The translations under genes were made by a program, and so were the position numbers. Shown here in pieces: positions 1 to 64,000 of a DNA stretch of 64,000 nucleotides; within the stretch, counting starts at the first letter, position 1, and every line of letters starts with the position of its first letter. The stretch covers positions 62,001-126,000 of the IMG/VR virus record IMGVR_UViG_3300025121_000011; one strand, written 5' to 3'. Under the pieces are notes generated by a model. It did no database searches and had not been told where the DNA came from. It was given only the letters and a program-made list of their open reading frames with translations.

Positions 1-29
1 TTGATTATGTTTTTAGAGATAATATAAGA

Positions 30-2921
30 TTGGCAAAAGAAGTTTGGTCTGGATTTGGGAGCGCTACAGAAATGTATGCTGGAGAAGATCGCGTTTCATT
101 AATATCAGGCTCTAGGTTAATTCACGAAACAGCTAATGAAGAAGGAAAGTATACAAATTTTGGCGAAACTGCATCTGCGCAAGAATTTCAAACCGATAAA
201 TATAATATTGATAATGATCTAGTTGTAACAGAAATACCCGGCTCTGTTTTTACAGGTAATGTCAGAAAAGATTTGGATGCTAAGCGAATCGCGCTTTCAC
301 GTACTCTGTCTTCTGTACTCCGAATTATTTACACTTGGAATAGTGGTATCCCAAATGAAAATATGGCAGAAATTTTTACAATTAGAGAAAAAGAAAATGT
401 ACCTCTGGCTCCTATAGCTCTGGATGTTTTAACTAATATTCCCAAGGAACTAACAGAATTGCAACCTATATCAAATCTATTGATGTCTGAAGCTAGTGCT
501 TTAGAAGAAGCAATACGAGATAATGTAGAGTCTTTTGGTATTATAAGACCGCAAGAAGAGCCTTTAAACTTTGCTGTAAATATTTTAGTACGAGCTACTA
601 TGGAGGTTTTGACCTCTGGAAAATTTAGTGGAACTATTCATGAAGGAAATCTAGCTAAGATTCAGAAAATTGTTCGAAAAATTGCTCAAAATCTATTAGC
701 TGGTAATGAATCCGCTATTGGATTTTTGACTTCTTCAGCTAGATCTGCTCGTTCTAGAGTTAGAGATTCTTCTAAAGAACGAATGTTGCAGAAGTTATTT
801 TTACTTTCATTTGCATCTTATTTAGCGACTGAAGTAACAAATCTTGCAACAGACTATTTTAATACAGATAGTCCAATGTATATTGGATATGATATTGGAG
901 CAGATTTAACTGATTTTGATATTGTTTCTAATATTTCTGTTGATATTTTAGATAAAGTCTTATCAGCGGGAACGGCGGCATTGGGTTTGGAAGTTTATAA
1001 GAAGTTTGAAGGAATTGAACCAGAATATAATATAGATAGATTAGACCGCGCATATAATCGATTAATTTTGGTATTAGATCTTGCTAGTAAATTTTCTATG
1101 AATCCATATAATGTTGATAAAGCTAAAAAATATTTAACCAGAAGAATAGCTGAATTAAGTGGAAATGAAGCTAGTTGGGTTGCCGCAGAAATTGAAAAAT
1201 ATTTTCCAGTAGCCAACATGGTTTTAACTCATGATATTTTCTCTACAGATGAAGGGATGGCAAGATTAAGCAGAAATGTTCCCGTCACCGGTTTCTCAAG
1301 GCAAATTACAGATATGCCAGACACCAGATATCCAGGTGGAATAATAGTAAATCCAAGTATTAACTTTGATTCTTCTAAACTACAGATAGGAATGATTTCA
1401 GACCGACCACAAACAACAACCTTGTGGCCTCCAGAGCAGCAGGGTTTTGGCTCTAGTGCATTCGTAGGATTTAGACTTCCTGTGGTCTCACGTGGAATGG
1501 CTCAAAATATAACAGCATCAGCTATGGATTTAAAGATTCTTGACTTTTCAATGATGATTTCTATAGATGAAACACCAATAGATATATCATTTTTATTCCA
1601 AAGAGGATTTTCTGATAAAGATCGAGAAGCTCTCGACAGAATCGAGTCCTTAATATTAAAAGCCGAATCAGATCATAGTCGGGCGGTATCAATTCTTGGA
1701 CAGGAGTTATCTGGAGAGGAATATGATATTCAATTGGCAGAATTACAATTTGCATATAGAACTAGATTAGAATCTTTACGCGCAAGACGCAAAGAAATTC
1801 CGCTTAATTATGTAACGGGTTCTAATACATTTAGCGTGCAAAGCGCTTCTAGAAAAGATATTAATGATATAGCTTTTATACCTAAAAATGAATTTTTAGA
1901 AAAATATGCTAGATTGGTACAGGGAACCAAAGGTGTATATCATGGTTATCCTACTCATCGATTTATTAGAGTTGGATTCGTTATTAAGTCTGCATTACGT
2001 CAATATGAAATTTATGAAAAAGCATCAGAAGGATCTTTTGATAGTCAAGCTTCTATGGAAACTATTAGAAAGTTAATATTAGAATTAGATAATTATAAAT
2101 TAGAGGTAGTATCAACGCAACCATGTTTAGCTATAACTGATCCTATGAATGCTTTTAGACTTATCAACAGTCCGGCTTTAACAGGTAGAATATTGACTGA
2201 AGATGAAAAAGAAGCTTTAATCAATTTTATTATGCATGTTTATGGCGCCTGGAGGGCTAGAGATATTGCCGAAGAACTTATGGATAGAGAGGTTGATCCA
2301 GAGGAATTATTAACTCTTCGAAAACCCGATGGCACACCATGGGATGAAACTGAAATCAAAAAATTCAATTTAGCATTAAAAACTGAAGATGCAAGAGATA
2401 GCGCGGGATGGATGAATCATACTGGGCTTTATTATGATTTATATGATCCAGGATCAAAAGAAGATGCAGCACGAGCAAGTTATATACAATATATTTATGC
2501 TATTCATACTGAAAAAGGTTCTCAAACTATCCAACCACCAGTAAACGGTATTCCTACGCGAGTTCACCTTAGAGACGTTAAGTTTCAGGCAATACCTTAT
2601 GGATTAGATATAACGAAGAAAGAGAAGGGTGCTAAAAAAGATTCTGAAGATCGTTTAGATAAACAGGCTATTAAGATGTCTAATAGGGCTCGTGCTGCCA
2701 TGCTTAGATTTGTAAAAAATTCCACTCATAGCTCACCAGAGGTTGTTGGCCCTAAATCAGAAAATACTGAGGGAAGTCAAATTATTGATAAGATTTCCAA
2801 GAGGCGGAATATTGTGGCCAGTATCATTAGAACCGGCACCATACCAGAGTTGATGCCAGATCGGTTAATTGGAGAAGTCATGTTGGAAATGATGTATGAA
2901 GACATGGCTGATGTAAAATAA
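30..2921 (+). CDS. large hypothetical protein (963 aa)
   Basis: Long ORF with TTG start; no recognisable motif. Confidence 0.75.
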   Translation: MAKEVWSGFGSATEMYAGEDRVSLISGSRLIHETANEEGKYTNFGETASAQEFQTDKYNIDNDLVVTEIPGSVFTGNVRKDLDAKRIALSRTLSSVLRIIYTWNSGIPNENMAEIFTIREKENVPLAPIALDVLTNIPKELTELQPISNLLMSEASALEEAIRDNVESFGIIRPQEEPLNFAVNILVRATMEVLTSGKFSGTIHEGNLAKIQKIVRKIAQNLLAGNESAIGFLTSSARSARSRVRDSSKERMLQKLFLLSFASYLATEVTNLATDYFNTDSPMYIGYDIGADLTDFDIVSNISVDILDKVLSAGTAALGLEVYKKFEGIEPEYNIDRLDRAYNRLILVLDLASKFSMNPYNVDKAKKYLTRRIAELSGNEASWVAAEIEKYFPVANMVLTHDIFSTDEGMARLSRNVPVTGFSRQITDMPDTRYPGGIIVNPSINFDSSKLQIGMISDRPQTTTLWPPEQQGFGSSAFVGFRLPVVSRGMAQNITASAMDLKILDFSMMISIDETPIDISFLFQRGFSDKDREALDRIESLILKAESDHSRAVSILGQELSGEEYDIQLAELQFAYRTRLESLRARRKEIPLNYVTGSNTFSVQSASRKDINDIAFIPKNEFLEKYARLVQGTKGVYHGYPTHRFIRVGFVIKSALRQYEIYEKASEGSFDSQASMETIRKLILELDNYKLEVVSTQPCLAITDPMNAFRLINSPALTGRILTEDEKEALINFIMHVYGAWRARDIAEELMDREVDPEELLTLRKPDGTPWDETEIKKFNLALKTEDARDSAGWMNHTGLYYDLYDPGSKEDAARASYIQYIYAIHTEKGSQTIQPPVNGIPTRVHLRDVKFQAIPYGLDITKKEKGAKKDSEDRLDKQAIKMSNRARAAMLRFVKNSTHSSPEVVGPKSENTEGSQIIDKISKRRNIVASIIRTGTIPELMPDRLIGEVMLEMMYEDMADVK

Positions 2922-2939
2922 TTTATTAAAGGAGTTGTT

Positions 2940-3356
2940 ATGGCTGCTGAACATTTTAAAGTTAAGATCAATATGGGTGCGGATAAGAAAGAGGTAACGC
3001 CAGAGGCTATTAGAAATTTTGTTAAAGGTCTTGGTGAATGTCAAGAGAAAATTAAGGACGCCAGAGATGCGCTTAAGGCGGAGGTTGATGGCAGTGAAAT
3101 TATTGAAAATATAAAAGAACAAATTAAGGGACTCAAAGAGGATATTGTTAAAATTATTGATGAAAGTCCTGTGATTTCTAAGTATAAAGAAATCTTAGAA
3201 GATGCAGTAGAAGAAAAACATCAATTAATTAATGACGCAAAATCAGATGGAATCCCTCGTAAAGAAATAGACTTGGCAATTAAGGCATTACAAAAAGATA
3301 TAGACATGGCTATATCTATAGATATTTATTCTAATATTGCAGACCTGGTCGATTAA
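2940..3356 (+). CDS. GapR/T4 DsbA-like dsDNA-binding protein
   Basis: AGGAG SD; helical IRNFVKGL..EKIKD and LINDAKSDGIPRKEIDLAIK pattern resembles the GapR/DsbA family. Confidence 0.5.
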   Translation: MAAEHFKVKINMGADKKEVTPEAIRNFVKGLGECQEKIKDARDALKAEVDGSEIIENIKEQIKGLKEDIVKIIDESPVISKYKEILEDAVEEKHQLINDAKSDGIPRKEIDLAIKALQKDIDMAISIDIYSNIADLVD

Positions 3357-3357
3357 A

Positions 3358-3897
3358 ATGAGTTGGTGCCAAACCTATTCCGGACGAGGAGTTTATCCAT
3401 TAGAACCGGAATCAACAAATGATGATGATATTTTAATAGAAGATATTGCCCATTCATTATCACATATATGTAGGTTTAATGGACATTGTAAAACATTTTA
3501 TTCTGTAGCTCAACATTCGCTTCTTGTTGCAAATGAAATATATAAAGAAACTCAAGATATAATCTTAGCACAACAGGGCTTATTTCACGATGCTTCTGAG
3601 GCATATTTAGGAGATATTCCAAGTCCTATTAAAATGTTGTTGACAAATTATAAAGAAAATGAAGCCAAATGGATGAAAAAGATTTTTAATAAATTTGGCA
3701 TATCATATCCATTAAACAAAATTGTTAAAATAACTGATATGAGAATGTTGATGACAGAAGCTAGACAGCTAATGGTTTGGCCACCTTCAATTTCATGGAA
3801 TGCCAAATATGAGCCATATAATATCACAATAGATCCTCTTGATCCGGAAAAAGCGAAACGGCTATTTTTGGATTCTTATAAAGTTTTCATCAAATAG
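3358..3897 (+). CDS. HD-domain phosphohydrolase (YfbR/YfdR-like deoxynucleotidase)
   Basis: IEDIAHSLSHICRFNGH..YSVAQHS..LFHDASEAYLGDIPSPIK; ATG at 3358 preferred over TTG at 3337. Confidence 0.85.
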   Translation: MSWCQTYSGRGVYPLEPESTNDDDILIEDIAHSLSHICRFNGHCKTFYSVAQHSLLVANEIYKETQDIILAQQGLFHDASEAYLGDIPSPIKMLLTNYKENEAKWMKKIFNKFGISYPLNKIVKITDMRMLMTEARQLMVWPPSISWNAKYEPYNITIDPLDPEKAKRLFLDSYKVFIK

Positions 3898-3942
3898 AAA
3901 TATAATCTGGATAACAAACAACAGACTAAGGAATGGAAAATA

Positions 3943-4305
3943 ATGGATAATTTGGAAGTTTCAGATAAATCAAAATCTACAGACAGCAATGAAGAATATT
4001 TTATTTTTACTCATAAAATAAGCGGCAGTGGATCTCTTATGAAAAAAGTGAATAATATATTTTATAATTTCGGCTATGGTGGCGCAGCATCTCTGATGCG
4101 ACCGAGAGAGTGGAATGTGTATGGGTGGTGGTTCGAAGATGAGATAATTCATAAAAGCGATAACTTCACTTGTAAATTTCTATCTAAAATAGAGATCGCG
4201 GATGCTATGGCTGAGGTTATGGCCTTAGATCAGCGTAAATTCACACACCCATACGAATATAAAAAACTTATCGATCACATAATAGAATGGATAGACAGCC
4301 AGTGA
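3943..4305 (+). CDS. hypothetical protein
   Basis: ORF in operon orientation. Confidence 0.6.
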   Translation: MDNLEVSDKSKSTDSNEEYFIFTHKISGSGSLMKKVNNIFYNFGYGGAASLMRPREWNVYGWWFEDEIIHKSDNFTCKFLSKIEIADAMAEVMALDQRKFTHPYEYKKLIDHIIEWIDSQ

Positions 4306-4338
4306 AAGCAATCAATTTCCTTTCTTTGAGATTGTATA

Positions 4339-5106
4339 ATGTCTTATAAGAATGATTTAATTGGGTTGAAGTTTGGCCTTCTAATCGTCTTATCAATGGC
4401 TGGGAAAACAAAGCAAAATAAATTGAGATGGCTTTGCAAATGTACCTGTGGAAAGGAAAAAGTCATTGTTGGGGCAAGTCTTACTATGGGGATGACCAAA
4501 AGTTGCGGCTGTCTGAGAGCGACTATTGTATTACCTAAAGAAAACAAAGATTTAATTGGCAAGCGATTTGGAAAGATTTTGATTATTGGATTAGCGCAAA
4601 CTGAATTAGCTTCAAAGAGCACAGGTAAGAGGTCTAGAATAAAGTATAAGTGTGAGTGTGACTGTGGTAATATTAAGGATATAAGTATATATTCGTTAAC
4701 GTCGGGCGCTACAAATAGCTGTGGTTGCATACAAAGAGAATATGCTCAAAAATCCCGAAGGAAGTACCCAAAGGCAGAATCTACAGTCAGAAGAATTTTT
4801 TCAGGGTATAAAAGTAACGCTTCCAGTCGTGGGCTGAGCTTTGAAATTACTTTTAAGGAATTTCAAGACATTGGAACCCAATATTGTGTATATTGTGGCC
4901 AGCCTCCAACAGAAAGAAATACAAAACATATTAAAAGTGCATCCGCAATTTTATTCAACGGAATTGATAGAGTAGATAATAATATTGGATACACGGTAGA
5001 TAATTGCAGGCCATGCTGCTCATTATGCAACAGAATGAAGTCAGATATGTCACGACAAGATTTCCTTAAGCATATATCTAAGATAAACGATTATAAACCA
5101 ATTTAG
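4339..5106 (+). CDS. free-standing HNH-type (homing) endonuclease
   Basis: Two DLIG.KFG.L..CKC.CG..SCGC repeats plus C-terminal CVYCG..GIDRVDNNIGY..NCRPCCSLCNRMK. Confidence 0.8.
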   Translation: MSYKNDLIGLKFGLLIVLSMAGKTKQNKLRWLCKCTCGKEKVIVGASLTMGMTKSCGCLRATIVLPKENKDLIGKRFGKILIIGLAQTELASKSTGKRSRIKYKCECDCGNIKDISIYSLTSGATNSCGCIQREYAQKSRRKYPKAESTVRRIFSGYKSNASSRGLSFEITFKEFQDIGTQYCVYCGQPPTERNTKHIKSASAILFNGIDRVDNNIGYTVDNCRPCCSLCNRMKSDMSRQDFLKHISKINDYKPI

Positions 5107-5115
5107 GAAGTAGCA

Positions 5116-8100
5116 ATGTCAAAAATGTATTTAAATCAAAGCAACTATATTTCCTTGCACAATCACACACAGATCGGCTCCCCACTTGATTCGATTATTG
5201 ATGTGGATTTATTATTTAAGAAAGCAAAGGAATACGATATGCCGGCAGTAGCAATTACTGATCACGGAACAATGACGGCTCATTATGATGCCTGGAAAGC
5301 TAGCCAAAAAACAGGTGTTAAGCTGATTCCAGGAATTGAATCATATTTTGCGGATAGCTTAAGTGATAAGAAATCTTATCACATGGTCTTATTAGCGAAA
5401 AATGAAACTGGGTATAAGAATCTTTTGCATCTTAATTTTTTGAGCTATAAGAATCAACATTCAGGCTATATGGGTAAAAAGATTCCAAGAATCTCATGGG
5501 AACATATCGAAAAATATAATGAAGGAATCATATGCTTGACTGCCTGTTCAAGTGGTCTAATTGCACAGACATTAATCACACAAGGAGATACGGCGAAAGC
5601 GTTAAATCAAATTCACAGATTGAATCATATATTTAAAAATAGACTTAGACTTGAATTACAACCTCACAAATTATACTCTGTAAATAAAAATGGAGGTATA
5701 GTTAGCCAAGTCAATTTAAATGAAGAATTGCTTAAAATATCTCATGATCTTAAAATTCCTTATGTTATTACATCTGATTCGCATTATCTTAGCCCCGAGG
5801 AAGCACATATGCACGATTTAATGCTCGCCATTCGAGATAAAAAAGCATTTGACGATCCCAATAGATTTCGTTATGGTGTGCAGGATATGTATTTAAAAAC
5901 AAAAGAAGAGATTATATCTTTTTTCGGTGCTGATGTAGCTAATTTAGGAATTCAAAATTCTATTGATATTATGAATGCATGTGAAGAACCTTCTTATTTA
6001 AAGCCCCGAGGGCCTATGCTGCCAAAGTTTGATATGAGCGATCAAGAAGACTTTGAGATATTTAAAGATTGGAAACAAATTAACTGTCCAGCGGTAGAAG
6101 ATGATAAAGCATATTTGCGTTTTAAATGTATAGAGGGATTTAAAAATAAGTGTTCTGATTTCGATATTAAAACCCGTCGAGAATATTGGGAACGTGTTAA
6201 GTTAGAACTTGGAGTATTAGAAGAGAAAGATTTTTCATCTTATATGTTGATTGTTTCAGATTATATAAATTGGGCAAAGAAATCGATGCCTGTGGGTCCA
6301 GCACGAGGTTGTTTTATAGCCGGTAGTCAAGTTACATTATATAATGGTTCTAGAAAATCCATTGAAGATGTTTCTATTGGAGAGTTAGTACTATCTCATG
6401 ATGGCACTAGTCAATGTGTTATAAATACCATGATTTATCCAGTAGATGAAGAATTGATTGAACTTGAGTTTGAAAATGGAAAAGTCATTACTTGCACAAA
6501 AGAACATGAATTTTTTACTATCAATAGAGGTTGGGTAAGTGCTGATGAGTTGACAAAAAGCGATGATATTAATCATAGATTATGCAGAAAAAGATACGTT
6601 TGGTATTTTGGGCCGGTATATGATCTTACAGTTGAAAATACACACTCTTATCATGTAGAGGACTTGGCGGTTCATAATTCAGCGGCAGGTTCAATGGTTG
6701 CGTTTTTAACTGATATAACAAGTATAGATCCAATTAAGTATGGATTAATCTTTGAAAGATTTCATAATAATCAAAAGAAGAGTTTTCCAGATATTGATAC
6801 AGATTTTAGTCGTCCAGGTTTAGTAAAAGAATATATTAAAGAAAGATATGGTGAAGATAGAGTGGCTTCTATTTCGAATTGGAGTACACTATCTCCAAAG
6901 GTTATTATTAAAGATATTGCTAGAAGTTTGCGAATTGGTGGTGATAAATCATCTGCTTTCCAAATTTCTGGAAAAATTACAGATTGTATGGGTGATGAAA
7001 AAACTATTGCTAAAGAAAGAAGTGCTAATCCAATTTTTGATGCTTACATGCACGATCATTCTGATTTATGTTTATATGCAGAAAAACTTCAAAATCTTAC
7101 CAGAAATTGGTCGGTTCATGCCGCAGGTATGGTAATCGGAGCAGAGCCTCTATCTAAAATTATTCCACTTAGAATAGAAGACAGAGTGGACCACGGTGAA
7201 GCCTTGGTAGTTACTCAGTGGGAGAAAACTAGATGTGAGGATAATGGTTTGATCAAGATGGATTTATTGGGCTTAAAAACCTTAACAGTAATTGATGAGA
7301 CTTTTAAATTAATTAAAAAAACTGATAATTTAGACTTAACTGTTAAAGATATAGACTTAGATGACTTTAAAGTTTATGATATGATTGGAGAGGGTTCTAC
7401 ATCAGGAGTATTTCAATTAGAATCTTCTCTTACCCCTTTATGCATGAGATTAAAACCTCGCGACGTAGAGGATATATCAATTATTAATGCGGTAGGTAGA
7501 CCATCATGTCAACCAGCAGAAAGACGCAAATATATTGCGAGACGTTTAGGAGAACAGCAGGCTGAATATCTGCATGATAGTACCAAAAGGGCATTGCAAT
7601 CTACTTATGGAGTATTGGTTTATGAAGAGCAAGCCATGTTTTTGGCACAAGACTGTGCCGGCTGGGATCTCAATCAAGCTGATGCATTAAGAAAAATTAG
7701 CAAGTTAAAAGGAAAAGATCCTGATTTAGTTTTAAAGACTGAAACAGCTTTTATAGCCGATTGTATGAGTTATTCCAAAATGTCATATGATATAGCATCA
7801 CAAATCTGGGAACAATTTATTCTGCCTCTCGGAAATTATGCGTTTAATAAAAGTTTGTTATTTTCTACGCCGGTGCGTGTTATAAGAAATTCAGAGGAAA
7901 TGATTCTTCCGATACAAAAAGTTAGATCAGGTGATTTTGTTTATTCAAGAAATGAAGATAATCAAGAAGATTGTTTAATTAAAGTCAAAAACAATCATTA
8001 TCATAATAAATGTTTTGTATACAAAGTTACGCTAGATAGTGGGGAAGAGGTTGTATGCACACGGAATCACAAATTCAGAACAACAACGGGAGAGATGCTT

Positions 8101-9333
8101 CCACTGTGGTTGATTCAAGATCAGAATATGGAAATAGTTGTATCTGTGGAAAAACAGCCAAAAGTTAAAAAAATTATGGCTAAAATAACATCTGTAGAAT
8201 ACGTTGGAGAGCAAGATACTTATGATTTAGAAGTAGAGAACTCTGATCATCAATATTATTTGGCAAATGGTATTTTAACATCTAATTCTCATTCTATTTC
8301 ATATTCTCATATTTCTTTTTATACAGCTTGGTTGAGGTGTCATTATCCCACACAATTTATGTGCGCATTATTAAATTCTGAAGATCCAAATTCAGATAAA
8401 ACTCAAGAATATTTAACTGAATGTGTAAATATGGGTATTTCAGTTTTACCGCCATCTATTAATGCCAAGGGAGATTATACAGTAGTTAAAACTGGACAGA
8501 TTTTAACTGGATTGGGTGCAATGAAAGGAATAGGCGAATCTGCAATTGTAGAGATTCAAAGTTTTAGCCCGTATGATTCAATAGAAGCATTTTTCGCAAA
8601 GACAAGCGGGCGCACAGTTAATAAACGTGTACTGCAAGCTTTAGCTAAATCTGGTGCTTTTGATGAGTATAATATTCCAAGAAAAGTAATATTTGATGAG
8701 TATGCTAAATATAGAACTAAAGTAAATTTATTTATTAATAAATATAAAAAAACATGGATATTAAAAAATAAAAATTTGTTTTCGGTTGGAATAGAAGATG
8801 GTGATAAAATACAAAACGAAATTGATGAAGCTGCTGATAAATATATTGGACAAAATATAGATTCAATAATAAGTCAGATGCCTAAAATATATGACGGAAA
8901 TTGTACAGAGTGGACTAAAAAAGAATTACTGGTTAATGAGCAAGAAGTGCTTGGAAGAACAATTTCTGGTTCCCTACACGAAGTGTTTTCTGGATTTTTT
9001 AGAGGAGAGGGTTCTCTTGCTACAAAATTTGATAAGATTTTAAATCTTCGTCCGAAATCAAGAATAAGGGTGGAAGCCATTGTTAAGTCTAAAGTAAAAG
9101 AATTTAAAATTAAGAATGGTAAGAATATTGGTCAAAAATTTGCCAAATATATTATTGAGGATTCTGCTGGTTCAACTATAACTATGACCGTTTGGGCAGA
9201 TGATTATTCTGTTTTAAAAAGTGTATTAACAGATGGAACGCCTATTAAAGCAATTTGCTCTGTAAATGAATTTATGGATCAAAAAGATCTGGCCTTGGTT
9301 AGTTTAGAAAAAGCTTATGGTAAGGGAGTATAA
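5116..9333 (+). CDS. dnaE: DNA polymerase III alpha subunit with two inteins
   Basis: PHP domain (HNHT, AITDHG), GPARG|SAAGS, PDIDTD, HAAG, KMDLLGL, FNK|SHS, C-terminal OB fold. Confidence 0.97.
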   Translation: MSKMYLNQSNYISLHNHTQIGSPLDSIIDVDLLFKKAKEYDMPAVAITDHGTMTAHYDAWKASQKTGVKLIPGIESYFADSLSDKKSYHMVLLAKNETGYKNLLHLNFLSYKNQHSGYMGKKIPRISWEHIEKYNEGIICLTACSSGLIAQTLITQGDTAKALNQIHRLNHIFKNRLRLELQPHKLYSVNKNGGIVSQVNLNEELLKISHDLKIPYVITSDSHYLSPEEAHMHDLMLAIRDKKAFDDPNRFRYGVQDMYLKTKEEIISFFGADVANLGIQNSIDIMNACEEPSYLKPRGPMLPKFDMSDQEDFEIFKDWKQINCPAVEDDKAYLRFKCIEGFKNKCSDFDIKTRREYWERVKLELGVLEEKDFSSYMLIVSDYINWAKKSMPVGPARGCFIAGSQVTLYNGSRKSIEDVSIGELVLSHDGTSQCVINTMIYPVDEELIELEFENGKVITCTKEHEFFTINRGWVSADELTKSDDINHRLCRKRYVWYFGPVYDLTVENTHSYHVEDLAVHNSAAGSMVAFLTDITSIDPIKYGLIFERFHNNQKKSFPDIDTDFSRPGLVKEYIKERYGEDRVASISNWSTLSPKVIIKDIARSLRIGGDKSSAFQISGKITDCMGDEKTIAKERSANPIFDAYMHDHSDLCLYAEKLQNLTRNWSVHAAGMVIGAEPLSKIIPLRIEDRVDHGEALVVTQWEKTRCEDNGLIKMDLLGLKTLTVIDETFKLIKKTDNLDLTVKDIDLDDFKVYDMIGEGSTSGVFQLESSLTPLCMRLKPRDVEDISIINAVGRPSCQPAERRKYIARRLGEQQAEYLHDSTKRALQSTYGVLVYEEQAMFLAQDCAGWDLNQADALRKISKLKGKDPDLVLKTETAFIADCMSYSKMSYDIASQIWEQFILPLGNYAFNKSLLFSTPVRVIRNSEEMILPIQKVRSGDFVYSRNEDNQEDCLIKVKNNHYHNKCFVYKVTLDSGEEVVCTRNHKFRTTTGEMLPLWLIQDQNMEIVVSVEKQPKVKKIMAKITSVEYVGEQDTYDLEVENSDHQYYLANGILTSNSHSISYSHISFYTAWLRCHYPTQFMCALLNSEDPNSDKTQEYLTECVNMGISVLPPSINAKGDYTVVKTGQILTGLGAMKGIGESAIVEIQSFSPYDSIEAFFAKTSGRTVNKRVLQALAKSGAFDEYNIPRKVIFDEYAKYRTKVNLFINKYKKTWILKNKNLFSVGIEDGDKIQNEIDEAADKYIGQNIDSIISQMPKIYDGNCTEWTKKELLVNEQEVLGRTISGSLHEVFSGFFRGEGSLATKFDKILNLRPKSRIRVEAIVKSKVKEFKIKNGKNIGQKFAKYIIEDSAGSTITMTVWADDYSVLKSVLTDGTPIKAICSVNEFMDQKDLALVSLEKAYGKGV
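6310..6678 (+). mobile_element. mini-intein 1 in DnaE (123 aa)
   Basis: CFIAGSQV...CTKEHEF...YDLTVE...VHN|S; excision restores GPARGSAAGS. Confidence 0.93.
7852..8286 (+). mobile_element. mini-intein 2 in DnaE (145 aa, Ser1, ends TSN)
   Basis: SLLFSTPV...CTRNHKF...TYDLEV...NGILTSN|S; excision restores YAFNKSHS. Confidence 0.9.
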
Positions 9334-9389
9334 TATAAAGTTTAGATGTTATAAACATTATTTATATATTATTAATAAGGAGAAGTAAA

Positions 9390-9902
9390 ATGAAATGTGA
9401 GAAATGTAAGTTTATAGTTCCTACAAATATGCGATTTTGTTTAATGAAAAATATTTGCCCATCATGTGGAGGTAGTTTGTTTTCTAGAGATGATATGAAT
9501 CACATTTCTTTAATGCGAAATAGAATTGGAGGAGAATCTTTTGCTAAAAACTTTGATGAGATTCAGATTTTTGATTTAGCATTATTTATTTATAATGAAA
9601 TTAATTCTGGTTATGGGCGAACAATTTTAGATTCAGAATTAAAGAAATTTAGAGAGCTTACCAGTGCAACATCTGATGTTGCAGTAGAATCTATATTGGG
9701 AATGGATGAAGTTAAGGCCAGCGACATAAGAAAAGAAGTTGAAGCAGAGATAAATGATAAGATTATAGAAAGTTTATCATCGCACAACGAAACGATATAT
9801 GAAGAGGATGATGAAGAAGATGACCGAGTTTCTCGGCTTAAAGCGCAAGCTAAAGATATTAATAAGCATATTTCCGGCACATCAGTTAGACGAGTTGGTT
9901 AA
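9390..9902 (+). CDS. zinc-ribbon protein with acidic tail
   Basis: CEKC..CPSCG at the N-terminus; AGGAG SD. Confidence 0.65.
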   Translation: MKCEKCKFIVPTNMRFCLMKNICPSCGGSLFSRDDMNHISLMRNRIGGESFAKNFDEIQIFDLALFIYNEINSGYGRTILDSELKKFRELTSATSDVAVESILGMDEVKASDIRKEVEAEINDKIIESLSSHNETIYEEDDEEDDRVSRLKAQAKDINKHISGTSVRRVG

Positions 9903-10201
9903 TGATTAAAATAATTGCAAATCGAGATATAGAATTAAGTAATGAAGAATGGGAGTATTATCTTAAATTGGAAGAGGCTTTTGGTAAAAATGCTTTAATG
10001 GATATGTTCGAAACAAATAAGCAGGGTCATATATTAATGGTAAAGCCTCCAATTAAAAACCCTACTGCACTGATTTTAATCTTCTTTCTTCTTAATGTGC
10101 AATTCAATCAAAAACTTAGAAGTTTAACAGATGGTCTTATAAACATTCGCGATTTAGAAGCAAGAGTAGAAAAAATAGAAAAGAAGTTGAAGGAGTTATA
10201 A
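9902..10201 (+). CDS. hypothetical protein
   Basis: Translationally coupled ORF (TAATG junctions). Confidence 0.65.
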   Translation: MIKIIANRDIELSNEEWEYYLKLEEAFGKNALMDMFETNKQGHILMVKPPIKNPTALILIFFLLNVQFNQKLRSLTDGLINIRDLEARVEKIEKKLKEL

Positions 10202-10785
10202 TGTCAACTTTTGGTCAAAAAATTGATATTTCTGATTTTACAATAGAAAACATTAATACATCTGAAATTGACAGAGTAATCGCTTGGCTTCCAACCAATG
10301 GAGTGATAGATTTAAACTTAGCAGAACAAGGTCTTATTCATACCTTGAGTGCATTAAATTTTTGTCAAGATAAGGTTTTGATAGTTGATCGTTGGATAGG
10401 TTATTTGGAATCAGAAAGAAATAGAGCATGGTCGCATGCAGCTTTAGATAAATCAAAAGAGGAGGGACACAAGACCATTAAGCTGAAAGAGTGGTACGCA
10501 CAGGCAGATGATGCATATATAGAGGCATGCAATAAGCTTGTATTGGCAAAAGCATGCAAGAGATGGTTTGAGAATAAAGCAAGTTATTTTTCAGCATGGC
10601 ATTATTCATTTAAAACATTCTTAAGGCGAGATTATGAGATTGAGAAACTTAGTAATATTGGGTATAATGTAGATGTAGGTACTCCCCGGCCTACATCTAG
10701 ACCATCTTCTCACAATAGTGATTTTGGTGGTGAATATGACTGGGAATCTGAAGACTCAGAGGAATCTAATGATTCAGATGAATAA
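10201..10785 (+). CDS. UvsY-like recombination mediator (putative)
   Basis: Helical KEWYAQADDAY..KRWFENK..YSFK pattern; lies next to ssb and near recA. Confidence 0.45.
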   Translation: MSTFGQKIDISDFTIENINTSEIDRVIAWLPTNGVIDLNLAEQGLIHTLSALNFCQDKVLIVDRWIGYLESERNRAWSHAALDKSKEEGHKTIKLKEWYAQADDAYIEACNKLVLAKACKRWFENKASYFSAWHYSFKTFLRRDYEIEKLSNIGYNVDVGTPRPTSRPSSHNSDFGGEYDWESEDSEESNDSDE

Positions 10786-10861
10786 CAAGGGGAATATACA
10801 AACAATAACAAAGCCCTTCATGTCAAAGATGACACTAATAGGGTAATTAGGAGAAAAATAT

Positions 10862-11494
10862 ATGTCTAAAATAGTATTTGGCGAAGTAGATTGGAATTCA
10901 TCAGCCGGCGAATCTGGTGCTGGCAAAACACAGTTTATGTATTTAGAAGCTGGAAGACATGTTGTACGAGTTATGGGTAATCCAATTCAGTTTTTTGTAA
11001 ATTGGATTGAAACTGATGCAGGAAAGAAAAAGGTAAATAGTCCCATTTCTTCTCCAGAGTTACTTCAAAGATTAGAAGATGCTGGCTTTAAACGTAAGGC
11101 AAAGTGGATGATTAAGGTTCTTGATCGTGCTGATGGTCAGTTTAAAATCTTAGAAATAGGCTCACAGATATATAATGGGATTCGTCAATTAGTTAATGAC
11201 CCAGAGTGGGGAAAAGCAACCGCTTATGACTTAACTATCACCAGGGGTAAGCCTGGATCTCAACCCTTATATTCAGTAAGTCCTCGTCCAAAAAGTTCTT
11301 TGGATGACTCTTTGAAGAGCGCATTTATGGATTTTAATGATAATCTTAAATTAGATCGTTTGGTTCAGCCTTCTGATCCAAAGTACGTTTTAGAACTTTT
11401 AAAATGGACTAAGGGCTCAGAATCATCAGATTCTGATGTAGGTGAAGAAGATGAATCCGAGAGTGGTGAAGAATTTCCTTTTGATTTTAGCTAG
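10862..11494 (+). CDS. single-stranded DNA-binding protein (gp32-like)
   Basis: ILEIGSQIY, YDLTITR..G..PLYSV; acidic tail ending EEFPFDFS. Confidence 0.75.
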   Translation: MSKIVFGEVDWNSSAGESGAGKTQFMYLEAGRHVVRVMGNPIQFFVNWIETDAGKKKVNSPISSPELLQRLEDAGFKRKAKWMIKVLDRADGQFKILEIGSQIYNGIRQLVNDPEWGKATAYDLTITRGKPGSQPLYSVSPRPKSSLDDSLKSAFMDFNDNLKLDRLVQPSDPKYVLELLKWTKGSESSDSDVGEEDESESGEEFPFDFS

Positions 11495-11513
11495 GCTAAG
11501 ATAAGGTAAAGGT

Positions 11514-11548
11514 AAAAGCCTGTAGAGCGAGAGTTCTACGGGCTTTTT
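11514..11548 (+). terminator. rho-independent terminator
   Basis: AAAAGCCTGTAGAGC-GAGA-GTTCTACGGGCTTTTT stem with a GNRA loop and T-tract. Confidence 0.85.
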
Positions 11549-11563
11549 AAGTATCATTTAGAT

Positions 11564-12124
11564 ATGGAAAGAATACTAGCATTAGATATTAGTTCATCAA
11601 CCATTGGATGGGCTGTTTTAGAGCTTGATGATAATCAAGTGGTAACATTGCCAAAAATGGGATATATTAAGCCGCCAAATAAAGCCAAAGGAAGTTTATC
11701 AAAGCGAATTAATTATGTGTTCGAAGAAATTGAAAAATTAATTTTAGAGGTAAAACCAACTGATGTAGTTGCGGAGGATTACGCCCGTAAGTTTAGTAAG
11801 GGTCGTTCTAGTGCTAATACTATTATTTTGTTAAGTGTATTTAATGAAACTTGTTCTTTAGTTTCTTATAGAATTTTGCATAGAGATGTATTTAAGTATC
11901 CAGTAGTATCTATAAGAGCGGTATTGGGTAGATATTTTGGGTTGAAAATTATCTCTAAGGATGATATTTTTCCTGTTATTCAACAGCATTGTCATAGTTT
12001 TACTCCAGAGAAAAATAAAAATGGTGGAATTAAGAATGAAAGTGGGGATATTGCTGACGCTATTGCAGTTGGAATCACATATTTTCTTAAAGAAAATAAA
12101 GTTATTTCTAGTTGGAGTATCTAA
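11564..12124 (+). CDS. ruvC: RuvC-like Holliday junction resolvase
   Basis: ILALDISSSTIGWA, VVAED, DIADAIAVG acidic catalytic motifs. Confidence 0.85.
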   Translation: MERILALDISSSTIGWAVLELDDNQVVTLPKMGYIKPPNKAKGSLSKRINYVFEEIEKLILEVKPTDVVAEDYARKFSKGRSSANTIILLSVFNETCSLVSYRILHRDVFKYPVVSIRAVLGRYFGLKIISKDDIFPVIQQHCHSFTPEKNKNGGIKNESGDIADAIAVGITYFLKENKVISSWSI

Positions 12125-12372
12125 TATAGATAGACAATATATATATAAACTCGGAACAATGGCGTCGACAGAAGTTCTTACTAAAAAGAAATCTGAAACA
12201 TTTGCATTTAATGATGGAATGCAGGCATCTAAAATGTAGAATAATGTTTTCTTAATTTAATAAACGACCTTATTGATGCAGATAAATTACTTAGTTTTTT
12301 TTAGACAAAGAAGATGTAGAAGATATTATTTTTAATTTAGATTTAGATATAATAATTAATATGTGAGGAATT

Positions 12373-14037
12373 ATGGGTAAATTACTTGTTTATGGTGAAG
12401 ATTTAAGAGTACAAATTTTATCAGGCGTAGCAAAATTATCTAAAACTGTTGGAGTAACAATGGGTCCAGCGGGAAAGAATGTAATTTTGCAACAACATAT
12501 TGGAGCACCGGTTATAACTAAAGATGGAGTTACGGTAGCAAGACAAGTTGTTTTATCAGATCCTATAGAAGAATTGGGATGTCAATTAGTAAAAGAGGTA
12601 GCTGGGCGAACTGCGGCGGTAGCTGGAGATGGAACTACTACCGCTACAGTATTAGCACATGAGATTTTGCATCAAGGCTTACAGCTAATGAGCCGTGGAT
12701 ATTCGCCTCTTAAATTTAAGATAGGAATAGATTGGGCATTAAGTAATTTGCTTGGATATTTAGAAGCCGCTTCTAGTCCTATAAATGGGTTTGAAGATCT
12801 TAAACATGTTGCTACTATTTCTGCTAATAACGATCCCGAGTTGGGAGAATTGATTGCACAAGCATATTCTCAGGCTAATGGTGGAATGGTTATGGCACAG
12901 GCGCGCCCAGGTATTGAAAACCATGTGGTACAAGTTGATGGGGTTGAAATTAAAAGTGGATATATAAGTCGTGGATTTTTAGAAAAAAATCAAAATAAAA
13001 TTTCATTAGATAATTGTCGTATCTTAATATGTGATAGAGAAATCACACATATCTCAGATAATTCAGAATTATTTGATGAAATTAGCAAATCCAATACTTC
13101 ATTATTAATTATAGCAAAAGATGTAAAAAAAGAAGCTTTACAGTTATTTTTGCAAAATAATGCGCAGGGACGCATACGCGTGTGTGCGGTTAAGCTTCCT
13201 GTGGATGGATTTGGAAAATATAATATTCAGCAAGATCGATGGATTGAAGATTTAGCGATGCAAATGGGAACCGTAGTTGTTAGCGAAGAAAAAGGTGTTC
13301 CATTGGCTAATTTAAAAATTGAAAATCTTGGTTTTGCTAAACATGTGGTGGTAGATCGTTATTTAACCAAAATAATTGAACCACGAAGCAATAAAGAACA
13401 AATTCAATCCAGAATGCAAGAATATGTATTAGATAAAGAAAAACTTATTAAAGACCGAGATAGATTAGATATTGAAGATAGAATTGCCAACCTAAAAGGT
13501 ACTGGAACCATTTTAATGATTGGGTATGCTACAGAAGCAGAATTAAAGCAAACTGGTGATAGAATTGATGATGCAATGTTTGCTGTAGAATGCGCAATTG
13601 AATCAGGATATGTTCCTGGTGGTGGAGTGGCTTTGGTTAGGGCTGCTCATTGGGTTCGTTTGATGAAGTTAAATGAATTAGCGGAAGATTTACGACCCGC
13701 CGCAGAAGTACTTTTATTAGCTTGTGTGAGACCTTTTGCTCAAATTTTAAAAAATGCTGATGCTCCAATAGAAGAAATTTTAAATAAGATTTTAACAGAA
13801 ACTGACCCTCAGTTTGGGTATAATGTAGCTGAAAGTAAGTTTGGCAATCTAGTTGAATTAGGAGTTATTGATCCTAAAAAAGTTACACAGACTGCCCTTA
13901 TTAACGCAACCAGTATAGCAACTTTGTTAATTAGAACTGAAGCTGCTGTAGCGGAAAATATAAAAGAACCCATTGGGTGGCAGCCTCCCGCTGGTTATCG
14001 CTTACCTTCTGATACTGGATATAATCATCAATACTAA
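12373..14037 (+). CDS. groEL: phage-encoded chaperonin GroEL
   Basis: TMGPAGKNV, ITKDGVTVA, AGDGTTTATVLA, VPGGGVAL, GVIDP. Confidence 0.96.
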   Translation: MGKLLVYGEDLRVQILSGVAKLSKTVGVTMGPAGKNVILQQHIGAPVITKDGVTVARQVVLSDPIEELGCQLVKEVAGRTAAVAGDGTTTATVLAHEILHQGLQLMSRGYSPLKFKIGIDWALSNLLGYLEAASSPINGFEDLKHVATISANNDPELGELIAQAYSQANGGMVMAQARPGIENHVVQVDGVEIKSGYISRGFLEKNQNKISLDNCRILICDREITHISDNSELFDEISKSNTSLLIIAKDVKKEALQLFLQNNAQGRIRVCAVKLPVDGFGKYNIQQDRWIEDLAMQMGTVVVSEEKGVPLANLKIENLGFAKHVVVDRYLTKIIEPRSNKEQIQSRMQEYVLDKEKLIKDRDRLDIEDRIANLKGTGTILMIGYATEAELKQTGDRIDDAMFAVECAIESGYVPGGGVALVRAAHWVRLMKLNELAEDLRPAAEVLLLACVRPFAQILKNADAPIEEILNKILTETDPQFGYNVAESKFGNLVELGVIDPKKVTQTALINATSIATLLIRTEAAVAENIKEPIGWQPPAGYRLPSDTGYNHQY

Positions 14038-14047
14038 GGAGATGTAG

Positions 14048-15226
14048 ATGGCAACTAAAGAATTAACATCTGGAGAAGCATTTAAGCAGTTAGAAGAGTT
14101 ATTTGGAGATGATTCAATTTTTCATCCAAGTTCTGTAGAAGAAATAGAGACAATTTCCACTAAGAGTCCTGGATTAGATTTTGCAATTGGACGTGGAGGT
14201 ATACCAAGAGGTAGAGTAACTCAATTTGCTGGGAAAGAAGCTTCGGGTAAAACATTTTTAGCCCTACAGGTTGCTGCGCAGTGGCAATCTCAAGATCCAG
14301 AAAATTGCTTTGCTTTTTTGGATGCAGAGTATACTTATGATCCAAAGTGGGCAGCATCATTTGGAGTAGATAATGATAGGGTGTTTTTGGTTAAAAGTAA
14401 TAATGCTGAGAGGTTGTTTGGTGGTTTAGTGGGAAAAACCAAAGTTAATTCGCAAACCAAGAAAGAGACTAAGGTTAATGGTTTATTTGATATGATAGAA
14501 TCAGGCATTATTTGTAAATATCCACATCCAGATGGCGAAAAAACAAATACTCTTAATCTTGCTAAGTGTGGTGTAATAATTGTAGATTCTATTGCAGCAA
14601 TGCAGGCTCCAATGGAAAGGCAATCTGATGTTGGAAAGCAGAACATGGCTGTTATGGCTCGATTTTTATCAGTAGAACTTAGAAAAATTACTCCTGGTGC
14701 GGCACAATCAAATACAGCGGTAATTTTTATTAATCAATTAAGAGTGGATCCAGGACAGATGTTTGGGAATCCTGAGACTTCGCCAGGAGGAAGAGCTTTA
14801 AAACACGCGTGCAGCTTGATGATAAACTTTGCCCCTATGGGCGGAGCAGACAATCTTCTGTTAGATGGTAATGGCATTCAGGTAGGGCATCGTGTCAGAG
14901 CGAAAGTATTAAAAAATAAAGTGGCGCCTCCAGGCCCTCGTTGTGAATTTTTCATTGAATATATGAAAGGTATTTCGCAAAGAGAGCAGGAATTACTAGA
15001 TCTCGGTACAATATTGGGATATTGGGAACGACCCGGAGCAAGAAGTTATATTATTAATGATATTAAGTGTTCAAGTAAAGAGGCAGCTCTGGAAGCTATT
15101 AAGAATGATGTAGTGCAAATTGAAAAAGATCTTAGATTGCATTATATTCAAAGTGCTTTAACCGCTCCACCGACAACCGAAGATGAAGTAGATCACCTTA
15201 CTGTGGATGATCCATTTGAAGAATAA
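14048..15226 (+). CDS. recA: RecA/UvsX recombinase
   Basis: GGIPRGR, Walker A GKEASGKT, IIVDSIAA, IFINQLR, PGGRALKH, KNKVAPP. Confidence 0.95.
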   Translation: MATKELTSGEAFKQLEELFGDDSIFHPSSVEEIETISTKSPGLDFAIGRGGIPRGRVTQFAGKEASGKTFLALQVAAQWQSQDPENCFAFLDAEYTYDPKWAASFGVDNDRVFLVKSNNAERLFGGLVGKTKVNSQTKKETKVNGLFDMIESGIICKYPHPDGEKTNTLNLAKCGVIIVDSIAAMQAPMERQSDVGKQNMAVMARFLSVELRKITPGAAQSNTAVIFINQLRVDPGQMFGNPETSPGGRALKHACSLMINFAPMGGADNLLLDGNGIQVGHRVRAKVLKNKVAPPGPRCEFFIEYMKGISQREQELLDLGTILGYWERPGARSYIINDIKCSSKEAALEAIKNDVVQIEKDLRLHYIQSALTAPPTTEDEVDHLTVDDPFEE

Positions 15227-15286
15227 ATAATAATTTTACTATATTGTTAATAAATTTATATACTAATTATAAAAGAGAGATTTAAA

Positions 15287-16063
15287 ATGTCAAATGTTAC
15301 TGCTGAAAATAAAACTAAGGAATTAACTAAGTTGATAGAAATTTGTCATGAAAATCTTAAGAAGTCAAAAAAGGCTGCACATTATTTTATTAATAAGCGT
15401 GGCATTAGCATATCTGATGTGAAAAAATATCAATTAGGATTTTTTCCGCAGAATATAAATATGCTTGGTAAATATGTAGATCTCGAAATCCTCAAAGGTG
15501 AAAGAATAGTTGGCTACTTTGAAGATAGTAAGTTTGCGGCCACACATAATATGATTTTTCCAATTCATGATGAATATGGGAAAGTAGTAGGTATCAGCGG
15601 CAGAACCCTTCTAAATGATGATCAAAGGAGTATTCTATCTTTAGCCAAATATGAGGGTTCAAGTTATAAAAAATCTCAATATTTATATGGCTTAAATTTT
15701 TCTAGAGGTCATATTTTAAAAGCCCAAAACTGCTATGTAGTTGAGGGCTATTTTGATTTTATGGCGATGGCTAGTAATGGATTTCCAAATACAGTAGCTA
15801 TTTGCGGCACAGCTTTTTCCAAAGGACATATAATAAAATTAGCGAGATATACAAATAAAATTACTTTTATATTGGATAGAGATGATGCTGGAATCAAATC
15901 GATGGAAAGAATATACACCAAATATTCAAATAATGGTATAAAATTTAGATTTATGTTGATTCCCGAAGGTTATAAAGATGCAGATGAATATTTTAGCTCT
16001 AGTAATCATGATGGACAATCTTTTTTAAACAGTCTAGAATTATATATTCCAAATTGGTCATAG
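15287..16063 (+). CDS. dnaG: DnaG-type primase catalytic (Toprim) core without zinc-binding domain
   Basis: IFPIHD..G.SGR, KY, YLYGL, VVEGYFD, GTAF, LDRDDAG, KDADE. Confidence 0.85.
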   Translation: MSNVTAENKTKELTKLIEICHENLKKSKKAAHYFINKRGISISDVKKYQLGFFPQNINMLGKYVDLEILKGERIVGYFEDSKFAATHNMIFPIHDEYGKVVGISGRTLLNDDQRSILSLAKYEGSSYKKSQYLYGLNFSRGHILKAQNCYVVEGYFDFMAMASNGFPNTVAICGTAFSKGHIIKLARYTNKITFILDRDDAGIKSMERIYTKYSNNGIKFRFMLIPEGYKDADEYFSSSNHDGQSFLNSLELYIPNWS

Positions 16064-16070
16064 GAGCTAA

Positions 16071-16505
16071 ATGAATAAATCTAAACTTTATCAGTATAAA
16101 ATAGTCGAGATATCCTTTGATCATGATAAGTTGGATAATTTTCCAATAGATCGTGGTATTGGGTCTTTACTTGCGGCAAATGAGTGTAATGATAAAATTG
16201 CAGAATTAAGAGATGATTTGGTTGAAGAAATTTATTCTATTATTAGTGGTGAGTATCTTACCGAACATCAAAAAATTATTTTAATGATGCGATTAACTGG
16301 AAAAACTCAAAATGAAATTGCTGAGCATCTTGGAATTACTCAATCTGCTGTACACAAAGCTATGCATGGGAATATAGATTATAAAAATAATAAAAAAAGA
16401 TATGGCGGAATAATTAAAAAGTTGAAAAAAATATGCACAAATAATCTTAAAATTGTAAATATCCTCAAAGAGATTGATGAGATCAAGAATAGCGATATAT
16501 CCTGA
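16071..16505 (+). CDS. sigma70 region-4-like HTH protein
   Basis: LTEHQKIILMM..GKTQNEIAEHLGITQSAVHK. Confidence 0.75.
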   Translation: MNKSKLYQYKIVEISFDHDKLDNFPIDRGIGSLLAANECNDKIAELRDDLVEEIYSIISGEYLTEHQKIILMMRLTGKTQNEIAEHLGITQSAVHKAMHGNIDYKNNKKRYGGIIKKLKKICTNNLKIVNILKEIDEIKNSDIS

Positions 16506-16514
16506 TTCCATTTC

Positions 16515-16522
16515 TATTAATA
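16515..16522 (+). promoter_or_regulatory. putative late promoter TATTAATA at the start of the virion module
   Basis: Motif recurs about 31-42 nt upstream of many late ATGs. Confidence 0.5.
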
Positions 16523-16551
16523 AATCGTAGGATTTACGAAGAGGGTTTAAT

Positions 16552-17058
16552 ATGATAAGAGAGAAGTATAATACGGACATCGATGCGGTTCTACGAAACG
16601 TCTTAGAAAAAGCATCCTCTAGTTTAAAAACCATTAATTCTATTGAGTTTACTGATACCTTAGTAGCATCTCATGATATTAAAAAGATTGCTTTTGACGT
16701 ATATCGTGTAGAAAACGATCCATATCATAGCTTATGGATGTTGGAAGATATAGATGGAAAGCCTCATTTAGTTAGAGCTGCGGATCCATCTTATTCATCT
16801 AACAAGCAGGGTGATTGGTCTGCGATTAGCGATTATGAACATAAAAATGTCACCCTAGCATATAAAGATATACCTATTGCTAGATTTTCTTCAGATGAAT
16901 ATTCATTTAAACCAGAAGATGTTGGAACTTTTAAAACAGCTTTATTAGAATTAGCTGGTGAAAATGGTAAGTTTATTAAAGATGTTTTGCTGGAGCAATC
17001 CAATGATAAACGTAATGCTCTGGTATCTACCTTCCCAGAGTTAAGCAAATTTATTTAA
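16552..17058 (+). CDS. putative virion head protein
   Basis: First gene after the late motif; IKKIA site. Confidence 0.55.
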   Translation: MIREKYNTDIDAVLRNVLEKASSSLKTINSIEFTDTLVASHDIKKIAFDVYRVENDPYHSLWMLEDIDGKPHLVRAADPSYSSNKQGDWSAISDYEHKNVTLAYKDIPIARFSSDEYSFKPEDVGTFKTALLELAGENGKFIKDVLLEQSNDKRNALVSTFPELSKFI

Positions 17059-17069
17059 GGAATATAGTA

Positions 17070-18650
17070 ATGAAAGATATACAAATTAAAGATATTAGAA
17101 GCATCTTAAGTCAGGCTAAGACTGCTATGGGACAAATTGAACATGGAAGAGAACTCCCTGTATCATATGTCTTAGATAGATTTATTCAGGCATCATACAA
17201 GCATCCTACGGATCAATTAATAGGTAATATGCGTGATGTTTTAATGAAACGCGCCAATAAGCAAAGTTTTTTTACCGAGCAAGAAATTACTGCATGTTAT
17301 GACAAAATGTATGGGATTTCTGGTGGACAGACAGCTTTTAGAGACGAACTTGGAGATCTATTATTAGTTGATCCGAAATTATCAAAAACAGCTTATTCTT
17401 CATCTTCTAGACGCGGGTCAGATGAGGGTCGAGAAATTAAGGCTGATACAAACGAAGACTTATCAAATGCATTTGCTTCAATTTTTGACCTCGGTAATAA
17501 TAACTCATTTGGTACGTACAATTTACGTGATAAGAAAGAAATAGAAATGTTAGTGGTTGCCAAATTAAATGCAATGGGAATGCAACCAAATGATGTTATT
17601 CTATCAGAATCTAATGAACACTTTGTTTTGGCCACAGCAGTATATAATACAAATAGCTTAAATAAGGTGGCTGTGCATATACCTGTTCAGATTTCTAACG
17701 GAAAAATTCCCGTTCCAACTCAGATGATTTCTGATGGAGCTATGACTGATTTAAATCGTGCCAATCTTTTGGTTCACCTGAAAATGAGTGAAAATCAGAT
17801 AAAAACTTCTAGTCGTCAAGCTTTTTCAGGACAACATGGTTCTAAAGATATAGTTGTCGATCGAGCAGTAACTCCAGCTGCACTTACAGATTTTACTGAT
17901 TTAGAAAATCAATTAGTGGTAGCAGCATCGAATTATACAAAAGAACAAGTTATGATGGCCTCTAGTATGCTTTCTGCGGAATTTAAGGCTGTTGGAGTTG
18001 TTAATCCTCAAATCAAAGTTGCATCATCAGATAATAAAATGATATTATTTAATATATCTATACCAACCATAGCTGGACGAAGCAACATACATGTTCCTGT
18101 AGAGTTTCATAATAAGAAACCGATTTTACCAAGTAGATTTATTACTAGTAATGATAAAAAAGAATCTATTTATGATTTTACAGTTAATAATATTAATAAT
18201 TTTATTAAAAACGCTTCCCACTTAGATTTAGGCGTTACTCAAGCAAGACAAACTGGTGAATTGAGCAAGATGTCTTATCATCAATTGGTAGACAGGATTA
18301 TTGAAGGTGTAGCAACAGAAGATTATAAGTTAGCAGAAGATGCTTTATCTTCTATTCAAGAGCGTTTTGGTGCAACACAACATAAAATAGCTTTGGATAA
18401 GTTTTCAGAACTTCTTAAGGTTTCTTCTACTAAGGGCTCTACCAGAGAGCAACTAGTTAAGGAAGCATTCAAGCGAGGAGATTTGATCACACGGCCCACG
18501 TCTGTTGAGCCTTATTGTCCAAAATTAGGTCTTCCACTAAGTAAAGTAGACTTTGATAAGCATGGGCGGCCATATCCTAAGTATAGAAATAAGACTGCTA
18601 ACAATGATGAAGAAACTTTAATTTCTTCGTCTAGAATTTTATTTACATAA
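17070..18650 (+). CDS. putative internal head protein with an internally duplicated domain
   Basis: VHIPVQISNGKIPVP and IHVPVEFHNKKPILP repeats; several KxA/S sites. Confidence 0.55.
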   Translation: MKDIQIKDIRSILSQAKTAMGQIEHGRELPVSYVLDRFIQASYKHPTDQLIGNMRDVLMKRANKQSFFTEQEITACYDKMYGISGGQTAFRDELGDLLLVDPKLSKTAYSSSSRRGSDEGREIKADTNEDLSNAFASIFDLGNNNSFGTYNLRDKKEIEMLVVAKLNAMGMQPNDVILSESNEHFVLATAVYNTNSLNKVAVHIPVQISNGKIPVPTQMISDGAMTDLNRANLLVHLKMSENQIKTSSRQAFSGQHGSKDIVVDRAVTPAALTDFTDLENQLVVAASNYTKEQVMMASSMLSAEFKAVGVVNPQIKVASSDNKMILFNISIPTIAGRSNIHVPVEFHNKKPILPSRFITSNDKKESIYDFTVNNINNFIKNASHLDLGVTQARQTGELSKMSYHQLVDRIIEGVATEDYKLAEDALSSIQERFGATQHKIALDKFSELLKVSSTKGSTREQLVKEAFKRGDLITRPTSVEPYCPKLGLPLSKVDFDKHGRPYPKYRNKTANNDEETLISSSRILFT

Positions 18651-18659
18651 GGAGATGAT

Positions 18660-19127
18660 ATGTCCAAAAAAATATCAAATATGCTGAAAGAGGCTCACAA
18701 GCTGAATCGGACTTTAGCCAGAGACTTTAGAAAAGCGGCTTTACATACATTAATAGAAATGTCTAAAGAAGCTGCTACAACTAATGAACAACACGGCGCT
18801 TTGCAAAATATGCAATCTGGAGTAACTAATTATCCAACCAGACAAGAATTTGCGCATCAACGAGGTGGAACTGGTAACGATCTTAAGTATGATACAGGTC
18901 CGGTTCATGAAAAGTCTAAAATAAGTTACGAAGAGGCTCCAAGAACTTTGTCAACCAGATACTCTCCAGATAGGGTGGGCCAACAGGCACATCTCAAAGA
19001 TGGTATTCAAACAGATCCTCTTACAGGGCGTGAATATAATTGGAATGAAGGTTTTACAACAGAAACTGGAGAAAAGTTTCCTGGTGGATCTGTCGATTTG
19101 CAAACCGATTTATACTTCGATTACTAA
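18660..19127 (+). CDS. putative virion protein
   Basis: AGGAG SD; LSTRYSPD..DPLTG..YNW. Confidence 0.55.
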   Translation: MSKKISNMLKEAHKLNRTLARDFRKAALHTLIEMSKEAATTNEQHGALQNMQSGVTNYPTRQEFAHQRGGTGNDLKYDTGPVHEKSKISYEEAPRTLSTRYSPDRVGQQAHLKDGIQTDPLTGREYNWNEGFTTETGEKFPGGSVDLQTDLYFDY

Positions 19128-19175
19128 GAATATATCCCGAGGTTAAGAGCTGGATATATACTGATAATAAATCCT

Positions 19176-19216
19176 AAATCCACTACTATATTTTGGTAAT
19201 ATAGCAGTGGATTTTT
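19176..19216 (+). terminator. rho-independent terminator
   Basis: AAATCCACTACTATATT-TTGGT-AATATAGCAGTGGATTT stem (1 mismatch) followed by Ts. Confidence 0.75.
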
Positions 19217-19228
19217 AAGTTTGGAGGA

Positions 19229-19939
19229 ATGGTGAATAATAAAGTTTTAAGACATCCAGACAAGGAAGATATTATAAAGCGTCTTTTAGATGGAGAATCT
19301 GTTCAACACGTTGATGCTTGGTTAAAGGAAAAATATCCAAAGCGTAAATCTCTTTATATTAGTTATGTAACTTTACAAAAGTTTAGAAAGGAAAATCTAG
19401 ATCTTCATGGTGACGTTTTAGATGCAGTTAAGAATGCTCGAATTGATGCCAATAAAGATGGTGAAAAAATTGAAGCCAAATATATTATATCACAAGGAGA
19501 TGCATATCAACGTAAAATAAATGAGATTGCAGATGCAGAATTAGATGTTTCACGCAAACTACGAGAGATGGATGCTTTGGTAACATCTAGATTAGAATTT
19601 TATTATAATTTTTTAGCCAATGGTGAAGGTGATATAAAACACGATAAAGTATTTTTAGAGTATTTAAATATGTATAAAGGAATTTTGCAGGATTGGAAAA
19701 AATATATTGAGGGTGTGGCCGATAAAACAATTGAACATAATATTAATATTAATGTAGTAAATGAACAAGTTAATATTTTAAAGGGTATTGTTTTTGAGGT
19801 GTTACAAGAATTAGATCCAACATTAATTCCTGTTTTTGTAGATAAAATAAACAATAAAATGTCTAGAGCTAATCACAGGGCGACAGAATATAAACAATTA
19901 GGAGTTATTGATGCAGACTTTAGCTCAGACGAAGATTAA
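19229..19939 (+). CDS. putative terminase small subunit
   Basis: N-terminal HTH-like HPDKEDIIKRLLDGES, central coiled coil, NININV strand; upstream of terL. Confidence 0.4.
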   Translation: MVNNKVLRHPDKEDIIKRLLDGESVQHVDAWLKEKYPKRKSLYISYVTLQKFRKENLDLHGDVLDAVKNARIDANKDGEKIEAKYIISQGDAYQRKINEIADAELDVSRKLREMDALVTSRLEFYYNFLANGEGDIKHDKVFLEYLNMYKGILQDWKKYIEGVADKTIEHNININVVNEQVNILKGIVFEVLQELDPTLIPVFVDKINNKMSRANHRATEYKQLGVIDADFSSDED

Positions 19940-20180
19940 AAAGCTGAATTTATCAGATTTAATTAATCTTCATGCATTTGAAGCCTGGATAAGAAAATAT
20001 ATCAAATTTTATAATGAGAGGAAGATACCAGGCAAACATATGAATTTATTTTTATCTTATATTGAAGACTTAGTAAGAGGAACAGATTTTCCTCATGATC
20101 GTCAAGTTTGGTTTGAAACAATTAAACATTTACAGGATTCATTAATTCAAAATGAAAGATTTAAACAAAGACATTCATAG
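19908..20180 (+). CDS. hypothetical protein
   Basis: AGGAG SD; overlaps neighbouring genes. Confidence 0.55.
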   Translation: MMQTLAQTKIKKLNLSDLINLHAFEAWIRKYIKFYNERKIPGKHMNLFLSYIEDLVRGTDFPHDRQVWFETIKHLQDSLIQNERFKQRHS

Positions 20181-21618
20181 GATTCAAAAGAAGTATCCTG
20201 GGATTAAATTTGGCAGCCATGAGGATGCTAGAGATTTTGTGAATATTCATAATATCTTAGAAGCAGCCTTTGGTAGAGTAGATGCAGAAATTTTATCAGC
20301 TGCTTACTTAGAACGAAAAGAGCAAGACTTAAAAACTCCTAATGATTATTATTATTTAGTAACGAAAGCAATTTTAAAATTTAGTAACTTTAAAAAAGTA
20401 GCATATCCAATGGGAATGGGAACCTTATCTGAACCGTATTTAGTAAAATCTGATTTAGAGCAATGGGTCGGTTTAGTCCATAAGATATATCAAGCTGTTC
20501 AGTCAGGAAAGATGTCTTTTCATCAAGCACTAGATTATTATGCGAGTCTATTAGACAACAAAGATGATCAGCGCTTTAGATTCAAGAAATGGCTACTTTA
20601 CTATAAGAATGGAGAACATGAAAAGTATTCTGAGGAGGGAGCAGTAATTATGAAGAAACAATCTGATTTTCAATTTGGACTAAATTCTGTACCATATGAT
20701 AGATCTCCTGTTGTATTAGATGAGTCTGTTCAAAAGCAATTAAATGATTTAAAAGAATTTACTAAGAAAGAAGAAGATTTTGTCGCATGGAAGGCTCGGA
20801 TTAATGGAGCAATTAGACGCATAGACAAACTTCTTAGAGACGATCAGCATCTTAATCCCGAAGAACAGGCTGATTTAGCGGATATGCTGCATGCCTTTGA
20901 TCTTCAAATGCGTAGAGTGAGGCTGCAATCTATGGCTAGTGATATTGCATTTAGAACAGCAGGAAACTTTAAAAAGGTTGGATATTCCAAAGCATCAGAA
21001 ATTCTCACTGCTATCGCACAGGATCTTTCAGAACCCATTCCAGAGGCTCCGGTGGCGCCAGAATCCAGGCCCCCTGCGGCTATTCCTGGTGCTCCTGAAG
21101 GCGCTGGCCAGGGTGCAGAGTCTCCCGGAGCATCAGAGGCAATAGGGAGAGCCCTGGAGGCTGGCGAAGGTAATGAAAAAAGTCCGGGTATTTTGGTTGA
21201 GCCAAAAAAAACTCCCGGAATCAGAGGCGACTTAGCACAAGCTGCCACAAAATTAGAAGACGTGGCAGCGAGATTAGCAGATCGTAGAACGATTCGCCAA
21301 TTAGCAGAGTTTGATATAATATTAGATCAACTTGGATTGGCATCTTTATTCCCAGAGTTAATGGAAGCTCAAAGTAAGTTAATTGATGCATATTCTTATG
21401 CTATGGTTCGTGTCACAAAAATGTTGGGAATGTTATCTTCAGGTAGAAGCATGTCGGAAATTTCCGAAGCTAAGAAAACTGATATTTCTAATAAAGCAAT
21501 TAAAGAAGTAAATAAGACTATGTCTCAAGGTGAAGAACCTATTGATAACGGAAAAGGGCAGGGCGCCATTAATCAAGAGTTTTCTCAAGAAGTTACACCT
21601 CCTAAAAATATTGTATAA
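20152..21618 (+). CDS. putative internal head protein (carries the 20-aa tag; possible internal start at 20650)
   Basis: KKVA and KKQS sites; AFRTAGNFKKVGYSKASEIL motif; Pro/Ala/Gly linker. Confidence 0.55.
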   Translation: MKDLNKDIHRIQKKYPGIKFGSHEDARDFVNIHNILEAAFGRVDAEILSAAYLERKEQDLKTPNDYYYLVTKAILKFSNFKKVAYPMGMGTLSEPYLVKSDLEQWVGLVHKIYQAVQSGKMSFHQALDYYASLLDNKDDQRFRFKKWLLYYKNGEHEKYSEEGAVIMKKQSDFQFGLNSVPYDRSPVVLDESVQKQLNDLKEFTKKEEDFVAWKARINGAIRRIDKLLRDDQHLNPEEQADLADMLHAFDLQMRRVRLQSMASDIAFRTAGNFKKVGYSKASEILTAIAQDLSEPIPEAPVAPESRPPAAIPGAPEGAGQGAESPGASEAIGRALEAGEGNEKSPGILVEPKKTPGIRGDLAQAATKLEDVAARLADRRTIRQLAEFDIILDQLGLASLFPELMEAQSKLIDAYSYAMVRVTKMLGMLSSGRSMSEISEAKKTDISNKAIKEVNKTMSQGEEPIDNGKGQGAINQEFSQEVTPPKNIV

Positions 21619-21630
21619 GGAGTCTAAGTT

Positions 21631-22386
21631 ATGGATATTAATGAAGCATTAAAGCTTATTGCTAAAGTTGCCGAACATAATTTAATAGATAAGCCTTATA
21701 TAGTTGGTGGAGTACCTAGAGATGTTTATCTTAATGAAAAGGTTCAAACTACAGATATAGATTTAACAACTAATTCTCCGGATGTTTTACGACTCGGTAT
21801 ATTAATGGCTGATATTTTAAATGTTACATTTGAATTATCTGATGATGGACACGTTACCGTTTTTACAGAATCTTATGATATGGATTTCTCTAGTAATTTT
21901 GAATCTCTAAGAGTTATTGAACATTTGGATGTTGATAAAAAACATTTAGCAGAGGTATATAGTCGAGACTTTACAATTAATACTTTACATCAGGATTTGC
22001 TTACTAGAGAAATTATAGATCCAATTGGTACGGCTTTTGAAGATATTAAAAATAGAATAATTAAAACTCCAGTTCCCGCTGAAATCACGTTATCAGATGA
22101 TCCTCGTAGAATATATCGAGCTATTAATTTGGCAGTACGATATGATTTTGAAATCTCCAAAGATATAGAAGATTTTGTTTTAAAAAATGCACATTTATTT
22201 ACTTCGGAAAATATTAAAGATAAATATATTACAGTTAAACTAGCAAAAGCTTTAAAAATTAATCCAGATAAAACAATTAAACTTTTAAAGAAATTTAATT
22301 TATTTAAAAATGTACCATTAGTTGGTGAATTTAAAAATATTTTAATTCAAAATAAATTATTGGCGGAGTATTTGCAAGATGCCTGA
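21631..22386 (+). CDS. class II tRNA nucleotidyltransferase / poly(A) polymerase family protein
   Basis: YIVGGVPRD, DIDL, SRDFTIN, DDPRRIYRA. Confidence 0.88.
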   Translation: MDINEALKLIAKVAEHNLIDKPYIVGGVPRDVYLNEKVQTTDIDLTTNSPDVLRLGILMADILNVTFELSDDGHVTVFTESYDMDFSSNFESLRVIEHLDVDKKHLAEVYSRDFTINTLHQDLLTREIIDPIGTAFEDIKNRIIKTPVPAEITLSDDPRRIYRAINLAVRYDFEISKDIEDFVLKNAHLFTSENIKDKYITVKLAKALKINPDKTIKLLKKFNLFKNVPLVGEFKNILIQNKLLAEYLQDA

Positions 22387-23314
22387 TTCAGTTAAAAATC
22401 CATTTATAGCATATAGTTGGCCAGAGTATGAATCTCAAGGGCCTTCTTATAAAATTTTATCTGATTGGTGGAAGCAAAATGCAATTAATCTACCCGGAGA
22501 GTTTGATTCAAGTTATCAATCTTGGACTAAATGGTATCGAGAAAAATATAATACTTCTTGGGGTCATCAACATATGAACCCAGAAGACGTGCTAAAAATA
22601 TTAAAAGAATCAGTTCCAGAAGTTAATAATAGTATTATGAAAAATATTCAACATCGAACACAAAGATTGTTGAATATTAAAAAAGATGATGAAGCAAAAC
22701 CAGATTTATCAAATCCTATAAAATTTGGTCCAAGTAATTATAAGGGTCTTGTAGGAGTTAAACTTGGAGCAGATGTTGATGGAACATCAGAAGCTGTAAA
22801 ATCTTTTTTAGCCACTCTTGGTAAGTTAGCCAAAACAAAGGGTTATCAAAAACCATTTGTTACTAGCGGACATCGTTCTACTCGTGGACAAATTAGAGCT
22901 ATGGCTAATAATTGGAATAAGAATGGTGCAAATAAAGTTGTTACTGATGATGTCGCAAAACGATCGGCTAAAAATGAAAATACTATTAATAGAATTAGAA
23001 ATTTAACTCAAGCGCCAATTAATCTTGGACTTATATATCTTTTTGAATTATATCAAGATAAAGAAATGGTAATTCATATTAATGAAATTTTTGTGGAATT
23101 AGGTACAAATAGGCAAGGACTTAAAGCTGCATCAGAATATTGGGATGCAATGGGTAGACAGTCTAGTGCGCATCTTAGAACGCCAGCAGAAGCTGTAGAT
23201 TTAAGACAAACTGATGGAATTTTAGAACTTTTAAACTTAATCAAAGATAGTGGCAGATTTAATATGAAATTGATTTCAGAATCAGATCACTATCACGTTA
23301 GAATTTATAGCTAA
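22379..23314 (+). CDS. M15 (hedgehog/DD-peptidase fold) zinc peptidase, putative
   Basis: VTSGHRS..Q, SAH..AVDL, E.DHYHV. Confidence 0.6.
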   Translation: MPDSVKNPFIAYSWPEYESQGPSYKILSDWWKQNAINLPGEFDSSYQSWTKWYREKYNTSWGHQHMNPEDVLKILKESVPEVNNSIMKNIQHRTQRLLNIKKDDEAKPDLSNPIKFGPSNYKGLVGVKLGADVDGTSEAVKSFLATLGKLAKTKGYQKPFVTSGHRSTRGQIRAMANNWNKNGANKVVTDDVAKRSAKNENTINRIRNLTQAPINLGLIYLFELYQDKEMVIHINEIFVELGTNRQGLKAASEYWDAMGRQSSAHLRTPAEAVDLRQTDGILELLNLIKDSGRFNMKLISESDHYHVRIYS

Positions 23315-23337
23315 TTGCTAATATTTATTATTAAAGC

Positions 23338-23622
23338 ATGGAGTATAATGTGCCAGGAGATCACGATTTTATTGATTTTTTAAATCAAACAAAAGCTGAA
23401 GATGACGACTATACGGATCAGGAAGAATCTGAGGATGAAGAATCTGAGGATAAGTCTGAAGGATTTTCTGTTAATATTCCTTTAAATGGTAGTCCATTAT
23501 ATCCTCGGATATATACGGGAGATTCAGCTAAACCACTTTCCACTGGATTATTTCCAGTATCAGAAGTTGGAGATGATAATATCAATAGTACTTGGAATGG
23601 AATTATGAGTTTTTACGGTTAA
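23338..23622 (+). CDS. acidic hypothetical protein
   Basis: ORF after TGCTAATA. Confidence 0.55.
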   Translation: MEYNVPGDHDFIDFLNQTKAEDDDYTDQEESEDEESEDKSEGFSVNIPLNGSPLYPRIYTGDSAKPLSTGLFPVSEVGDDNINSTWNGIMSFYG

Positions 23623-23634
23623 GGAGATAATACA

Positions 23635-24765
23635 ATGGAGAAACTTAGTTTTTCAGTAACCTCATATATGGAGCCAATCCCAAATAACGCGGGATTTGTA
23701 CATCCTCCAGTAGAGGAAAATTTAGCAGAGGACGATTCAATGGTTGTCGAGTTTGTAGAAGAGGTCTCTATGCCAAAAGGTTTACCTATGCCTATACAAC
23801 AAGATGTAGAGCCACTAGTTATTACATTTGAAGAAGACACGGATTTAGATGATTATGAAAAAATTCTGCATGAAGTTATGGGGTATAGTGAAGGTGAAGA
23901 TGATCATGAAGATGAAGACGTTGATGAGAAAGATGCTTCTGAAAGCGATGCTCAAGATGGGGTTCAATATAATCTATTAGACACACCTGATGAATTTACC
24001 AGTGAAGAAAACGCTTGGAGTGCATCGGGTTCTGAATCATCTGAATCAAAAGGAAGATATATTCCCGGAGCAGATAGTGTATATATAGACGATGAACCAG
24101 AAGAGCCAAAAGAAGAGCCAAAAATTACCAATTGGAATGATGATAGAGATGTATCTCACTTTACTGATTATCTAAGGGATAGTTTAAATAATTATCCTAA
24201 GCATGATGGACATTCTATTTCAGGTTGTGAAAGAACTTATGCTTATATTAGTCGTTTAAATAATGAAATTTCTGAAGCAGTACGAAAAGATGTGAATCAA
24301 GAGCTTGATACTGATTTTCTAGAAAAAGCCAGAGTTAAAATGATGCAGGATATGAGAACCTTAAAAGAGCATATGGGGAAATTAAAAAAGAAATTAAAAA
24401 GTTCTACTGGTGAAGATAACTCCGTGGAATCTGCTATAATTGCATTAGGCAGAAGTGCATCCAACGAAATAGAAAAAGAAGCAACAGTTGCAAGACAACA
24501 AATGGTTATTACTCCATTTGAGAGGGCGATATCTGGTATATTAATAAATGCGGTTATATCTGCTGGCCATCCATTTGAAGATGTATATGATTTTCTGAAA
24601 GAAAAGTATAAGTTAGATGAGAGAGAAGAACTTGCTCTTATGCAAATGGTTATGGATGCCGGTTTCCCAATTTTTAAAGATAGAGGATCAATAGGGGTGA
24701 GCCCAGAAAAGGGTAAAGAAACCGAAAGACATGGTGTTGATTTTATCAAAACTTATTTTGGATAA
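23635..24765 (+). CDS. acidic putative head/core protein
   Basis: AAGGAG SD; IEKEA site. Confidence 0.6.
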   Translation: MEKLSFSVTSYMEPIPNNAGFVHPPVEENLAEDDSMVVEFVEEVSMPKGLPMPIQQDVEPLVITFEEDTDLDDYEKILHEVMGYSEGEDDHEDEDVDEKDASESDAQDGVQYNLLDTPDEFTSEENAWSASGSESSESKGRYIPGADSVYIDDEPEEPKEEPKITNWNDDRDVSHFTDYLRDSLNNYPKHDGHSISGCERTYAYISRLNNEISEAVRKDVNQELDTDFLEKARVKMMQDMRTLKEHMGKLKKKLKSSTGEDNSVESAIIALGRSASNEIEKEATVARQQMVITPFERAISGILINAVISAGHPFEDVYDFLKEKYKLDEREELALMQMVMDAGFPIFKDRGSIGVSPEKGKETERHGVDFIKTYFG

Positions 24766-24774
24766 GGAGAAGAT

Positions 24775-25353
24775 ATGAAGGTATCCAGACAAACAGATTT
24801 GCAAGAAACAAATAAAATTACATGTGATTGGCTGGATCAATTTGCTCGTGGGCTTGCCAAATCTGCAAATTTAGAATATTTAGATCCGGATAAAAAAGCA
24901 ACACTTGAAAATGCTTCTAAGTTTAGAACAATAGAAGCAAAGATGGAAGATATTAAAACTAGAATAGGTTTTGAAAAACTTATGTTTCATAATAAACAAG
25001 AAATAACTGCTACCTCCATAGAATTTAATAATGAAGTTAAAATTGCTAAAATTAAACATACTCCAGAAGATATAGCAGCTATGAAGCAAATTTTAGAGCA
25101 TATTGCAAAAATTATGGAACATGAGCCACATCTTGATGCAACTGCTATTATTAATCGATGTCGACAAGAAGATGGTTTGCGTTTTTTAGACCTCCCTATT
25201 GATGTTAATAAACTCCGTAGGGCAATTGATAAAAAATTATCAAAAGATGAAAGTGCTGAAATCGTAACTTACGTACCACCAGAACCAATTAATTCTGGTG
25301 AGGCAGAAGATACAAATGCAGATTATTATCGACATTCTGAGATCACAACCTAA
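24775..25353 (+). CDS. hypothetical virion protein
   Basis: AAGGAG SD; LAKSA and VKIA sites. Confidence 0.6.
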   Translation: MKVSRQTDLQETNKITCDWLDQFARGLAKSANLEYLDPDKKATLENASKFRTIEAKMEDIKTRIGFEKLMFHNKQEITATSIEFNNEVKIAKIKHTPEDIAAMKQILEHIAKIMEHEPHLDATAIINRCRQEDGLRFLDLPIDVNKLRRAIDKKLSKDESAEIVTYVPPEPINSGEAEDTNADYYRHSEITT

Positions 25354-25365
25354 TGTGGGTGATGG

Positions 25366-28239
25366 ATGTCAAAATATCAACAAGATTTAATTAAAAGTGA
25401 AGAAGAATTATTTAGTCAAATACGTTCTAGTTTTTTAGACTATGATCCTGCTCATTTTGTGGAAAACAATTTAACTATTGATGGCCAGTCTTTTAAAATC
25501 ATTGGTAATGGCTGGAAATTTATGGCAGACATTTATCGATATATTGCTCTGCAAGCTACAACCGGCACAGGAAAACCGGTTGTATTATGTAAAGGTCGTC
25601 AGATCGGCGCCACTATGATGGCTGGTGCATTAGATTTATATTTGACAAATAGTGGATTATTTTCTAATCCACCAATTCGAGTTCTACACGCCTTTCCTTC
25701 TTTAGCTATGGTTAAAAAGTTTACTCAAGATAAATTAGAGGGTATGGTTAGAACGGCTAAAGATGATTTTATTAATAAAAATAAATTACATTCTACCAAT
25801 GCAGTAGATAATTTAACTATGAAGCAGTTTAATACTGGCACTATTTGGGTTGATAGTTTGGGTAGAGATGCAGACAGAATAAGAGGTATGACAACAGATG
25901 CTATCTTTTTTGATGAATGTTTTCCATACAACCAAAATATAGAAATAGAAGGTGGAAAAAAAATATTTATAGGCAAAATTTATGATATGTATAAAAATAA
26001 TAAAACTTTGCCAAAAATAAAATCTTTTAATGAATCAAGTCAATTATTTGAATATAAAAGCGTAATAAATGCTTGGAATAGAGGGGAAAAAGAATTAATA
26101 GAAGTAGTCTGTAATAGAAGAAAAATTAAATGTACTGAAAATCATTTATTTTTAACAGATTCTGGATGGAAAAAAGCTAAAGAATTAACATCTAATGATT
26201 TATTGGTTTCATCTTTTGGCGGAGGACAAATGTCTTATGCCCTTGGAGATGAACAACATCAGGTTGTGTTAGGATCTTTTCTCGGAAATGGTCATTTAGA
26301 TAATTATGCAAATAAAAAATATAGATTATCGGTAATTCATTCTGAAAAGCAAACAGCTTATTGCTCTTGGAAAGCATCTCTTTTTGATTCTAAATTAACA
26401 TTAGTTGAAGAAAATAGATATGCAAAAAATAAAGCTATCAAATTCACAACAAAGGGGTTTGGATTATCAAATAAGATTTCCTCTGAAAAAAAATATTGTC
26501 CTCCTTGGATTTTAAAAGATTTAACCGCCATTGGTATTGCCATATGGTATATGGACAAGGGATCTTCAAAATTTTGGAATAATGGTTCTTCTGAAAGCGG
26601 AAGTGGATCTTTATCAACCCATTCTTTTGATGAAAAAACTCAAGAAATGATAGTAGAAAAATTTAAAAATTTAGGAATTCAATGTCATTATAAATCTTAC
26701 AATCATGGCGGTTCTGATTTCTTTTTTATTTACTTTAAGAAAAATGAATTTGATAAATTATGTAAATTAATTGCACCATATATACATCCATCCATAGAAT
26801 ATAAAATTCTTAAAAAGTATAGAAGTGTTAAAAAGCACAACTGGAATGCTAATTATAAGGAATATAGATTTTTAAGTATTAATGATGTACATTATTTAAA
26901 TCAAAAAGAGATCGTTTATGATATAGAAGTTAAAGATAATCATAATTTTGTCGTTACATCTTCTAATCGGGCTAAAAATGCTGGAGGACCATTGGCCCAT
27001 AATTGTCAAGAAATGTATGGTTTAGCTATTGGCAATGCTACTAAAATTCTAACCGCAGCAAAATATGGTCCGGTTGGTAAAGGTGTGCAAGTTTATTTTG
27101 GAACGCCAAAGGAGCGAAGTTCTTTTTTCCATTCCATATGGGAGTTATCAGACCAACGATATTATCATTTGGGATGTACTAACTGCAAGCAAACATTTCC
27201 ATTTTATCTTTCTGGCGATGATAGATGGAAGCACATTTGGGTAGATGGCTTTATTATACAATGCCCACTTTGTGGACATAGGCAACATAAAATAGAAGCA
27301 ATTGAAAATGGAGCATGGGTTCCAACAAAAGATCCAGAAACCGCTAAATATGTTGGATATCATATTAATCAATTATATTTACCACAATTTCCTAAGCAAA
27401 ATATTTTAGATTTAATGCCGGAAAATAATCCTACACAATCAATGAGAGTCTGGAACAACGAAGTAATTGGTGAATTTTATTCTGGTGCTGGTTTACCTTT
27501 AACTAAAGCTGATATTTATGAACACTGTAGAGATGCAGATCGATGCATGGCACGCAGAATAGACTCAAGAGAAAAGAAAACATATCTCGGAGTGGATTGG
27601 GGTGGAAAGGTGGAAAATGATAATATTGATAGAGGTCAATCATTTTCTTGTATTGTTGTATTATCTGCACAACATGATGGAACATTGCTTGTGGAACATA
27701 CACATAAAATTGGTGAACACGGATTTCGTCATAAAATTGCTACTATTAAAGAATGTTATCGTAGATTTGGTATCATACAAGGAGTGTCAGATCATTTTTA
27801 TGGTAATGATGTAGTATCTGATTTACAATTACTTTATCATAGTAAATTTTTAGGAGCACAAGGAAGCGGAAGTTTAGTTAAACCACTTAAATATCGTGAA
27901 GATGAATTAATTATTGGTTATAATAAAGATTTATTAATCGATGAAATTTTTGATAAATTCAGAAAAGGTAAGATTAGATTTCCATGGGGAAGTTATGAGC
28001 ACATAGAATGGCTTATAGATCATTGTACTTCTATGGAAATGGGTGTAAGAATGTCTGGTGGACAACAGATTAAAACTTATAAAAAGGGTAGCATACCAAA
28101 TGATGGATTGATGGCTCTGCTATATGCTTATATAGCTTGGAAATTTGATATCACTCATGGTTTTTCAATTAAACCAGGAATAGATACACAACCAACCATG
28201 ATAAGGCCGTTTTTAGTCCACTTGCCGAGACTTAAATAA
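25366..28239 (+). CDS. terL: terminase large subunit (gpA-like) with intein
   Basis: Walker A KGRQIGAT, Walker B IFFDE, GTP motif III, CxxC..CxxC, nuclease LGVDWG. Confidence 0.92.
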   Translation: MSKYQQDLIKSEEELFSQIRSSFLDYDPAHFVENNLTIDGQSFKIIGNGWKFMADIYRYIALQATTGTGKPVVLCKGRQIGATMMAGALDLYLTNSGLFSNPPIRVLHAFPSLAMVKKFTQDKLEGMVRTAKDDFINKNKLHSTNAVDNLTMKQFNTGTIWVDSLGRDADRIRGMTTDAIFFDECFPYNQNIEIEGGKKIFIGKIYDMYKNNKTLPKIKSFNESSQLFEYKSVINAWNRGEKELIEVVCNRRKIKCTENHLFLTDSGWKKAKELTSNDLLVSSFGGGQMSYALGDEQHQVVLGSFLGNGHLDNYANKKYRLSVIHSEKQTAYCSWKASLFDSKLTLVEENRYAKNKAIKFTTKGFGLSNKISSEKKYCPPWILKDLTAIGIAIWYMDKGSSKFWNNGSSESGSGSLSTHSFDEKTQEMIVEKFKNLGIQCHYKSYNHGGSDFFFIYFKKNEFDKLCKLIAPYIHPSIEYKILKKYRSVKKHNWNANYKEYRFLSINDVHYLNQKEIVYDIEVKDNHNFVVTSSNRAKNAGGPLAHNCQEMYGLAIGNATKILTAAKYGPVGKGVQVYFGTPKERSSFFHSIWELSDQRYYHLGCTNCKQTFPFYLSGDDRWKHIWVDGFIIQCPLCGHRQHKIEAIENGAWVPTKDPETAKYVGYHINQLYLPQFPKQNILDLMPENNPTQSMRVWNNEVIGEFYSGAGLPLTKADIYEHCRDADRCMARRIDSREKKTYLGVDWGGKVENDNIDRGQSFSCIVVLSAQHDGTLLVEHTHKIGEHGFRHKIATIKECYRRFGIIQGVSDHFYGNDVVSDLQLLYHSKFLGAQGSGSLVKPLKYREDELIIGYNKDLLIDEIFDKFRKGKIRFPWGSYEHIEWLIDHCTSMEMGVRMSGGQQIKTYKKGSIPNDGLMALLYAYIAWKFDITHGFSIKPGIDTQPTMIRPFLVHLPRLK
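25918..27003 (+). mobile_element. LAGLIDADG intein in terminase (362 aa), endonuclease probably inactive
   Basis: DE|CFPY...CTENHLF...VYDIEV..HNF...AHN|C; motifs GSFLGNG and WYMDKG. Confidence 0.92.
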
Positions 28240-28248
28240 GGAGATTAA

Positions 28249-31200
28249 ATGAATAGACGAGGAGCGAGAACGCCAAATTCTAATATTTCTAAAGAAAACG
28301 AACCTGTAACTCAAGATACTTTACGTAAATTAAGTGATCTTAGACGAGCAGAGGTGCATCAATCCTTGAGTCGAGAAGAAAAGACGGATGCAGAAAGTAA
28401 TTTTATGCATTCTGCTGTAGCCCATAGTCCTAATTTTAGAAAGACTGCCACTGCAAGTGCTTCAGTTCTTCCAACTACCACGAGCATGTCAGATCGAATG
28501 GCGCCTGATTTATATTCTCCTTTGTTTCAATTGGCGAATTTAAATCTTCCTCGTGATCGTGTTACAATGAATGCGTGGAATAGAATTTTTTATGATACAC
28601 ATCCAATCGTTAGAAATGCAATCAACCTGCATTCATCATATCCTATTTCTAAAATCAATATTACATGTAAAAGTAAAGAGATTCAAGAGTTCTTTTTAGA
28701 AATGGCCGATAGAATAGATTTATATTCTGTTGTGTATGGTGCCTCATTGGAATTTTGGAAAAATGGTGAGTCTTTTCCTTATGCAGAATTAGATAGAAAT
28801 GCTGGTATATGGAAAAGAATCACGATTTTAAATCCTGATTATATTCATGTTAAAAAACCAGCAATAGGCGATCAGACTATAATATCATTAAGGCCAGACG
28901 CTTCTTTACAGCGACTTGTAAACTCCAGCAATCCATCTGATATTCAAATGAAGCATAGAGTACCTAAATATATTTTAGATTATGTTAAAAAAGGACAAAA
29001 TATTCCTTTGGATAATTTAAACATATCGCACCTTAAATTGCTTAGCTCTCCATATGATATTCGTGGAACTTCAATTATAGTATCAGTATATAAAGATTTG
29101 ATGCTTTATGATAAATTGAGGGAATGCTATGATAATCAAACAGAAATTGCAACTTCAGAAGGCTTCAAAAAATACTCAGATGTTATTTATACAGATGATA
29201 ATGGCTGTCATTATTTAAAAGAGAATTTAAAAATTCTTTGTTATAATTCAGAAACAAAAGAGGCTGAATATCATCAACCAACCAATACAATTCTTAAGCC
29301 ATACAATGGAAAAATGTTTCATTTTTCTGGAGAAAAGATTGATGTATGTGTAACTCCAAACCACAGAATGTATGCATCTAAAAAAACAAGTAGAGGCTGG
29401 AACCAATATAAAATTATCAAAGCAGAAGATATGAGTAAAGGATCTTTTTATAGATTTCAAAGCAAAACCGATTTTTCCTCTTCCTGTTTTAAAAATATCA
29501 ACTTTGTTGATATAGGCGATAACACTATTGATATTGATACATATCTAAAATTTGCCGGGTACGTGGTTAGTGAGGGATGCATATATTCCAAATTAAGAGG
29601 AGGTTTGGGATCGATATGGCGCGATAATAAAGTTCTTATTTCTCAGCAACCTACTTCTGATTGTTATGAAGATATAAAATATACTTTTGAAAAGGTAGCC
29701 GATATAATTGGAAGGAAGTTAACTAGCAGTATAGTGATGCAAAAAAGTGGATTTTCATCCACAAATCCGCAGGATATTTGGAAAGCAAGTATCGCAGACA
29801 AAGAACTCACCCTGCATTGTATTGAAGAATTTAGTGTAGATGGCAAGACAGATTCTTATAATAAGAAGATTCCTCGATGGATCTTAAACCTTCCTCCGGA
29901 AAAACAGAAGATAATGCTCGATGCGCTCATAGCTGGTGATGGTTCTGTAGTTCCAAGTAAGTATAAAAATGGAGCAATAGGATATCGTTATAATACAGTA
30001 TCTAGACAACTTGCAGATGATATTTATGAAATGGCCTATAAATGTGGATTCACGCCTAATATAAATATTACAACGCGTCCTGATAGAGATTTTGAAGAAT
30101 ATACTGTTCTATGGTCAGATGGAAATTATGGCGATACTCCATTAGTATATGGCAATCCGAATCACGGTGGAGCAAATATTAATGAAGTTGATTATGATGG
30201 AGACGTCTGGTGCTTTGAAGTACCTACCGGATTATTTGTCACCAGAAGAAATGGTAAAGTAACTATTCAAGGTAATAGTAAGTTTGCTCAAGCTGATGGA
30301 ATGGTAAACCCCTTAACATTAGTTAAGCTTGGAGGCTCTAATGATTATCGTCCAACTCAAGCGGATATTGAAGCATTTAAAATTATATTAGAAGAAGCAC
30401 AATATGATAAAGATTTTAAAATCATTACTCATGATGGGGTCACAATAGAGCGAGCTGGATTCTCTGGTTCTGTATTGGACATAGCGGCAGATATAGAGTT
30501 AATAAATAATAATATTTATACTGGCTTAATGACACCTAAAGCTTTAATGGACCAAGAGGGTGTTTGTATGAGTGTAGATGATAATGAGATTCTAACTGAA
30601 CGTGGATGGCTTTATTATGATGATTTAATTTCTAATGACAAGATTGCTACAGTTGTTCCAGAAACTGGGGAGTTAAAGTTTCATAAGCCGACATTCACTA
30701 CAGATTTTGAATTTACAGGAATGATGTTTAGATTTAAAAATCAAGAAGTAGATATTGAAACTACTGATTTCCATGAAATGTTTCTTTCCAGAAATAATGG
30801 CGTAACCTTTAATAAAGAAAGAGCTTTGAGCATATTTGATATTAATGATATAAATTCTAATAAAGATTTCACTTCTAAACCTGAAGAAAGTGTTAGATTT
30901 AAAACAAGTATAGATTTATGGAAAGGAAAAGACGCACCAGAAGTTATTAAGACTCCTTGCAAAAATGGATATTCTAAAGAAATTTTAATAGGTGATTATT
31001 TGGAATATTTAGGATATTATTTATCAGACAATTATTTAAAATATAAAGATATAAAGTTTGAATTTTTTGCAGAAGATATTTTGTCTGGATACAAAGAAGG
31101 TATTGAAAAACATATACCAGAATCAGTGAAACAATTTTCAAAAGAAAATCTCGAAATACTTTTGAAAGCCTTGGTTTTGAAAAATAGTACAAAAGAGATA

Positions 31201-32109
31201 ACTTGCTGTTTTACGGTTTCAAAACAGTTAGCGGATGATATTCAAGAGATTGCATTTAAATGTAAATATGCTACAAAAATTACTTTAGAAAAAATAGAAA
31301 AAATAGAGAAACAAGTCGATATATACAAAATTATAATCTCTAAGCAAAATGAATTAGAGAAAACCATGCCAATTATAAAACCTACAGATGCTTCCGTTCG
31401 CTGGGTCAACAACTATAGAGTGTTTTGTGTCGAAGTTCCAAATCATGTTTTTGTAACAAGATCTAATGGAAAGATCGCAATACACGGAAATACATATGCG
31501 AGTTCTTCTGTTGGTTTAGAAGTATTAAGACAGCGATATGATATCTTTAGAAATATGCTTAAAAAGTGGTTGGAGCAGAAAATTTTTGCACCAATCTGTG
31601 AAATTCAAGGATTTTTTGAATATGTTGATGGAAAGCAAAGATTGGTTGTTCCTCAAGTAGACTTTAACCATATGAATCTATATGATATGAATGATTACAT
31701 TCAAAATATCTCTAATTTCGTTTCTAACAATCAGGTATCTCTTCAGACTCTGTACCGTAGTCTTGGTTTAAGTAAAGAGGAAGAAGATCGAAGACTTAAG
31801 GAAGAGTTGATTGCAAATGTTATTCGCCAAAAAGAAGAGCAAACTATGAATACTATGCGTCTAGCAGAACTTAGAAACTTGGATGCTGATAGTGCCATTA
31901 CTGAGCCTCCAGATAAAGAACTTCCTGGATTACAAGGTGGAGGTGGTGAAGATATGGGTGGTATACCGGGTGTTGGAGGAGGAGGCGGATTAGATTTAGG
32001 TGGATTACCCGCAATGGGTGGTGGAGAAGCACCGGATCTTAGTTCAGCTTTAGGTGGTGGAGCCCCCGCCGGAGGAGCAGGTCCGGGTGGCGAACCAACT
32101 CCTACATAG
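28249..32109 (+). CDS. portal protein with two inteins and a Gly/Pro-rich tail
   Basis: Follows terL; HPIVRNAI, GESFPY, ILNPDY, RGTSII; about 590 aa after splicing. Confidence 0.85.
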   Translation: MNRRGARTPNSNISKENEPVTQDTLRKLSDLRRAEVHQSLSREEKTDAESNFMHSAVAHSPNFRKTATASASVLPTTTSMSDRMAPDLYSPLFQLANLNLPRDRVTMNAWNRIFYDTHPIVRNAINLHSSYPISKINITCKSKEIQEFFLEMADRIDLYSVVYGASLEFWKNGESFPYAELDRNAGIWKRITILNPDYIHVKKPAIGDQTIISLRPDASLQRLVNSSNPSDIQMKHRVPKYILDYVKKGQNIPLDNLNISHLKLLSSPYDIRGTSIIVSVYKDLMLYDKLRECYDNQTEIATSEGFKKYSDVIYTDDNGCHYLKENLKILCYNSETKEAEYHQPTNTILKPYNGKMFHFSGEKIDVCVTPNHRMYASKKTSRGWNQYKIIKAEDMSKGSFYRFQSKTDFSSSCFKNINFVDIGDNTIDIDTYLKFAGYVVSEGCIYSKLRGGLGSIWRDNKVLISQQPTSDCYEDIKYTFEKVADIIGRKLTSSIVMQKSGFSSTNPQDIWKASIADKELTLHCIEEFSVDGKTDSYNKKIPRWILNLPPEKQKIMLDALIAGDGSVVPSKYKNGAIGYRYNTVSRQLADDIYEMAYKCGFTPNINITTRPDRDFEEYTVLWSDGNYGDTPLVYGNPNHGGANINEVDYDGDVWCFEVPTGLFVTRRNGKVTIQGNSKFAQADGMVNPLTLVKLGGSNDYRPTQADIEAFKIILEEAQYDKDFKIITHDGVTIERAGFSGSVLDIAADIELINNNIYTGLMTPKALMDQEGVCMSVDDNEILTERGWLYYDDLISNDKIATVVPETGELKFHKPTFTTDFEFTGMMFRFKNQEVDIETTDFHEMFLSRNNGVTFNKERALSIFDINDINSNKDFTSKPEESVRFKTSIDLWKGKDAPEVIKTPCKNGYSKEILIGDYLEYLGYYLSDNYLKYKDIKFEFFAEDILSGYKEGIEKHIPESVKQFSKENLEILLKALVLKNSTKEITCCFTVSKQLADDIQEIAFKCKYATKITLEKIEKIEKQVDIYKIIISKQNELEKTMPIIKPTDASVRWVNNYRVFCVEVPNHVFVTRSNGKIAIHGNTYASSSVGLEVLRQRYDIFRNMLKKWLEQKIFAPICEIQGFFEYVDGKQRLVVPQVDFNHMNLYDMNDYIQNISNFVSNNQVSLQTLYRSLGLSKEEEDRRLKEELIANVIRQKEEQTMNTMRLAELRNLDADSAITEPPDKELPGLQGGGGEDMGGIPGVGGGGGLDLGGLPAMGGGEAPDLSSALGGGAPAGGAGPGGEPTPT
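29125..30276 (+). mobile_element. portal intein 1 (384 aa) with apparently intact LAGLIDADG motifs
   Basis: RE|CYD...VTPNHRM...GYVVSEG...ALIAGDG...VWCFEV...QGN|S. Confidence 0.92.
30565..31491 (+). mobile_element. portal intein 2 (309 aa) with decayed endonuclease
   Basis: GV|CMS...TTDFHEM...GYYLSDN...VFCVEVPNH...HGN|T. Confidence 0.9.
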
Positions 32110-32138
32110 TAATATTTAAAATCTAAGCAGGAGCTATT

Positions 32139-32378
32139 ATGGGATTATATAACGAGCAAATTCCTATTACAAAAGAAGAAATAGAGGATATGAAAAAAAT
32201 AGCATCTTCCTCTAGTTCTACTAGTTCTTACTATCAAGGAGCAGATGGTAAGAAGTTTTCTGTTGCAGATGTAGTTACTGGAAAGGTAAAACTTCCTGAA
32301 AAATACACTACTGCCAGCAAAGCGGATGAAATATCTGATCCAAATTATGGTATCAAGAATGTAAGGGGTGTAAAATAA
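32139..32378 (+). CDS. small hypothetical virion protein
   Basis: AGGAG SD; MKKIA site. Confidence 0.6.
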   Translation: MGLYNEQIPITKEEIEDMKKIASSSSSTSSYYQGADGKKFSVADVVTGKVKLPEKYTTASKADEISDPNYGIKNVRGVK

Positions 32379-32379
32379 A

Positions 32380-32913
32380 ATGATTAAAACATCCTATTGG
32401 TCTAAAAAGATAGAGGAATCTAAGCCTGCCAAGGATAAAGATGTACCTATTTCTATGCCTGAAAATGATGTATCGGCAGAAGGAGCCAATGGGTTTAATG
32501 CATTAGAAATGGGGATTGAGGGTTTCGGTCAAGATCCAGATTCTTATAAAGTTAATAAAGGTAAAAAACTAAATCAATCTGGGTCAGTTGAAGGCATAAT
32601 AGATTTATTGGTAGAATTAGGTGATTTAGCAGATGAACAAGACGAATATGCTTTTGCGGATTTTGCGGATTTTTTATTAATAAAATATGCCGAGACAAAA
32701 AGTGACGATCCAACATTGTTGTTTAATCAATTAATGATTAAGATTGTAAATGCAGATCTCCCGAATACAAATGATGTTTTAAAGAAGCTAGCAAAAATTT
32801 ACAGTAGAACTATTTTGTTAGAATATCCTAATCATAATAATCTTAATAAAGCAAAAGAATCTGCTTATAAGAAAGTGGTGATGCGTGCCAGTCAATATAT
32901 GACGGAGTTCTAA
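32380..32913 (+). CDS. putative internal head protein carrying the 20-aa tag
   Basis: MIKTS N-terminus; LVELGDLADEQDEYAFADFA. Confidence 0.55.
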   Translation: MIKTSYWSKKIEESKPAKDKDVPISMPENDVSAEGANGFNALEMGIEGFGQDPDSYKVNKGKKLNQSGSVEGIIDLLVELGDLADEQDEYAFADFADFLLIKYAETKSDDPTLLFNQLMIKIVNADLPNTNDVLKKLAKIYSRTILLEYPNHNNLNKAKESAYKKVVMRASQYMTEF

Positions 32914-33200
32914 TGAAAAAGGAATCACAATATGTTTATGATAATCCAAAGTATGTGGCTGAACAAATTAAAAGCATTATTGATATTATGTTACATAAAA
33001 TGTCTTTAGAAGCTAGGAATAGAGCTTATCCAAATTTGCGAAATAAGGTTAATCAATTAAATGTATCTGAACTTGCTTCTAAAAAAACCCCTGGCGGGGC
33101 TGCGATTGGAGCGAGTATTGGTTTAATTAAAAATATGTTAAATGGTAAAAATCCGGCTTTCATTATTCAAACTCTTGATGAGTTGGCTAAAGCTTTATAA
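32913..33200 (+). CDS. small hypothetical virion protein
   Basis: MKKES start; PGGAAIGASIGLIKN. Confidence 0.6.
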   Translation: MKKESQYVYDNPKYVAEQIKSIIDIMLHKMSLEARNRAYPNLRNKVNQLNVSELASKKTPGGAAIGASIGLIKNMLNGKNPAFIIQTLDELAKAL

Positions 33201-33209
33201 GGAGGGTTT

Positions 33210-35072
33210 ATGAAAAAAAATGCATGGCCAGGAGTTATAGGCACCCCAGAAGAATATGGCGATGGACTTGGGTTAACTCAAGATGGCCCAACAAAAATAG
33301 ATTTGCAAACTTCTGTTCCATCGGATGGTTTGACTCCTGAAAAATCTGTATTAGAGAATATGGATTCTGAGCAGGGTTTGTCTGAGACAACGGAATATGC
33401 TGGTGGAATAATTAGTCCGGTAGAAGGTAGTGATTATAATTGGGTTCTTGATGATGTGCGATATAAAAAGGCTCAGGTTACTATATATAAAGGTGCTAAT
33501 GCTCCTTTAGCATCTTTTCAATGTGGAATAGCAGAAAGTGTTCAAGACCAAGTAATCGGATTACAATCATATAAATCATTAGATGACTCCGCTGGTTTAT
33601 TATTTAAATATAGTCGGCCTCAAAGTGTATTATATCACATGGGAACGGTAACATTTCCAATAGATATTTTATTTGTAGATGATGAAAATATTATTAAAAA
33701 AGTTTATAGCAATATTCAGCCGGGATCTTTGGCTACTTTTGGATGTGCTGAAATAAAATATGTTTTAGAAATTCACGGAGGATTGTCATCTAGACTTGGA
33801 ATTGATACAGGTGATATGATTGATATAGAGACATTATCAAGTTTTTTAAAAGATGCAACTAAAATTGCACAAGAAGTTGGGTTTGTTAAGGCGGCTATTG
33901 TTACTAATTTTAAATTTCAAGACAATTCTAATATGAATTGGAAGGGATTTCCTATAATTAATATAAATACAGGTTTAATTAAAACAGCCTCAGAGAAATC
34001 TAAATTATCATCAACTGCTGAGTTTTTAAAAGTATCTCCGATAACTAATAAAGTTGTAACCGCTTTTTATATTGATGGCTTAATAAACGCAGCTCCAATG
34101 GTTAAATATTATAATAATTATAGTGAAGTAGATGATTCTTGGAATGGAACACTAGACATAGATATCTATGGTAGAACAATAACTGTAGGTAAAGGCAAGG
34201 AAAAAGACGCTCGGTTAGAATTGCCGTATGGAAAAGACACTATGGTTAGAAAGAGCTTTGCTTCTTTTATGTATATGGATTCAAATGATTATTATAATAA
34301 GGAAGTATTTAAATTTTTAGAAGATATTGTGGCTGCAACTAAAGTGAGTAATAAAATAATTATTTGCACCTCCATGAGAGAACCTAAACATTTGCTTAAA
34401 ATGTTACAGCATAAAATATATTATAGTCTCGGTGAAATTATTAATTTAGAAGCATCTCAGATTTTGCAAATTTCTGAAGAAATGGATGCACAAAATATTT
34501 TAGAATGCATCTCTGAGAGATATCCAGAGGCTAAAATAGAAATTAGAGCAGATAACTCTATTTTAAAGCGGGCTGGTGTGCCTGTATCAGATGATATAAA
34601 AAAGAAAGCTAAAGAAATTTTAAAGATGCTAGATCGAGCAATAGAGTTGATAGAAGATTCTTTAGATAAAATGTTGCAAAATAAGATGGAATATGAAAAA
34701 CATCAAGATAATGCTGAAGTAATAGAAAAATCTAAGGGGCAATTTCATCAGTCTGCAAAAAGAAACATAAGAATCATTAAGGCATATTTAATTAAAATCA
34801 GAGATGCTATTAGAATTTTTAATGATATTAAAGATGCAACGACTACTTTAGAAATTATTGATGGTTTAGTATCATCTTCTAAATCTGCATCTGATGCAGC
34901 AGAAAAGATCTTTGCTTTACGAGATAAAGTTGGTTCTCCTGATTTTTTTATGGAGTTTTCTGCACATACAGATGGATATGAGCGTACAATAGAAGACTTA
35001 GTCTCTTCTGTGGAGCGTGCCAAAGAATATATAAATACAAATATTTTGGGTATGATTGTTTTATCAGAGTAA
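33210..35072 (+). CDS. multidomain protein with a DUF192-like domain and C-terminal coiled coil
   Basis: GLQ..SL..AGLLF..HM..VTFPIDILFVD..YVLEI.GG; domains bounded by KKA, KTA and KRA. Confidence 0.65.
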   Translation: MKKNAWPGVIGTPEEYGDGLGLTQDGPTKIDLQTSVPSDGLTPEKSVLENMDSEQGLSETTEYAGGIISPVEGSDYNWVLDDVRYKKAQVTIYKGANAPLASFQCGIAESVQDQVIGLQSYKSLDDSAGLLFKYSRPQSVLYHMGTVTFPIDILFVDDENIIKKVYSNIQPGSLATFGCAEIKYVLEIHGGLSSRLGIDTGDMIDIETLSSFLKDATKIAQEVGFVKAAIVTNFKFQDNSNMNWKGFPIININTGLIKTASEKSKLSSTAEFLKVSPITNKVVTAFYIDGLINAAPMVKYYNNYSEVDDSWNGTLDIDIYGRTITVGKGKEKDARLELPYGKDTMVRKSFASFMYMDSNDYYNKEVFKFLEDIVAATKVSNKIIICTSMREPKHLLKMLQHKIYYSLGEIINLEASQILQISEEMDAQNILECISERYPEAKIEIRADNSILKRAGVPVSDDIKKKAKEILKMLDRAIELIEDSLDKMLQNKMEYEKHQDNAEVIEKSKGQFHQSAKRNIRIIKAYLIKIRDAIRIFNDIKDATTTLEIIDGLVSSSKSASDAAEKIFALRDKVGSPDFFMEFSAHTDGYERTIEDLVSSVERAKEYINTNILGMIVLSE

Positions 35073-35134
35073 ATTACACAAAAATATTAAATGGCTAATA
35101 TAAAAACACCTAGTGATTATTAAGGATTTTCATC

Positions 35135-38100
35135 ATGTCTACTTCAGGATTTATTAAAATTGGTTATTCTAGCGGTAATGTGGTTAAAGAAGTTTCTTCT
35201 GATATTGTTGCTGCCTCTCCACATATTTTGGCTAGACTAGAAAAACTCGCTAATACCTCTAAAGTATTGGCTCCTAAATCAGATGATTTTTTATATTTTA
35301 CAATTATATTTTTAAAAGCAGCGGAATCCGCTCTTGTTGATGATGATGGAAATTTAAAAAAAGTCGGTCACGAGCGTGCTTGGGGATATTTTGATGATAA
35401 ATATCATTGGCATGGAAATGTTCCAGCGCACAAAAATAATAATGGTGATATATTTCCTGAATCTGAATTAAAGAAGGCAGCTAGAGATTGGATTGGAACA
35501 CCATTATGTGTAGACCACAAATCAGAATCTGTTGATGGTATTCGTGGAATTATTTTAGATACTTATTATGATGAAAAGCACAAACAGGTTGTTGGTCTTT
35601 GTGCTTTGGATAAAGTGAATTATCCAAATTTAGCTCGAAAAGTTCAAACGGGTGTAGTGCGGTATGGCTCCATGGGAACTGCTGTAACTACTTCTATTTG
35701 CAGCGATTGTGGGAATAGAGCTACCACTCCTAAAGAGTATTGTGTCTGTGTTACAGCACGTTCAGCATATGGAGAAGTTAATATTGGTCTAAAGCCAATG
35801 GAATATAGTTTAGTAGTTCAGCCTGCCGAACCGGGTGCGCGATTGCTTCGATGTATTGCTTCTATAGGAGAACATAAGGCTGAATTAAGTAATTATGGAG
35901 TTTCTGATTTTGAAAAGTTTAGTGCTCAATTATCCTTGGGACAAGCAGAAGAATTAGACCAAATTTTAAAAGTTGCTTGTGGTCCACGTGGTTGTTCAGT
36001 AACTCAGCGCCAATCTATAGTAAATAATTATTTGCATAAGTATAATCTTGTTAAAACAGCAGAAGAAGGCGGATTAAGGTGGAGTGAAAATAGAGAGGTG
36101 CAGTTTGCTAAAGCGTTATCTCAATTGAGAGATGCAGGGGCTTCTGATTCTGATATTTCAGATTTATATGAAAGTTTTGGCAAATCCTATGATGATTCTC
36201 TTGAGAATAATATGTCTGTTGGTCAAGGAGAAACCTTTAGTAGCGGACAAGATGCTTCTGGAAGGGCAGCTATAGAAACTGTTGATAATGAAGGGGTTAG
36301 AGGAACTGGTGGAGAGTCTACCGGATTAGTTGCTAGTGATAATGGTGAGAATATTGATACATTTCAAACGGGAGGCGTAGGTCCTGAAACTTATGCTTTT
36401 TCTAGTTTAGATAAAAATAAAACGCATAAAAACATTATGGAGGAAATAATGAATGATTCTAAGTTAAACAAACGAGCGGAATTACGTCGTCGGATTGCAT
36501 ATTACTATGGTGGAGCCGCAGGAGATGGTAAGGCTGAACCTGTAGAGCCAAGTACTTTTACTTCAGAAGATTACAAGAAATATTGGATGGACGACAAACA
36601 CATGCATCAAGATAAGGCAATGGGCGGTCAAGATGGTATGTTTCCTGGTGACGAACAAGTTAAGGAACAACAGAAGCGCGCTCAGTTGGCCCAACGTCGA
36701 TTGGAGAGAAAAGCTTACTTTTATGGTGGAGCCGCAGGAGATGGTAAGGCTGAACCCGTAGAGCCAAGCACTTTTACTTCAGAAGATTACAAGAAATATT
36801 GGATGGATGATAAGCATATGCACCAGGATAAAGCTATGGGTGGACAAGATGGTATGTTTCCTGGTGACGAACAAGTTAAGGAACAACAGAAGCGCGCTAG
36901 ATTAAGTACAAAATTTAAGCAAGTTCGAGCACTAAATGGTGCGATCAACAAACAGGCTTCATGTTTTGAAGTTTATGCTGATGATAAATTAATTTTAGCA
37001 ACAACTGCTAAAGATATTTATGGTCCAAAACTAGAAGAGAATTGGAAGTTTTTAACCAGCAAAGAGTATGGCAAGGCTGTTGTTGCAGCTATTCGTACTG
37101 ATGGTTTACGTTCTGTGGCTGGAAAGCTTACTAGATTAGGTCAAGCAGATCCGATGGCTGGATTAGGTGCTCCTCCTGCTGCTCCCGGTGCTTTGGATGC
37201 TCCAATGCCGGAAGAGGCTCCCCTACCAGAAGAATCTATAATGCCAGAAGAAGATCCAGAAGCTGGTGCTGAGGATATTGACGAAGAAGATCCTCAAGCT
37301 AAAGCATCAGATGCTTTAGTGGTAGTAGAGGAAGCTTTTGCTGATCTAAAAGAAGCAATTGAAGACTTGGGCAGTGGAAAAGGTGGAGTAGAAGTAAATA
37401 TTGATACAGATGCCGACAAACCAGTAGATGAAATTACCAATCTATCTCGTAACCTTTTAAAAGATATGAAGATTGTTTTGGCAGAATCTAGTGAATCAGC
37501 TGACGAATTAGCTTTAATTATTGAAGCTTATGATCACAAAAATAGGATTTCTCCTAAAAAGTACTCAGAGCTTAAATCACTAACTGCTAGTGCATTGGAA
37601 GATTCAGCACAATTAACCAGCGAAGCACGTACCCTGCTAAAGATGGCAAAGATTGTTTCTTCGGCTATGGTAAAAACTTCTGAATATGTAGAAGAAGCAG
37701 AAGATAGTGCAAAAGAACGAGAGGAAGTAGCTACTAAAGAGCCCTCAGGAAAAGATACTTCAAAGGCAGCCTCAAAGGCAGAGTCTGAGTTGTTTGCTCA
37801 GGCGCTTAATTTACGTAAACAACGTAGATTAGCTTTGTTAGAATCTGCTCGTAAAAAAATTGCTATGGAAGCTTTAGATTCAGACGAAGTAGAAAATGAA
37901 TCTCCAGATTTAAATGAAGCAGATGATGGTGCTGGTCATGCGCAACGCGTAGCAGAATCAACTCCAAAAGGTGATTCTGATAAAGCAGGTGCTCCGGCCG
38001 TTCCAGTAGGTACCCCTCAAGAGGTGGCTAATAAAGCTCCAACAGGTAATCTGGCTGATGACGGAAAATTCAACTTAGCTGACGATAAAGAAAATGAAAT

Positions 38101-38590
38101 GGAAGATATTGCAGAAGAAGAAGCTGAAGAAGAAGTTGAAGAGCACGAAGAAGATATGCATGGTGGGAAAGATGAAAATGATGCAAATGACGTAGTCCCA
38201 AATGATGGCGTTCAGGGTGCGTCTTTTGTAGTTGAAAAACTTCCATCACCACGCGCTGCAATAGCTAAAAAGTTGATTGAAAGAAAAGCGGCAGAAGAGA
38301 AGGAGGCCGTTAAACTTCGGATGAGAAGAGCTTATGACTTAGCAATGGATATGCAACGCAAGGGTTTGATTGCTCCAACTAGAGCATCATTAGATAGCCA
38401 AGTAGATTTGGTTTTAGAATTTGATGACAAAGCCTTTGAAGCATTTAAACGATCTATAGCTAATGCGAGAATGCCTGAGACTATTAAGGTTGCTAGTGAT
38501 CTTGGCGGATTAAACATAGGTTATGAAACACCTGAGGATGCACCACAAAGATCAATGGTAGAAAATCTTTCTGCATTATTCAACAAATAA
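35135..38590 (+). CDS. prohead protease/scaffold polyprotein
   Basis: N-terminal NNNGDIF..G.PLCVDH..RGIILD..SMG..CSDCG..EYSLV..PA; acidic coiled-coil C-terminus; lies between portal and capsid genes. Confidence 0.75.
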   Translation: MSTSGFIKIGYSSGNVVKEVSSDIVAASPHILARLEKLANTSKVLAPKSDDFLYFTIIFLKAAESALVDDDGNLKKVGHERAWGYFDDKYHWHGNVPAHKNNNGDIFPESELKKAARDWIGTPLCVDHKSESVDGIRGIILDTYYDEKHKQVVGLCALDKVNYPNLARKVQTGVVRYGSMGTAVTTSICSDCGNRATTPKEYCVCVTARSAYGEVNIGLKPMEYSLVVQPAEPGARLLRCIASIGEHKAELSNYGVSDFEKFSAQLSLGQAEELDQILKVACGPRGCSVTQRQSIVNNYLHKYNLVKTAEEGGLRWSENREVQFAKALSQLRDAGASDSDISDLYESFGKSYDDSLENNMSVGQGETFSSGQDASGRAAIETVDNEGVRGTGGESTGLVASDNGENIDTFQTGGVGPETYAFSSLDKNKTHKNIMEEIMNDSKLNKRAELRRRIAYYYGGAAGDGKAEPVEPSTFTSEDYKKYWMDDKHMHQDKAMGGQDGMFPGDEQVKEQQKRAQLAQRRLERKAYFYGGAAGDGKAEPVEPSTFTSEDYKKYWMDDKHMHQDKAMGGQDGMFPGDEQVKEQQKRARLSTKFKQVRALNGAINKQASCFEVYADDKLILATTAKDIYGPKLEENWKFLTSKEYGKAVVAAIRTDGLRSVAGKLTRLGQADPMAGLGAPPAAPGALDAPMPEEAPLPEESIMPEEDPEAGAEDIDEEDPQAKASDALVVVEEAFADLKEAIEDLGSGKGGVEVNIDTDADKPVDEITNLSRNLLKDMKIVLAESSESADELALIIEAYDHKNRISPKKYSELKSLTASALEDSAQLTSEARTLLKMAKIVSSAMVKTSEYVEEAEDSAKEREEVATKEPSGKDTSKAASKAESELFAQALNLRKQRRLALLESARKKIAMEALDSDEVENESPDLNEADDGAGHAQRVAESTPKGDSDKAGAPAVPVGTPQEVANKAPTGNLADDGKFNLADDKENEMEDIAEEEAEEEVEEHEEDMHGGKDENDANDVVPNDGVQGASFVVEKLPSPRAAIAKKLIERKAAEEKEAVKLRMRRAYDLAMDMQRKGLIAPTRASLDSQVDLVLEFDDKAFEAFKRSIANARMPETIKVASDLGGLNIGYETPEDAPQRSMVENLSALFNK
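36500..36898 (+). repeat. two direct repeats (period 216 nt) encoding near-identical 61-aa peptides
   Basis: Y(Y/F)YGGAAGDGKAEPVEP...GMFPGDEQVKEQQKRA at 36500-36682 and 36716-36898. Confidence 0.97.
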
Positions 38591-38605
38591 CAAAAGGGGG
38601 ATCCT

Positions 38606-39205
38606 ATGATTGGAAATAGATTTAATGGCGATAATATCGCCGCAGAGTTTCAGAGGATTCTTCAGAAACATAATCTGGAAAAAAAGGCTCAAGCTCTTTT
38701 TGATTCTTCTGCCGAAGATGATCCTATAGAGAATATATTGAATTCAGGAGAGGATGAAGAGTTTGATGATTCCTTATCTGATCCAGAGTCTTTTTTGATG
38801 GCTGATGAATTACATGCAGATAATATTAGTGGGGCTCTAGATGGAAACATCAAAGCATTAGATGGTATATCTGAATCTTGCCCTATTTGTGGTAAAAGAG
38901 TATGTAATTGTTCAGATAATAAAGCTGTTTCTGCAAATGAATATTTTGATACCACAGCTAATCATATTTTGACTGGACTTGGAAAGATTGCTGGAAGCTT
39001 AAAGTTAAAAGGTCATAACTTTGCTGCGGATATTGTGGAGGCTACCGCCATGGGTATAAAAGATGATTTTATAAAAGAAGCATCTGCAAAAATGGCTGTC
39101 GCCGTAGAACTTAAAAAAATGGCTAAAGATTTATCTAAATCAGGAAATCAAATGGCTGCTGATATGGTTCTTGCTACAATTGATAATATCAAGAAAACCT
39201 CTTAA
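38606..39205 (+). CDS. putative head protein with two copies of the 20-aa tag
   Basis: LGKIAGSLKLKGHNFAADIV and LKKMAKDLSKSGNQMAADMV; LEKKA site; CPICG..CNC. Confidence 0.6.
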   Translation: MIGNRFNGDNIAAEFQRILQKHNLEKKAQALFDSSAEDDPIENILNSGEDEEFDDSLSDPESFLMADELHADNISGALDGNIKALDGISESCPICGKRVCNCSDNKAVSANEYFDTTANHILTGLGKIAGSLKLKGHNFAADIVEATAMGIKDDFIKEASAKMAVAVELKKMAKDLSKSGNQMAADMVLATIDNIKKTS

Positions 39206-39243
39206 GATAAATTGATAATCAAAATTTAAAACAAAGTATTATG

Positions 39244-39275
39244 TATAGGAGACTACAATGGTCTCCTATATTTTT
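39244..39275 (+). terminator. rho-independent terminator
   Basis: TATAGGAGACTA-CAA-TGGTCTCCTATA followed by TTTTT. Confidence 0.8.
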
Positions 39276-39313
39276 ATTAATTATTTGTATTGAATTAAAA
39301 TACTGGAGAATAT

Positions 39314-40009
39314 ATGCTAAGAGTTATACATACCGGCACATCATTACCTGCAAGTTATCCTTTGGATCCTACGGCCGAATTTGAGCCAGGTATGATTGCA
39401 CAGCTTAAAATTTTAGGAAATGATATCGTTGTGGGAGTTAGTGATGGAACGGCGCCATTAGGAATAATAGATGATGCCAGGACAAATGCATTTAGTAAAG
39501 CTCAAATTGATGAAATTATAGTAATTGAAGTAGCCTCCTCTAATATAGTAGAGGTTAATGGAGTAAAAACTAATATTGCAGAAGTAATGGCTCCATTAGA
39601 ATTTCCAAATGTAAATCGAAATAGTTTCACATCTACCATTACAGTATCTTTAAATGATGTAAATGGGTTGGTAATTGTACCTGCTGGTACTGTATTGAAT
39701 TATGATTCAGATGAAGATGGAAATAATGATGCTTTTAAAATAATAACTAGTTATGTATATAGAATAGCAACGAAACCTGGAGATGATTCTACAGTTGGAT
39801 CGGGTCGGGTAACGGTACATTATCATCGGGGAATATATGCTACAGACCAGTTTGATACCACTCAAATTTATCCATTAAATGCAAATTTATATGTAGGATT
39901 AGACGGAAAATTAACTACCGCCCAACCTACAGAGGGCCATCCCGCAGTAGCATATGTGACTGGTCCGCCATCATCATTGATGGGAACTTTGGAATTTCTT
40001 TTCGTCTAA
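39314..40009 (+). CDS. capsid decoration/cement-like protein
   Basis: PLGIIDD..STVGSGRVT..G.Y.TD..LY..DGKLTT; paralogous to 43320. Confidence 0.55.
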   Translation: MLRVIHTGTSLPASYPLDPTAEFEPGMIAQLKILGNDIVVGVSDGTAPLGIIDDARTNAFSKAQIDEIIVIEVASSNIVEVNGVKTNIAEVMAPLEFPNVNRNSFTSTITVSLNDVNGLVIVPAGTVLNYDSDEDGNNDAFKIITSYVYRIATKPGDDSTVGSGRVTVHYHRGIYATDQFDTTQIYPLNANLYVGLDGKLTTAQPTEGHPAVAYVTGPPSSLMGTLEFLFV

Positions 40010-40026
40010 AATAGAGGATATAATTT

Positions 40027-40110
40027 ATGAATAAGTTGGGTCTAAAATTAAAAGAATTATTGCAATTCTTAATATCCATGAATCTGAATAATTTTGCATA
40101 TGCTATTTAA
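40027..40110 (+). CDS. 27-aa mini-ORF consisting essentially of the 20-aa tag (or a gene remnant)
   Basis: AGAGGA upstream; MNKLGLKLKELLQFLISMNLNNFAYAI*; not in the ORF track. Confidence 0.4.
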   Translation: MNKLGLKLKELLQFLISMNLNNFAYAI

Positions 40111-40250
40111 AAATTATCAAATGATATTTAATCTTAAGAGTGATAGCATAGATTAGCGGCAGCATTAAAATATAATTTAGATGTACCCGCTTTGATATTA
40201 ATACACTAGACTACTAATTAAACTAATTTATCATAGATTAGGAGATTATT

Positions 40251-40637
40251 ATGCCAAAATGGGATCATATAACTAAACAGGCTTGGGAACAGAGCGAAAC
40301 GGCTATGGAATTTGAAAAATATATTCTTTCTTTAGCCGAAAGATTAGATTTGATGGCTCAAGCTTCTACGTTAGATACAGTCAATCAGAAGGCTACTGAA
40401 GTTAAAAATACTATGGGTGATGCAAAGAAAAGTTTAGATGCATTTGTTGATTCTGCCTTAGCAGATGACGCAGAAACAAATCCTGAGTTAGAAGAGATAA
40501 GCGAAGAAGAGCAAAAAGAAGCAAAAGCAAAGTTGTTATTAGAACTTAAACTTGCTGCTGAAGCTGCCGCAGATCTAGGTAATATTAAACTGGCCTACCG
40601 GATTGAGAGAACAATATCTGAAATTTCCGGAGAATAA
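40251..40637 (+). CDS. putative head protein with C-terminal tag
   Basis: TACTAATT at 40212; AGGAG SD; LKLAAEAAADLGNIKLAYRI. Confidence 0.6.
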   Translation: MPKWDHITKQAWEQSETAMEFEKYILSLAERLDLMAQASTLDTVNQKATEVKNTMGDAKKSLDAFVDSALADDAETNPELEEISEEEQKEAKAKLLLELKLAAEAAADLGNIKLAYRIERTISEISGE

Positions 40638-40640
40638 ATT

Positions 40641-43298
40641 ATGAAAATAAATCGCGCAGGTTCCTCAGAAATATTTGATATTTATTCTGATATAATGCAA
40701 AAATATTTGACCAAAAAAGCTGGTAAAGCAACGGAAGTTGGTGAAGCTTTATTTAAAGAATTATTTCCATCTGCTACTAAAATATCTTTTGATTCTTCCC
40801 AACAACTTTTAGAAGTTTTTACGAAAGTCACCGAAGGGAAATCTTTACCTGCTATCGGTAGAAAACTTAGATTTATTGGGGAACAGCTTTCTAATAATGG
40901 ACCTAAGTTGACAGATCCAAACTGGATAGATACTTCGGAAGATTTTATACAAGAAGCAGTAATGAATTGCGAAGATGTATTAGATGCTATTAAAGGGATT
41001 TCTATAAATGATACAGAGTCTGCTAAATTAGTTGCATATATGCAGCGAGTCGTCTCAAAAGAAGGCCCAGATCAAGTTGCGCTTTTAGAAGTAGCCTCAA
41101 GACGTTTAAAGACCATAGGTCCTCCAAAAGTAGAACCTTCAGTTACTCCAAAAGTAGAACCTTCAGTTACTCCAAAAGTAGAACCTCCAGTTGCTCCAAA
41201 AGCAGAACTTCCAATTGCTCCAAAAGCAGAACCTCCAATTGCTCCAAAAGTGCAGTCTCCCGCTCAACCAGCGGCTGGTATAAGAGGTCGAGGCGTCCCG
41301 GTGGCTCCAAAACCAAAGCCACTTCAAGAAGGCGAGTTGGGCGCAAGAATTCGACAAAATTCTGCTCCAAAAGTAGCAGTTACAAAAGCTAAGGTTGAGC
41401 AAGCTACTGGTGTAGCTATGCCAGCTAAAGCTGTAGAGTCATTAGATAATAGCGTTGAAATTGCTGCCAGACTTGGTGCGATGGAAGCTTCTATTGCAGA
41501 ATTATCTACTGCCGCCGCACGTTCTGGAGAAGAAACTAAACGAGCAATTCAGCCAGTTATAGAGTCATTAAAACAAGAATCTGCTGAATCTGCTCAAAAA
41601 TTGCAAAGTATTGCAGATGAAGTCGCTCAAATACACACAGATAAAGCAAAAATAGCAAAGGGCTTATCTGACGAACAAGCAAAAGCTGTCAAAAAGATGG
41701 TGGAAAAAGAGACTAAAAGTTTGGCCACAGCTTCCAAGAAGGCTGGTGCCGAAGAGTCAAGTAGACTTTTAAAAAATACAGAGATTGCTCAAAATTTTTC
41801 AGCCGCTGTTCAAAAGGGAGTGGTAGGAAAATTTTTACTCGGAGTTGCAGGACCACTAGCCCTTAAAGGGCTGGGTATAGCCGCAGTATTGGGTTTATTA
41901 GCTTGGGGTGGAATATCGTTGTGGGATTACTTATCTAATCCTGATAATAAAGATGACCTACAAACATATCAAACCAGCGTTTCAGATTTGGGAAAAGCAA
42001 TTGCTGCCGCTAGAGCTGCTCATGGAACGTTACGTTTTAATCAAAGAACTTATGGTAACGAACAGAATATAGATGTTTTGGATGAATTAAAAGATAATGA
42101 AGAGAGTGCTTCTATTTTAATGGAACCAAAAGATCCGGCCGCTATGATAATTGCCGCAAAACAAACGGAAGAATTAAAAGCTGAAATTACGGAATTTTTA
42201 ACAAATCAAGAAGCTCTTAGAGGTGACTTGGCTTCTCTAGATGGCTTCCAAGAGACTATTCAGGCGGATCAGCAACTGCTGAGTGCTTTAGAACATTGGA
42301 GACAGGTGGTAATCGACATTTACCCAGCCGCTGAATCTGCAATTAGTGCAGGAGCTGGAAGTGCTAATATTGGTGCAGCCACAGGACCTATTGCAGAAAG
42401 TAGACCCGGAGCCTCAACTGGAGCCTCAACAGATCTTGGTTCTGGATCTGATAATCCTATTATTTTAGATGTTTATGGAGAAAAAATAGATATCTCAAAT
42501 AAACCACCAGGATTTAGAAGTGCGGCTTTTAGAATTGCAAGTGATTTATTACAAACTCCATTAGGTATGGCCTTTATGGATCCGGATAATAGATGGGGAG
42601 GTTTTATCAGGAAAACTGGTAATCCACAAATTGATTATTTAAATTCTTTAGGTTATCTTTATAAAGAGGGCGTATTTAATCGTTCTCAATTAAGAAAGTT
42701 TATTCGACATTCATTACCCAAACAAGGACGCCGCAGACATAGTGGATGGAAAAATGCTATAAATTATTATCGTAATAATCCAGTTTCACAAAAAGTGGCT
42801 GAAAATCTATTACTTTCACAGAGTTTTATTAAAGAATCTACTAATAGATTAAACATTGGTATGAGGAAAATGGCAGATCAATATCCAAATAAGTATATAA
42901 GTGATGCTATTTCTGGTCTTTCAGATCAATATTCTAAGTTATATTATGCAGGGCTTAAAAGCATGTATAATCAGAAGAGGGAGAATGTAAAGGCTGATTA
43001 TTCTGATCTTTATGATGTTCATAAAGAGAAGGGTGCAGACTTAATTCACGAAGCACATCCAAATGCTATTGTTGTTTCTGATGCAATGGGAAATGGGGGC
43101 TTAGTGGAAAATTTGCTAGAGCAAAAATCACATTCTGAAGGTGTGGCTAAGAGCGCTCCTACAGGAAACTTTCGAGGAAAACACGCTGATCTCGCAGTGA
43201 TTGACGCTTTGATTAAAATTGCAAATCAAGCTGATAATGACGGACTTTTTGAAGTTTCTAAAATGATAGATTCAACGATTGAATCTATTCTAAATTAA
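40641..43298 (+). CDS. large putative internal virion protein (Pro repeats, coiled coil, hydrophobic segment, C-terminal tag)
   Basis: PKVEP repeats; LLGVAGPLALKGLGIAAVLGLLAWGG; LIKIANQADNDGLFEVSKMI. Confidence 0.6.
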   Translation: MKINRAGSSEIFDIYSDIMQKYLTKKAGKATEVGEALFKELFPSATKISFDSSQQLLEVFTKVTEGKSLPAIGRKLRFIGEQLSNNGPKLTDPNWIDTSEDFIQEAVMNCEDVLDAIKGISINDTESAKLVAYMQRVVSKEGPDQVALLEVASRRLKTIGPPKVEPSVTPKVEPSVTPKVEPPVAPKAELPIAPKAEPPIAPKVQSPAQPAAGIRGRGVPVAPKPKPLQEGELGARIRQNSAPKVAVTKAKVEQATGVAMPAKAVESLDNSVEIAARLGAMEASIAELSTAAARSGEETKRAIQPVIESLKQESAESAQKLQSIADEVAQIHTDKAKIAKGLSDEQAKAVKKMVEKETKSLATASKKAGAEESSRLLKNTEIAQNFSAAVQKGVVGKFLLGVAGPLALKGLGIAAVLGLLAWGGISLWDYLSNPDNKDDLQTYQTSVSDLGKAIAAARAAHGTLRFNQRTYGNEQNIDVLDELKDNEESASILMEPKDPAAMIIAAKQTEELKAEITEFLTNQEALRGDLASLDGFQETIQADQQLLSALEHWRQVVIDIYPAAESAISAGAGSANIGAATGPIAESRPGASTGASTDLGSGSDNPIILDVYGEKIDISNKPPGFRSAAFRIASDLLQTPLGMAFMDPDNRWGGFIRKTGNPQIDYLNSLGYLYKEGVFNRSQLRKFIRHSLPKQGRRRHSGWKNAINYYRNNPVSQKVAENLLLSQSFIKESTNRLNIGMRKMADQYPNKYISDAISGLSDQYSKLYYAGLKSMYNQKRENVKADYSDLYDVHKEKGADLIHEAHPNAIVVSDAMGNGGLVENLLEQKSHSEGVAKSAPTGNFRGKHADLAVIDALIKIANQADNDGLFEVSKMIDSTIESILN
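41122..41252 (+). repeat. 24-nt tandem repeat (about 5.5 units; PKVEPSVT/PKAEPPIA)
   Basis: ctccaaaagtagaaccttcagtta units that diverge along the array. Confidence 0.9.
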
Positions 43299-43319
43299 AA
43301 ATAAGTAGGAGAACAACTT

Positions 43320-43982
43320 ATGTTAAAACCACTACAGCCAGGAATTGAACCCCTAGGCCAATTTGATATCGAAGACGACAACGTCTCCTTAATTGTGGGC
43401 GGTGAAGTTGCGGTACTTCAGGCTCTTAACGTAGCAACAGACTTGTATGCTGCGGATGTTTTTGGTGACCCAGGTCCCCAGATTCATTTGATCTTAGGAC
43501 GCGTAGCAACTCATAGCGTTTTCTATGGATTAGTTGATGAAGGTAGCTCTGTCGGCGGTGACGGATCCGCAAGTTATGGCACCATGTTTGGTACTGTAAT
43601 TGGAGCAACTGTCGGTAAAGGAACTGGATTTGGTACCTCTTCAACCTCAGGTGTTGTTGTTATTGGACCAAGCACCATGGTCGGTTCAGGTAAGGCCACT
43701 TTGTGGACCAAACCAGGACTTTATGGTATCACTTCTGATGCATGGACTTCTTCTGCCGAATATGCTGCCGCAACCCTTAATGCACCAATTTATGGTGATG
43801 CTGCCGATGGTACTAATGATGGTAAATTAACTACCACAGGTGGTGGCAATGGTATTGCTGTCGCTTTACATATCGGTCGTGTTGATGATATTTCTCTAGT
43901 TTCAACTACGAATACCATGGCCGGCGAAACCTCAACCTCACAGTATGGTGCATTGTACCTTGCTGGCGTCCAAATTGCATAA
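43320..43982 (+). CDS. capsid decoration/cement-like protein
   Basis: Immediately upstream of the capsid gene; YGLVDE..STMVGSGKAT..G.Y..D..DGKLTT. Confidence 0.6.
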   Translation: MLKPLQPGIEPLGQFDIEDDNVSLIVGGEVAVLQALNVATDLYAADVFGDPGPQIHLILGRVATHSVFYGLVDEGSSVGGDGSASYGTMFGTVIGATVGKGTGFGTSSTSGVVVIGPSTMVGSGKATLWTKPGLYGITSDAWTSSAEYAAATLNAPIYGDAADGTNDGKLTTTGGGNGIAVALHIGRVDDISLVSTTNTMAGETSTSQYGALYLAGVQIA

Positions 43983-43996
43983 TAAGGAGTTAAATT

Positions 43997-45010
43997 ATGT
44001 TTAATACACAAGGCGAATTAAGCGCAAAAAACGTAAAAGATGCTTTGGCCCAGATCGTAAGGTATGCGTCAATTATTGAAGAGTTAGCACCTTCTAGTTC
44101 AGCTCTATCTCAAGGTTCCTCACTAAATGAAGAGCAGAGAGATGAGATGATCAAGCAAGCTCTAATGACTCAAGAAGGCAAAATTGCTTTAGGTCAGGCT
44201 ATGGCCAACCCAATCCGAAGAAACCTTGACTATCAGGGTGTAGGACGAAAGGCTCTCGTAGTCGATCCCCTCCCACAAGGTGCTTTGCCAATATATGACC
44301 GCGATATTGATGTTGGTGCAGTTGTTATTTCTAGTAACGGTACCGCTCCAGAATCACGCGTTTTTGGTGACAGAGTAACTATTCCTGAGTTTGAAGTGGT
44401 TTCTAACCCAACTGTCCGTATTGCTGAAGTCAAGCGTCGGAGATTTAATGTTATCGATCGTGCCCAGCAAAAGGCTCGTCAGGAAATTCAAGCCCAGGAA
44501 GACAAGAACGTATTTGCTGCTCTTGATTTCGCAACTGATAGTGCTAAAGGTGGAGAGAATGCCTACCAGCGTTTAGATAATACTACAACTGCTGATGAAC
44601 TTTCAAAGCAGGGCCTTTTGGCTCTAAAGCGTCAAGTTGATCGGTGGGACCTGGTAACTTCTAAATATTTTATGCATATCAACGAATTTACCGATATGCT
44701 CAATTGGGAATCTGCTGGTGCTGCTGGTGCTTCACAGGTAGATCCTGTTACTCAGCGTGAATTGCTACAAACTGGCCTTTATGGCTCAATCTTCGGTGCC
44801 GACATCATCGTCTCTAAGGTTGTTGAGAACCGTCAGGTTTTCGCAGTTGCAGATCCTGAGTTCGTAGGTGTTATGCCTATTCGCCAGGACATAGAAGTAT
44901 TACCCGCTGACGAACCTAAACAATTGAAGTTAGGCTGGGTGGTGAGTGAAATAATAGGTATAGGTATCGTCAATCCTCGTGGCGCTGCAAGTGGTTATGT
45001 GACTGATTAA
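43997..45010 (+). CDS. major capsid protein (HK97 fold)
   Basis: ALGQAMANPIR, P.FEV.SNP.V, IQAQED, G.IFGADI..S; strong SD, optimised codons, strong downstream terminator. Confidence 0.85.
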   Translation: MFNTQGELSAKNVKDALAQIVRYASIIEELAPSSSALSQGSSLNEEQRDEMIKQALMTQEGKIALGQAMANPIRRNLDYQGVGRKALVVDPLPQGALPIYDRDIDVGAVVISSNGTAPESRVFGDRVTIPEFEVVSNPTVRIAEVKRRRFNVIDRAQQKARQEIQAQEDKNVFAALDFATDSAKGGENAYQRLDNTTTADELSKQGLLALKRQVDRWDLVTSKYFMHINEFTDMLNWESAGAAGASQVDPVTQRELLQTGLYGSIFGADIIVSKVVENRQVFAVADPEFVGVMPIRQDIEVLPADEPKQLKLGWVVSEIIGIGIVNPRGAASGYVTD

Positions 45011-45041
45011 ATCTAAGTTTTAGAGAGATCGTTAAAATTCC

Positions 45042-45075
45042 AAATCCTCCAAAAGAAATTTTGGAGGATTTTTTT
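45042..45075 (+). terminator. rho-independent terminator after the capsid gene
   Basis: AAATCCTCCAAAA-GAAA-TTTTGGAGGATTT followed by Ts. Confidence 0.9.
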
Positions 45076-45214
45076 ATAAAAGATTTCGGTTACAACCCAT
45101 CCTAGTTTAAATTGCTTGGCAAAATTTTTATAAAAATCCCAAGAGTGTTTTGAAATAATTTAGTATAATTTCTATGGCTGCATTAACAAGTGTAAAATAA
45201 ATAGGAGTTATACA

Positions 45215-46630
45215 ATGAATGATAATTTTGATACCAAAACATGCTCTGCGTGCAAGCAAACAAAATCAATATCTGAATTTGGAAAAGATAAATATAATTT
45301 AGATAATTTAAAATCTCAATGCAAAGCATGTTGCCATGATATTTATTTAAAACGAACTTCAGATCCTGCAAAAAAACAAAAAATGATAGATACGAGAGAT
45401 AAGTGGAGAATCGAAAACAAAGAGCATTATAATGCAAGCGCCCTTGAGCATTATCATTTAAATAAAGATAAAATTAATGCAAAACGAGCTGAAAAGCGAA
45501 AAAAATTAAAAAGTAATAAAATTAAAGAGCCTATAAATATTAACCTATTAACTCATAAAACCTGTAAGAAGTGTGAACAGAGATTATCATTAGTTGATTT
45601 TGATCATAATAATATAACCAAAGATGGTTATGAGAATAGTTGTAAATCTTGTCGAAAAGAGCAAAGACGCAAAAGTGTTTTAAAAAAACAACAACAGATT
45701 GCGTTCGGAATAGTACAGGCTCCAACTATTAAAAAATGCAAAGTATGTCAACAAACCTTATTGATAGATTCTTTTAATAAAGATTCTTCTAGAGGTGATG
45801 GTTATGAAACGGCTTGTAAAACTTGTAAAAGTAAATTACATTCTAAATATATTTCAAATCCAATAAATAAAAGAAAATATCTATTAAAAAGCAAAAAATG
45901 GAGACTGGAAAATTTAGAACACTATAAAAGAGTAAATAAAAAATACTATATAGTACACAGAGAGGAAAGATTAAAAAAGAATGCAGAATATCACAAAACA
46001 GATAATGGCCGATGGACAAGTCTTATTTGTCAGGCAAATTATCGCAAAAAGAATGTTTCTATCTCTATGAGTGAATTTTTGGAAATAACTTCTAAGCCAT
46101 GTAGATATTGTGGTATATTAAATAATAATGGTATTGATAGAATAGACTCTAGTAAAGGATATGAAATAAATAATTGTGCTCCATGCTGTACGCGATGCAA
46201 TTATATGAAAAATGCATTAAGTGAATCTGAATTCTTTAATCATCTTCGTAAAATATCTTCTTATCAAGAAACCGGAGAAATAGAAGATGTTCTTCCTCAT
46301 GTAAAATATTCTGGTAATATAACGAAAGATATGTATCTTACACCAACCGCAAGATATAATGTGCACAAAAGAAGAGCGAGAAAGAAAGGTTTTCAATTTG
46401 CTTTATCATATACTTATTTTATTAAGTATTGGCAAAAACCATGTCATTATTGTGGCTCTGTTATAAATACAATTGGATTAGATAGAGTAAACAACGATGA
46501 AGGTTATATTCCGGAGAATATTGTTTCTTGTTGTCAAACGTGTAATTCTATGAAATCTGTTTCTCTACAATCAGATTTTTTAAATCACGTACAAGCAATT
46601 TTAACCTTTTTGCAAAATAATATTAAATAA
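45215..46630 (+). CDS. HNH endonuclease with three CxxC..CxxC modules and two HNH-like domains
   Basis: CRYCG..GIDRIDSSKGY..CCTRCNYMK and CHYCG..GLDRVNNDEGY..CCQTCNSMK. Confidence 0.8.
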   Translation: MNDNFDTKTCSACKQTKSISEFGKDKYNLDNLKSQCKACCHDIYLKRTSDPAKKQKMIDTRDKWRIENKEHYNASALEHYHLNKDKINAKRAEKRKKLKSNKIKEPININLLTHKTCKKCEQRLSLVDFDHNNITKDGYENSCKSCRKEQRRKSVLKKQQQIAFGIVQAPTIKKCKVCQQTLLIDSFNKDSSRGDGYETACKTCKSKLHSKYISNPINKRKYLLKSKKWRLENLEHYKRVNKKYYIVHREERLKKNAEYHKTDNGRWTSLICQANYRKKNVSISMSEFLEITSKPCRYCGILNNNGIDRIDSSKGYEINNCAPCCTRCNYMKNALSESEFFNHLRKISSYQETGEIEDVLPHVKYSGNITKDMYLTPTARYNVHKRRARKKGFQFALSYTYFIKYWQKPCHYCGSVINTIGLDRVNNDEGYIPENIVSCCQTCNSMKSVSLQSDFLNHVQAILTFLQNNIK

Positions 46631-46659
46631 TTTTTCTTACCTTTCTAATTCATATAATC

Positions 46660-46688
46660 TTGAACCAAGATCCCCCGTCCGGTATATT
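46660..46688 (+). promoter_or_regulatory. sigma70-type promoter
   Basis: TTGAAC-N17-TATATT upstream of the small ORFs and purB. Confidence 0.55.
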
Positions 46689-46788
46689 CCATATAGGTGG
46701 TTTGCCGTCTATTTTGGGCAATTGATTTACTAGATATAGATTGTTCTGGAACAGATTTAAGAAAAATCATCGATTAACTGATAAAATA

Positions 46789-46896
46789 ATGGATTTAGAT
46801 TCAGATATTCAAAACTTTATTAGTGACTTTTATAAAGATGCGTGGAGAATTATTATTAGACCTTGGAAAGATTATATATTTCAAGAAGATTTATAA
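46789..46896 (+). CDS. 35-aa hypothetical ORF
   Basis: MDLDSDIQNFISDFYKDAWRIIIRPWKDYIFQEDL; read manually. Confidence 0.3.
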   Translation: MDLDSDIQNFISDFYKDAWRIIIRPWKDYIFQEDL

Positions 46897-46905
46897 GGAT
46901 TATAA

Positions 46906-47157
46906 ATGAATTTTTGGTTTTCTGAATATAAACAATTGTGTGATGATTTTGAGGCAATTGGTTATGATATTGGAAAATATCGCCTTCTCGACCAAAGCGA
47001 ATGTGTAAAATTTTGTATTGTAAATAGCAAAGTTACATTATGGATTTGGTCTGATGAGATGCACGAATATGAACCATATCAAATATCTGAAGTATTTGAT
47101 GTATTATCAAAAAAAGTACAAGAAATAATTATTCATAATATGGATCTATTTGTATAA
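46906..47157 (+). CDS. small hypothetical protein
   Basis: AAGGA SD; ends VQEIIIHNMDLFV. Confidence 0.55.
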   Translation: MNFWFSEYKQLCDDFEAIGYDIGKYRLLDQSECVKFCIVNSKVTLWIWSDEMHEYEPYQISEVFDVLSKKVQEIIIHNMDLFV

Positions 47158-47166
47158 AGGAGCATT

Positions 47167-48480
47167 ATGATTTATCGATATGCAAAACCAGAAGCTATTG
47201 CTATTTGGTCAGATCAACGCAAATACAGTATCATGCTGGAGATTGAATTATTGGCATGCGAAGCAATGGAAGAAATTAAAGAAATCCCAGATGGAATTGC
47301 GGCAGCTTGTCGTTTGGGTTCAAAATGTTTATTGCCAGATAAGTTTCCTGTAGAACGTATTATCGAAATTGAAAATACAACAAAGCATGATGTTATTGCT
47401 TTTTTAACTATGATAAACGAAACTATTGGAGAATCGGCCCGATATCTACATAAAGGAATGACAAGCAGTGATGTATTAGACACAGCTTTTGCAATACAAC
47501 TAAAAGAGTCTGGAGAATTAATATTAAATTCTTTAAATAATGTATTACAAATATTAGAAGCGTTGTCTCATAAACATGCTTTTACTTTATGTATGGGTCG
47601 TAGTCACGGAATCCATGCTGAACCAACAACCTTCGGAATGAAGATGGCTATATTATGGGATCAATTACGGAGAGATAAAGAGAGATTGTCTCGGGCCACA
47701 AAAGAAGTTGCTGTTGGTAAATTGTCCGGTGTAGTTGGAACATTTGCTCATCTAGATCCAAGAATAGAGGAATACGTTTGTCAACACTTGGGGTTAACTC
47801 CTTCTCCAATTTCAAATCAAATCATTCAAAGAGATCTTCATGCTCACTATTTTCATTGTCTCGCGTTGTTAGCAACTTCAATTGAAAAAATTGTGGTTGA
47901 AATTCGTAATCTTCAACGCACAGAAATTATGGAAGTAATGGAGCCATTTTCTGATGGCCAAAAGGGTAGCTCTGCGATGCCTCATAAGAGAAATCCTATT
48001 CTTAGTGAAAATCTTTGTGGGTTAGCCAGACTTGTCCGTGGTTATGCAGATTCTGCAATGGAAAATGTGGTATTATGGCATGAGCGAGACATTTCTCATT
48101 CTTCAGTGGAACGGGTTATAGGCCCAGATGCTACGGTTACGGTACACTTTATGTTAGAGAGATTAAATGAGATCTTATCTGGATTGCAAATCCTACCTAA
48201 TAATATGCTTAAAAATATAGAACTGACTGGTGGCGCCTTTGTAGCTCAACGTATAATGTTAGCGTTAGTAGAAAAAGGACTATCTCGCGAAGAGGCATAT
48301 ACTTTGGTTCAAAATTGTGCAGCTAAATCTTGGTCAGAAAGTCGCCTACTATATGATGTAGTACTTGAATCATCAGATTTAAAAAAATATTTAAATAAAG
48401 AAGATCTAGATGTATTATTTAATTTGGATTGGTATACTCGTAAAATAGGTAAAATACTTGACAGAGTCTTTACCGTTTAA
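47167..48480 (+). CDS. purB: adenylosuccinate lyase
   Basis: TKHDVIAF, H.GMTSSD, GRSHGIHAEPTTFG, GSSAMPHKRNP, WHERDISHSSVER. Confidence 0.97.
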   Translation: MIYRYAKPEAIAIWSDQRKYSIMLEIELLACEAMEEIKEIPDGIAAACRLGSKCLLPDKFPVERIIEIENTTKHDVIAFLTMINETIGESARYLHKGMTSSDVLDTAFAIQLKESGELILNSLNNVLQILEALSHKHAFTLCMGRSHGIHAEPTTFGMKMAILWDQLRRDKERLSRATKEVAVGKLSGVVGTFAHLDPRIEEYVCQHLGLTPSPISNQIIQRDLHAHYFHCLALLATSIEKIVVEIRNLQRTEIMEVMEPFSDGQKGSSAMPHKRNPILSENLCGLARLVRGYADSAMENVVLWHERDISHSSVERVIGPDATVTVHFMLERLNEILSGLQILPNNMLKNIELTGGAFVAQRIMLALVEKGLSREEAYTLVQNCAAKSWSESRLLYDVVLESSDLKKYLNKEDLDVLFNLDWYTRKIGKILDRVFTV

Positions 48481-48541
48481 TGTGGATTTATAGAAGCAAA
48501 CATATTAATATTTAGCGCTCCCATTAGATGGGAGAAATTTG

Positions 48542-49471
48542 ATGAATCGATTTTATCGTGCTATGCCAATTACAGCAGACAATATTCGACCCGGAGATTA
48601 TTTAACTAAAAATCGTAAGTTTGCAATTGATCACGCCATAACCTCCTCTGTTTACCATGGAGAAGATTATGGCGTTTTTCTTTGTTTAATTCCTGATGAT
48701 ATGTTTAAAGATGCAGATAATCCCGGTGAATATAAATATACAGGCAAAGAATTATTAAAAGCCACTTTAGTGGGAATAGCTAAATATAATAATTCTACAG
48801 CAGATTCAGAATTTCTGAGAGTTAAATTATCTTCATATAGTAATAAAGTTATAAGCCTATATGATTCACTTAAAAAATATAACTTAAATGGATATAAAGA
48901 TGTTTTAAAATTATTGACTTGTTCAAATAATATTAAAAATATGTTAATCTTAATACATCCAGACTGCTCTTTGGAACTTTCCCAAGAGGAATTCGGCAAT
49001 TATGTTAATGTAGTAAAATCTAATATTTCAAAATTTGATCTTGTAATAACAAATTTTTTTTATTCTTATGATTATAGAAATGATCGTTTTATCAAAAAAA
49101 ACCCAAGTCATGATAAATATATAGAATTAAGAGATTTTTTAGAACAGAATACCAAGCATTCTCTTGATACAGAGATGGGAAAAGATGTTTTTGAAAAAAT
49201 AGTTTCAGATATTTTAATTGATAATGAAAATGTCAATATTTACATGTCTGGAGGATATCAGGATTTATGCCTCGCCCAATCATATTCTAATTTTTGCGGA
49301 ATTTTGGATTGGATTATTAAAGATATGAATCATAAAGTTCTGATATATAAACCATTAGTTTTTTACAGAAGAGGAGGAGCTTTTAATCCTTCTGAGAGTA
49401 AATATGATAAAAGTATCAAAGAGGATTGGTGGAAGGATTTAGAGCACGAAGAAGATATAGATACGATTTAA
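48542..49471 (+). CDS. two-domain protein: ADP-ribosyltransferase-like N-terminus plus possible cysteine-hydrolase-like C-terminus
   Basis: FYRA..IRPGDYLT...FAIDHA..GEY; LILIHPD..IYMSGGYQDLCL; ATG at 48542 after GGGAG. Confidence 0.4.
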   Translation: MNRFYRAMPITADNIRPGDYLTKNRKFAIDHAITSSVYHGEDYGVFLCLIPDDMFKDADNPGEYKYTGKELLKATLVGIAKYNNSTADSEFLRVKLSSYSNKVISLYDSLKKYNLNGYKDVLKLLTCSNNIKNMLILIHPDCSLELSQEEFGNYVNVVKSNISKFDLVITNFFYSYDYRNDRFIKKNPSHDKYIELRDFLEQNTKHSLDTEMGKDVFEKIVSDILIDNENVNIYMSGGYQDLCLAQSYSNFCGILDWIIKDMNHKVLIYKPLVFYRRGGAFNPSESKYDKSIKEDWWKDLEHEEDIDTI

Positions 49472-49476
49472 TTATA

Positions 49477-50274
49477 TTAAAGCATTTGGCTTACGGATGC
49501 ATCTATTATTCTAAATTCTCCTGTGACTTTCGATGTGCCTACATTTCCTTTTCTAATTTCACTTAAAGTCATACCTATTTTTTCTCTCAAATCTAATAAT
49601 CTAGAAAATAGTGGATCCATTCTTAAAATATTTATGACATCATCTTTTTCGCATCGTAGTAATTGTGCTGTATATATAGAATTATAACTATATGCAAGTA
49701 TATTTGCTATTAATGGTTTTTTTTCAATATAAAGCGCTTGTTGTTCCAAGGGATATTTCTCGTCTAAATAAGAAGTTAATATAGGAAAGAATCGGTCTAT
49801 ATCTTCATCGTTAGTTATAACATTTACTGCTTCAACCATAATCCAAAAGAAATCCTTAGAATGAGCGTAAACCTTTGGAAATAGACCGCTAAATTCTTGC
49901 TGTAGTTTAAACTCATTTTCATTCATATCATAATAAAGGGAGCTTTTGGAAACTTTTAATACAAAAGCATCATTATTTGGTAAACTATAAACAGCTCTAA
50001 ACGCACCTTCACTAATATATTTAAATCCAAGAGACTTTAGATAATCATTTACGGCTCTTAGAGTAGATTTATTTTGTAATTCATTATTTAATTTATCTAA
50101 TAACCCAGAGGTAAGTCCCAGAAATTCTTCTTCTTCTTGTGTATCTGAAAGCGGTTTCTGTCCTAATTCTTTTTCCCAATCAATAATAGATAAATCATCT
50201 ACTTCTTTTGCTTCATCATTTAATTCTTGAGCACGTAGAAGATTAGATAATATTTTAAGCTTTGAAGTAAACAT
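49477..50274 (-). CDS. protein kinase-like enzyme with N-terminal tag
   Basis: SEGAFRAVY, VLKVS, NENEF, EIRKGNVG, IIDAS. Confidence 0.7.
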   Translation of the reverse strand: MFTSKLKILSNLLRAQELNDEAKEVDDLSIIDWEKELGQKPLSDTQEEEEFLGLTSGLLDKLNNELQNKSTLRAVNDYLKSLGFKYISEGAFRAVYSLPNNDAFVLKVSKSSLYYDMNENEFKLQQEFSGLFPKVYAHSKDFFWIMVEAVNVITNDEDIDRFFPILTSYLDEKYPLEQQALYIEKKPLIANILAYSYNSIYTAQLLRCEKDDVINILRMDPLFSRLLDLREKIGMTLSEIRKGNVGTSKVTGEFRIIDASVSQML

Positions 50275-50296
50275 ACGGTCCTCTTAATAAAAAGAT

Positions 50297-51145
50297 TTAA
50301 AATAATCCTTTATGTGGTTCATCGAAGATAGAAGCATCTAATATCATAAATTCGCCAGTTATTTTAGAAGTTCCAACGTTATCCTGGCGAATCTCATCTA
50401 TGCTTAGCCCTGTTTTATTTGAAACTTTTAATAATCTTAAAAATAAAGGATCGCTCTTAAGAACCGCTTTAACTTCTGTTTCAGTGCAGTGTAATAAGTT
50501 TGCTATAGGTAGCAGATCATATCTATTAAATATACTAAATATATCCGTAACAAGTGGTGAATCATCAGAGTTTTGTTGATCTATAAACGCAGCTATTTTT
50601 GGAAAAAATTTATTTATTTCAGAATTAAATTTTATAACATTTGCTGATTCTATAATAATCCATGAAAAGGAATCTGAATGAGCATAAACTTTTGGAAATA
50701 AACCGCTAAATTCTTGCTGAAGGTAGAACTCATCTTTATTCATTTTAATGCCAGATTCGCCACTTTTTGATATTTTTAAAACAAAATCTTCACTACTTGG
50801 TAAAGAATATACTATTCGAAAGTAGCCACTTCCACTCTCTTTTAATCCTAAATCTATCAAGGACTTTTTGATGTTTTTAATATCATATGTATTTGTATCT
50901 GTAAATGGCTTTTTATTTAGTTCATACAATAGAGAGTTAGATAATCCAAAAAAACTTGCCTCTTCTGGATCAATATCTCCGGCAAATGGTTTTTGATTTA
51001 ACTCTTGTTCCCAATTTATAGCAGAAAGGGTTTCGTCAGTTTCTTCGCCAAAATTATTAAAAAGATTATCTATTGCCTTTGCTTCATCATTTAATTCTTG
51101 AGCCCGTAAAATTTTGGATAACGTATTTAGTTTTGAATGAATCAT
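50297..51145 (-). CDS. protein kinase-like enzyme (paralog) with N-terminal tag
   Basis: GSGYFRIVY, VLKIS, NKDEF, EIRQDNVG, ILDAS; start MIHSKL at 51145 chosen by alignment with the paralog. Confidence 0.7.
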   Translation of the reverse strand: MIHSKLNTLSKILRAQELNDEAKAIDNLFNNFGEETDETLSAINWEQELNQKPFAGDIDPEEASFFGLSNSLLYELNKKPFTDTNTYDIKNIKKSLIDLGLKESGSGYFRIVYSLPSSEDFVLKISKSGESGIKMNKDEFYLQQEFSGLFPKVYAHSDSFSWIIIESANVIKFNSEINKFFPKIAAFIDQQNSDDSPLVTDIFSIFNRYDLLPIANLLHCTETEVKAVLKSDPLFLRLLKVSNKTGLSIDEIRQDNVGTSKITGEFMILDASIFDEPHKGLF

Positions 51146-51193
51146 GCGCTTTCCCATTAATATGTTGGATAATACTCTCATCATATTTCATAA

Positions 51194-51207
51194 TATTAAT
51201 ATTAATA
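51194..51207. promoter_or_regulatory. overlapping palindromic TATTAATA pair, putative bidirectional late promoter
   Basis: TATTAATATTAATA between the divergent kinase and peptidase genes. Confidence 0.45.
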
Positions 51208-51230
51208 GTCATATTGTATAGGAGTAATTA

Positions 51231-51959
51231 ATGCCTTTCAATGTTAAAAGTCCGCCTAATGATTTGAAGAGACTAAGGCTAATTGCATTGGCTTCAATTT
51301 TATCAAAACAAGGATTATATCAAGAAAGTTTAGATGTTTTAGATCTAATGTTTAGCGATTCCGATGAAGACCCTTTTCTTGTTGATGTTTCAGAACATGG
51401 ATTTAAAATAGATGCCAGATGGTTAGTGGATGGTAAAAATATAAAATTGGCTACAGATGTATTAGAATCTTTAAGAAAAGCCGAAGATACTCTTCCTGAT
51501 GGTTATAATTTTTTAATTTTATATGGATACAGAACTCTTGATGAACAGAAGAAAATAGTTAAAACACAAGAGAGGGAATTGAAAGATACTAATCCAGATG
51601 ATTGGCGTGAAAAATTAAAAACTTATACAGGAGGGTATGAAGAACTTAAATTAGATTCAGATAATATTTCATACTTAAATCATAGAAGTGGCCGATCGGT
51701 AGACTTAACTCTTTTATATAAAGATAAAGAAGTAGAGATGGGTTTTGATAAAAATGGAAATGCTAATATGGATCAAAGTGATAGATTAGATTCTGATGAT
51801 ATTGATTTAGATATCAAACAGAATAGAAAAATTCTTGCAGATGCTTTATCTTCTGAAGGTTTTGAGAATTACAAAGAAGAATGGTGGCATTGGGGTTTAA
51901 AAATGAAGGAGGGTGGAGATGAGAAAGAATCTTCTAATTCAGCGGACGTTTTTAATTGA
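51231..51959 (+). CDS. VanX-like D-Ala-D-Ala dipeptidase (M15D) with N-terminal tag
   Basis: YGYRT..EQ, NHRSGRSVDLTL, EMG, NR.IL...GF.NY.EEWWHW. Confidence 0.85.
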   Translation: MPFNVKSPPNDLKRLRLIALASILSKQGLYQESLDVLDLMFSDSDEDPFLVDVSEHGFKIDARWLVDGKNIKLATDVLESLRKAEDTLPDGYNFLILYGYRTLDEQKKIVKTQERELKDTNPDDWREKLKTYTGGYEELKLDSDNISYLNHRSGRSVDLTLLYKDKEVEMGFDKNGNANMDQSDRLDSDDIDLDIKQNRKILADALSSEGFENYKEEWWHWGLKMKEGGDEKESSNSADVFN

Positions 51960-52380
51960 GGGTAAACCTCAAAGGCAGGTGCCTTTACCAAAAGATTCTG
52001 GACGACGCGGTATACAATTGGTTGAAAAAGATGTAGAAGAATATGATGCTGCTTATAATGATTTTTTTGAATTTCAAAAAGACTTAGATGATATTGAGGC
52101 GGCAAATGAACAACAGCGTCGAGCTGAAATTTATGGCTTCGAAGAATTACAAGATTCGGAATCAAATACATCTCCAGAATTTAAAAAAGAACAAGCTCCA
52201 TCTCCTATTGTTATGGAAGAAGATGAAGATTTAGAAAACTTTTCTCCAATTATAATGGAAGATTTTGATGAGATTCCGACCATTACAGAATTTAAAAGAT
52301 GTTTGTTTACAAAAGAAAATGGGAAGCAGTGCAAGCGACAAGCTCCAAAAACTCATGATTTTTGCTCAGCACATAGATAA
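51919..52380 (+). CDS. acidic protein with a C-terminal CCCH zinc finger
   Basis: CLFTKENGKQCKR...FCSAH; start uncertain (51913 or 51919). Confidence 0.6.
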   Translation: MRKNLLIQRTFLIEGKPQRQVPLPKDSGRRGIQLVEKDVEEYDAAYNDFFEFQKDLDDIEAANEQQRRAEIYGFEELQDSESNTSPEFKKEQAPSPIVMEEDEDLENFSPIIMEDFDEIPTITEFKRCLFTKENGKQCKRQAPKTHDFCSAHR

Positions 52381-52419
52381 AAGTAATCTATTAATTAATG
52401 TTAGATAAGTGAGCCCATC

Positions 52420-52656
52420 ATGAATAATATATACATTATATCAGACTTATCGTTAGCTGCTTTTTTATCAATGAAAGGTTTAGAAATTAGAAAAGCTATT
52501 AAGCATAATGATGGTAAATTTAAATTAGATAATCACAACCAAATGGCTGCCCGCTTGTCTTTAGAATATATTAATTCAGATTTTTCTAAATTTGATAATC
52601 AAATAAGATTAATCAAAAAGCTTCTATACAGTAAACAAGGAGTTTATAATGGCTAA
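52420..52656 (+). CDS. small DUF5659-like protein
   Basis: SDLSLAAFL..KG pattern. Confidence 0.5.
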   Translation: MNNIYIISDLSLAAFLSMKGLEIRKAIKHNDGKFKLDNHNQMAARLSLEYINSDFSKFDNQIRLIKKLLYSKQGVYNG

Positions 52657-53572
52657 TAATAGAGACGCAGCAGTACAGGGCCAAGAAGTTCTTCTTCAAA
52701 TTCAATATTATGATGCTAATGGAAAAGAAGTTGATGCAGATGATTCACCCACAATAGAGATTTTAGATCCAAATGGTTCTATAATATTATCTGCCACCTC
52801 AACAGATGTATCAAGAGTAAGCATTGGTCTTTATCAATATACTTATACTGTAGAAGCTGATGCAGAAGTTGATGATTGGGTCGATACCTGGAGTGCAAAT
52901 ATTGATAATGCACCATTTGAAGTGTCATTTTCATTTTCTGTTGTAACAGCAGATAACGCTTTGACCGCAGATACCGGTCCCGGACAGATTACATTAGGTG
53001 ATGATGTTTCTTTAGATTTTTCACAAGAAGAATTAGCAACAATAAATTATTTATTATATTTATTAAAAATTAGACTCAATTCAACAGGTGTTAAACCTTC
53101 TAGAGATAGATTTGGAGCATTCATTACAGATGGATATGGTGAAATAGTAACAGAAACGTGTAATGTTTTTGATGATGAAGCATTAGTAGCCTTTTTAAGC
53201 ATGGCTTTATCTGAATTTAATATGGTGCCCTTCTTTACGGCTTATACATTTGCGGATCAAATTATTAAAACTTTATTCTCTGAAGCAATTGTCGAAGGAG
53301 CGTATATTTTTGCCTTAGCTTCTCAGGCAATTATAGAAAAGGGTAGAGACTTTACAATTTCTGATGGTGGGTTAAATTATCAACCACCACAGTTGGGTGA
53401 CTTTTTACAAACTCATTATAGTAATTGGTTAACTGCATATAGAGAGCGTTTGAAGTTTATGAAGAATAGTATTCGTCCTGGACCACGCGGTTATGGAACT
53501 TATAGCAACCTTTCTAGTGGGGCCCCCGCTTTTCAACGTTTAAGACATTGCCGTTCTAGGCGCATCATTTAA
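52649..53572 (+). CDS. head-tail adaptor/neck protein with Ig-like N-terminal domain
   Basis: GLYQYTY..W.DTW beta domain; FDDEAL..FL..ALSEFN..P; ISDGGL.Y. Confidence 0.6.
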   Translation: MANNRDAAVQGQEVLLQIQYYDANGKEVDADDSPTIEILDPNGSIILSATSTDVSRVSIGLYQYTYTVEADAEVDDWVDTWSANIDNAPFEVSFSFSVVTADNALTADTGPGQITLGDDVSLDFSQEELATINYLLYLLKIRLNSTGVKPSRDRFGAFITDGYGEIVTETCNVFDDEALVAFLSMALSEFNMVPFFTAYTFADQIIKTLFSEAIVEGAYIFALASQAIIEKGRDFTISDGGLNYQPPQLGDFLQTHYSNWLTAYRERLKFMKNSIRPGPRGYGTYSNLSSGAPAFQRLRHCRSRRII

Positions 53573-53760
53573 CAGATTCAGTGACATTAGAACACGATGT
53601 ATCTTCATCATTTACTAATTATTTAAAAAAAAATCATATAATAGAATCGGTTCTATACGTGAAAGGGCTTGAGAATTGAGAGTAGGCTACTACTAAAAGA
53701 TAATACTATTAAAAGATATATTGATAAACAAAATGTCATTTTTTATATTGGGAGGATCTA

Positions 53761-54276
53761 ATGGAATTGCTTGTAGCATTCTTACTGGAAAAAGGAGGAA
53801 TCTTTGGATTTCTCTTTATCCTTTCAATAATATATATTTGGTGGACAGGTTACAAAAAGGATTCCAAACCAAAAGTGCAATCACCTGATGCTGTGCAATT
53901 ACCTGATGCTGTGCACAAAGATATCTTAGATGATATTAAAAGTTTAAATGTACGGTTTCTTGAAATAGAAAAAGAAATTTATGATATACATGTAAAAGTA
54001 TTTGATCTTTGGAATTGGCACTCTGTTAAAGATGCAGATGGTATCCCAATTTGGTATGTTCGTCGGTCTATAGAGGAAAGTATTAATTCTTTGAGTTGTA
54101 CCATTAGAAATGATGCAGACCGATTATCTCAACATAGCAAGGATATATCTAAAGTAAACGCAGAACGTGTAGATGAATTAAAAGACATTATTACTAAATA
54201 TAATAAAAATATCTTAGAATTAACTATTGCATTAGAAAAGGTCAGAATGACACTTGAAACATATAGGAGTCAATAA
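53761..54276 (+). CDS. membrane-anchored coiled-coil protein (holin-like?)
   Basis: GGAGG SD; N-terminal TM GIFGFLFILSIIYIWW. Confidence 0.5.
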   Translation: MELLVAFLLEKGGIFGFLFILSIIYIWWTGYKKDSKPKVQSPDAVQLPDAVHKDILDDIKSLNVRFLEIEKEIYDIHVKVFDLWNWHSVKDADGIPIWYVRRSIEESINSLSCTIRNDADRLSQHSKDISKVNAERVDELKDIITKYNKNILELTIALEKVRMTLETYRSQ

Positions 54277-54507
54277 ATGAGTCTAAAAGATGATGGATGT
54301 ATTTTGTCAAGTTCATTAGCAGAACAAGAGTTAAATAAATTATTATTAGAGTGTCACACGTTGCAAGAACACCTTGGGATTACTATAGACAATTTATTTA
54401 ACTCTTTTAAAAGATCATCAATTAATGTGGAGAAACTTTATGATAATAATTCGAGCAAAAAAAATGGGAGTCTTGAAGAGCAAAGTAGAAACATTAGCGC
54501 AGATTAG
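54277..54507 (+). CDS. hypothetical protein
   Basis: AGGAG SD. Confidence 0.5.
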   Translation: MSLKDDGCILSSSLAEQELNKLLLECHTLQEHLGITIDNLFNSFKRSSINVEKLYDNNSSKKNGSLEEQSRNISAD

Positions 54508-54988
54508 ACGTGATTTAAAAGAGTCTCCAATTATTCAGCAGACTTGTAAAGATTATAAATTACCTATAGATATCATTGATGGCATCCCTATAGATTTTAT
54601 AGAGTTAGATGTTTCTGCTAAAACTATTGATTCTAAGATTTATCTTAATGAAGATCTTTTATCTGAAGATTATGATGTTATTATGAGATATGCAATTCAT
54701 GAAGTTACGCACTCTCTTCAGCATATGGAAAGAGAAGATTTGGACAAGGATCCATATGCTGATGATGAATATTTGGATCGTCCAGATGAAAAAGAGGCTT
54801 TTGCTAATCAATTTGCTTTTATGATTGGTGATACAGACTTGGAAGATTTAGACTTAGAAGATATGCTTAATAAATTACAAGGTCCAGCCAAAAAAGATTT
54901 TTTAGAATATATTATTAGACTCTTAGATCATCATGATATTCCTCGTTCTGAGAGGTATGATAAAATTGAGGAAATAATGAAAGCATAG
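54425..54988 (+). CDS. HExxH zinc metalloprotease-like protein
   Basis: AIHEVTHSLQH..YLDRPDEKEAF; start uncertain. Confidence 0.65.
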   Translation: MWRNFMIIIRAKKMGVLKSKVETLAQIRRDLKESPIIQQTCKDYKLPIDIIDGIPIDFIELDVSAKTIDSKIYLNEDLLSEDYDVIMRYAIHEVTHSLQHMEREDLDKDPYADDEYLDRPDEKEAFANQFAFMIGDTDLEDLDLEDMLNKLQGPAKKDFLEYIIRLLDHHDIPRSERYDKIEEIMKA

Positions 54989-55037
54989 AAATTGTGCATC
55001 TCTATTAATAGAAGCCAATTTTAATATGGAGATGTAT

Positions 55038-57026
55038 ATGATTTCAATTTCAGGATTATCACCATCAGAAGGAGAGAAACAGGTTTCTCTTGATACAAAT
55101 ATTGAATTTACTCTTTTAGATGATGGTACTGGAATAAATATTTCTACTCTAATAGTAGAAATGCGTGGTTATAGAGTTATAGAAGGTGTTGAATTTCAAG
55201 AAGGATTTGATGGATTAAATTCTGAAATAAATCCAGATGGAGCAAATTTTAATATAGTAATTGATCCAGAAAGTAACTTACCTAAAGGATCTCAAATATA
55301 TGTCAAAATACAAGTCCAAGACATTAATGGAATATATTTTAATCAAACATATATGTTTAAAACTATTAAAGAAGCACCAGTATTGATTGAATCAAATCCA
55401 GTACATCGAGGTATAGTTACTGGTCCACAATTATATACTTTAGAATTTGAAGATCCATTAGATGATATTGACTTATCATCAATCCAAGTAAGTATCAATG
55501 GATTAGATTATATTGTTAGTGGTATATTTGAGTCTGGTCCAAATGGAGCTTTATCTGCTATTGATTCTGATTCAACATCTGTATTGATCAAAATAGATCC
55601 AATAGAATCATTTCGCAATGGAGATTATTATATAAATTGGTCTATATCTGATGAAAATGGGGGTCAATCTACAGGTCGAATCGACTTTACCGTTAATCAG
55701 CTTAAAGCTACATTACCTGCTATTTTTCCACAAACCGGATTTATAGGTTTTTTTCAAGGTATTCAAAAGGTTTCTGATGTTGGAGATGGACAATCATTAA
55801 AACTAGAATGGAATATTCCGGCGAAACGAGCGTATAAAAGTGATATTTATGTTTTAATTTATATTAATCAAAATAGATTGGAAATTTTTGATTCTTTGCC
55901 AGATTATATTGCTAGAGCAGATGTTCTCTCTGCAACGATTTCGGGATTTTCCACTGGGGTCACATTATCATTTGCGGCTAGAGCAATGGAAACCTATAAG
56001 GATGCCTTGGACTTTTCTGGTGCCACAGAGATTTCTGATGGGTTATGGGCCTTTCCCTCGTCCACTACAATAGCAAGACCAACATTAGATACTGACACCA
56101 AGATCTATGTAGACTCTATAGAGGGATTTGGTGAAAAGGGTTATTTATTAATTGGCACAGAACTTCTTAGATATAATGGATTATCTATAAATGATAATGC
56201 CTTTTTAATTCCAGCAGATGGACGTGGGCTTCTAAATTCTTCTGCCGGCATTTATGTAATTGGTGATGAAGTAACTTTTTTCTCAAATTGCAAAGATGAA
56301 AATACAGTGATTACAATGGCTACCCCAACATATCATGATGGGTATGATATGCAAAGGCAGGTTAATAATGTTGGTTTAGTTGTTACTGATTATTCAGATA
56401 ATGACAGAAAGTTTTTTCAAGGTTATGACTTCTGTGGGTATCACAGAGCCCTTCCTCAACGTACATTAAATGGAATAGATGATTGCGGAAGTTATCTTGG
56501 AGGAGAATATAATGGACTTAGAGGTTTTAATCTTTGGGATAGATTAATCGGCATAGAAGAGGTTTTGTTAGACCAAGTTGGAGAACCGATAATTTTATTA
56601 AAAAGAATTTGGAATGGGCAAACATGCAGTTGTGTATCTTCTAGACGAATTCATCCAAAGGTTAAAAGCTGCAAAGAATGTTTTGGAACTGGATATGTTG
56701 GTGGATTTGTTCAATATAATAATTTACGCAGAGAAGATAGAAGAGTAGTTTTATCTTTTGCTGATTCTGCGGAAGATTTAAAGTTAGGTTCTTATGAGCA
56801 CTTACAACAAGAGTTTGAACCTAGTGCTTGGACTATACCCATCCCCGCTATCAAAGATAGGGATTTGATAGTTAGGTTTGATTTTACTGATGATCAAGAA
56901 TATATTTATGAGGTTTTAAAGGTGAGCCGTGAAAAAATAGTCTTTAGACATTTTACTAGACAAAGATTAGAATTAAAAAGATTAGATAAAACAGATATAG
57001 TATATACATTTGATTGGATATTATAA
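55038..57026 (+). CDS. Ig-like-domain virion protein with a C-terminal neck/head-closure-like domain
   Basis: Two Ig-like repeats and an Fn3-like segment; GEPIILLKR..CSC..CKECFGTGYVGGF; start 55038 chosen from the GGAG SD. Confidence 0.6.
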   Translation: MISISGLSPSEGEKQVSLDTNIEFTLLDDGTGINISTLIVEMRGYRVIEGVEFQEGFDGLNSEINPDGANFNIVIDPESNLPKGSQIYVKIQVQDINGIYFNQTYMFKTIKEAPVLIESNPVHRGIVTGPQLYTLEFEDPLDDIDLSSIQVSINGLDYIVSGIFESGPNGALSAIDSDSTSVLIKIDPIESFRNGDYYINWSISDENGGQSTGRIDFTVNQLKATLPAIFPQTGFIGFFQGIQKVSDVGDGQSLKLEWNIPAKRAYKSDIYVLIYINQNRLEIFDSLPDYIARADVLSATISGFSTGVTLSFAARAMETYKDALDFSGATEISDGLWAFPSSTTIARPTLDTDTKIYVDSIEGFGEKGYLLIGTELLRYNGLSINDNAFLIPADGRGLLNSSAGIYVIGDEVTFFSNCKDENTVITMATPTYHDGYDMQRQVNNVGLVVTDYSDNDRKFFQGYDFCGYHRALPQRTLNGIDDCGSYLGGEYNGLRGFNLWDRLIGIEEVLLDQVGEPIILLKRIWNGQTCSCVSSRRIHPKVKSCKECFGTGYVGGFVQYNNLRREDRRVVLSFADSAEDLKLGSYEHLQQEFEPSAWTIPIPAIKDRDLIVRFDFTDDQEYIYEVLKVSREKIVFRHFTRQRLELKRLDKTDIVYTFDWIL

Positions 57027-57041
57027 GGAGGAGGAGGTTTA

Positions 57042-57380
57042 ATGTGGATTAAAAATACAGATGGTAAACCAGATGCTATGCTAACTATCGCAATTATTGC
57101 GTTTATAGTGGTAGTAATTAACATATTATTATCTACATTTGGTGTATGTACTATTTTTGGAGTAACTTTTTCTTTTGCAGCTATGGAGGCTGGAGCTATG
57201 ACAGCATTTTTAGCCCCAACTTTAATGGCTTATGTGACTAGACGATGGACCGGTACAGCTTATGGAAGCTTGAAATTTCCAATCTCTACTCCTTCAAATC
57301 AACCTGATCCTATTGTAACCAAAGATCCCGCCTCTTTAGTAGGATTTGAACCTTCCGGCGAACCTTCTGGAGTAGAATAA
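57042..57380 (+). CDS. two-TM membrane protein (holin candidate)
   Basis: Two hydrophobic segments; GGAGG SD. Confidence 0.45.
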   Translation: MWIKNTDGKPDAMLTIAIIAFIVVVINILLSTFGVCTIFGVTFSFAAMEAGAMTAFLAPTLMAYVTRRWTGTAYGSLKFPISTPSNQPDPIVTKDPASLVGFEPSGEPSGVE

Positions 57381-57709
57381 TGACTTGGTTTAAGAAATTT
57401 AATATAAAATTTAAAATTGCTCTTGGCATACTAGGCTTTATATTGGCGATGTTTTTGTTTGCCACTATTAAAAGAAAATTTTCAGCAAGAGATAAGCTGA
57501 AATATGAATTAGCTAAAAATACACATGAAATTGAACTAACACATTTAGGAAAAGATGAAGAAGCAAAAAAGGCTAAATTAACCCTTCTGGTTGATGAAAA
57601 GCAGAAGATTATTGAAAAACTTGAAATTATTGATACCAAGGAATTAAAACTTGGCAGAGAAATGTCTATAGAAGAGTTAGATAGTTTTTTTGATTCTAGA
57701 GGATTTTAA
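57380..57709 (+). CDS. N-anchored coiled-coil protein (i-spanin candidate)
   Basis: TM IALGILGFILAMFLF followed by a coiled coil. Confidence 0.4.
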   Translation: MTWFKKFNIKFKIALGILGFILAMFLFATIKRKFSARDKLKYELAKNTHEIELTHLGKDEEAKKAKLTLLVDEKQKIIEKLEIIDTKELKLGREMSIEELDSFFDSRGF

Positions 57710-57939
57710 TGAAATATAATTTAACAAATTTGATTAAATCTATAGATACAACAAATCTAAAAACTAAAATAGCAATTGCGATAATAAGATATTCTAATGA
57801 TTTAGAAGCTAAAGAAACTGCTTTAAATAGTTTAGATCAAGAAATAGATATTGATGTATTGCAACTAGAATCTATGATTAATCCAAATAAATTTGACTTT
57901 CCAGAAATAAATATAGATAGGGTAGAAACAGATGCTTAA
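57709..57939 (+). CDS. hypothetical protein
   Basis: GAGG SD; translationally coupled. Confidence 0.5.
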   Translation: MKYNLTNLIKSIDTTNLKTKIAIAIIRYSNDLEAKETALNSLDQEIDIDVLQLESMINPNKFDFPEINIDRVETDA

Positions 57940-58381
57940 AGCTATTACACATATTTTCTTTGCTATTATGATTTCTTTTACAATAATTTTTTCTAATATA
58001 GCTTATGGATCAGATGTAATGAAGTCTGGTGCTATTCTACAAGAAGATTCTATCGTATTTTCTGTGGATGAAGCAGATGATCTAAGAAAAAGGATTGAAG
58101 AATTAGAACTAAAGGAGGAGCGCCTAGTGGCTGTTCAAGATCTGATAGTTGTTCAGGAAAAACAAATTAATACTTTAGATGAATTATTAGAAGTAAAAAA
58201 TGCACAAATTACTGAATGGAAGTCTTTAGGTGAACTTCATCAAAATAGAATAAAAGATTTAGAGCGACAAGAAAATTTAAATATTTTACGTAATATTGGA
58301 TACTTAGCCTTAGGAATGGTTGTTGCTGGTGGAGCTATCTATATTGGTGATAAGGTCGGGGATACAGTGGAGACGAATTAA
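57932..58381 (+). CDS. signal peptide + coiled coil + C-terminal TM protein (spanin-like)
   Basis: Hydrophobic N- and C-termini flanking heptad repeats. Confidence 0.45.
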   Translation: MLKAITHIFFAIMISFTIIFSNIAYGSDVMKSGAILQEDSIVFSVDEADDLRKRIEELELKEERLVAVQDLIVVQEKQINTLDELLEVKNAQITEWKSLGELHQNRIKDLERQENLNILRNIGYLALGMVVAGGAIYIGDKVGDTVETN

Positions 58382-61300
58382 TGGCTAAATCAAATTATCC
58401 GGCATCATTGGATACTTCTAAAGAGATCCCAGCCGTAAGAGACAATATTTTAGAGATAGGTTCAGAGGCTATTAATGGCTTACGTACTGCTATTTTTAAT
58501 ATTGAAAAAACTCTTGGAATAAATCCTCATGGAATTGTAGGAAATACTGTATCTAATCGGATTAATATTTCATTGGATGGTAATGGAAATATTAGAAAAG
58601 ATGCTTTAACTTTAGCAAACGTGTTATCTGGTCCAATTACGGATGCTGATGTTTCAAATGTTGCTGCAATTTCTGAAGATAAATTACGACTAGCATTTCC
58701 AACACAAGTTTTACAAGATGAGATTTCTATTGTAAATAGTGAATTATCATCTATAATTGCAGAAATTGTAGCACTATCTACATCTTTAGCTGCTCATTTG
58801 CATAGTGCTGCAATTAATCGTCATAAAGCTGCTGCTATCTCAACTGCCCCCATTACTGCTATAGGTTCTGATACATCGATAATCAATATTGAGGCTGATG
58901 ATGTTCAGGAAGCATTTGAAGATCTTCATAATAGACATATAAATTATACAGGTTCTGGTATTTCTTCAACAAATAATTCACATCAGGCTTATCAAATATA
59001 TTTTGATGATGATGATGTTAATGGACTATTAACAGCGGATGATGTACAAGAAGCTATTGAAAAAACAATTTTATTAACAGATTTACAGACTATAGCCCAT
59101 CAAGGGTTTATGCATACAAATGGATATTTACGAAAAGGATATATTACAGATCCAACAAGTTCATTACTTGGATTAATTTTAGCAGAACAGATATCAGCAA
59201 CATTTTCCACTTCATCTGGAGATTCTGATGGTTTAACTTTAATTACTCCAAATACACCAATTACTTTAAGTGGATTTGATCTTAAGATTGGTGATTTGGT
59301 TTATATAGAAGATATTATTGATATAGATAATTTGTATACTGGTACGTTCCAAATTGCCAAAATAAACCTTTCAACAGATTTATCTAAAGTGCAAAGTGTA
59401 GAAATATGCGCTCTTTTACATGGTGGAAGCACCTCCACCACGAAGGTAACTATAGCTAAAAATCCTCATAAGACTCAAAATGTTGCTGGGTTATTATTAT
59501 CAGTTAGAGAAAAGGCATTGCTCACTTCTGCTAATGCAATTCAAATTGCAAATCCAAATGCAGTGGCCGTTGTATCATCTGGTGTAAAACCATCAGAAAT
59601 AACTAGTACAAATAAATTAATAACATTAAGTGTAGATGGCGCATCTGATATAATCCTAAACCTTTATGATGCGGGCTCTATACATCAATCAGTAGATTCT
59701 ATTATAAAAAGAATCAATGAACAATGTGTTGAATCAAATTATAATTTTTCTGCTTATCGATTAAATCTAGAGGATGGTGGTGTTGAATTTGTTATAGTAC
59801 ATAATCTTCCTGATACAGAGATAATTAATCATACTTTTAAAGTAGGACAAAGTACTGATAATGGTATCGTTGCAGCAGGATTGGATTATATACAAGATGA
59901 AACTTTCTATTCTGAGATTGGCTCAAAATATTATATTGCTGGAATACCATATACTGGACTTAAGGAGAAGCTAAATACTACAGGCTTATCTTTTTTCTCT
60001 GGGAGTACATCTATTTCTATTGGAAATACATCTGTTAATTTTTTAGAATTAGATATTAAAATTGGAGATATTTTAGTTATATCTAATGCAGTAAATAGTG
60101 GAGATAATGGATCTTTTGTTATTTCAGGCATTTCATCTACATCTATTATTTTGAGTTCAGATCAGCTACCAAGCGGTTTTGTTAATGCATCAACTGATAC
60201 CACTTTATTTGAAATTTATGATAGTATTTTAAATTTAGATACATTAGTATTCGATAAAGTATCAGGGGGTTATGGCACAGCGATCGTCGAAGCATATTTA
60301 GATGAAAATCAGAAAGCTCAGTGGAATAAGAGATTGGAATATTCTGCAAGTATTTCTGGAATAGATGCAATTTTTTCTATTGTTGACTATACTGATACCA
60401 TAATAACAGATGATGAATTATCTATAATTATTGAAATAGAAAATAGTGAAGTGAAAATTTCCTTAGATGGTGGAACTAAAACGAGAATTGAAGGAAATGA
60501 TATATATTTATGGATTCACTCTGGAATTGAAAATAGAAGTTTAAAAATTCATATACCAAGTGCAGCAATTTTAGAAGCATATCTTACTATTAATGGCACA
60601 ACCACAACTACAGTTTATGGATTTAATTCTCTTAATCAAAAATCCTCTTTACTACTTGGAAAAATTCCATATAGTAATTTTAAAGGAAGAGTTACAGGTG
60701 GAGTAGGTACAGATAATTCAAGAATTTTTTCATCAATATCCAAGGGTACAGTAGGTTGGGAAGATCTTCATACGCAGGCGATTGCTAATATTATAGAAAG
60801 ACCAATCTATGAAATGCGAACCGGAGGTATTATTCGCGGACTAGAATTAACTGATTGTACTATATCTAGTGGATTATATTCTATTACAATTGATGCAGGA
60901 GTTTGTTATGTGAGAGGTAAAAGATTTGTTTTAGATACCATCACAATTATAACCGACATACCATCCTCTTCTGTAGATAAATTTTATATCGCTGTTAATT
61001 TAGAAGGAGAAATAGTATTTGCTCCAGCTATCTCCGGAAGTTGTAATAATCCCTTTGCTGAAAGTGACTATGTTTTGATAGCCACCATAGAATATGACAA
61101 CACTACTGTTAGGATTTTAGATCTAAGATTGTTCATAAGTAATTTAGATATGAAATTATTAAATGCAGTGTCTGTTTCTCCCGATCCAAAATTTGGACAT
61201 TTTTCTTCATTTCCAAAAGCCGTTAAATATGTAAAAAGATTTTCAGATTTATTTCCAGCTTCTGGTACTCCATCTGTTCATTTGAAATCTGGAGTTCATG

Positions 61301-62637
61301 AAGTTACTGTCGAAATAGATCATTCAGATATAACTTTGGGTGATTATATGATCAGTTTAATTTTTGATCCTATCACTACTGGAAATGAAATTTATACTGA
61401 AATCTATAATCAAGGAGTAATTATTGACTTCCCTCTTAATATTATTGGAGAAGGGAATAGTTCAGTTCTTAAATTTAGAATAAAAATAATTTGTAGTGAT
61501 ACAACTGTTTATTTACGAGGAATACTTCCAATAGTTGGCGGCGGATTTGCTGTTATAACTGTACCAGTTGATGCTTTAACTAATGGATTTGTTAAATTTT
61601 CAGATTTTAAATTAGAAAATACAAGACTTGAATTAATAGACCTTAATTTAGATGATGGAGCTGGGACTAATTATTCTTTTGGTATAGAATTAGATTCGTT
61701 AATTTTTGATTTTACTAATTTTACAACCAATGCAATTGATAGTTTACTTGGTAGTATGTCGATTATTCTTGGAGAAATTAGTGATACTTCTTCAAATAAA
61801 GGTAATATTAGAATAAATAATTGTAAATTTATAGCATGCAAAGTAAGCGTGGAGGAGACTTCTAGGATTCAAAATTTACAATTCTGTAACAATATAAAAC
61901 TACAAGATTCCGGCGGGGATTTTTTTAACGAAGATATTCTTAGTTTCGCATCAGTTGCAGATGGCGCAAATATTGATATTTATGGAAATTGTATTTCTGA
62001 TAATCATAATGACATGTCTAATGTTAGTGCTCCAGAGTTTTCCAGTGGAGTAAAACTTGGCACAAGATCTGAGGCTAATCAATATATTGGCGGATTTATT
62101 GAATCTAGTGATTATATTAAGGGAGATTCATTTGAATATAATGCATCCAAAGATGCTTATAAATATATTCATGTGGATCAATTATCTGAGATAGCAATGG
62201 GTATTCCGATTCCGGGAATGAGTTTTACAGTTATAAATAATGGCACAAGATTTGTAAAAGTCATCCGAGATAATAATAGTATAACAGATTACTGTATTAT
62301 TCGTCTTCCAGATCTCATGGCTGGTCAGACCATGACACAGATTGAAGTTAGTTTTTATACTTCTGGCGCATCTTTTAGTTCTTATGATTATGAGATATAT
62401 TCTGAGGATTTAAATTTAACACGAACTCTTGAAAGTTCAGGAACTGGTACTGTCGGATTACATGGTGGAGCAGCAACATTGGGTTTTTCTAGAGCATCTG
62501 GATTAAGTATTAGTGGAGCAAATAATAAGTTCTTTTATGTAAAATTTTTACGTACTAGTGTAGTGGATGAGCAATATATTGTAGATATAAGATATAAAGT
62601 AACTATTAGTGATGTCCAATCTATTGGAGGATTTTAA
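58381..62637 (+). CDS. large tail fibre/baseplate-type structural protein
   Basis: SNYPASLD N-terminus, H.A..I and DVQ.A.E repeats, beta-rich body. Confidence 0.65.
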   Translation: MAKSNYPASLDTSKEIPAVRDNILEIGSEAINGLRTAIFNIEKTLGINPHGIVGNTVSNRINISLDGNGNIRKDALTLANVLSGPITDADVSNVAAISEDKLRLAFPTQVLQDEISIVNSELSSIIAEIVALSTSLAAHLHSAAINRHKAAAISTAPITAIGSDTSIINIEADDVQEAFEDLHNRHINYTGSGISSTNNSHQAYQIYFDDDDVNGLLTADDVQEAIEKTILLTDLQTIAHQGFMHTNGYLRKGYITDPTSSLLGLILAEQISATFSTSSGDSDGLTLITPNTPITLSGFDLKIGDLVYIEDIIDIDNLYTGTFQIAKINLSTDLSKVQSVEICALLHGGSTSTTKVTIAKNPHKTQNVAGLLLSVREKALLTSANAIQIANPNAVAVVSSGVKPSEITSTNKLITLSVDGASDIILNLYDAGSIHQSVDSIIKRINEQCVESNYNFSAYRLNLEDGGVEFVIVHNLPDTEIINHTFKVGQSTDNGIVAAGLDYIQDETFYSEIGSKYYIAGIPYTGLKEKLNTTGLSFFSGSTSISIGNTSVNFLELDIKIGDILVISNAVNSGDNGSFVISGISSTSIILSSDQLPSGFVNASTDTTLFEIYDSILNLDTLVFDKVSGGYGTAIVEAYLDENQKAQWNKRLEYSASISGIDAIFSIVDYTDTIITDDELSIIIEIENSEVKISLDGGTKTRIEGNDIYLWIHSGIENRSLKIHIPSAAILEAYLTINGTTTTTVYGFNSLNQKSSLLLGKIPYSNFKGRVTGGVGTDNSRIFSSISKGTVGWEDLHTQAIANIIERPIYEMRTGGIIRGLELTDCTISSGLYSITIDAGVCYVRGKRFVLDTITIITDIPSSSVDKFYIAVNLEGEIVFAPAISGSCNNPFAESDYVLIATIEYDNTTVRILDLRLFISNLDMKLLNAVSVSPDPKFGHFSSFPKAVKYVKRFSDLFPASGTPSVHLKSGVHEVTVEIDHSDITLGDYMISLIFDPITTGNEIYTEIYNQGVIIDFPLNIIGEGNSSVLKFRIKIICSDTTVYLRGILPIVGGGFAVITVPVDALTNGFVKFSDFKLENTRLELIDLNLDDGAGTNYSFGIELDSLIFDFTNFTTNAIDSLLGSMSIILGEISDTSSNKGNIRINNCKFIACKVSVEETSRIQNLQFCNNIKLQDSGGDFFNEDILSFASVADGANIDIYGNCISDNHNDMSNVSAPEFSSGVKLGTRSEANQYIGGFIESSDYIKGDSFEYNASKDAYKYIHVDQLSEIAMGIPIPGMSFTVINNGTRFVKVIRDNNSITDYCIIRLPDLMAGQTMTQIEVSFYTSGASFSSYDYEIYSEDLNLTRTLESSGTGTVGLHGGAATLGFSRASGLSISGANNKFFYVKFLRTSVVDEQYIVDIRYKVTISDVQSIGGF

Positions 62638-62639
62638 TA

Positions 62640-64000
62640 ATGTCTAAATCGAATTATCCTAGCTCTTTGGATACATCTAGGGAAATCCCACCAGTACGTG
62701 ATAATATTACTGAGATTGGTTCTGAGATAATTAACAGTTTACGCTCTGCAATTTTTAATATCGAGCAGACTCTTGGAATCAACCCTCAAGGATCAAGTGG
62801 GAATACTGTTGCTTCTAGAATTAATTCATCCATTGATGAGAGCGGAAATATTCGCAAAGATGCTTTAACTTTAGCAAACGTACTATCGGGACCTATTGTT
62901 GACACTGACGTTTCAAATGTAGCTGCAATTTCTGAAGCAAAACTTAGATTAACCTTTCCTACACAAGTTTTGCAAGATGAAATTTCTATTTTATCTAGTG
63001 AGATTATGACTTTTGCAGATCAAATAGAGGCTTTGAATGCTGTATTTTCAGCACATATATATCCTGGTTCAATTAATCGACATTTAGCTTCTGCTATTAC
63101 TGTAGAAGAAGCCGTTGTATCAGCTAGCGCCACAGCTTTCACTGGTTTAGCTGGAGAAAGTTTGCAGGCTTCATTAGAGTCATTAATAAATGGACATATT
63201 AATTTCGATGGAACTGTATCATCAACTAACACATCACATCGTGCAGACCAGTTATTCTTTGATAAGTCTAATGTTTCAGATGTAGTTTTTCAAGATTCAG
63301 TACAAGGCGCAGTAGAAGATCTTGCAAATTTAGAGGGAGTCGGACTTAGAAATCACGCCTTAAATCTATCTTCTAATGGAAGAATTAGAACAGGCTCCAT
63401 AACTGATGGATATGAAGCTTTAGGATTGGGAGATGTGGTTGTTGCTTCGGCCTCAGTCAGCTTTGTTAGGGAAGGATCCAGAACAAGATTTTCTTTTAAT
63501 TCTGCACAAACACCTCTTAATCTTGTTGAGGTTTTTGATATTCTTAATTTAAGCAATTCTGATACAGATGCTGATAACAAAGGTTATCAAATCGTAGAGA
63601 TAATAACATCTGGTGTGACTATTACTGCTGTAATAGTCTTGGGAACCCCATTGGGAGACTCAACCTCAGGACTATCTGCATCTATTTCAAAAAATCCATA
63701 TGTTGTTTATAATGCAAACGGATTAAATTGTACAGTTCGCCCAAGGGCTGATTATAGTAATACACCAGATGTTGTAATTGCAAACCCGAATTCTGCAACA
63801 ATTATTTCTAATGGAATTATGCCATCTAAAATTACAGTTAATGAGAATGCTTTTGGTTTAGCTATTGATGGTAAAACTGTCGTTCAAATTAGCACATATG
63901 ATAATAATGTTAGTGAACAAACCTTGTCTTCCGTTGTTAATAAAATTAATGAACAATCAGTTGAACAAAATCTAAATTTTTTAGCTTATAAGCTTAAGCA
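62640..64000 (+). CDS. paralog of 58381 tail protein, running off the window end
   Basis: MSKSNYPSSLDTSREIPPVRDNITEIGSE...VEQNLNFLAYKL aligns with 58381; GGAGG SD; absent from the ORF track. Confidence 0.85.
   Translation, partial: MSKSNYPSSLDTSREIPPVRDNITEIGSEIINSLRSAIFNIEQTLGINPQGSSGNTVASRINSSIDESGNIRKDALTLANVLSGPIVDTDVSNVAAISEAKLRLTFPTQVLQDEISILSSEIMTFADQIEALNAVFSAHIYPGSINRHLASAITVEEAVVSASATAFTGLAGESLQASLESLINGHINFDGTVSSTNTSHRADQLFFDKSNVSDVVFQDSVQGAVEDLANLEGVGLRNHALNLSSNGRIRTGSITDGYEALGLGDVVVASASVSFVREGSRTRFSFNSAQTPLNLVEVFDILNLSNSDTDADNKGYQIVEIITSGVTITAVIVLGTPLGDSTSGLSASISKNPYVVYNANGLNCTVRPRADYSNTPDVVIANPNSATIISNGIMPSKITVNENAFGLAIDGKTVVQISTYDNNVSEQTLSSVVNKINEQSVEQNLNFLAYKLK

What the first reader, a model, noticed from the sequence alone, without database searches (positions are those of the whole stretch)
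16552..44100. Frequent h-x-K/R-x-A/S sites in head-module proteins: putative prohead protease cleavage code
Seen: IKKIA (16552); LSKTA, IKVAS, FIKNA, NKTA (17070); FRKAA (18660); FKKVA, MKKQS (20152); IEKEA (23635); FRKTA (portal); MKKIA (32139); MIKTS, LIKYA (32380); MKKES (32913); MKKNA, YKKA, LIKTA, ILKRA (33210); LVKTA, LNKRA, RRIA, ERKA, MVKTS, TIKVA (35135); LEKKA, FIKEA (38606); ITKQA (40251); LTKKA, MRKMA (40641); IVRYA (capsid N-terminus). Many lie at the extreme N-terminus or at domain junctions. Known: T4 gp21 and phiKZ-like prohead proteases cut many head proteins at short motifs ending in Glu. Inference: a different, Ala/Ser-P1 specificity converts these polyproteins into mature units.
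Basis: partly seen in the sequence, partly recalled or inferred. Interest (0 to 1): 0.75.

Follow-up and report, generated by a model that had tools for sequence, protein, structure and literature searches.

The report
Candidate prohead-protease cleavage motif, jumbo phage
The head proteins of this 335-kb jumbo phage and its relatives, including phage G, carry a conserved short motif (hydrophobic-x-Lys-x-Ala) that is most likely the cutting signal of the phage's own capsid-maturation protease, a specificity not described in the literature I could search.

Summary
In the 23 proteins of 16552-44100, [LIVMFYW]-x-[KR]-x-[AS] occurs 94 times against 52 expected (z about 6). The core h-x-K-x-A occurs 47 times against 18 (z about 7). 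The rest of the 335-kb genome shows no excess (0.97x), five reordered control motifs are flat, and block shuffles give the same result. An unbiased residue-pair scan recovers K+2A as the top signal.

The motif is conserved in relatives despite divergent flanks. It is enriched about 3x in phage G head genes and in 130 diverse protease homologues. It flanks, but avoids, the catalytic core of the 35135 protein, whose model matches herpesvirus protease and T4 gp21 (Z about 10). It sits in N-terminal propeptide-like positions of the capsid protein, portal and most small head proteins. It is absent or depleted in terminase, the tRNA nucleotidyltransferase and the decoration-position protein.

Published N-terminal sequencing of the phage G capsid protein places its cut after an Ala, but in a context (RVALA|Q) that does not fit the full motif.

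Best reading: a prohead-protease cleavage code, probably Ala at P1, Lys at P3 and a hydrophobic residue at P5. No cleavage has been measured.

The parts
35135..38590 (+). 1151-aa fusion protein. It has an N-terminal propeptide (aa 1-39), an assemblin/T4 gp21-fold protease core (aa ~50-243, nt 35282-35863), a helical tail to aa 309, then an acidic, low-complexity, scaffold-like region (aa 310-1151) holding a 72-aa tandem duplication.
   Evidence: PHROG 18299 head maturation protease, E 5e-13. 33% identity to phage G gp19. AF2 model pLDDT 82.5. VZV protease Z 10.4 and T4 gp21 Z 10.1. H128, S130 and S179 invariant in 67 diverse homologues. Sequence and repeat.
35237..35251 (+). LEKLA (aa 35-39): predicted N-terminal autoprocessing site of the protease.
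   Evidence: Kept in 23/23 close relatives. In 67 distant homologues the hydrophobic position is 67/67, K 60/67 and A 61/67. Aligns with LVKTA at aa 41 of phage G gp19.
36047..36061 (+). LVKTA (aa 305-309): predicted site that releases the protease domain from the scaffold-like region.
   Evidence: Kept in 87% of relatives with flank identity 0.18. Alignment conservation stops at the Ala/Ser. It follows the last helix (289-302), and model pLDDT is below 50 from aa 309.
35963..35977 (+). ILKVA (aa 277-281): secondary site in the helical tail of the protease domain.
   Evidence: Kept in 70% of relatives.
36464..36478 (+). LNKRA (aa 444-448): site immediately before the first copy of the 72-aa repeat.
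   Evidence: Kept in 91% of relatives. Repeat context.
36701..36715 (+). LERKA (aa 523-527): site immediately before the second repeat copy.
   Evidence: Kept in 70% of relatives. Sequence context.
37634..37648 (+). LLKMA (aa 834-838): site in the acidic scaffold-like region.
   Evidence: Kept in 74% of relatives with flank identity 0.27.
38606..39205 (+). 199-aa protein directly after the protease gene, a candidate scaffold or core protein. It has four conserved sites: LEKKA aa 24 (nt 38675-38689), LGKIA aa 125 (38978-38992), FIKEA aa 155 (39068-39082) and LKKMA aa 169 (39110-39124).
   Evidence: Sites kept in 76-100% of 21 relatives with flank identity 0.21-0.44 and variable x positions. The family carries 6.4x the expected strict motif count. 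95% of homologues have a site ending within the first 45 aa.
43997..45010 (+). Major capsid protein (337 aa, HK97 fold). Candidate sites are IVRYA aa 20-24 (nt 44054-44068) and MIKQA aa 51-55 (nt 44147-44161). The residue aligned with the experimentally mapped phage G cut is G66|Q67.
   Evidence: 50% identity to phage G gp27, PDB 6WKK. IV[KR]YA kept in 59/59 relatives and MIKQA in 51/59, with a variable linker at aa 32-46 between them. Phage G mature N-terminus is Q28.
28249..32109 (+). Portal protein carrying intein-like insertion(s). FRKTA aa 63-67 (nt 28435-28449) lies in a variable N-terminal region before the conserved YSPLFQ core.
   Evidence: PHROG portal match and phage G gp14 homology. 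All 15 portal homologues have at least one site before YSPLFQ. The N-terminal region has 38 sites against 10.3 expected, and the rest of the portal 23 against 28.8.
33210..35072 (+). 620-aa head-module protein with a DUF192 domain (aa 104-206). Conserved site ILKRA at aa 451 (nt 34560-34574).
   Evidence: Pfam match. Site kept in 89% of relatives with flank identity 0.36. Family at 3.9x the expected strict motif count.
17070..18650 (+). 526-aa candidate internal head protein. Conserved sites are LMKRA aa 58 (nt 17241-17255), LLKVS aa 448 (18411-18425) and LVKEA aa 462 (18453-18467).
   Evidence: Conservation. Family at 4.0x expected. 86% of homologues have a site ending within 45 aa of the N-terminus.
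18660..19127 (+). 155-aa protein starting MSKKISNMLKEA, resembling the N-terminus of phage G gp20 (MSKKISRLKKTA). Predicted short N-terminal propeptide ending at aa 12 (nt 18681-18695).
   Evidence: Sequences. All 9 homologues have a site within the first 45 aa against 0.17 expected. Family at 8.4x expected.
20152..21618 (+). 488-aa protein. FKKVA aa 80 (nt 20389-20403) is conserved.
   Evidence: Kept in 90% of relatives with flank identity 0.26. Family at 2.9x expected.
23635..24765 (+). 376-aa protein. IEKEA aa 279 (nt 24469-24483) is conserved.
   Evidence: Kept in 13/13 relatives with flank identity 0.22. Family at 3.8x expected.
24775..25353 (+). 192-aa protein. LAKSA aa 27 (nt 24853-24867) is a predicted N-terminal propeptide site.
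   Evidence: Kept in 85% of relatives. 92% of homologues have a site within the first 45 aa.
32380..32913 (+). 177-aa protein. LIKYA aa 100 (nt 32677-32691) is conserved.
   Evidence: Kept in 10/10 relatives. Family at 4.0x expected.
43320..43982 (+). 220-aa protein in the position of a capsid decoration protein. This is a predicted non-substrate in which the motif is depleted.
   Evidence: It occupies the position of phage G gp26, but no sequence match was found. In 62 homologues the strict motif occurs once against 10.8 expected, and the broad motif 10 times against 29.8.
25366..28239 (+). Large terminase with an intein. This is a predicted non-substrate lying inside the stated interval.
   Evidence: Pfam GpA_ATPase, Intein_splicing and LAGLIDADG_2. 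Strict motif at 0.38x expected in 15 homologues.

Best explanation
The motif [LIVMF]-x-K(>R)-x-A(>S) is the recognition and cleavage signal of the phage's own capsid-maturation protease. That protease is the N-terminal assemblin/T4 gp21-fold domain of the 1151-aa protein encoded at 35135-38590.

Inferred mechanism. The protease is co-assembled into the procapsid as a fusion with a long, acidic, scaffold-like region. Once activated it does four things.

1. It frees itself by cutting at LEKLA (aa 39) and LVKTA (aa 309).
2. It chops its own scaffold-like tail (7 motif sites downstream of aa 309 in this protein; a median of about 10 per whole protein in homologues) and the 199-aa protein encoded at 38606 into fragments that can leave the shell.
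3. It removes short N-terminal propeptides of about 10-65 residues from the capsid protein, the portal and most small head-module proteins. This is analogous to the capsid-targeting propeptides of the T4 internal proteins.
4. It leaves intact the proteins that lack the motif: its own catalytic core, the decoration-position protein, the 39314 protein, and terminase.

The cut is most likely immediately after the Ala, giving Ala at P1, Lys at P3 and a hydrophobic residue at P5. This resembles herpesvirus assemblin, which also cuts after Ala.

What is shown: the enrichment, its localisation, its conservation, the protease fold and the site topology. What is inferred: that the motif is cleaved, by this enzyme, at this bond.
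For: 1. Statistics. The core motif is at 3.0x (z about 7-8) in window head proteins only. This is robust to block shuffles and to reordered controls.

2. Conservation. 14 of 49 motif sites lying in flanks below 50% identity are kept in at least 70% of relatives. For six control patterns pooled the figure is 7 of 142. The x positions vary freely.

3. Independent replication. Phage G head genes gp4-gp21 have 22 strict sites against 7.8 expected (z 5.0). Homologues below 70% identity in IMG/VR head families give 3.24x, against 0.61x for non-head families. The 130 protease fusions, each from a different 50%-identity cluster, have 1320 sites against 434 expected, or 3.2x after local-composition correction, with a median of 10 sites per protein.

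4. Enzyme. PHROG head maturation protease match. The AF2 model (pLDDT 82.5) matches VZV protease at Z 10.4 and T4 gp21 at Z 10.1. His128 and Ser179 are invariant.

5. Topology. Sites are nearly absent from the catalytic core (about 0.05 per 25 aa). There is about one per protein just N-terminal of the core, and sites are frequent after it. At aa 305-309 alignment conservation stops at the Ala/Ser, and the model becomes disordered (pLDDT below 50) from aa 309.

6. Substrate pattern. N-terminal sites occur in 55-100% of homologues of the capsid protein, the 38606, 18660, 24775, 17070 and 40251 proteins, and all 15 portals, against about 0.2 expected. The motif is absent or depleted in terminase, the tRNA nucleotidyltransferase, and the 43320 and 39314 proteins.

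7. External experiment. The mature phage G capsid protein is 255 of 282 residues by N-terminal sequencing (PMC5646251 Table 1). That means a cut after Ala27, so Ala is at P1.

8. Information content of the motif falls to background after the residue following Ala, as expected for P-side recognition.

9. Precedent. Herpesvirus pUL26 is a protease-scaffold fusion that cuts itself at YLQA|T and VQA|S (PMC4498786).
Against: No proteomic or biochemical cleavage data exist for this phage.

The only mapped site in a relative is phage G gp27, EGRVALA|QAM. It has Arg at P5 and Ala at P3, so it is not an h-x-K-x-A site. The aligned window residue at P1 would be Gly66. The motif therefore cannot be the complete rule, or the two proteases differ.

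Many individual window sites are not conserved: 43 of 64 alignable sites fall below 70%.

Some conserved sites lie in well-conserved helices and could be structural. Examples are FLKAA at aa 59 of the protease and VGRKA at aa 82 of the capsid protein.

Ser at P1 is not enriched in the 130 protease homologues.

The catalytic assignment of His128 and Ser179 was not checked by residue-level superposition.

The phage G mass-spectrometry paper (Gonzalez 2020, J Mol Biol) was not available, so I could not compare with any sites it may list.
Confidence: 0.62

Rival explanations
1. The motif is a real, selected short linear motif but is not cleaved. It would be a docking or capsid-targeting signal that recruits proteins to the scaffold, portal or protease inside the procapsid, with the actual cuts made elsewhere, as at the RVALA|Q-type site mapped in phage G.
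For: The mapped phage G capsid-protein cut is not at an h-x-K-x-A site. N-terminal placement in many small proteins would also suit a targeting tag. The protease's N-side site lies in a predicted helix (aa 29-45), not an extended loop.
Against: About ten copies per protease fusion, spread through low-complexity linkers, is odd for a targeting tag and natural for degradation sites. Sites sit exactly at fold and disorder boundaries. The motif is avoided in the catalytic core and in shell-associated proteins that must persist, which suggests that carrying it is destructive. The motif ends in Ala, the P1 residue found experimentally in phage G.
Confidence: 0.15
2. The motif is the protease's cleavage signal, but the scissile bond follows the Lys. 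That would give Lys at P1, hydrophobic at P3 and Ala at P2', as in the HK97 capsid protein, which is cut after Lys103 (recalled knowledge).
For: Lys is the most constrained position after Ala. HK97-type proteases can cut after Lys (recalled, not checked here).
Against: The experimental phage G cut follows Ala, not a basic residue. At aa 305-309 conservation extends through the Ala/Ser and then stops. Arg substitutes only partly for Lys. Known assemblin-fold enzymes read P-side residues ending at P1 (herpes x-x-A|; phiKZ S/A/G-x-E| per PMC13282480; T4 L/I-x-E| recalled, cf. the LPE motif).
Confidence: 0.12
3. The excess is a by-product of composition or shared ancestry: Lys/Ala/Leu-rich helices, coiled-coil scaffolding segments or paralogous domains, with no motif-specific function.
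For: The head proteins are Lys- and Ala-rich. The protease fusion contains an internal duplication. Some conserved sites are inside conserved helices.
Against: Whole-protein and 20-50-aa block shuffles both give z of 6-7. Local-composition expectation still gives 3.2x. Reordered motifs with the same composition are mostly flat at 0.8-1.25x; one (h-[KR]-x-x-[AS]) reaches 1.38x in the relatives' head families. No paralogy was found among head proteins at E<0.01. Motif positions are kept while the x positions and flanks diverge.
Confidence: 0.04

Closest known systems
Herpesvirus assemblin-scaffold fusion (pUL26; R-site and M-site cleavage after Ala)
   Same: The protease fold is the same (VZV protease Z 10.4, pseudorabies pUL26N Z 9.6). 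The architecture is the same: an N-terminal protease fused to a C-terminal scaffold that is released by self-cleavage (PMC4498786). In both, the recognised sequence ends in Ala.
   Different: Here the conserved positions are hydrophobic at P5 and Lys at P3. The herpes-type [VLI]-x-A-S is not enriched in the window's head proteins and only weakly (1.39x) in the protease homologues. There are about 10 sites per fusion, and sites occur in many other head proteins, instead of two or three. The host is a bacterium. Sequence identity is only 10-13%.
T4 gp21, phiKZ gp175 and SPN3US gp245 prohead proteases with Glu-ending motifs
   Same: The fold matches (T4 gp21 5JBL, Z 10.1, 19% identity over 132 residues). 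The biology is the same: one head protease trims the capsid protein, the portal, internal proteins, scaffold and itself at a short motif, including short N-terminal propeptides (PMC10052503, PMC13282480).
   Different: Their P1 residue is Glu (S/A/G-x-E for phiKZ, L/I-x-E for T4). [SAG]-x-E is not enriched in this head module and [LI]-x-E only marginally. Here the last fixed residue is Ala, with Lys two positions before. There is no Pfam or PDB sequence-level match.
Phage G (Donellivirus) gp19 protease and gp27 capsid-protein processing
   Same: This is the closest cultured relative, with capsid protein 50% and protease 33% identical. Its head genes carry the same enriched motif, often 5-20 residues from the N-terminus, and the protease is flanked by LVKTA, LEKVA and LLKIA. 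The mature capsid protein begins after an Ala.
   Different: The phage G protease is a stand-alone 300-aa protein, not a 1151-aa fusion. Its capsid protein lacks the first ~39 residues of the window's protein, including IV[KR]YA. The mapped cut (RVALA|Q) is not a motif site.
Protease-scaffold fusions of smaller phages (P2 gpO, lambda gpC/Nu3; HK97 gp4 as the related stand-alone protease), from recalled knowledge
   Same: A head protease is delivered into the procapsid by a scaffold-like C-terminal part and removed by autoproteolysis.
   Different: Those proteins are much shorter, and no h-x-K-x-A code is known for them. I did not test them here.

Membership tests
Capsid-maturation serine proteases of the herpesvirus assemblin / T4 gp21 fold | Assemblin-type beta-barrel fold | tested here: met
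   The AF2 model of aa 1-320 has pLDDT 82.5 and its core is above 90. The top PDB matches are all herpesvirus proteases and T4 gp21: Foldseek probability up to 1.00 and VIA-align Z 10.4 and 10.1 over aa 40/51-243. They rank above the first unrelated matches (MCE-domain proteins, Z about 6.6), with the top five above the tool's Z<8 caution line.
Capsid-maturation serine proteases of the herpesvirus assemblin / T4 gp21 fold | Catalytic His and Ser in the order His...Ser | tested here: inconclusive
   H128, S130 and S179 are invariant in 67 homologues that share 33-63% identity with the query, and their spacing is plausible. They were not mapped onto the catalytic residues of 5JBL or the herpes structures at residue level.
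Capsid-maturation serine proteases of the herpesvirus assemblin / T4 gp21 fold | Sequence membership in a curated protease family | tested here: inconclusive
   There is no Pfam hit for the query or its 21 relatives and no PDB sequence hit with a profile. PHROG 18299 'head maturation protease' matches aa 113-208 at E 5e-13.
Capsid-maturation serine proteases of the herpesvirus assemblin / T4 gp21 fold | Gene located in the head module between portal and major capsid protein | tested here: met
   Portal at 28249, protease at 35135, capsid protein at 43997, all on the + strand. Phage G has the same order: gp14, gp19, gp27.
Capsid-maturation serine proteases of the herpesvirus assemblin / T4 gp21 fold | Proteolytic activity on head proteins and on itself | not testable with these tools
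   Support is indirect only: the site topology and phage G capsid-protein processing.
Glu-P1 cleavage code of T4-like and phiKZ-like phages | L/I-x-E or S/A/G-x-E enriched in, and bounding, head proteins | tested here: not met
   [LI]-x-E is at 1.27x in head proteins against 1.10x in the rest of the genome. [SAG]-x-E is at 1.00x. Both are about 1.06x in the 130 protease fusions.
Herpesvirus assemblin substrate consensus (V/L/I)-x-A|S | Ala at P1 | tested here: inconclusive
   The motif ends in Ala (3.0-3.4x), and the phage G capsid protein is cut after Ala27. The scissile bond of the motif itself has not been measured.
Herpesvirus assemblin substrate consensus (V/L/I)-x-A|S | Hydrophobic P3 and Ser at P1' | tested here: not met
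   [VLI]-x-A-S is at 0.82x and [VLI]-x-A at 0.94x in head proteins. P3 here is Lys. Ser at P1' is only a mild preference, 17% or 1.9x.

The most novel reading that the evidence does not exclude
A very large, mostly uncultured clade of jumbo phages uses a previously undescribed maturation code, hydrophobic-x-Lys-x-Ala|. The clade comprises 1837 protease clusters at 50% identity, 304 capsid-protein loci in IMG/VR, and cultured phage G. The code is read by an assemblin-fold protease fused to a roughly 850-residue sacrificial scaffold. It is strong enough to predict, from sequence alone, which proteins enter the procapsid, where they are trimmed, and which must avoid the motif. Mechanistically this would be closer to herpesvirus Ala-P1 processing than to the Glu-P1 rule of T4 and phiKZ.
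Probability: 0.55. Interest if true: 0.7.

Novelty: new variant of a known kind. Interest (0 to 1): 0.6.

Why it matters
Prohead-protease specificity is known experimentally for only a few phage groups: T4, phiKZ/SPN3US, and HK97 in part. A 2026 review of jumbo phages mentions only the phiKZ S/A/G-x-E motif (PMC13282480).

A sequence-readable code for the phage G-like and marine jumbo clade would have three uses.

1. It would let virion and ejected-protein repertoires and mature protein boundaries be predicted for thousands of uncultured genomes.
2. It would give an evolutionary link between phage and herpesvirus Ala-P1 assemblins, in both cases as a protease-scaffold fusion.
3. It would define the protease signature that host immune 'tripwires' would have to mimic. 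CBASS CD-NTases are reported to be activated by prohead-protease cleavage of motif-bearing loops (PMC12991175).

The prediction can be tested directly by re-searching existing phage G virion mass-spectrometry data.

Tried and rejected
- First AF2 model, built from a 22-sequence alignment: pLDDT 56.7, unusable. It was replaced after a deeper search.
I removed that row and did not resend it.
- Pfam scans and a profile search of PDB sequences found no protease family. Only PHROGs and fold comparison identified the domain.
- Complex prediction of the protease (aa 40-310) with capsid-protein aa 1-70 gave a score of 0.01 and no verdict. This is not evidence either way.
- Gonzalez et al. 2020, the phage G mass-spectrometry and cryo-EM paper, is not held in the library. 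The phage G multi-omics paper used fully tryptic searches and reports no cleavage sites. Literature searches for a Lys/Ala prohead motif found nothing relevant.
- Virus Rctr197k (capsid protein 35% identical). Its protease-fusion homologue carries 13 sites, 8 of them of the h-x-R-x-A form, but its capsid-protein N-terminus does not keep the IVKYA site. This is too distant to be informative.
- I considered unifying the phage G cut with the motif by placing the scissile bond two residues after the Ala (K-x-A-x-x|). I rejected this because the implied P1 position shows no residue preference.
- BLAST of the window's head proteins against phage G found homologues only for the portal, the protease, a short gp21 segment and the capsid protein. 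The other substrate families could therefore not be aligned to phage G.

Full report
**Context.** The window is bases 62001-126000 of a single 335,169-bp contig with about 33% G+C. It is a jumbo phage. The protein encoded at 43997-45010 is an HK97-fold major capsid protein, 50% identical to gp27 of Bacillus/Lysinibacillus phage G, whose structure is PDB 6WKK. IMG/VR holds 304 loci encoding capsid-protein relatives; the 80 retrieved are 76-100% identical, and some lie on contigs of up to 332 kb.

The stated interval, 16552-44100, contains:
- a set of unannotated proteins (16552-25353), plus a tRNA nucleotidyltransferase at 21631;
- a large terminase with an intein (25366);
- a portal with LAGLIDADG/intein-like insertions (28249);
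- several small proteins;
- a 620-aa protein with a DUF192 domain (33210);
- a 1151-aa protein whose residues 97-208 match PHROG 18299, 'head maturation protease' (35135);
- further unannotated proteins;
- the capsid gene itself, which starts at 43997 but ends at 45010, beyond the stated interval.

I called 396 genes on the whole genome. I then compared the 23 proteins of the interval with the other 373.
- [LIVMFYW]-x-[KR]-x-[AS] occurs 94 times against 51.7 expected from per-protein shuffles (z 5.9).
- h-x-K-x-A occurs 47 times against 17.7 (z 7.2).
- The rest of the genome gives a ratio of 0.97.
- Five control motifs with the same residue classes in other orders or spacings are not enriched in either set.
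- Shuffling only within 20-, 30- or 50-residue blocks, which preserves local composition, leaves z at 5.8-7.3, and 0 of 500 shuffles reach the observed count.
- A sliding scan over all genes finds z>3 only at genome 76-110 kb, which is window 14-48 kb.
It is not among the top 20 pairs elsewhere.
- The position two residues before the Lys is enriched for L, F and M.

A dissection of the motif narrows the enriched class.
- [LIVMF]-x-K-x-A is at 3.0x.
- Arg in place of Lys is at about 1.6x.
- Ser in place of Ala is at 1.8x here but 1.0x in distant protease homologues.
- Gly or Thr in place of Ala, and Tyr, Trp or Thr at the hydrophobic position, are not enriched.

The three that begin at the initiator Met are not conserved.

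**Is it selected?** I collected relatives with 10-kb flanks around the capsid and portal genes. Their accessory head proteins are only 30-45% identical to the window's. Among motif sites whose flanks are below 50% identical, 14 of 49 are retained as a motif in at least 70% of relatives. For six control patterns pooled the figure is 7 of 142.

Retained sites keep the hydrophobic, Lys and Ala positions while the two x positions change freely. Examples:
- LEKKA / VVKTA / LVKSA / IIKES / MVKEA at aa 24 of the 38606 protein;
- LVKTA / FTKVA / LLKTS / FIKNA at aa 305 of the protease protein.

Counting motifs in homologues below 70% identity gives 3.24x for head families and 0.61x for the families downstream of the capsid gene. 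The split between families is sharp.
- Enriched: 38606 at 6.4x, 18660 at 8.4x, 35135 at 4.6x, and 17070, 32380, 33210, 32913 and 23635 at about 4x.
- Not enriched or depleted: terminase at 0.38x, the tRNA nucleotidyltransferase at 1.4x, 19229 at 0.37x, 39314 with 0 against 3.2 expected, and the protein in the decoration position (43320) with 1 against 10.8 expected.

There is no detectable paralogy among the head proteins, so the occurrences arose independently.

**Replication in distant relatives.**
- Phage G head genes gp4-gp21 carry 22 strict motifs against 7.8 expected (z 5.0). A 50-kb metabolic region of phage G gives 1.46x.
- The phage G sites are often 5-20 residues from the N-terminus: gp10 MKKSRLKKVS, gp13 MKRLISKTA, gp20 MSKKISRLKKTA, and portal MAKQA at aa 16. 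They also flank the protease gp19 (LVKTA at 41, LEKVA at 246, LLKIA at 272).
- A profile search of 1.84 billion representative proteins found 1837 relatives of the protease at E<0.001, mostly 1100-1300-residue fusions.
- In 130 full-length representatives the strict motif occurs 1320 times against 434 expected. This is 3.2x against a local-composition expectation, with a median of 10 per protein.

**The enzyme and the topology of sites.** With a 67-sequence alignment, residues 1-320 of the 35135 protein fold with pLDDT 82.5 and a core above 90. The best PDB matches are herpesvirus proteases and T4 gp21, at Z 10.4 for VZV and 10.1 for 5JBL over residues about 40-243. H128, S130 and S179 are invariant. 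I infer His128 and Ser179 to be catalytic but did not verify this by superposition.

I anchored 101 homologues on the conserved DFLYF strand.
- The catalytic core has about 0.05 sites per 25 residues, which is below chance.
- The 25 residues before the core carry 1.2 sites per protein.
- The remaining roughly 850 residues carry 0.15-0.55 sites per 25 residues.
- At the N-side site the hydrophobic residue is present in 67/67 sequences, Lys in 60/67 and Ala in 61/67. It aligns with phage G gp19 LVKTA.

At aa 305-309 the alignment is conserved up to the Ala/Ser and then becomes gapped and variable. The model is disordered (pLDDT below 50) from residue 309. The C-terminal two thirds of the protein is acidic and low-complexity. 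It contains a 72-aa tandem duplication, and each copy begins right after a motif: LNKRA|, LERKA|.

**Other predicted substrates.**
- *Capsid protein.* Residues 2-30 are conserved and contain an invariant IV[KR]YA (59/59). A variable linker follows (aa 32-46), then MIKQA (51/59) at the start of the conserved core.
- *Portal.* All 15 homologues have at least one motif in the variable region of about 85 residues before the conserved YSPLFQ core. That region has 38 sites against 10.3 expected, and the rest of the protein 23 against 28.8.
- *Small head proteins.* A site ending within the first 45 residues occurs in 54-100% of homologues of 17070, 18660, 20152, 22379, 23635, 24775, 32913, 38606 and 40251. 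About 0.2 is expected, and non-head families show 0-0.3.

**External experimental evidence.** Hua et al. 2017 (PMC5646251, Table 1) report that the phage G capsid protein is 282 residues and 31.2 kDa, and that the mature protein is 255 residues and 28.2 kDa by N-terminal sequencing. Only a cut after Ala27 (EGRVALA|QAMANPIR) reproduces these numbers. The protease lineage therefore does cut after Ala, unlike T4 and phiKZ.

That site has Arg at P5 and Ala at P3, so it does not match h-x-K-x-A. The aligned window sequence is EGKIALG|QAMANP, with Gly at the corresponding position. The motif is thus not the whole rule, or the capsid protein is processed in steps, with upstream motif sites at 24 and 55 and a final trimming site. 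The literature I could search contains no description of this motif.

**Mechanism proposed.** This is inferred. An assemblin-fold serine protease is built into the procapsid as a fusion with a long sacrificial scaffold. On activation it cuts after the Ala of [LIVMF]-x-K-x-A. It releases itself, fragments its tail and the 38606 protein, and removes N-terminal propeptides from the capsid protein, the portal and the internal proteins. Proteins that must stay intact lack or avoid the motif.

The assignment of Ala to P1 rests on four points:
- the phage G datum;
- the conservation boundary at aa 309;
- the decay of information content right after the Ala, with a mild preference for Ser, Gln or Tyr and avoidance of Pro, Ile and Asp at the next position;
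- analogy with herpesvirus pUL26, a protease-scaffold fusion that cuts itself at YLQA|T and VQA|S (PMC4498786).

A cut after the Lys, or a non-cleaved docking role for the motif, cannot be excluded without proteomics.

**Comparison and novelty.** It works like the T4/phiKZ/SPN3US systems, in which one protease processes many head substrates at a short motif. It resembles herpesvirus assemblin in fold, in the fusion architecture and in a motif ending in Ala. The code itself differs from both. Glu-ending motifs are at most marginally enriched, and herpes-type [VLI]-x-A-S is not enriched in the head proteins and only weakly in the protease homologues.

I rate it a new variant of a known kind: a new specificity and a very large sacrificial fusion in a widespread, mostly uncultured jumbo-phage clade. 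My confidence is about 0.6 that the motif is the cleavage signal with Ala at P1, and above 0.9 that it is a selected, head-specific short linear motif. Interest is 0.6. A phage-assembly specialist would want the proteomic test, which can be run on existing phage G data, but a lineage-specific prohead-protease motif is not in itself surprising.

Noticed in passing
window 36506-36898: A 216-bp (72-aa) tandem duplication, 1.8 copies at 93% match, lies inside the protease fusion gene. Each copy begins directly after a motif site (LNKRA|, LERKA|).
   Followed up: partly
window 5116-9333, 25366-28239 and 28249-32109: Three essential genes carry intein or homing-endonuclease insertions. DNA polymerase III alpha has Hint/Intein_splicing. 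The large terminase has Intein_splicing plus LAGLIDADG_2. The portal has LAGLIDADG_3, and its homology to phage G gp14 is split into three pieces, which suggests more than one insertion. One relative's protease homologue also carries Hint/LAGLIDADG domains.
   Followed up: partly
window 43320-43982 and 39314-40009: The motif is depleted in the protein at the decoration position: 1 against 10.8 expected for the strict motif and 10 against 29.8 for the broad one, in 62 homologues. In the 231-aa 39314 family it is 0 against 3.2. This may be selection against cleavage in proteins that must persist. The counts are not corrected for phylogeny.
   Followed up: partly
window 12373-16505: Just upstream of the head module lie a GroEL-type chaperonin (Cpn60_TCP1, E 3e-54), a RecA, a DnaG-type primase and a small protein with a sigma-70 region 4. 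None of them shows motif enrichment.
   Followed up: partly
window 21631-22386: A tRNA nucleotidyltransferase (CCA-adding type, PolyA_pol head domain) sits among the candidate internal head protein genes. It does not carry the motif excess (1.4x strict, 1.0x broad).
   Followed up: no
window 33210-35072 (aa 104-206): A DUF192 (COG1430) domain lies inside a 620-aa head-module protein that is rich in motif sites. Its role in a virion protein is unknown.
   Followed up: no
window 35135-35900 (protease aa 125, 189, 192, 203): Four Cys residues (C125, C189, C192, C203) are invariant across 67 diverse protease homologues and include a CxxC. They may form a metal-binding insertion in the assemblin fold.
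   Followed up: no
window 41122-41251: A 24-bp tandem repeat, 5.4 copies at 93% match, lies inside the 885-aa gene at 40641-43298 and encodes a proline-rich, PKVEPPV-like repeat.
   Followed up: no
L110 (KX853510 Virus Rctr197k) 10749-13745: In a distant relative (capsid protein 35% identical), 8 of the 13 sites in the 999-aa protease-fusion homologue have Arg in place of Lys (LVRIA, LKRVA, LMRSA, MSRAA and others). I suspect this reflects a higher G+C content, which I did not measure.
   Followed up: partly
window 47167-48480: An adenylosuccinate lyase gene (Lyase_1 plus ADSL_C) lies just downstream of the capsid gene. It is an auxiliary metabolic gene within the structural region.
   Followed up: no

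What the first reader, a model, noticed from the sequence alone, without database searches (positions are those of the whole stretch)
20941..51347. Shared 20-residue tag on head proteins and unrelated enzymes: candidate capsid-cargo addressing system
Seen: an ungapped motif L-x2-h-[AS]-x2-[LA]-x3-[GDNE]-x4-[AS]-x2-[IV] recurs in otherwise unrelated ORFs. Copies: LGKIAGSLKLKGHNFAADIV and LKKMAKDLSKSGNQMAADMV (ORF 38606), LKLAAEAAADLGNIKLAYRI (40251), LIKIANQADNDGLFEVSKMI (40641 C-terminus), LVELGDLADEQDEYAFADFA (32380), AFRTAGNFKKVGYSKASEIL (20152), LKILSNLLRAQELNDEAKEV and LNTLSKILRAQELNDEAKAI (both kinases), LIALASILSKQGLYQESLDV (VanX peptidase), LKELLQFLISMNLNNFAYAI (mini-ORF 40027), and a weaker VISLYDSLKKYNLNGYKDVL (48542). 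It lies at termini or domain boundaries. I did not see it in the replication genes or purB. Known: T4 internal proteins use a short capsid-targeting sequence. Inference: this helical hairpin docks on the scaffold, core or inner capsid surface and lets the phage recruit arbitrary enzymes for packaging and injection.
Basis: partly seen in the sequence, partly recalled or inferred. Interest (0 to 1): 0.9.

Follow-up and report, generated by a model that had tools for sequence, protein, structure and literature searches.

The report
Shared helix-turn-helix module in head proteins
Three neighbouring head-assembly genes of an uncultured 335-kb aquatic phage share a conserved 34-residue helix-turn-helix, probably a procapsid docking element like the end of known scaffolding proteins, but the claimed copies on enzymes are no better than chance.

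Summary
All 11 quoted peptides exist, but only four are related. They are two tandem copies in g38606 (38966-39073, 39098-39202), the C-terminus of g40251 (40533-40634) and the C-terminus of g40641 (43197-43295). These form one 34-residue helix-turn-helix module. It is the conserved island of three fast-evolving genes lying between the prohead protease and the major capsid gene of a phage G-like jumbo phage. Orthologue profiles match each other full-length (hhalign E 2e-15 to 2e-7; controls score 7-15 against 29-59). A module profile finds only these four sites in the window, only these three gene families in about 80 related phages, and 270 protein clusters among 1.84 billion; all 150 listed are small scaffold-like proteins. 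The two "kinase" N-termini, the VanX-type peptidase N-terminus, 32380, 20152, 48539 and the mini-ORF fail every independent test. The enzymes lie in a variable island absent from relatives. The best reading is a scaffolding-type docking module, reused on a large membrane-segment protein that may be an ejection protein. That function is inferred, not shown. The enzyme-cargo addressing idea is not supported.

The parts
38606..39205 (+). g38606, a 199-aa acidic scaffold-like protein. It has an N-terminal helix, a disordered acidic linker with a small Cys cluster, and a C-terminal domain made of two tandem modules.
   Evidence: pI 4.7. AlphaFold gives pLDDT 91-96 for residues 121-190, with helices at 116-134, 138-179 and 182-197, and the N-terminal two-thirds disordered. 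All 37 orthologues found have two module copies. No Pfam, PHROG, NCBIfam or PDB match.
38966..39073 (+). Module copy R1 (g38606 residues 121-156)
   Evidence: 39.5 bits against the module HMM. Pairwise identity among orthologues is 0.61, against 0.16 in the linker. hhalign R1-R2: 98.5% probability, E 2e-15.
39098..39202 (+). Module copy R2 (g38606 residues 165-199)
   Evidence: 47.2 bits. hhalign against C641 gives 97%, E 2e-11, and against C251 gives 93%, E 3e-7. Controls score 7-15.
40251..40637 (+). g40251, a 128-aa acidic protein with a conserved N-terminal helix, a variable acidic middle and a C-terminal module
   Evidence: 30 orthologues aligned. Family median pI 4.55. Identity is 0.55 in the module and 0.19 in the middle.
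40533..40634 (+). Module copy C251 (g40251 residues 95-128)
   Evidence: 37.4 bits. hhalign against C641 gives 94%, E 2e-7.
40641..43298 (+). g40641, an 885-aa protein. It has Pro-rich PKVEP-type repeats (about residues 172-205), a central hydrophobic segment of transmembrane length (about 399-430), a conserved block with GGLVEN (819-824) and PTGNFR, and a C-terminal module. It is a candidate internal or ejection protein.
   Evidence: Every full-length orthologue has a hydrophobic segment at a similar relative position. The 33 related clusters have no Pfam domain. Identity is 0.09-0.21 in the body, 0.54 at 761-852 and 0.40 in the module. About half of the orthologues end after helix 1.
43197..43295 (+). 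Module copy C641 (g40641 residues 853-885)
   Evidence: 36.7 bits. 22 distinct orthologous copies.
35135..38590 (+). g35135, 1151 aa, with a head maturation protease domain at residues 97-208. It marks the upstream boundary of the module-bearing cluster.
   Evidence: phrog_18299, E 5e-13. Related to phage G gp19 and gp21. It carries no module.
43997..45010 (+). Major capsid protein with a conserved 43-residue N-terminal extension. It is one candidate docking partner, but this was not shown.
   Evidence: 50.5% identical to phage G gp27 over residues 44-326. The extension is conserved in all relatives. It is not strictly linked to the module, because Rctr197k has the motif without any module.
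39314..40009 (+). g39314, a highly conserved beta-rich head-module protein of unknown role, interleaved with the carriers and carrying no module
   Evidence: 78% mean column identity. Weak paralogy to g43320. The AlphaFold model is poor and the fold search was empty.
51279..51338 (+). Not shown to be a member.
   Evidence: -0.2 bits against the module HMM. Best hhalign score is 16.5 against C641, over helix 1 only. The Peptidase_M15 match itself is real, at 41.6 bits against a cutoff of 27.
50200..50259 (-). Not a member.
   Evidence: No HMM hit. hhalign scores 13.6 or less against every head module. It is homologous to the copy in 50297-51184 through whole-gene paralogy.
51071..51130 (-). Not a member.
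   Evidence: The only relative among 5.8 billion proteins is its paralogue.
20947..21006 (+). Not shown to be a member.
Evidence: It was not hit by the HMM.
40048..40107 (+). A chance match in a lineage-specific spacer.
   Evidence: No tblastn or blastn conservation in relatives. The spacer is 16-69 bp in most relatives.

Best explanation
The real feature is a 34-residue helix-turn-helix module with consensus hhxxLxKhAxxhxxxG[DN]xxhAxxhhxxTIxxI. It occurs four times in three adjacent genes between the prohead protease and the major capsid gene of a phage G-like jumbo phage: twice in tandem at the C-terminus of the small acidic protein g38606, once at the C-terminus of the small acidic protein g40251, and once at the C-terminus of the 885-residue protein g40641. 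The most likely function is a procapsid docking element of the scaffolding-protein type. The hairpin would bind either the inner face of the capsid protein shell or the scaffold core, so that g38606 and g40251 act as scaffold or core proteins, and g40641, which has a conserved membrane-length hydrophobic segment, is co-assembled into the head by the same contact. SHOWN: the four copies are homologous; they are the conserved islands of otherwise fast-evolving proteins; they are restricted to these three families; they are predicted helix-turn-helix; the carriers are acidic and sit in the head-assembly cluster. INFERRED: what the module binds, that the carriers enter proheads, and that g40641 is an ejection protein. 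The seven other listed copies, including those on the enzymes, are generic helix-Gly-helix look-alikes and are not part of this system.
For: Relatedness: orthologue profiles align full-length and in register, R1-R2 at E 2e-15, R2-C641 at 2e-11, R2-C251 at 3e-7 and C251-C641 at 2e-7. Reversed or column-shuffled controls score 7-15 against 29-59. Specificity: the module HMM scores 37-47 bits at the four sites, the next best in six frames is 3.2, and the decoy maximum is 5.4. In about 80 related loci it hits only the three orthologue families, with two copies in 37 of 37 g38606 orthologues. Constraint: identity is 0.41-0.61 in modules against 0.09-0.19 in linkers. Global distribution: 270 clusters among 1.84 billion proteins; the 150 listed are 81-385 aa, 139 of them have two copies, and 122 end within 10 residues of the last module. 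Structure: AlphaFold gives pLDDT 91-96 for a helix-turn-long helix-turn-helix domain after a disordered N-terminal region. Context: portal, protease and capsid genes flank the cluster and gene order is conserved. The carriers have pI about 4.5, which argues against DNA binding. Precedent: the P22 scaffolding protein binds coat protein through a C-terminal helix-turn-helix (abstracts listed). The 80alpha scaffolding protein and SaPI1 CpmB share a homologous C-terminal capsid-binding motif (PMC5644958).
Against: No binding partner was identified. There is no sequence or fold match to any solved scaffolding protein. About half of the g40641 orthologues lack helix 2, so a complete module is dispensable for that protein in some lineages. 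The conserved positions are mostly the hydrophobic stripes that hold the hairpin together, so conservation may reflect folding as much as a binding surface. Some g38606 orthologues carry peptidoglycan-binding domains, which is odd for a scaffold that leaves before DNA packaging. Phage G, the nearest cultured relative, has no detectable module. No cultured member exists, so there is no virion or prohead proteome.
Confidence: 0.6

Rival explanations
1. One tag, in both head-module and enzyme versions, addresses arbitrary cargo (two kinase-like proteins, a VanX-type peptidase and others) to the capsid interior for packaging and injection.
For: The enzymes share a layout of an N-terminal helix-Gly-helix, an acidic linker and then a globular domain. 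The helix is the best-conserved segment between the two kinase paralogues. An unrelated ParB-like protein in related phage L066 has a similar N-terminal element and layout. There are weak in-register profile scores: peptidase vs L056 repeats 19.8, peptidase vs g48539 segment 19.4, kinase vs peptidase 15.8, and L066 vs the others 15-16. In phage G a muramidase encoded in the head module is found in the virion (PMC12484599).
Against: The module HMM gives -0.2 bits for the peptidase and nothing for the kinases. Leave-one-group-out profiles recover no other group above decoys. Against 609 real N-termini the candidates fall in the top 1-2% but unrelated N-termini score higher, at 17.3 and 22.2. The enzymes are absent from all relatives and sit in a low-GC variable island with a homing-endonuclease-like gene, and the kinases are on the opposite strand. 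No enzyme appears among the 150 listed carriers.
Confidence: 0.06
2. The module is a scaffold-core self-association element. The hairpins of g38606, g40251 and g40641 bundle with each other to build a multi-protein core, rather than contacting the capsid protein.
For: There are four related hairpins on three co-encoded proteins, with a tandem pair joined by one long helix in g38606. Some relatives have three or four copies. The capsid N-terminal extension is not strictly linked to the module. The T4 scaffolding core is likewise built from several proteins (PMC3012670).
Against: Nothing computed here distinguishes this from coat binding. Known C-terminal helix-turn-helix or helix-and-hook elements of scaffolds contact the capsid protein.
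Confidence: 0.25
3. The whole pattern, including the four head copies, is a chance or compositional resemblance between amphipathic helices.
For: Single-sequence alignments of the copies are indistinguishable from alignments to unrelated proteome segments: R2-C251 scores 31, while unrelated segments reach 36-40.
Against: Profile-profile scores of 29-59 compare with 7-15 for reversed and column-shuffled controls. The HMM separation is 37-47 bits against a decoy maximum of 5.4. A profile built only from the window's four copies finds 47 orthologous copies in independent phages and nothing else.
Confidence: 0.03

Closest known systems
C-terminal helix-turn-helix coat-binding domain of phage scaffolding proteins (P22 gp8 type)
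   Same: A small, acidic, largely unstructured or helical protein encoded next to the capsid gene. It has a C-terminal helix-turn-helix that is its best-conserved and functionally critical part. The proposed role in procapsid assembly is the same.
   Different: No detectable sequence or fold similarity. Here the hairpin is duplicated in tandem and also occurs on two further proteins. Binding to coat protein has not been shown.
Shared C-terminal capsid-binding motif of the 80alpha scaffolding protein and SaPI1 CpmB (PMC5644958)
   Same: Different proteins carry a homologous C-terminal element that contacts the same site on the capsid protein. This is the principle proposed here for g38606, g40251 and g40641.
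   Different: That motif is a 16-21-residue helix-and-hook with a conserved RIIK sequence, found on a helper phage and its satellite. Here it is a 34-residue hairpin without RIIK, on three proteins of a single phage.
T4 capsid targeting sequence of internal proteins (PMC3012670)
   Same: A short conserved element on otherwise diverse proteins that directs them into the prohead core.
   Different: The T4 element is short, N-terminal, carried by a diverse set of defence-related cargo, and removed at maturation (the last point is my own knowledge). Here the module is C-terminal, 34 residues long and folded. It was found on no enzyme or diverse cargo, and its removal was not tested.
Encapsulin cargo-loading peptides
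   Same: A C-terminal address on proteins that are loaded into an HK97-fold shell.
   Different: Those are short, unstructured peptides on enzymes (my own knowledge). No enzyme carries the module here.

Membership tests
Scaffolding-protein C-terminal helix-turn-helix (P22 gp8 type) | Small protein encoded between the portal/protease genes and the capsid gene, largely disordered or helical | tested here: met
   Gene order is portal 28249, protease domain in 35135, then g38606, g40251 and g40641, then capsid 43997. AlphaFold shows a disordered N-terminal two-thirds. pI 4.7.
Scaffolding-protein C-terminal helix-turn-helix (P22 gp8 type) | C-terminal helix-turn-helix that is the conserved part of the protein | tested here: met
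   Helices at 116-134, 138-179 and 182-197 with pLDDT 91-96. Identity is 0.41-0.61 in the modules against 0.16 in the linker.
Scaffolding-protein C-terminal helix-turn-helix (P22 gp8 type) | Sequence or structural homology to a solved scaffolding protein | tested here: not met
   Profile search of PDB sequences: best E 0.25, to unrelated proteins. Foldseek against PDB: best E 2.2, to generic helical proteins. No Pfam, PHROG or NCBIfam family.
Scaffolding-protein C-terminal helix-turn-helix (P22 gp8 type) | Direct binding of the hairpin to the capsid protein, and a requirement for it in procapsid assembly | not testable with these tools
   This needs co-expression, pull-down or cryo-EM work. 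Only single-chain structure prediction was available.
T4-type capsid targeting sequence | Short N-terminal peptide | tested here: not met
   The four true copies are C-terminal, 34-residue folded hairpins.
T4-type capsid targeting sequence | Carried by diverse, unrelated cargo proteins | tested here: not met
   Only three gene families carry it in about 80 phages. The 150 listed carriers among 1.84 billion proteins are scaffold-like. Their extras are acidic tails, a small beta unit or PG-binding repeats, with no enzymes.
T4-type capsid targeting sequence | Removed by the prohead protease at maturation | not tested
   Conserved h-x-E motifs lie next to modules (KEA after R1, GGLVEN before C641), but the protease specificity is unknown and there are no proteomic data.
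80alpha SP / CpmB helix-and-hook | Conserved RIIK hook at the extreme C-terminus | tested here: not met
   The module consensus ends in TIxxI and has no RIIK.
Peptidase M15 / VanX (ORF 51231-51959) | Match to the family profile above the curated threshold | tested here: met
   PF01427 at 41.6 bits against a cutoff of 27. NCBIfam VanX scores 45 bits, far below its equivalog cutoff of 320, so this is a distant relative and not VanX itself.
Protein kinase-like fold (ORFs 49477-50274 and 50297-51184) | Match to any kinase family profile or solved kinase | tested here: not met
   No hit in Pfam, NCBIfam or PDB sequences. The only hit is a PHROG of unknown function. The label rests on motif resemblance read by eye (GxGxFRxVY...VLK, DNVG, ILDAS).

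The most novel reading that the evidence does not exclude
The module is a portable procapsid address. In this phage family the same hairpin that builds the scaffold also loads a membrane-inserting ejection protein and, in some members, peptidoglycan-binding domains. Degenerate N-terminal versions of it would then direct accessory enzymes of the variable island into the head for injection: a VanX-type peptidase and two kinase-like proteins here, and a ParB-like protein in L066. The weak in-register similarities (scores of 15-20) and the shared tag-linker-enzyme layout do not exclude this.
Probability: 0.06. Interest if true: 0.8.

Novelty: new variant of a known kind. Interest (0 to 1): 0.35.

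Why it matters
The assembly of very large capsids is poorly understood, and almost all members of this abundant aquatic jumbo-phage family are uncultured and unannotated. (Phage G's capsid is T=52, from my own knowledge.) This work gives names and a testable role to three "hypothetical" head genes and defines a sequence family of at least 270 protein clusters that no library describes. It also suggests that one docking hairpin is reused to bring several different proteins into the prohead. If binding is confirmed, the module would be a natural handle for loading proteins into large phage capsids. Equally useful, it shows that the more striking claim of enzyme cargo rests on a generic helix-Gly-helix pattern.

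Tried and rejected
1. The strict pattern against residue shuffles gives 7 hits against 0.08 expected. I rejected this as evidence because the pattern was fitted to the same copies.
2. Single-sequence Smith-Waterman alignment with shuffles gave attractive z-scores: peptidase vs L056 repeats 6-7, and g20152 vs R1 5.7. Against real proteome segments the same scores are ordinary; g20152 ties with an unrelated beta-rich protein at 40.
3. I tested a separate "form B" N-terminal module covering the kinases, the peptidase, the L056 repeats, the g48539 mid-segment and L066_10287. Seed HMMs, leave-one-out profiles, hhalign and a null set of 609 N-termini gave nothing above background. The L056 repeats are more simply extra, diverged copies of the head module, because R2 variants grade into them.
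4. Homologue searches for the enzymes found almost nothing. The kinase finds only its paralogue and the peptidase has one relative at 82% identity, so conservation of their tags cannot be judged.
5. g32380 has no diverged relatives.
6. I tested whether the capsid N-terminal extension co-occurs with the module, as a clue to the docking partner. Phage G and LR745208 lack both, but Rctr197k has the extension motif without the module. This is uninformative.
7. PDB sequence and fold searches for g38606, the protease domain and the kinase-like protein returned nothing.
8. g39314 could not be identified. The model has pLDDT 51 and the fold search was empty. It shows only weak paralogy to g43320 and no similarity to phage G gp26.
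9. The approximately 120 module-bearing clusters with E between 1e-9 and 1e-3 in the large search were not listed by the tool. Single-copy carriers outside the three families therefore cannot be ruled out at that scale.

Full report
WHAT THE WINDOW IS. The 64-kb window has 33% GC and nearly all its genes on one strand. It belongs to a very large phage. It encodes a DnaE-type polymerase with an intein, a chaperonin, RecA, a gpA-type large terminase with a LAGLIDADG intein, a portal that also carries an intein-type insertion, purB, and a VanX/M15-type peptidase. ORF 43997-45010 is the major capsid protein, 50.5% identical to gp27 of Bacillus phage G. The same phage is on a 335-kb IMG/VR contig. 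More than 300 metagenomic contigs encode capsid proteins 76-92% identical, so this is a large uncultured aquatic family.

CHECKING THE OBSERVATION. Seven fit the stated pattern. The excess over shuffles (7 against 0.08) is circular, because the pattern was derived from those same copies.

In 38606 (two copies), 40251 and 40641 the similarity continues for about 14 more residues, to a TIxxI motif. All four copies lie in C-terminal regions of three neighbouring genes.

THE FOUR HEAD-MODULE COPIES ARE REAL. Gene order around the capsid gene is conserved in relatives: DUF192 protein, protease-containing g35135, g38606, g39314, g40251, g40641, g43320, capsid. Alignments of 26 g38606, 30 g40251 and 48 g40641 orthologues show the motif regions as conserved islands in otherwise very variable, acidic proteins. 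Pairwise identity is 0.41-0.61 in the modules and 0.09-0.19 in the linkers.

Profiles of the four orthologous sets align with each other full-length and in register:
- R1-R2: E 2e-15
- R2-C641: E 2e-11
- R2-C251: E 3e-7
- C251-C641: E 2e-7
Reversed or column-shuffled templates score 7-15, against 29-59 for the real pairs.

A combined HMM scores 37-47 bits at the four sites. The next best hit in all six frames of the window is 3.2 bits, and decoys reach 5.4. Across about 80 related loci it hits only orthologues of these three genes, always twice in g38606 orthologues.

Against 1.84 billion representative proteins the module profile finds 270 clusters at E<=1e-3. All 150 listed are 81-385 aa; 139 have two copies and a few have three or four; 122 end within ten residues of the last module. 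No Pfam, PHROG, NCBIfam or PDB entry matches these proteins.

THE OTHER SEVEN COPIES ARE NOT SUPPORTED. The module HMM gives -0.2 bits for the peptidase N-terminus and nothing for the kinase-like proteins, 32380, 20152, 48539 or the mini-ORF.

- An HMM of all 11 copies finds 47 sites above the decoy maximum in independent relatives. All are in the three head families and none is elsewhere.
- An HMM of the four head copies finds none of the other seven (next best 4.1 bits, decoy maximum 11.0).
- An HMM of the seven finds none of the four, and only one site in relatives.

The individual copies fare as follows:
- The two kinase-like genes are paralogues over their full length, so their two copies count as one event. 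Their only relative among 5.8 billion proteins is each other.
- The peptidase has a single relative, at 82% identity.
- The kinase-like genes, the peptidase and purB are absent from relatives. They occupy a low-GC variable island between the capsid gene and conserved downstream genes, next to an endonuclease VII/HNH-like gene, and the kinase-like genes are on the opposite strand.
- The mini-ORF lies in a spacer that most relatives lack.

A SECOND, N-TERMINAL FORM? The peptidase and kinase N-termini, two extra repeats in the L056 orthologue of g38606, a segment of g48539 orthologues, and the N-terminus of a ParB-like protein in L066 all fit LxxxG(L)xxEAxxh. I tested this as a separate module.
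- Leave-one-group-out profiles recover nothing above decoys.
- hhalign scores among them are 15-20.
- Against the N-termini of 609 real proteins these values are in the top 1-2%, but unrelated sequences exceed them, at 17.3 and 22.2.
- The strict pattern occurs 3 times in 200,623 residues of real non-carrier proteins.
So this form is neither established nor excluded. The L056 repeats are most simply extra, diverged copies of the head module.

WHAT THE MODULE PROBABLY DOES. AlphaFold predicts g38606 as a disordered N-terminal two-thirds followed by a confident C-terminal domain (pLDDT 91-96). That domain is a helix, a turn at KGH, one long helix joining the two modules, a turn at SGN, and a final helix. 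Each module is therefore a helix-turn-helix.

g38606 and g40251 are strongly acidic (pI about 4.5), which argues against DNA binding. Their position between the protease and capsid genes, small size, disorder, rapid divergence and conserved C-terminal hairpin are the hallmarks of scaffolding proteins. The P22 scaffolding protein binds coat protein through a C-terminal helix-turn-helix (papers listed).

Several proteins sharing one capsid-binding C-terminal element also has a precedent, in the 80alpha scaffolding protein and SaPI1 CpmB (PMC5644958).

g40641 is different in kind. It is 885 residues long, with proline-rich repeats and a central hydrophobic segment of membrane length. That segment is conserved in position in every full-length orthologue, and no relative has a recognisable domain. 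This is what one expects of a head-stored ejection protein.

My best explanation is that the hairpin is a procapsid docking element used by two scaffold or core proteins and reused to co-assemble g40641. The homology, restriction, conservation and fold are shown. The binding partner and the fate of the proteins are inferred.

I could not separate coat binding from core self-association. The capsid protein's conserved N-terminal extension is a candidate partner, but it is not strictly linked to the module.

Two observations do not fit a simple scaffold. About half of the g40641 orthologues lack helix 2. Some g38606 orthologues carry peptidoglycan-binding domains. The latter, together with the virion-associated muramidase encoded in phage G's head module (PMC12484599), hints that some of these proteins stay in the head and act at the cell wall.

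COMPARISON AND NOVELTY. Functionally this resembles the scaffolding-protein helix-turn-helix and the SP/CpmB shared motif. It is not a sequence or fold member of any described family. It differs from the T4 capsid targeting sequence (PMC3012670) in being C-terminal, folded, and not found on diverse cargo.

I rate it a new variant of a known kind. It is an undescribed module family, duplicated in tandem and shared by three head proteins in a widespread jumbo-phage lineage. Interest is moderate for the real feature and low for the enzyme-cargo claim as stated.

Noticed in passing
window 5116-9333, 25366-28239, 28249-32109: Three essential genes each carry an intein-type insertion. DnaE has Hint/intein domains at residues 396-516. 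The large terminase has an intein with a LAGLIDADG endonuclease at 204-530. The portal has a LAGLIDADG_3 domain at 556-621 and extra length.
   Followed up: no
window 45215-51959: A variable accessory island sits inside the structural region. It holds an endonuclease VII/HNH-like gene, purB, g48539, two kinase-like paralogues on the minus strand, and a VanX/M15 peptidase. It is absent from relatives, GC is about 30%, and it is flanked by the conserved capsid gene and g51913/g52649.
   Followed up: partly
L056:1268-2317 (g38606 orthologue) and P0089, P0017: Some scaffold-like module carriers contain peptidoglycan-binding repeats; PG_binding_1 matches P0089 at E 2e-13. L056 also has two extra diverged module-like repeats at residues 189-251. 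This is an unusual partner for a scaffold.
   Followed up: partly
window 43997-44125: The capsid protein has a conserved 43-residue N-terminal extension (FNTxGExxAxNVxxALxxIVKYAxxxEEL) followed by a variable Ser/Ala linker. Phage G gp27 lacks it. Rctr197k has the motif inside a long Q-rich extension.
   Followed up: partly
window 43095-43112; 39074-39097; 44070-44090: Conserved hydrophobic-x-Glu motifs lie beside the modules and in the capsid extension: GGLVEN before C641, D-h-h-KEA after R1, and IIEEL in the capsid N-terminus. These are possible prohead-protease sites. This is speculation only, because the protease specificity is unknown.
   Followed up: no
window 39243-39271: A strong terminator-like hairpin (13-bp stem followed by a T-run) sits immediately after g38606.
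   Followed up: no
L066:10287-11075: A 262-aa protein has an N-terminal LVALSGWLASSGLRKEARQV element, an acidic linker, and a domain with a ParB-type DGNHR motif. The layout matches the window's kinase-like proteins and peptidase, but the similarity is not significant.
   Followed up: yes
window 38885-38915 and orthologues: The disordered linker of g38606 holds a small Cys cluster (CPICGKRVCNC). Orthologues have different Cys-rich inserts or none, so this looks like a variable zinc-ribbon-like element.
   Followed up: no
L065:5287-6308; L027 and L028, about 950 bp: Three relatives have an insertion of about 1 kb between the g39314 and g40251 orthologues, where most have 16-69 bp. The content was not examined, but it has no module hit.
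   Followed up: no
window 39314-40009 and 43320-43982: g39314 and g43320 are very well conserved beta-rich head-module proteins that look like distant paralogues (hhalign 71%, E 4e-5). Neither resembles phage G decoration protein gp26 by sequence, and their role is unknown.
   Followed up: partly
window 20152-21618: g20152 has a conserved helix-Gly-helix, then a variable Pro/Ala/Glu-rich linker, then a strongly conserved C-terminal domain (KLExxAARLxDRRxIRxLAEFDI...). Its low-complexity linker resembles that of g40641. Function is unknown.
   Followed up: partly

What the first reader, a model, noticed from the sequence alone, without database searches (positions are those of the whole stretch)
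36500..36898. Duplicated 61-aa peptide cassette in the scaffold, bracketed by putative cleavage sites and conserved at protein level
Seen: RRIA|YYYGG...QQKRA|QLAQRRLERKA|YFYGG...QQKRA|. The two peptides differ by one residue. The DNA differences are synonymous and cluster centrally (gacgacaaacacatgcatcaagataaggcaatgggcggtcaa versus gatgataagcatatgcaccaggataaagctatgggtggacaa), while the flanks are near-identical. Inference: purifying selection plus partial gene conversion; two copies of a functional peptide (HMH, Asp- and Met-rich, possibly metal-binding) are released from each scaffold molecule.
Basis: partly seen in the sequence, partly recalled or inferred. Interest (0 to 1): 0.65.

Follow-up and report, generated by a model that had tools for sequence, protein, structure and literature searches.

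The report
Two-copy disordered cassette in phage scaffold
A jumbo phage's head-assembly protein (a protease fused to a scaffold) carries two near-identical copies of a conserved, unstructured 61-residue segment; the pair is ancient, kept at exactly two copies in a large family of uncultured phages, and was recently partly homogenised by gene conversion, but nothing yet shows that it is cut out as a free or metal-binding peptide.

Summary
Window 36500-36682 and 36716-36898 encode two 61-aa cores that differ by one residue (Y/F). Of 183 nt, 15 differ: 13 synonymous codons, 10 of them in codons 31-43 (permutation P about 1.5e-4). dN/dS is 0.011. The host ORF (35135-38590, 1151 aa) is a T4-gp21/assemblin-type head protease fused to a scaffold, in the head module of a complete 335-kb phage whose MCP is 50% identical to Bacillus phage G gp27.

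The cassette defines a family of 178 cluster representatives. All 141 listed proteins of 1,000 aa or more carry the protease domain, and 140 of 141 have exactly two copies. The duplication is ancient, because copies usually group by position. In the window phage a 54-nt tract of copy 2 was overwritten by copy 1, and one natural haplotype is mosaic. So selection plus partial conversion is supported.

AlphaFold predicts the cores as disordered. The HMH histidines are not conserved. The bracketing "RA" and "AY" residues are conserved, and an "RRAY" recurs at residue 1066, but cleavage there is untested.

A conserved internal Shine-Dalgarno plus ATG (36439-36451) suggests a nested scaffold protein that begins just before the cassettes.

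My best reading is a bivalent docking or processing module of the scaffold N-terminus. Novelty: new variant of a known kind.

The parts
35135..38590 (+). Host gene: 1151-aa head-maturation protease fused to a scaffold
   Evidence: ORF. PHROG head maturation protease hit at aa 113-208. Lies between portal and MCP.
35222..35869 (+). Protease domain (about aa 30-245), T4 gp21/herpesvirus assemblin-type fold; H128 and S179 are invariant
   Evidence: AlphaFold model. 5jbl is the top match: Foldseek probability 0.97, VIA Z 7.0 over 121 aligned residues, with herpesvirus proteases at Z 3.4-4.4. Invariant columns.
36439..36443 (+). Internal Shine-Dalgarno-like GGAGG inside the coding frame, 5 nt before an in-frame ATG
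   Evidence: A GGAG-core motif is present in 10 of 10 homologous genes with DNA, although the encoded residues vary (EE, GE, ED, GD, AED). Coordinates.
36449..36451 (+). In-frame ATG (Met439): candidate start of a nested 713-aa protease-less scaffold, 'MNDSKLNKRAEL...'
   Evidence: Gene callers start here on several truncated contigs.
36446..36508 (+). Basic linker 1 (aa 438-458), predicted helix; holds conserved 'RA' (A448) and 'A-Y' (A455/Y456)
   Evidence: Model secondary structure. Motif conservation 93% at both sites.
36500..36682 (+). Cassette copy 1, 61-aa core (aa 456-516); 6.9 kDa, pI 4.9; predicted disordered
36683..36715 (+). Inter-copy basic linker (aa 517-527, QLAQRRLERKA), part of predicted helix 506-529
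36716..36898 (+). Cassette copy 2, 61-aa core (aa 528-588)
36590..36628 (+). Unconverted central patch of copy 1 (codons 31-43); its partner in copy 2 is 36806-36844; 10 of 39 nt differ, all synonymous
36845..36898 (+). Conversion tract: codons 44-61 of copy 2, identical to copy 1 (36629-36682) and copy-1-type compared with relatives
   Evidence: 0 of 54 nt differ here against 17-18 of 54 in P0002/P0004. Both window copies show 13-15 differences to the relatives' copy 1 and 24-25 to their copy 2. Chance of such a tract is about 6.5e-10.
36887..37144 (+). Confidently folded beta+alpha domain (about aa 585-670) directly after copy 2; fold not matched
   Evidence: pLDDT above 90. Best PDB Z is 5.1. 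No BFVD match at E of 1e-3 or better.
38324..38335 (+). Conserved 'RRA-Y' (R1064-Y1067), 85 residues from the C-terminus, at the start of the conserved C-terminal segment
   Evidence: 100% RA and 95% A-Y in 41 homologs. [RK][RK]A[YFW] occurs about 87 aa from the end in 81 of 140 family members.
38333..38587 (+). Conserved C-terminal segment (aa 1067-1151), candidate shell-binding end of the scaffold (inferred by analogy)
   Evidence: Conservation profile.
43997..45010 (+). Major capsid protein (context), 50% identical to Bacillus phage G gp27, with an N-terminal extension of about 40 aa

Best explanation
The feature is an ancient tandem duplication of a 72-aa unit, made of a basic helical linker and a 61-aa acidic core rich in Gly and Pro. 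It sits inside the protease-scaffold polyprotein of a phage-G-related clade of uncultured jumbo phages. SHOWN: Both cores are under strong purifying selection. The family keeps exactly two copies. The copies normally keep position-specific identity. In the window phage, gene conversion recently overwrote at least the last 18 codons of copy 2 with copy 1 and left the centre unconverted. INFERRED: The cores are intrinsically disordered short-linear-motif modules. The family consensus is [KR]xAYxQGG ... Yxx[ED] ... DK[QH]M ... GxxxG[LM]xPGDxxxKxxLxRA. They likely form a bivalent docking or recognition site at the N-terminal end of the scaffold. That scaffold is probably also made on its own from a conserved internal ribosome-binding site and Met439, as with lambda C/Nu3, Mu I/Z and herpesvirus UL26/UL26.5. 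In the procapsid core the pair would engage a partner, either the maturation protease itself or another core or shell protein. It would then be removed with the rest of the scaffold by the fused protease. The conserved Ala sites (RA at 448, 516 and 588; RRA-Y at 1066) are the leading candidates for processing sites, but this is not shown.
For: The repeat and its substitution pattern are confirmed. Host protein and context: PHROG protease hit, gp21/assemblin fold, and a head module running terminase, portal, DUF192 protein, this gene, MCP. The genome is a complete 335-kb phage with terminal repeats. Family: 46 relatives from the word search, 44 with two copies. The profile search finds 178 representatives; all 141 proteins of 1,000 aa or more have the protease domain, and 140 of 141 have exactly two cassettes. 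Ancient duplication: when a unit's nearest neighbour lies in another protein, it is the same-position copy in 163 cases and the other-position copy in 15. In one subclade of 11 genomes the copy-1 units form a single clade and most copy-2 units another. Homogenisation: 46 of 140 proteins have reciprocal-nearest copies. The window's 54-nt identical tract is copy-1-type. A mosaic haplotype exists in run X5, with T>C at 36541 and 36553. Selection: dN/dS is 0.011 in the window and 0.067 in L004. P0035's copies are identical over 54 aa with 12 synonymous differences. Disorder: pLDDT is 44-61 and coil in the cores, and helices occur only in the basic linkers. Boundary motifs are conserved. The internal SD plus ATG is conserved in 10 of 10 genes, against 7.5% of internal Mets with a motif of 5 nt or more; 17 of 17 gene starts checked in the window use SD-type sites.
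Against: No partner was identified; the complex prediction of cassette with MCP and protease gave no answer. No proteomic or N-terminal data exist for any member, since all are metagenomic. A low pLDDT could reflect the shallow alignment (41 sequences) rather than true disorder. The putative Ala-P1 sites lie in predicted helices. The nearest solved protease (T4 gp21) cleaves after Glu (PMC9958956 and established knowledge). [LIVM]-x-E motifs at residues 436 and 441 are also conserved, although that conservation may instead reflect the internal ribosome-binding site. Internal initiation is inferred from DNA only. The 'short' database proteins I checked were truncated contigs with frames open to the edge.
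Confidence: 0.5

Rival explanations
1. First reader's model. The head protease cuts out each 61-aa core at RRIA|Y / ERKA|Y and at QQKRA|. Two free acidic peptides of about 7 kDa per scaffold molecule then act as functional, possibly metal-binding, internal peptides of the virion. This would resemble T4 internal peptides II and VII.
For: The 'RA' and 'AY' boundary residues are among the best-conserved positions: A84/Y94 at the start and R87/A73 at the end, in percent of 280 units. A fourth, combined 'RRA-Y' site sits where a herpesvirus-like maturation site would be expected. The protease has the assemblin-type fold, and herpesvirus members of that fold cut after Ala (established knowledge). 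The cores are acidic and small, pI 4.9 and 6.9 kDa. T4 scaffold proteins are degraded to small peptides (PMC9958956).
Against: There are no cleavage data. The sites lie in predicted helices. The histidines of HMH are not conserved, at Q59/H33 and V30/H24 percent, so metal binding through them cannot be the family function. The linker between the cores is itself conserved and repeated, so 'AY' and 'RA' may simply be structural parts of one 72-aa unit. T4 gp21 specificity is P1 Glu.
Confidence: 0.15
2. The cassettes are pseudo-substrate or substrate arrays for the fused protease. They would occupy or recruit the active site, in cis or in trans, to time activation. Their only role would be to be cut.
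For: They sit in the same polypeptide, downstream of the protease. T4 gp21 is held inactive by its own N-terminal segment in the active site (PMC9958956). Disordered conserved motifs are typical protease substrates. The boundary motifs are conserved.
Against: The complex prediction gave no signal, which is uninformative. Conservation spans about 55 residues, far more than a protease subsite needs. If the nested start is used, most cassette copies would be on protease-less chains.
Confidence: 0.2
3. The repeat is a recent, functionally neutral duplication, or an assembly artefact, in a low-complexity scaffold region.
For: Scaffold proteins in this window contain other short low-complexity repeats.
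Against: Two copies occur in 140 of 141 family members down to about 40% identity. Copies show position-specific orthology. dN/dS is 0.01-0.07. Three identical independent assemblies exist, and bridging contigs come from four studies.
Confidence: 0.02
4. The conserved element acts at the nucleic-acid level, as an RNA structure or a recombination site, and not as protein.
For: The DNA tracts in the flanks are identical.
Against: Differences between copies are almost all synonymous. Orthologous DNA is 23-26% divergent while the protein is conserved. P0035's copies are protein-identical with 12 synonymous changes. No other-frame ORF of 60 aa or more overlaps the cassettes.
Confidence: 0.02

Closest known systems
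Herpesvirus protease-scaffold pair (HSV-1 UL26 / nested UL26.5, assemblin)
   Same: The N-terminal protease has the same fold class and is fused to a long scaffold. There is a candidate in-frame nested start for a protease-less scaffold. Conserved Ala-containing sites lie after the protease part and about 85 residues from the C-terminus, ahead of a conserved C-terminal segment. This mirrors the release and maturation sites (A|S) known for assemblin (established knowledge).
   Different: There is no sequence similarity outside the fold. Cleavage here is not demonstrated. Herpesvirus scaffolds have no duplicated conserved disordered cassette. The candidate sites here are R-A|x and [KR]-x-A|Y, not (V/L)-x-A|S.
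Phage lambda C/Nu3, Mu I/Z and P2 gpO (protease-scaffold fusions, some with a nested scaffold gene)
   Same: One ORF encodes the protease and then the scaffold. In lambda and Mu an internal in-frame start gives the scaffold alone (established knowledge). The conserved internal GGAGG-N5-ATG fits that arrangement.
   Different: Those proteins are far smaller and lack the two-copy cassette. Internal initiation here is inferred from DNA only.
T4 prohead core (gp21 protease, gp22/gp67/gp68) and its scaffold-derived internal peptides
   Same: The closest solved structure to the protease domain is T4 gp21. T4 scaffold proteins are degraded to small peptides by gp21 (PMC9958956), and some acidic fragments stay in the head (own knowledge).
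   Different: In T4 the protease and scaffold are separate genes. The T4 cleavage rule is (L/I)-x-E|, whereas the conserved cassette boundaries are Ala-based. No repeated cassette is known in gp22.
Bacillus phage G head module (gp14 portal, gp19 protease, gp27 MCP)
   Same: It is the closest cultured relative: MCP 50% identical, protease domain 33.5% identical, and the same gene order.
   Different: Phage G gp19 is 300 aa, protease only. No cassette match was found in its 17-kb head module. Its MCP lacks the 40-aa N-terminal extension.

Membership tests
T4 gp21 / herpesvirus assemblin-type prohead protease (N-terminal domain of the host protein) | Characteristic protease fold | tested here: met
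   5jbl is the top match: Foldseek probability 0.97, E 1.2e-3; VIA Z 7.0, rmsd 3.7, 121 residues aligned. VZV, PRV, HSV, KSHV and HCMV proteases score Z 3.4-4.4. Support is moderate because Z is below 8.
T4 gp21 / herpesvirus assemblin-type prohead protease (N-terminal domain of the host protein) | Conserved catalytic Ser and His | tested here: inconclusive
   H128 and S179 are invariant in 41 homologs. I did not map them residue by residue onto the gp21 catalytic residues, and the model has pLDDT below 50 at residues 127-135.
T4 gp21 / herpesvirus assemblin-type prohead protease (N-terminal domain of the host protein) | Sequence-family match and position in the head module | tested here: met
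   phrog_18299 head maturation protease, E 5.4e-13. tblastn matches phage G gp19 and annotated head maturation proteases. The gene lies between portal and MCP. There is no Pfam hit.
Protease-scaffold fusion with a nested scaffold gene (lambda C/Nu3, Mu I/Z, herpes UL26/UL26.5) | Protease and scaffold-like region in one ORF | tested here: met
   The 1151-aa ORF has the protease at aa 30-245, followed by a long acidic, largely low-complexity region with a conserved C-terminus. The scaffold function itself is inferred.
Protease-scaffold fusion with a nested scaffold gene (lambda C/Nu3, Mu I/Z, herpes UL26/UL26.5) | In-frame internal translation start with its own ribosome-binding site | tested here: inconclusive
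   The sequence signature is present and conserved in 10 of 10 genes: a GGAG core 3-8 nt before the ATG. The encoded residues vary, and GAG is used where Glu is encoded. Whether it is translated cannot be tested with these tools.
Scaffold-derived internal peptides released by the head protease (T4 peptides II/VII type) | Flanked by sites that match the protease's demonstrated specificity | not testable with these tools
   The specificity of this protease clade is unknown. The conserved RA and AY residues are candidates only.
Scaffold-derived internal peptides released by the head protease (T4 peptides II/VII type) | Free peptide detected in virions | not testable with these tools
   No cultured member exists. 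The phage G proteomics paper maps no cleavage sites, and phage G lacks the cassette.
His/Met metal-binding peptide motif | Conserved metal-liganding His residues | tested here: not met
   Over 280 units, the first His position is Q 59% / H 33%, and the second is V 30% / H 24% / T 9%. Only D (98%), K (85%) and M (92%) of 'DKHMH' are conserved.
Tandem paralogs under concerted evolution (gene conversion) | Paralogs within a genome more alike than orthologs, with mosaic tracts | tested here: met
   Within-genome copies differ at 8-12% of nt and between-genome copies at 23-26%. A 54-nt identical copy-1-type tract lies next to a saturated central patch. 46 of 140 proteins have reciprocal-nearest copies. 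A mosaic haplotype occurs in run X5.

The most novel reading that the evidence does not exclude
The fused protease of this jumbo-phage clade has an assemblin-like Ala-P1 specificity. It would cut at KRA| (residues 448, 516, 588) and RRA|Y (residue 1066). This would detach the protease, release exactly two conserved acidic peptides of about 7-8 kDa per scaffold chain, and free the scaffold from its shell-binding C-terminus. The two peptides would be retained as stoichiometric internal components of the capsid with a function of their own. That would be a phage counterpart of herpesvirus scaffold processing combined with T4-type internal peptides.
Probability: 0.12. Interest if true: 0.65.

Novelty: new variant of a known kind. 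Interest (0 to 1): 0.42.

Why it matters
Scaffold proteins of giant phages are poorly understood, and their sequences usually evolve too fast to reveal functional motifs. Here one motif stands out. It is disordered, strictly two-copy, and held under strong purifying selection across at least 178 sequence clusters of uncultured jumbo phages related to phage G. That gives a concrete, testable handle on how a very large capsid core is organised or processed. Possibilities include a bivalent docking site, a processing cassette, or retained internal peptides. The finding also suggests that the herpesvirus/lambda-style arrangement, a protease-scaffold fusion with a nested scaffold, extends to this clade. 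Finally, it is a clean natural example of concerted evolution inside a single gene, with a conversion tract, an unconverted patch and a segregating mosaic haplotype.

Tried and rejected
(1) Pfam and PHROG scans of the cassette alone gave nothing significant. The best hit was phrog_33233 at E about 0.1.

(2) Phage collection searches: megablast found no match, and tblastn matched only the protease domain.

(3) PDB sequence searches with the protease domain, both as a single sequence and as a profile, found nothing meaningful.

(4) Fold searches of the domain next to the cassettes gave a best PDB Z of 5.1 and no BFVD hit at E of 1e-3 or better, so the fold stays unassigned.

(5) ESM Atlas look-alike search of residues 440-600 gave no usable hit.

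(6) Complex prediction with MCP, protease domain and the cassette region returned 'no answer' with score 0.00. This is not evidence for or against binding.

(8) A possible link to the bS21-encoding huge-phage clade (PMC9723584) was checked. The genome has no bS21 gene, so I dropped it.

(9) 'Short' database proteins starting at or near the cassette were considered as evidence for stand-alone scaffold genes. The two with DNA (L091, L092) are truncated contigs whose frames stay open to the edge, so they were rejected as proof. P0095 has an upstream gap, but no DNA was available.

(10) T4-type [LIVM]-x-E sites were considered as the real cleavage sites. Conserved ones exist at residues 436, 441 and 797. 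Those at 436 and 441 overlap the internal SD/ATG, so their conservation may be at the nucleotide level. This is unresolved.

(11) A search for RNA runs found no RNA holders.

No alternative genetic code was needed.
Full report
OBSERVATION

Window 36500-36682 and 36716-36898 encode two 61-aa cores (aa 456-516 and 528-588) of ORF 35135..38590, which is 1151 aa long. The repeat finder reports 186 nt at 91% identity with 216-nt spacing. Tandem Repeats Finder reports period 216 and 1.8 copies.

The cores differ by one residue, YYY versus YFY. Of 183 nt, 15 differ. These are 13 synonymous codons plus the 2-nt Y-to-F change. Ten synonymous changes fall in codons 31-43, and a permutation test over synonymous sites gives P about 1.5e-4. 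Codons 44-61 are identical between the copies. dN/dS is 0.011, with a binomial P of 5.5e-10 against neutrality.

The true unit is 72 aa, because a basic linker ('..KRA-EL..RR..xA') precedes each core and is itself repeated.

Two other IMG/VR assemblies encode the identical protein. Contigs from four independent groundwater or soil studies bridge copy 1, the linker and copy 2 with no alternative joints.

WHAT THE HOST GENE IS

The window is part of a complete 335,169-bp phage genome with direct terminal repeats. The gene lies in the head module. The order is an intein-containing large terminase (25366-28239), an intein/LAGLIDADG-containing portal (28249-32109), a DUF192 protein (33210-35072), this gene, and then the major capsid protein (43997-45010).

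Residues about 30-245 are a head-maturation protease. The evidence is phrog_18299 at E 5.4e-13 and tblastn matches to phage G gp19 and to annotated head proteases. An AlphaFold model has T4 gp21 (5jbl) as its best PDB match, with Foldseek probability 0.97 and VIA Z 7.0 over 121 residues. Herpesvirus proteases follow at Z 3.4-4.4.

The rest of the protein is acidic and largely low-complexity, with conserved islands at aa 541-660 and 1051-1110. This is the make-up of a protease-scaffold fusion.

The closest cultured relative is Bacillus phage G, whose MCP is 50% identical. In phage G the protease gp19 is a separate 300-aa protein, and its head module has no cassette.

DISTRIBUTION AND COPY NUMBER

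The word search found 46 relatives at 40-100% identity over the cassette region, many on contigs of 100-420 kb. An HMM of the core finds two copies in 44 of them.

A profile of 55 units searched against 1.84 billion representatives found 178 proteins at E of 1e-3 or better. I analysed the listed ones together with the 46 from the word search. All 141 proteins of 1,000 aa or more carry the protease domain, and 140 of 141 have exactly two cassettes. Start-to-start spacing ranges from 54 to 193 aa, with a median of 77. The cassette occurs nowhere else in the window or in the genome. It has no Pfam or PHROG family.

Over 280 units the conserved positions (in percent) are:
- [KR] 95, A 84, Y 94, Q 78, G 100
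- Y/F 97, E/D 90
- D 98, K 85, M 92
- G 82, G 87, P 79, G 75, D 83
- K 89, R 87, A 73

The first position is Q59/H33 and the second is V30/H24.

HISTORY: ANCIENT DUPLICATION, PURIFYING SELECTION, RECURRENT CONVERSION

In a tree of 88 units, many genomes have sister copies. In one subclade of 11 genomes, however, all copy-1 units form one clade and most copy-2 units another.

In the wider set, 46 of 140 proteins have copies that are reciprocal nearest neighbours. Otherwise the nearest unit is the same-position copy of another protein in 163 cases and the other-position copy in 15. So the duplication predates the family, the copies have positional identity, and homogenisation is lineage-specific.

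For the window phage, conversion is shown directly. Close relatives P0002 and P0004 differ between their copies at 17-18 of 54 nt in codons 44-61, where the window has 0 of 54. Both window copies are copy-1-type there, with 13-15 differences to the relatives' copy 1 and 24-25 to their copy 2. The chance of such a tract is about 6.5e-10.

The central 39 nt are near synonymous saturation (10 of 13 codons differ), so they have not been converted for a long time. The Y/F difference is an ancestral copy-specific state, because most close relatives have YYY in copy 1 and YFY in copy 2.

In run X5 the copy-1 contig carries the copy-2 bases at 36541 and 36553. These are the only two paralog-differing sites between codon 3 and the central patch of the 5' segment. 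The contig stays copy-1-type in the centre, so it is a segregating mosaic haplotype.

Selection acts on both copies independently of conversion. P0035's copies are identical over 54 aa yet differ at 12 of 162 nt, all synonymous and evenly spread. L004 has dN/dS of 0.067.

STRUCTURE

An AlphaFold model of aa 436-690, built from 41 sequences, gives pLDDT 44-61 and no secondary structure for both cores. Helices occur only at the basic linkers (aa 438-458 and 506-529). A confidently folded beta+alpha domain covers aa ~585-670, with pLDDT above 90. That domain has no convincing PDB or BFVD match.

The cassette therefore looks like a conserved intrinsically disordered region that carries short linear motifs. 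The caveat is that the alignment is shallow.

THE PROPOSED CLEAVAGE SITES

In 41 full-length homologs, 'RA' is conserved at residue 448 (93%), 516 (100%) and 588 (98%). '[AS]-Y' is conserved at 455 (93%) and 527 (100%).

A combined 'RRA-Y' is conserved at 1066 (100% for RA, 95% for A-Y), at the start of the conserved C-terminal 85 residues. In the wider family, 81 of 140 proteins have [RK][RK]A[YFW] about 87 residues from the end.

This layout resembles the herpesvirus release and maturation sites, which are Ala-P1 (established knowledge). Three points count against treating them as shown:
- No cleavage data exist.
- The sites lie in predicted helices.
- T4 gp21, the nearest solved protease, cuts after Glu (PMC9958956; established knowledge).

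A complex prediction of the cassette with MCP and protease returned 'no answer'. It is not evidence either way.

AN INTERNAL START BEFORE THE CASSETTES

At 36439-36443 there is a GGAGG. Five nucleotides later comes an in-frame ATG (36449-36451, Met439).

In all ten homologous genes for which I fetched DNA, and in two truncated contigs, an in-frame ATG lies 5-20 codons before copy 1's 'AY'. It is preceded by GGAGG, AGGAG, GGAG or AGGA at 3-8 nt. The encoded residues vary (EE, GE, ED, GD, AED, SEDS, SEES), but the purine core is kept. Glu at that position is always GAG, although GAA is the commoner codon gene-wide.

Controls support this. All 17 gene starts checked in the window have an SD-type motif, while only 7.5% of 319 internal Mets have one of 5 nt or more. 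Gene callers often start exactly here on truncated contigs.

This suggests a nested 713-aa scaffold of about 78 kDa, whose N-terminus is the cassette pair. Lambda C/Nu3, Mu I/Z and herpes UL26/UL26.5 have the same arrangement. The suggestion rests on DNA only.

MOST LIKELY MECHANISM

I consider the following shown:
- The pair is ancient and fixed at two copies.
- It is under strong purifying selection.
- It is periodically homogenised by gene conversion.
- It sits in a protease-scaffold polyprotein.

I infer the following. The pair is a disordered, bivalent docking or recognition module at the N-terminal, core-facing end of the scaffold. It engages a partner in the procapsid, either the protease or another core or shell protein. 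It is then removed at maturation. The Ala sites are the leading candidates for processing.

Its metal-binding element is not supported. A neutral repeat, an assembly artefact and a nucleic-acid-level element are all rejected.

COMPARISON AND NOVELTY

The gene architecture is of a known kind, a protease-scaffold fusion that probably has a nested scaffold. The protease belongs to the gp21/assemblin fold class with moderate support. What is new is the strictly two-copy, conserved, disordered cassette that defines a large uncultured jumbo-phage family. I found no family model for it and no description in the papers I searched. I rate it a new variant of a known kind, of moderate interest.

LIMITS

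- All relatives are metagenomic, and no proteomic or expression data were found.
- Catalytic residues were not mapped onto gp21.
- AlphaFold disorder is a prediction.
- Counts of 'independent' relatives are affected by shared ancestry.
- Entry 5 and this report give the correct ones.

Noticed in passing
window 36439-36451: A conserved in-frame Shine-Dalgarno (GGAGG) plus ATG (Met439) lies inside the protease-scaffold gene, just upstream of cassette copy 1. It suggests a nested 713-aa scaffold protein. It is conserved at the DNA level in 10 of 10 homologs, although the encoded amino acids vary.
   Followed up: yes
window 25366-28239 and 28249-32109: Both the large terminase and the portal gene appear to carry inteins or homing endonucleases. 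In TerL, Intein_splicing plus LAGLIDADG_2 lie at aa 204-530. In the 1286-aa portal, LAGLIDADG_3 lies at aa 556-621. One homolog of the protease-scaffold (P0025, 1459 aa) also has Hint/LAGLIDADG domains.
   Followed up: no
window 33210-35072: A 620-aa protein with a DUF192 domain (PF02643, E 3e-20) sits immediately upstream of the protease-scaffold gene. It is conserved in that position in the relatives inspected (L004, L007-L010, L093, L094, L096). Its role in head assembly is unknown.
   Followed up: partly
window 35699-35749 (aa 189-205 of the protease-scaffold): A Cys cluster, C189-x2-C192 ... C203-x-C/H205, sits inside the protease domain. C189, C192 and C203 are invariant in 41 homologs. 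It looks like a zinc-knuckle insertion, which I do not know from T4 gp21.
   Followed up: no
window 36887-37144 (aa ~585-670): A confidently predicted beta+alpha domain (pLDDT above 90) follows copy 2 directly. It has no convincing PDB or BFVD fold match (best Z 5.1). It is among the best-conserved parts of the protein outside the protease domain.
   Followed up: partly
window 43997-44120 (MCP aa 1-40): The MCP has an N-terminal extension of about 40 residues, 'MFNT..YASIIEEL..', that is absent from phage G gp27 as annotated. It is conserved in the IMG/VR relatives whose N-termini were inspected, and 304 relatives at 76% identity or above match from residue 1. It contains [IV]-x-[ED] and L-x-[ED] motifs and may be a propeptide.
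   Followed up: partly
window 37196-37300 and 37950-38200: The scaffold's acidic part holds further short in-frame repeats: 18-nt units encoding 'EAPLPE'-like hexapeptides, and 'PTGxxADDG' motifs that are expanded in relative L004. This is low-complexity variation in length between relatives.
   Followed up: no
window 45215-46630 and 47167-48480: An HNH/endonuclease VII-like gene lies right after the MCP. An adenylosuccinate lyase (Lyase_1 plus ADSL_C), an auxiliary metabolic gene, lies next to the head module.
   Followed up: no
window 36541 and 36553 (run X5): A natural variant of copy 1 carries the copy-2 bases at exactly the two paralog-differing sites of that part of the 5' segment. It is a mosaic haplotype, seen in one contig at depth 18.5 in one groundwater study.
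   Followed up: partly
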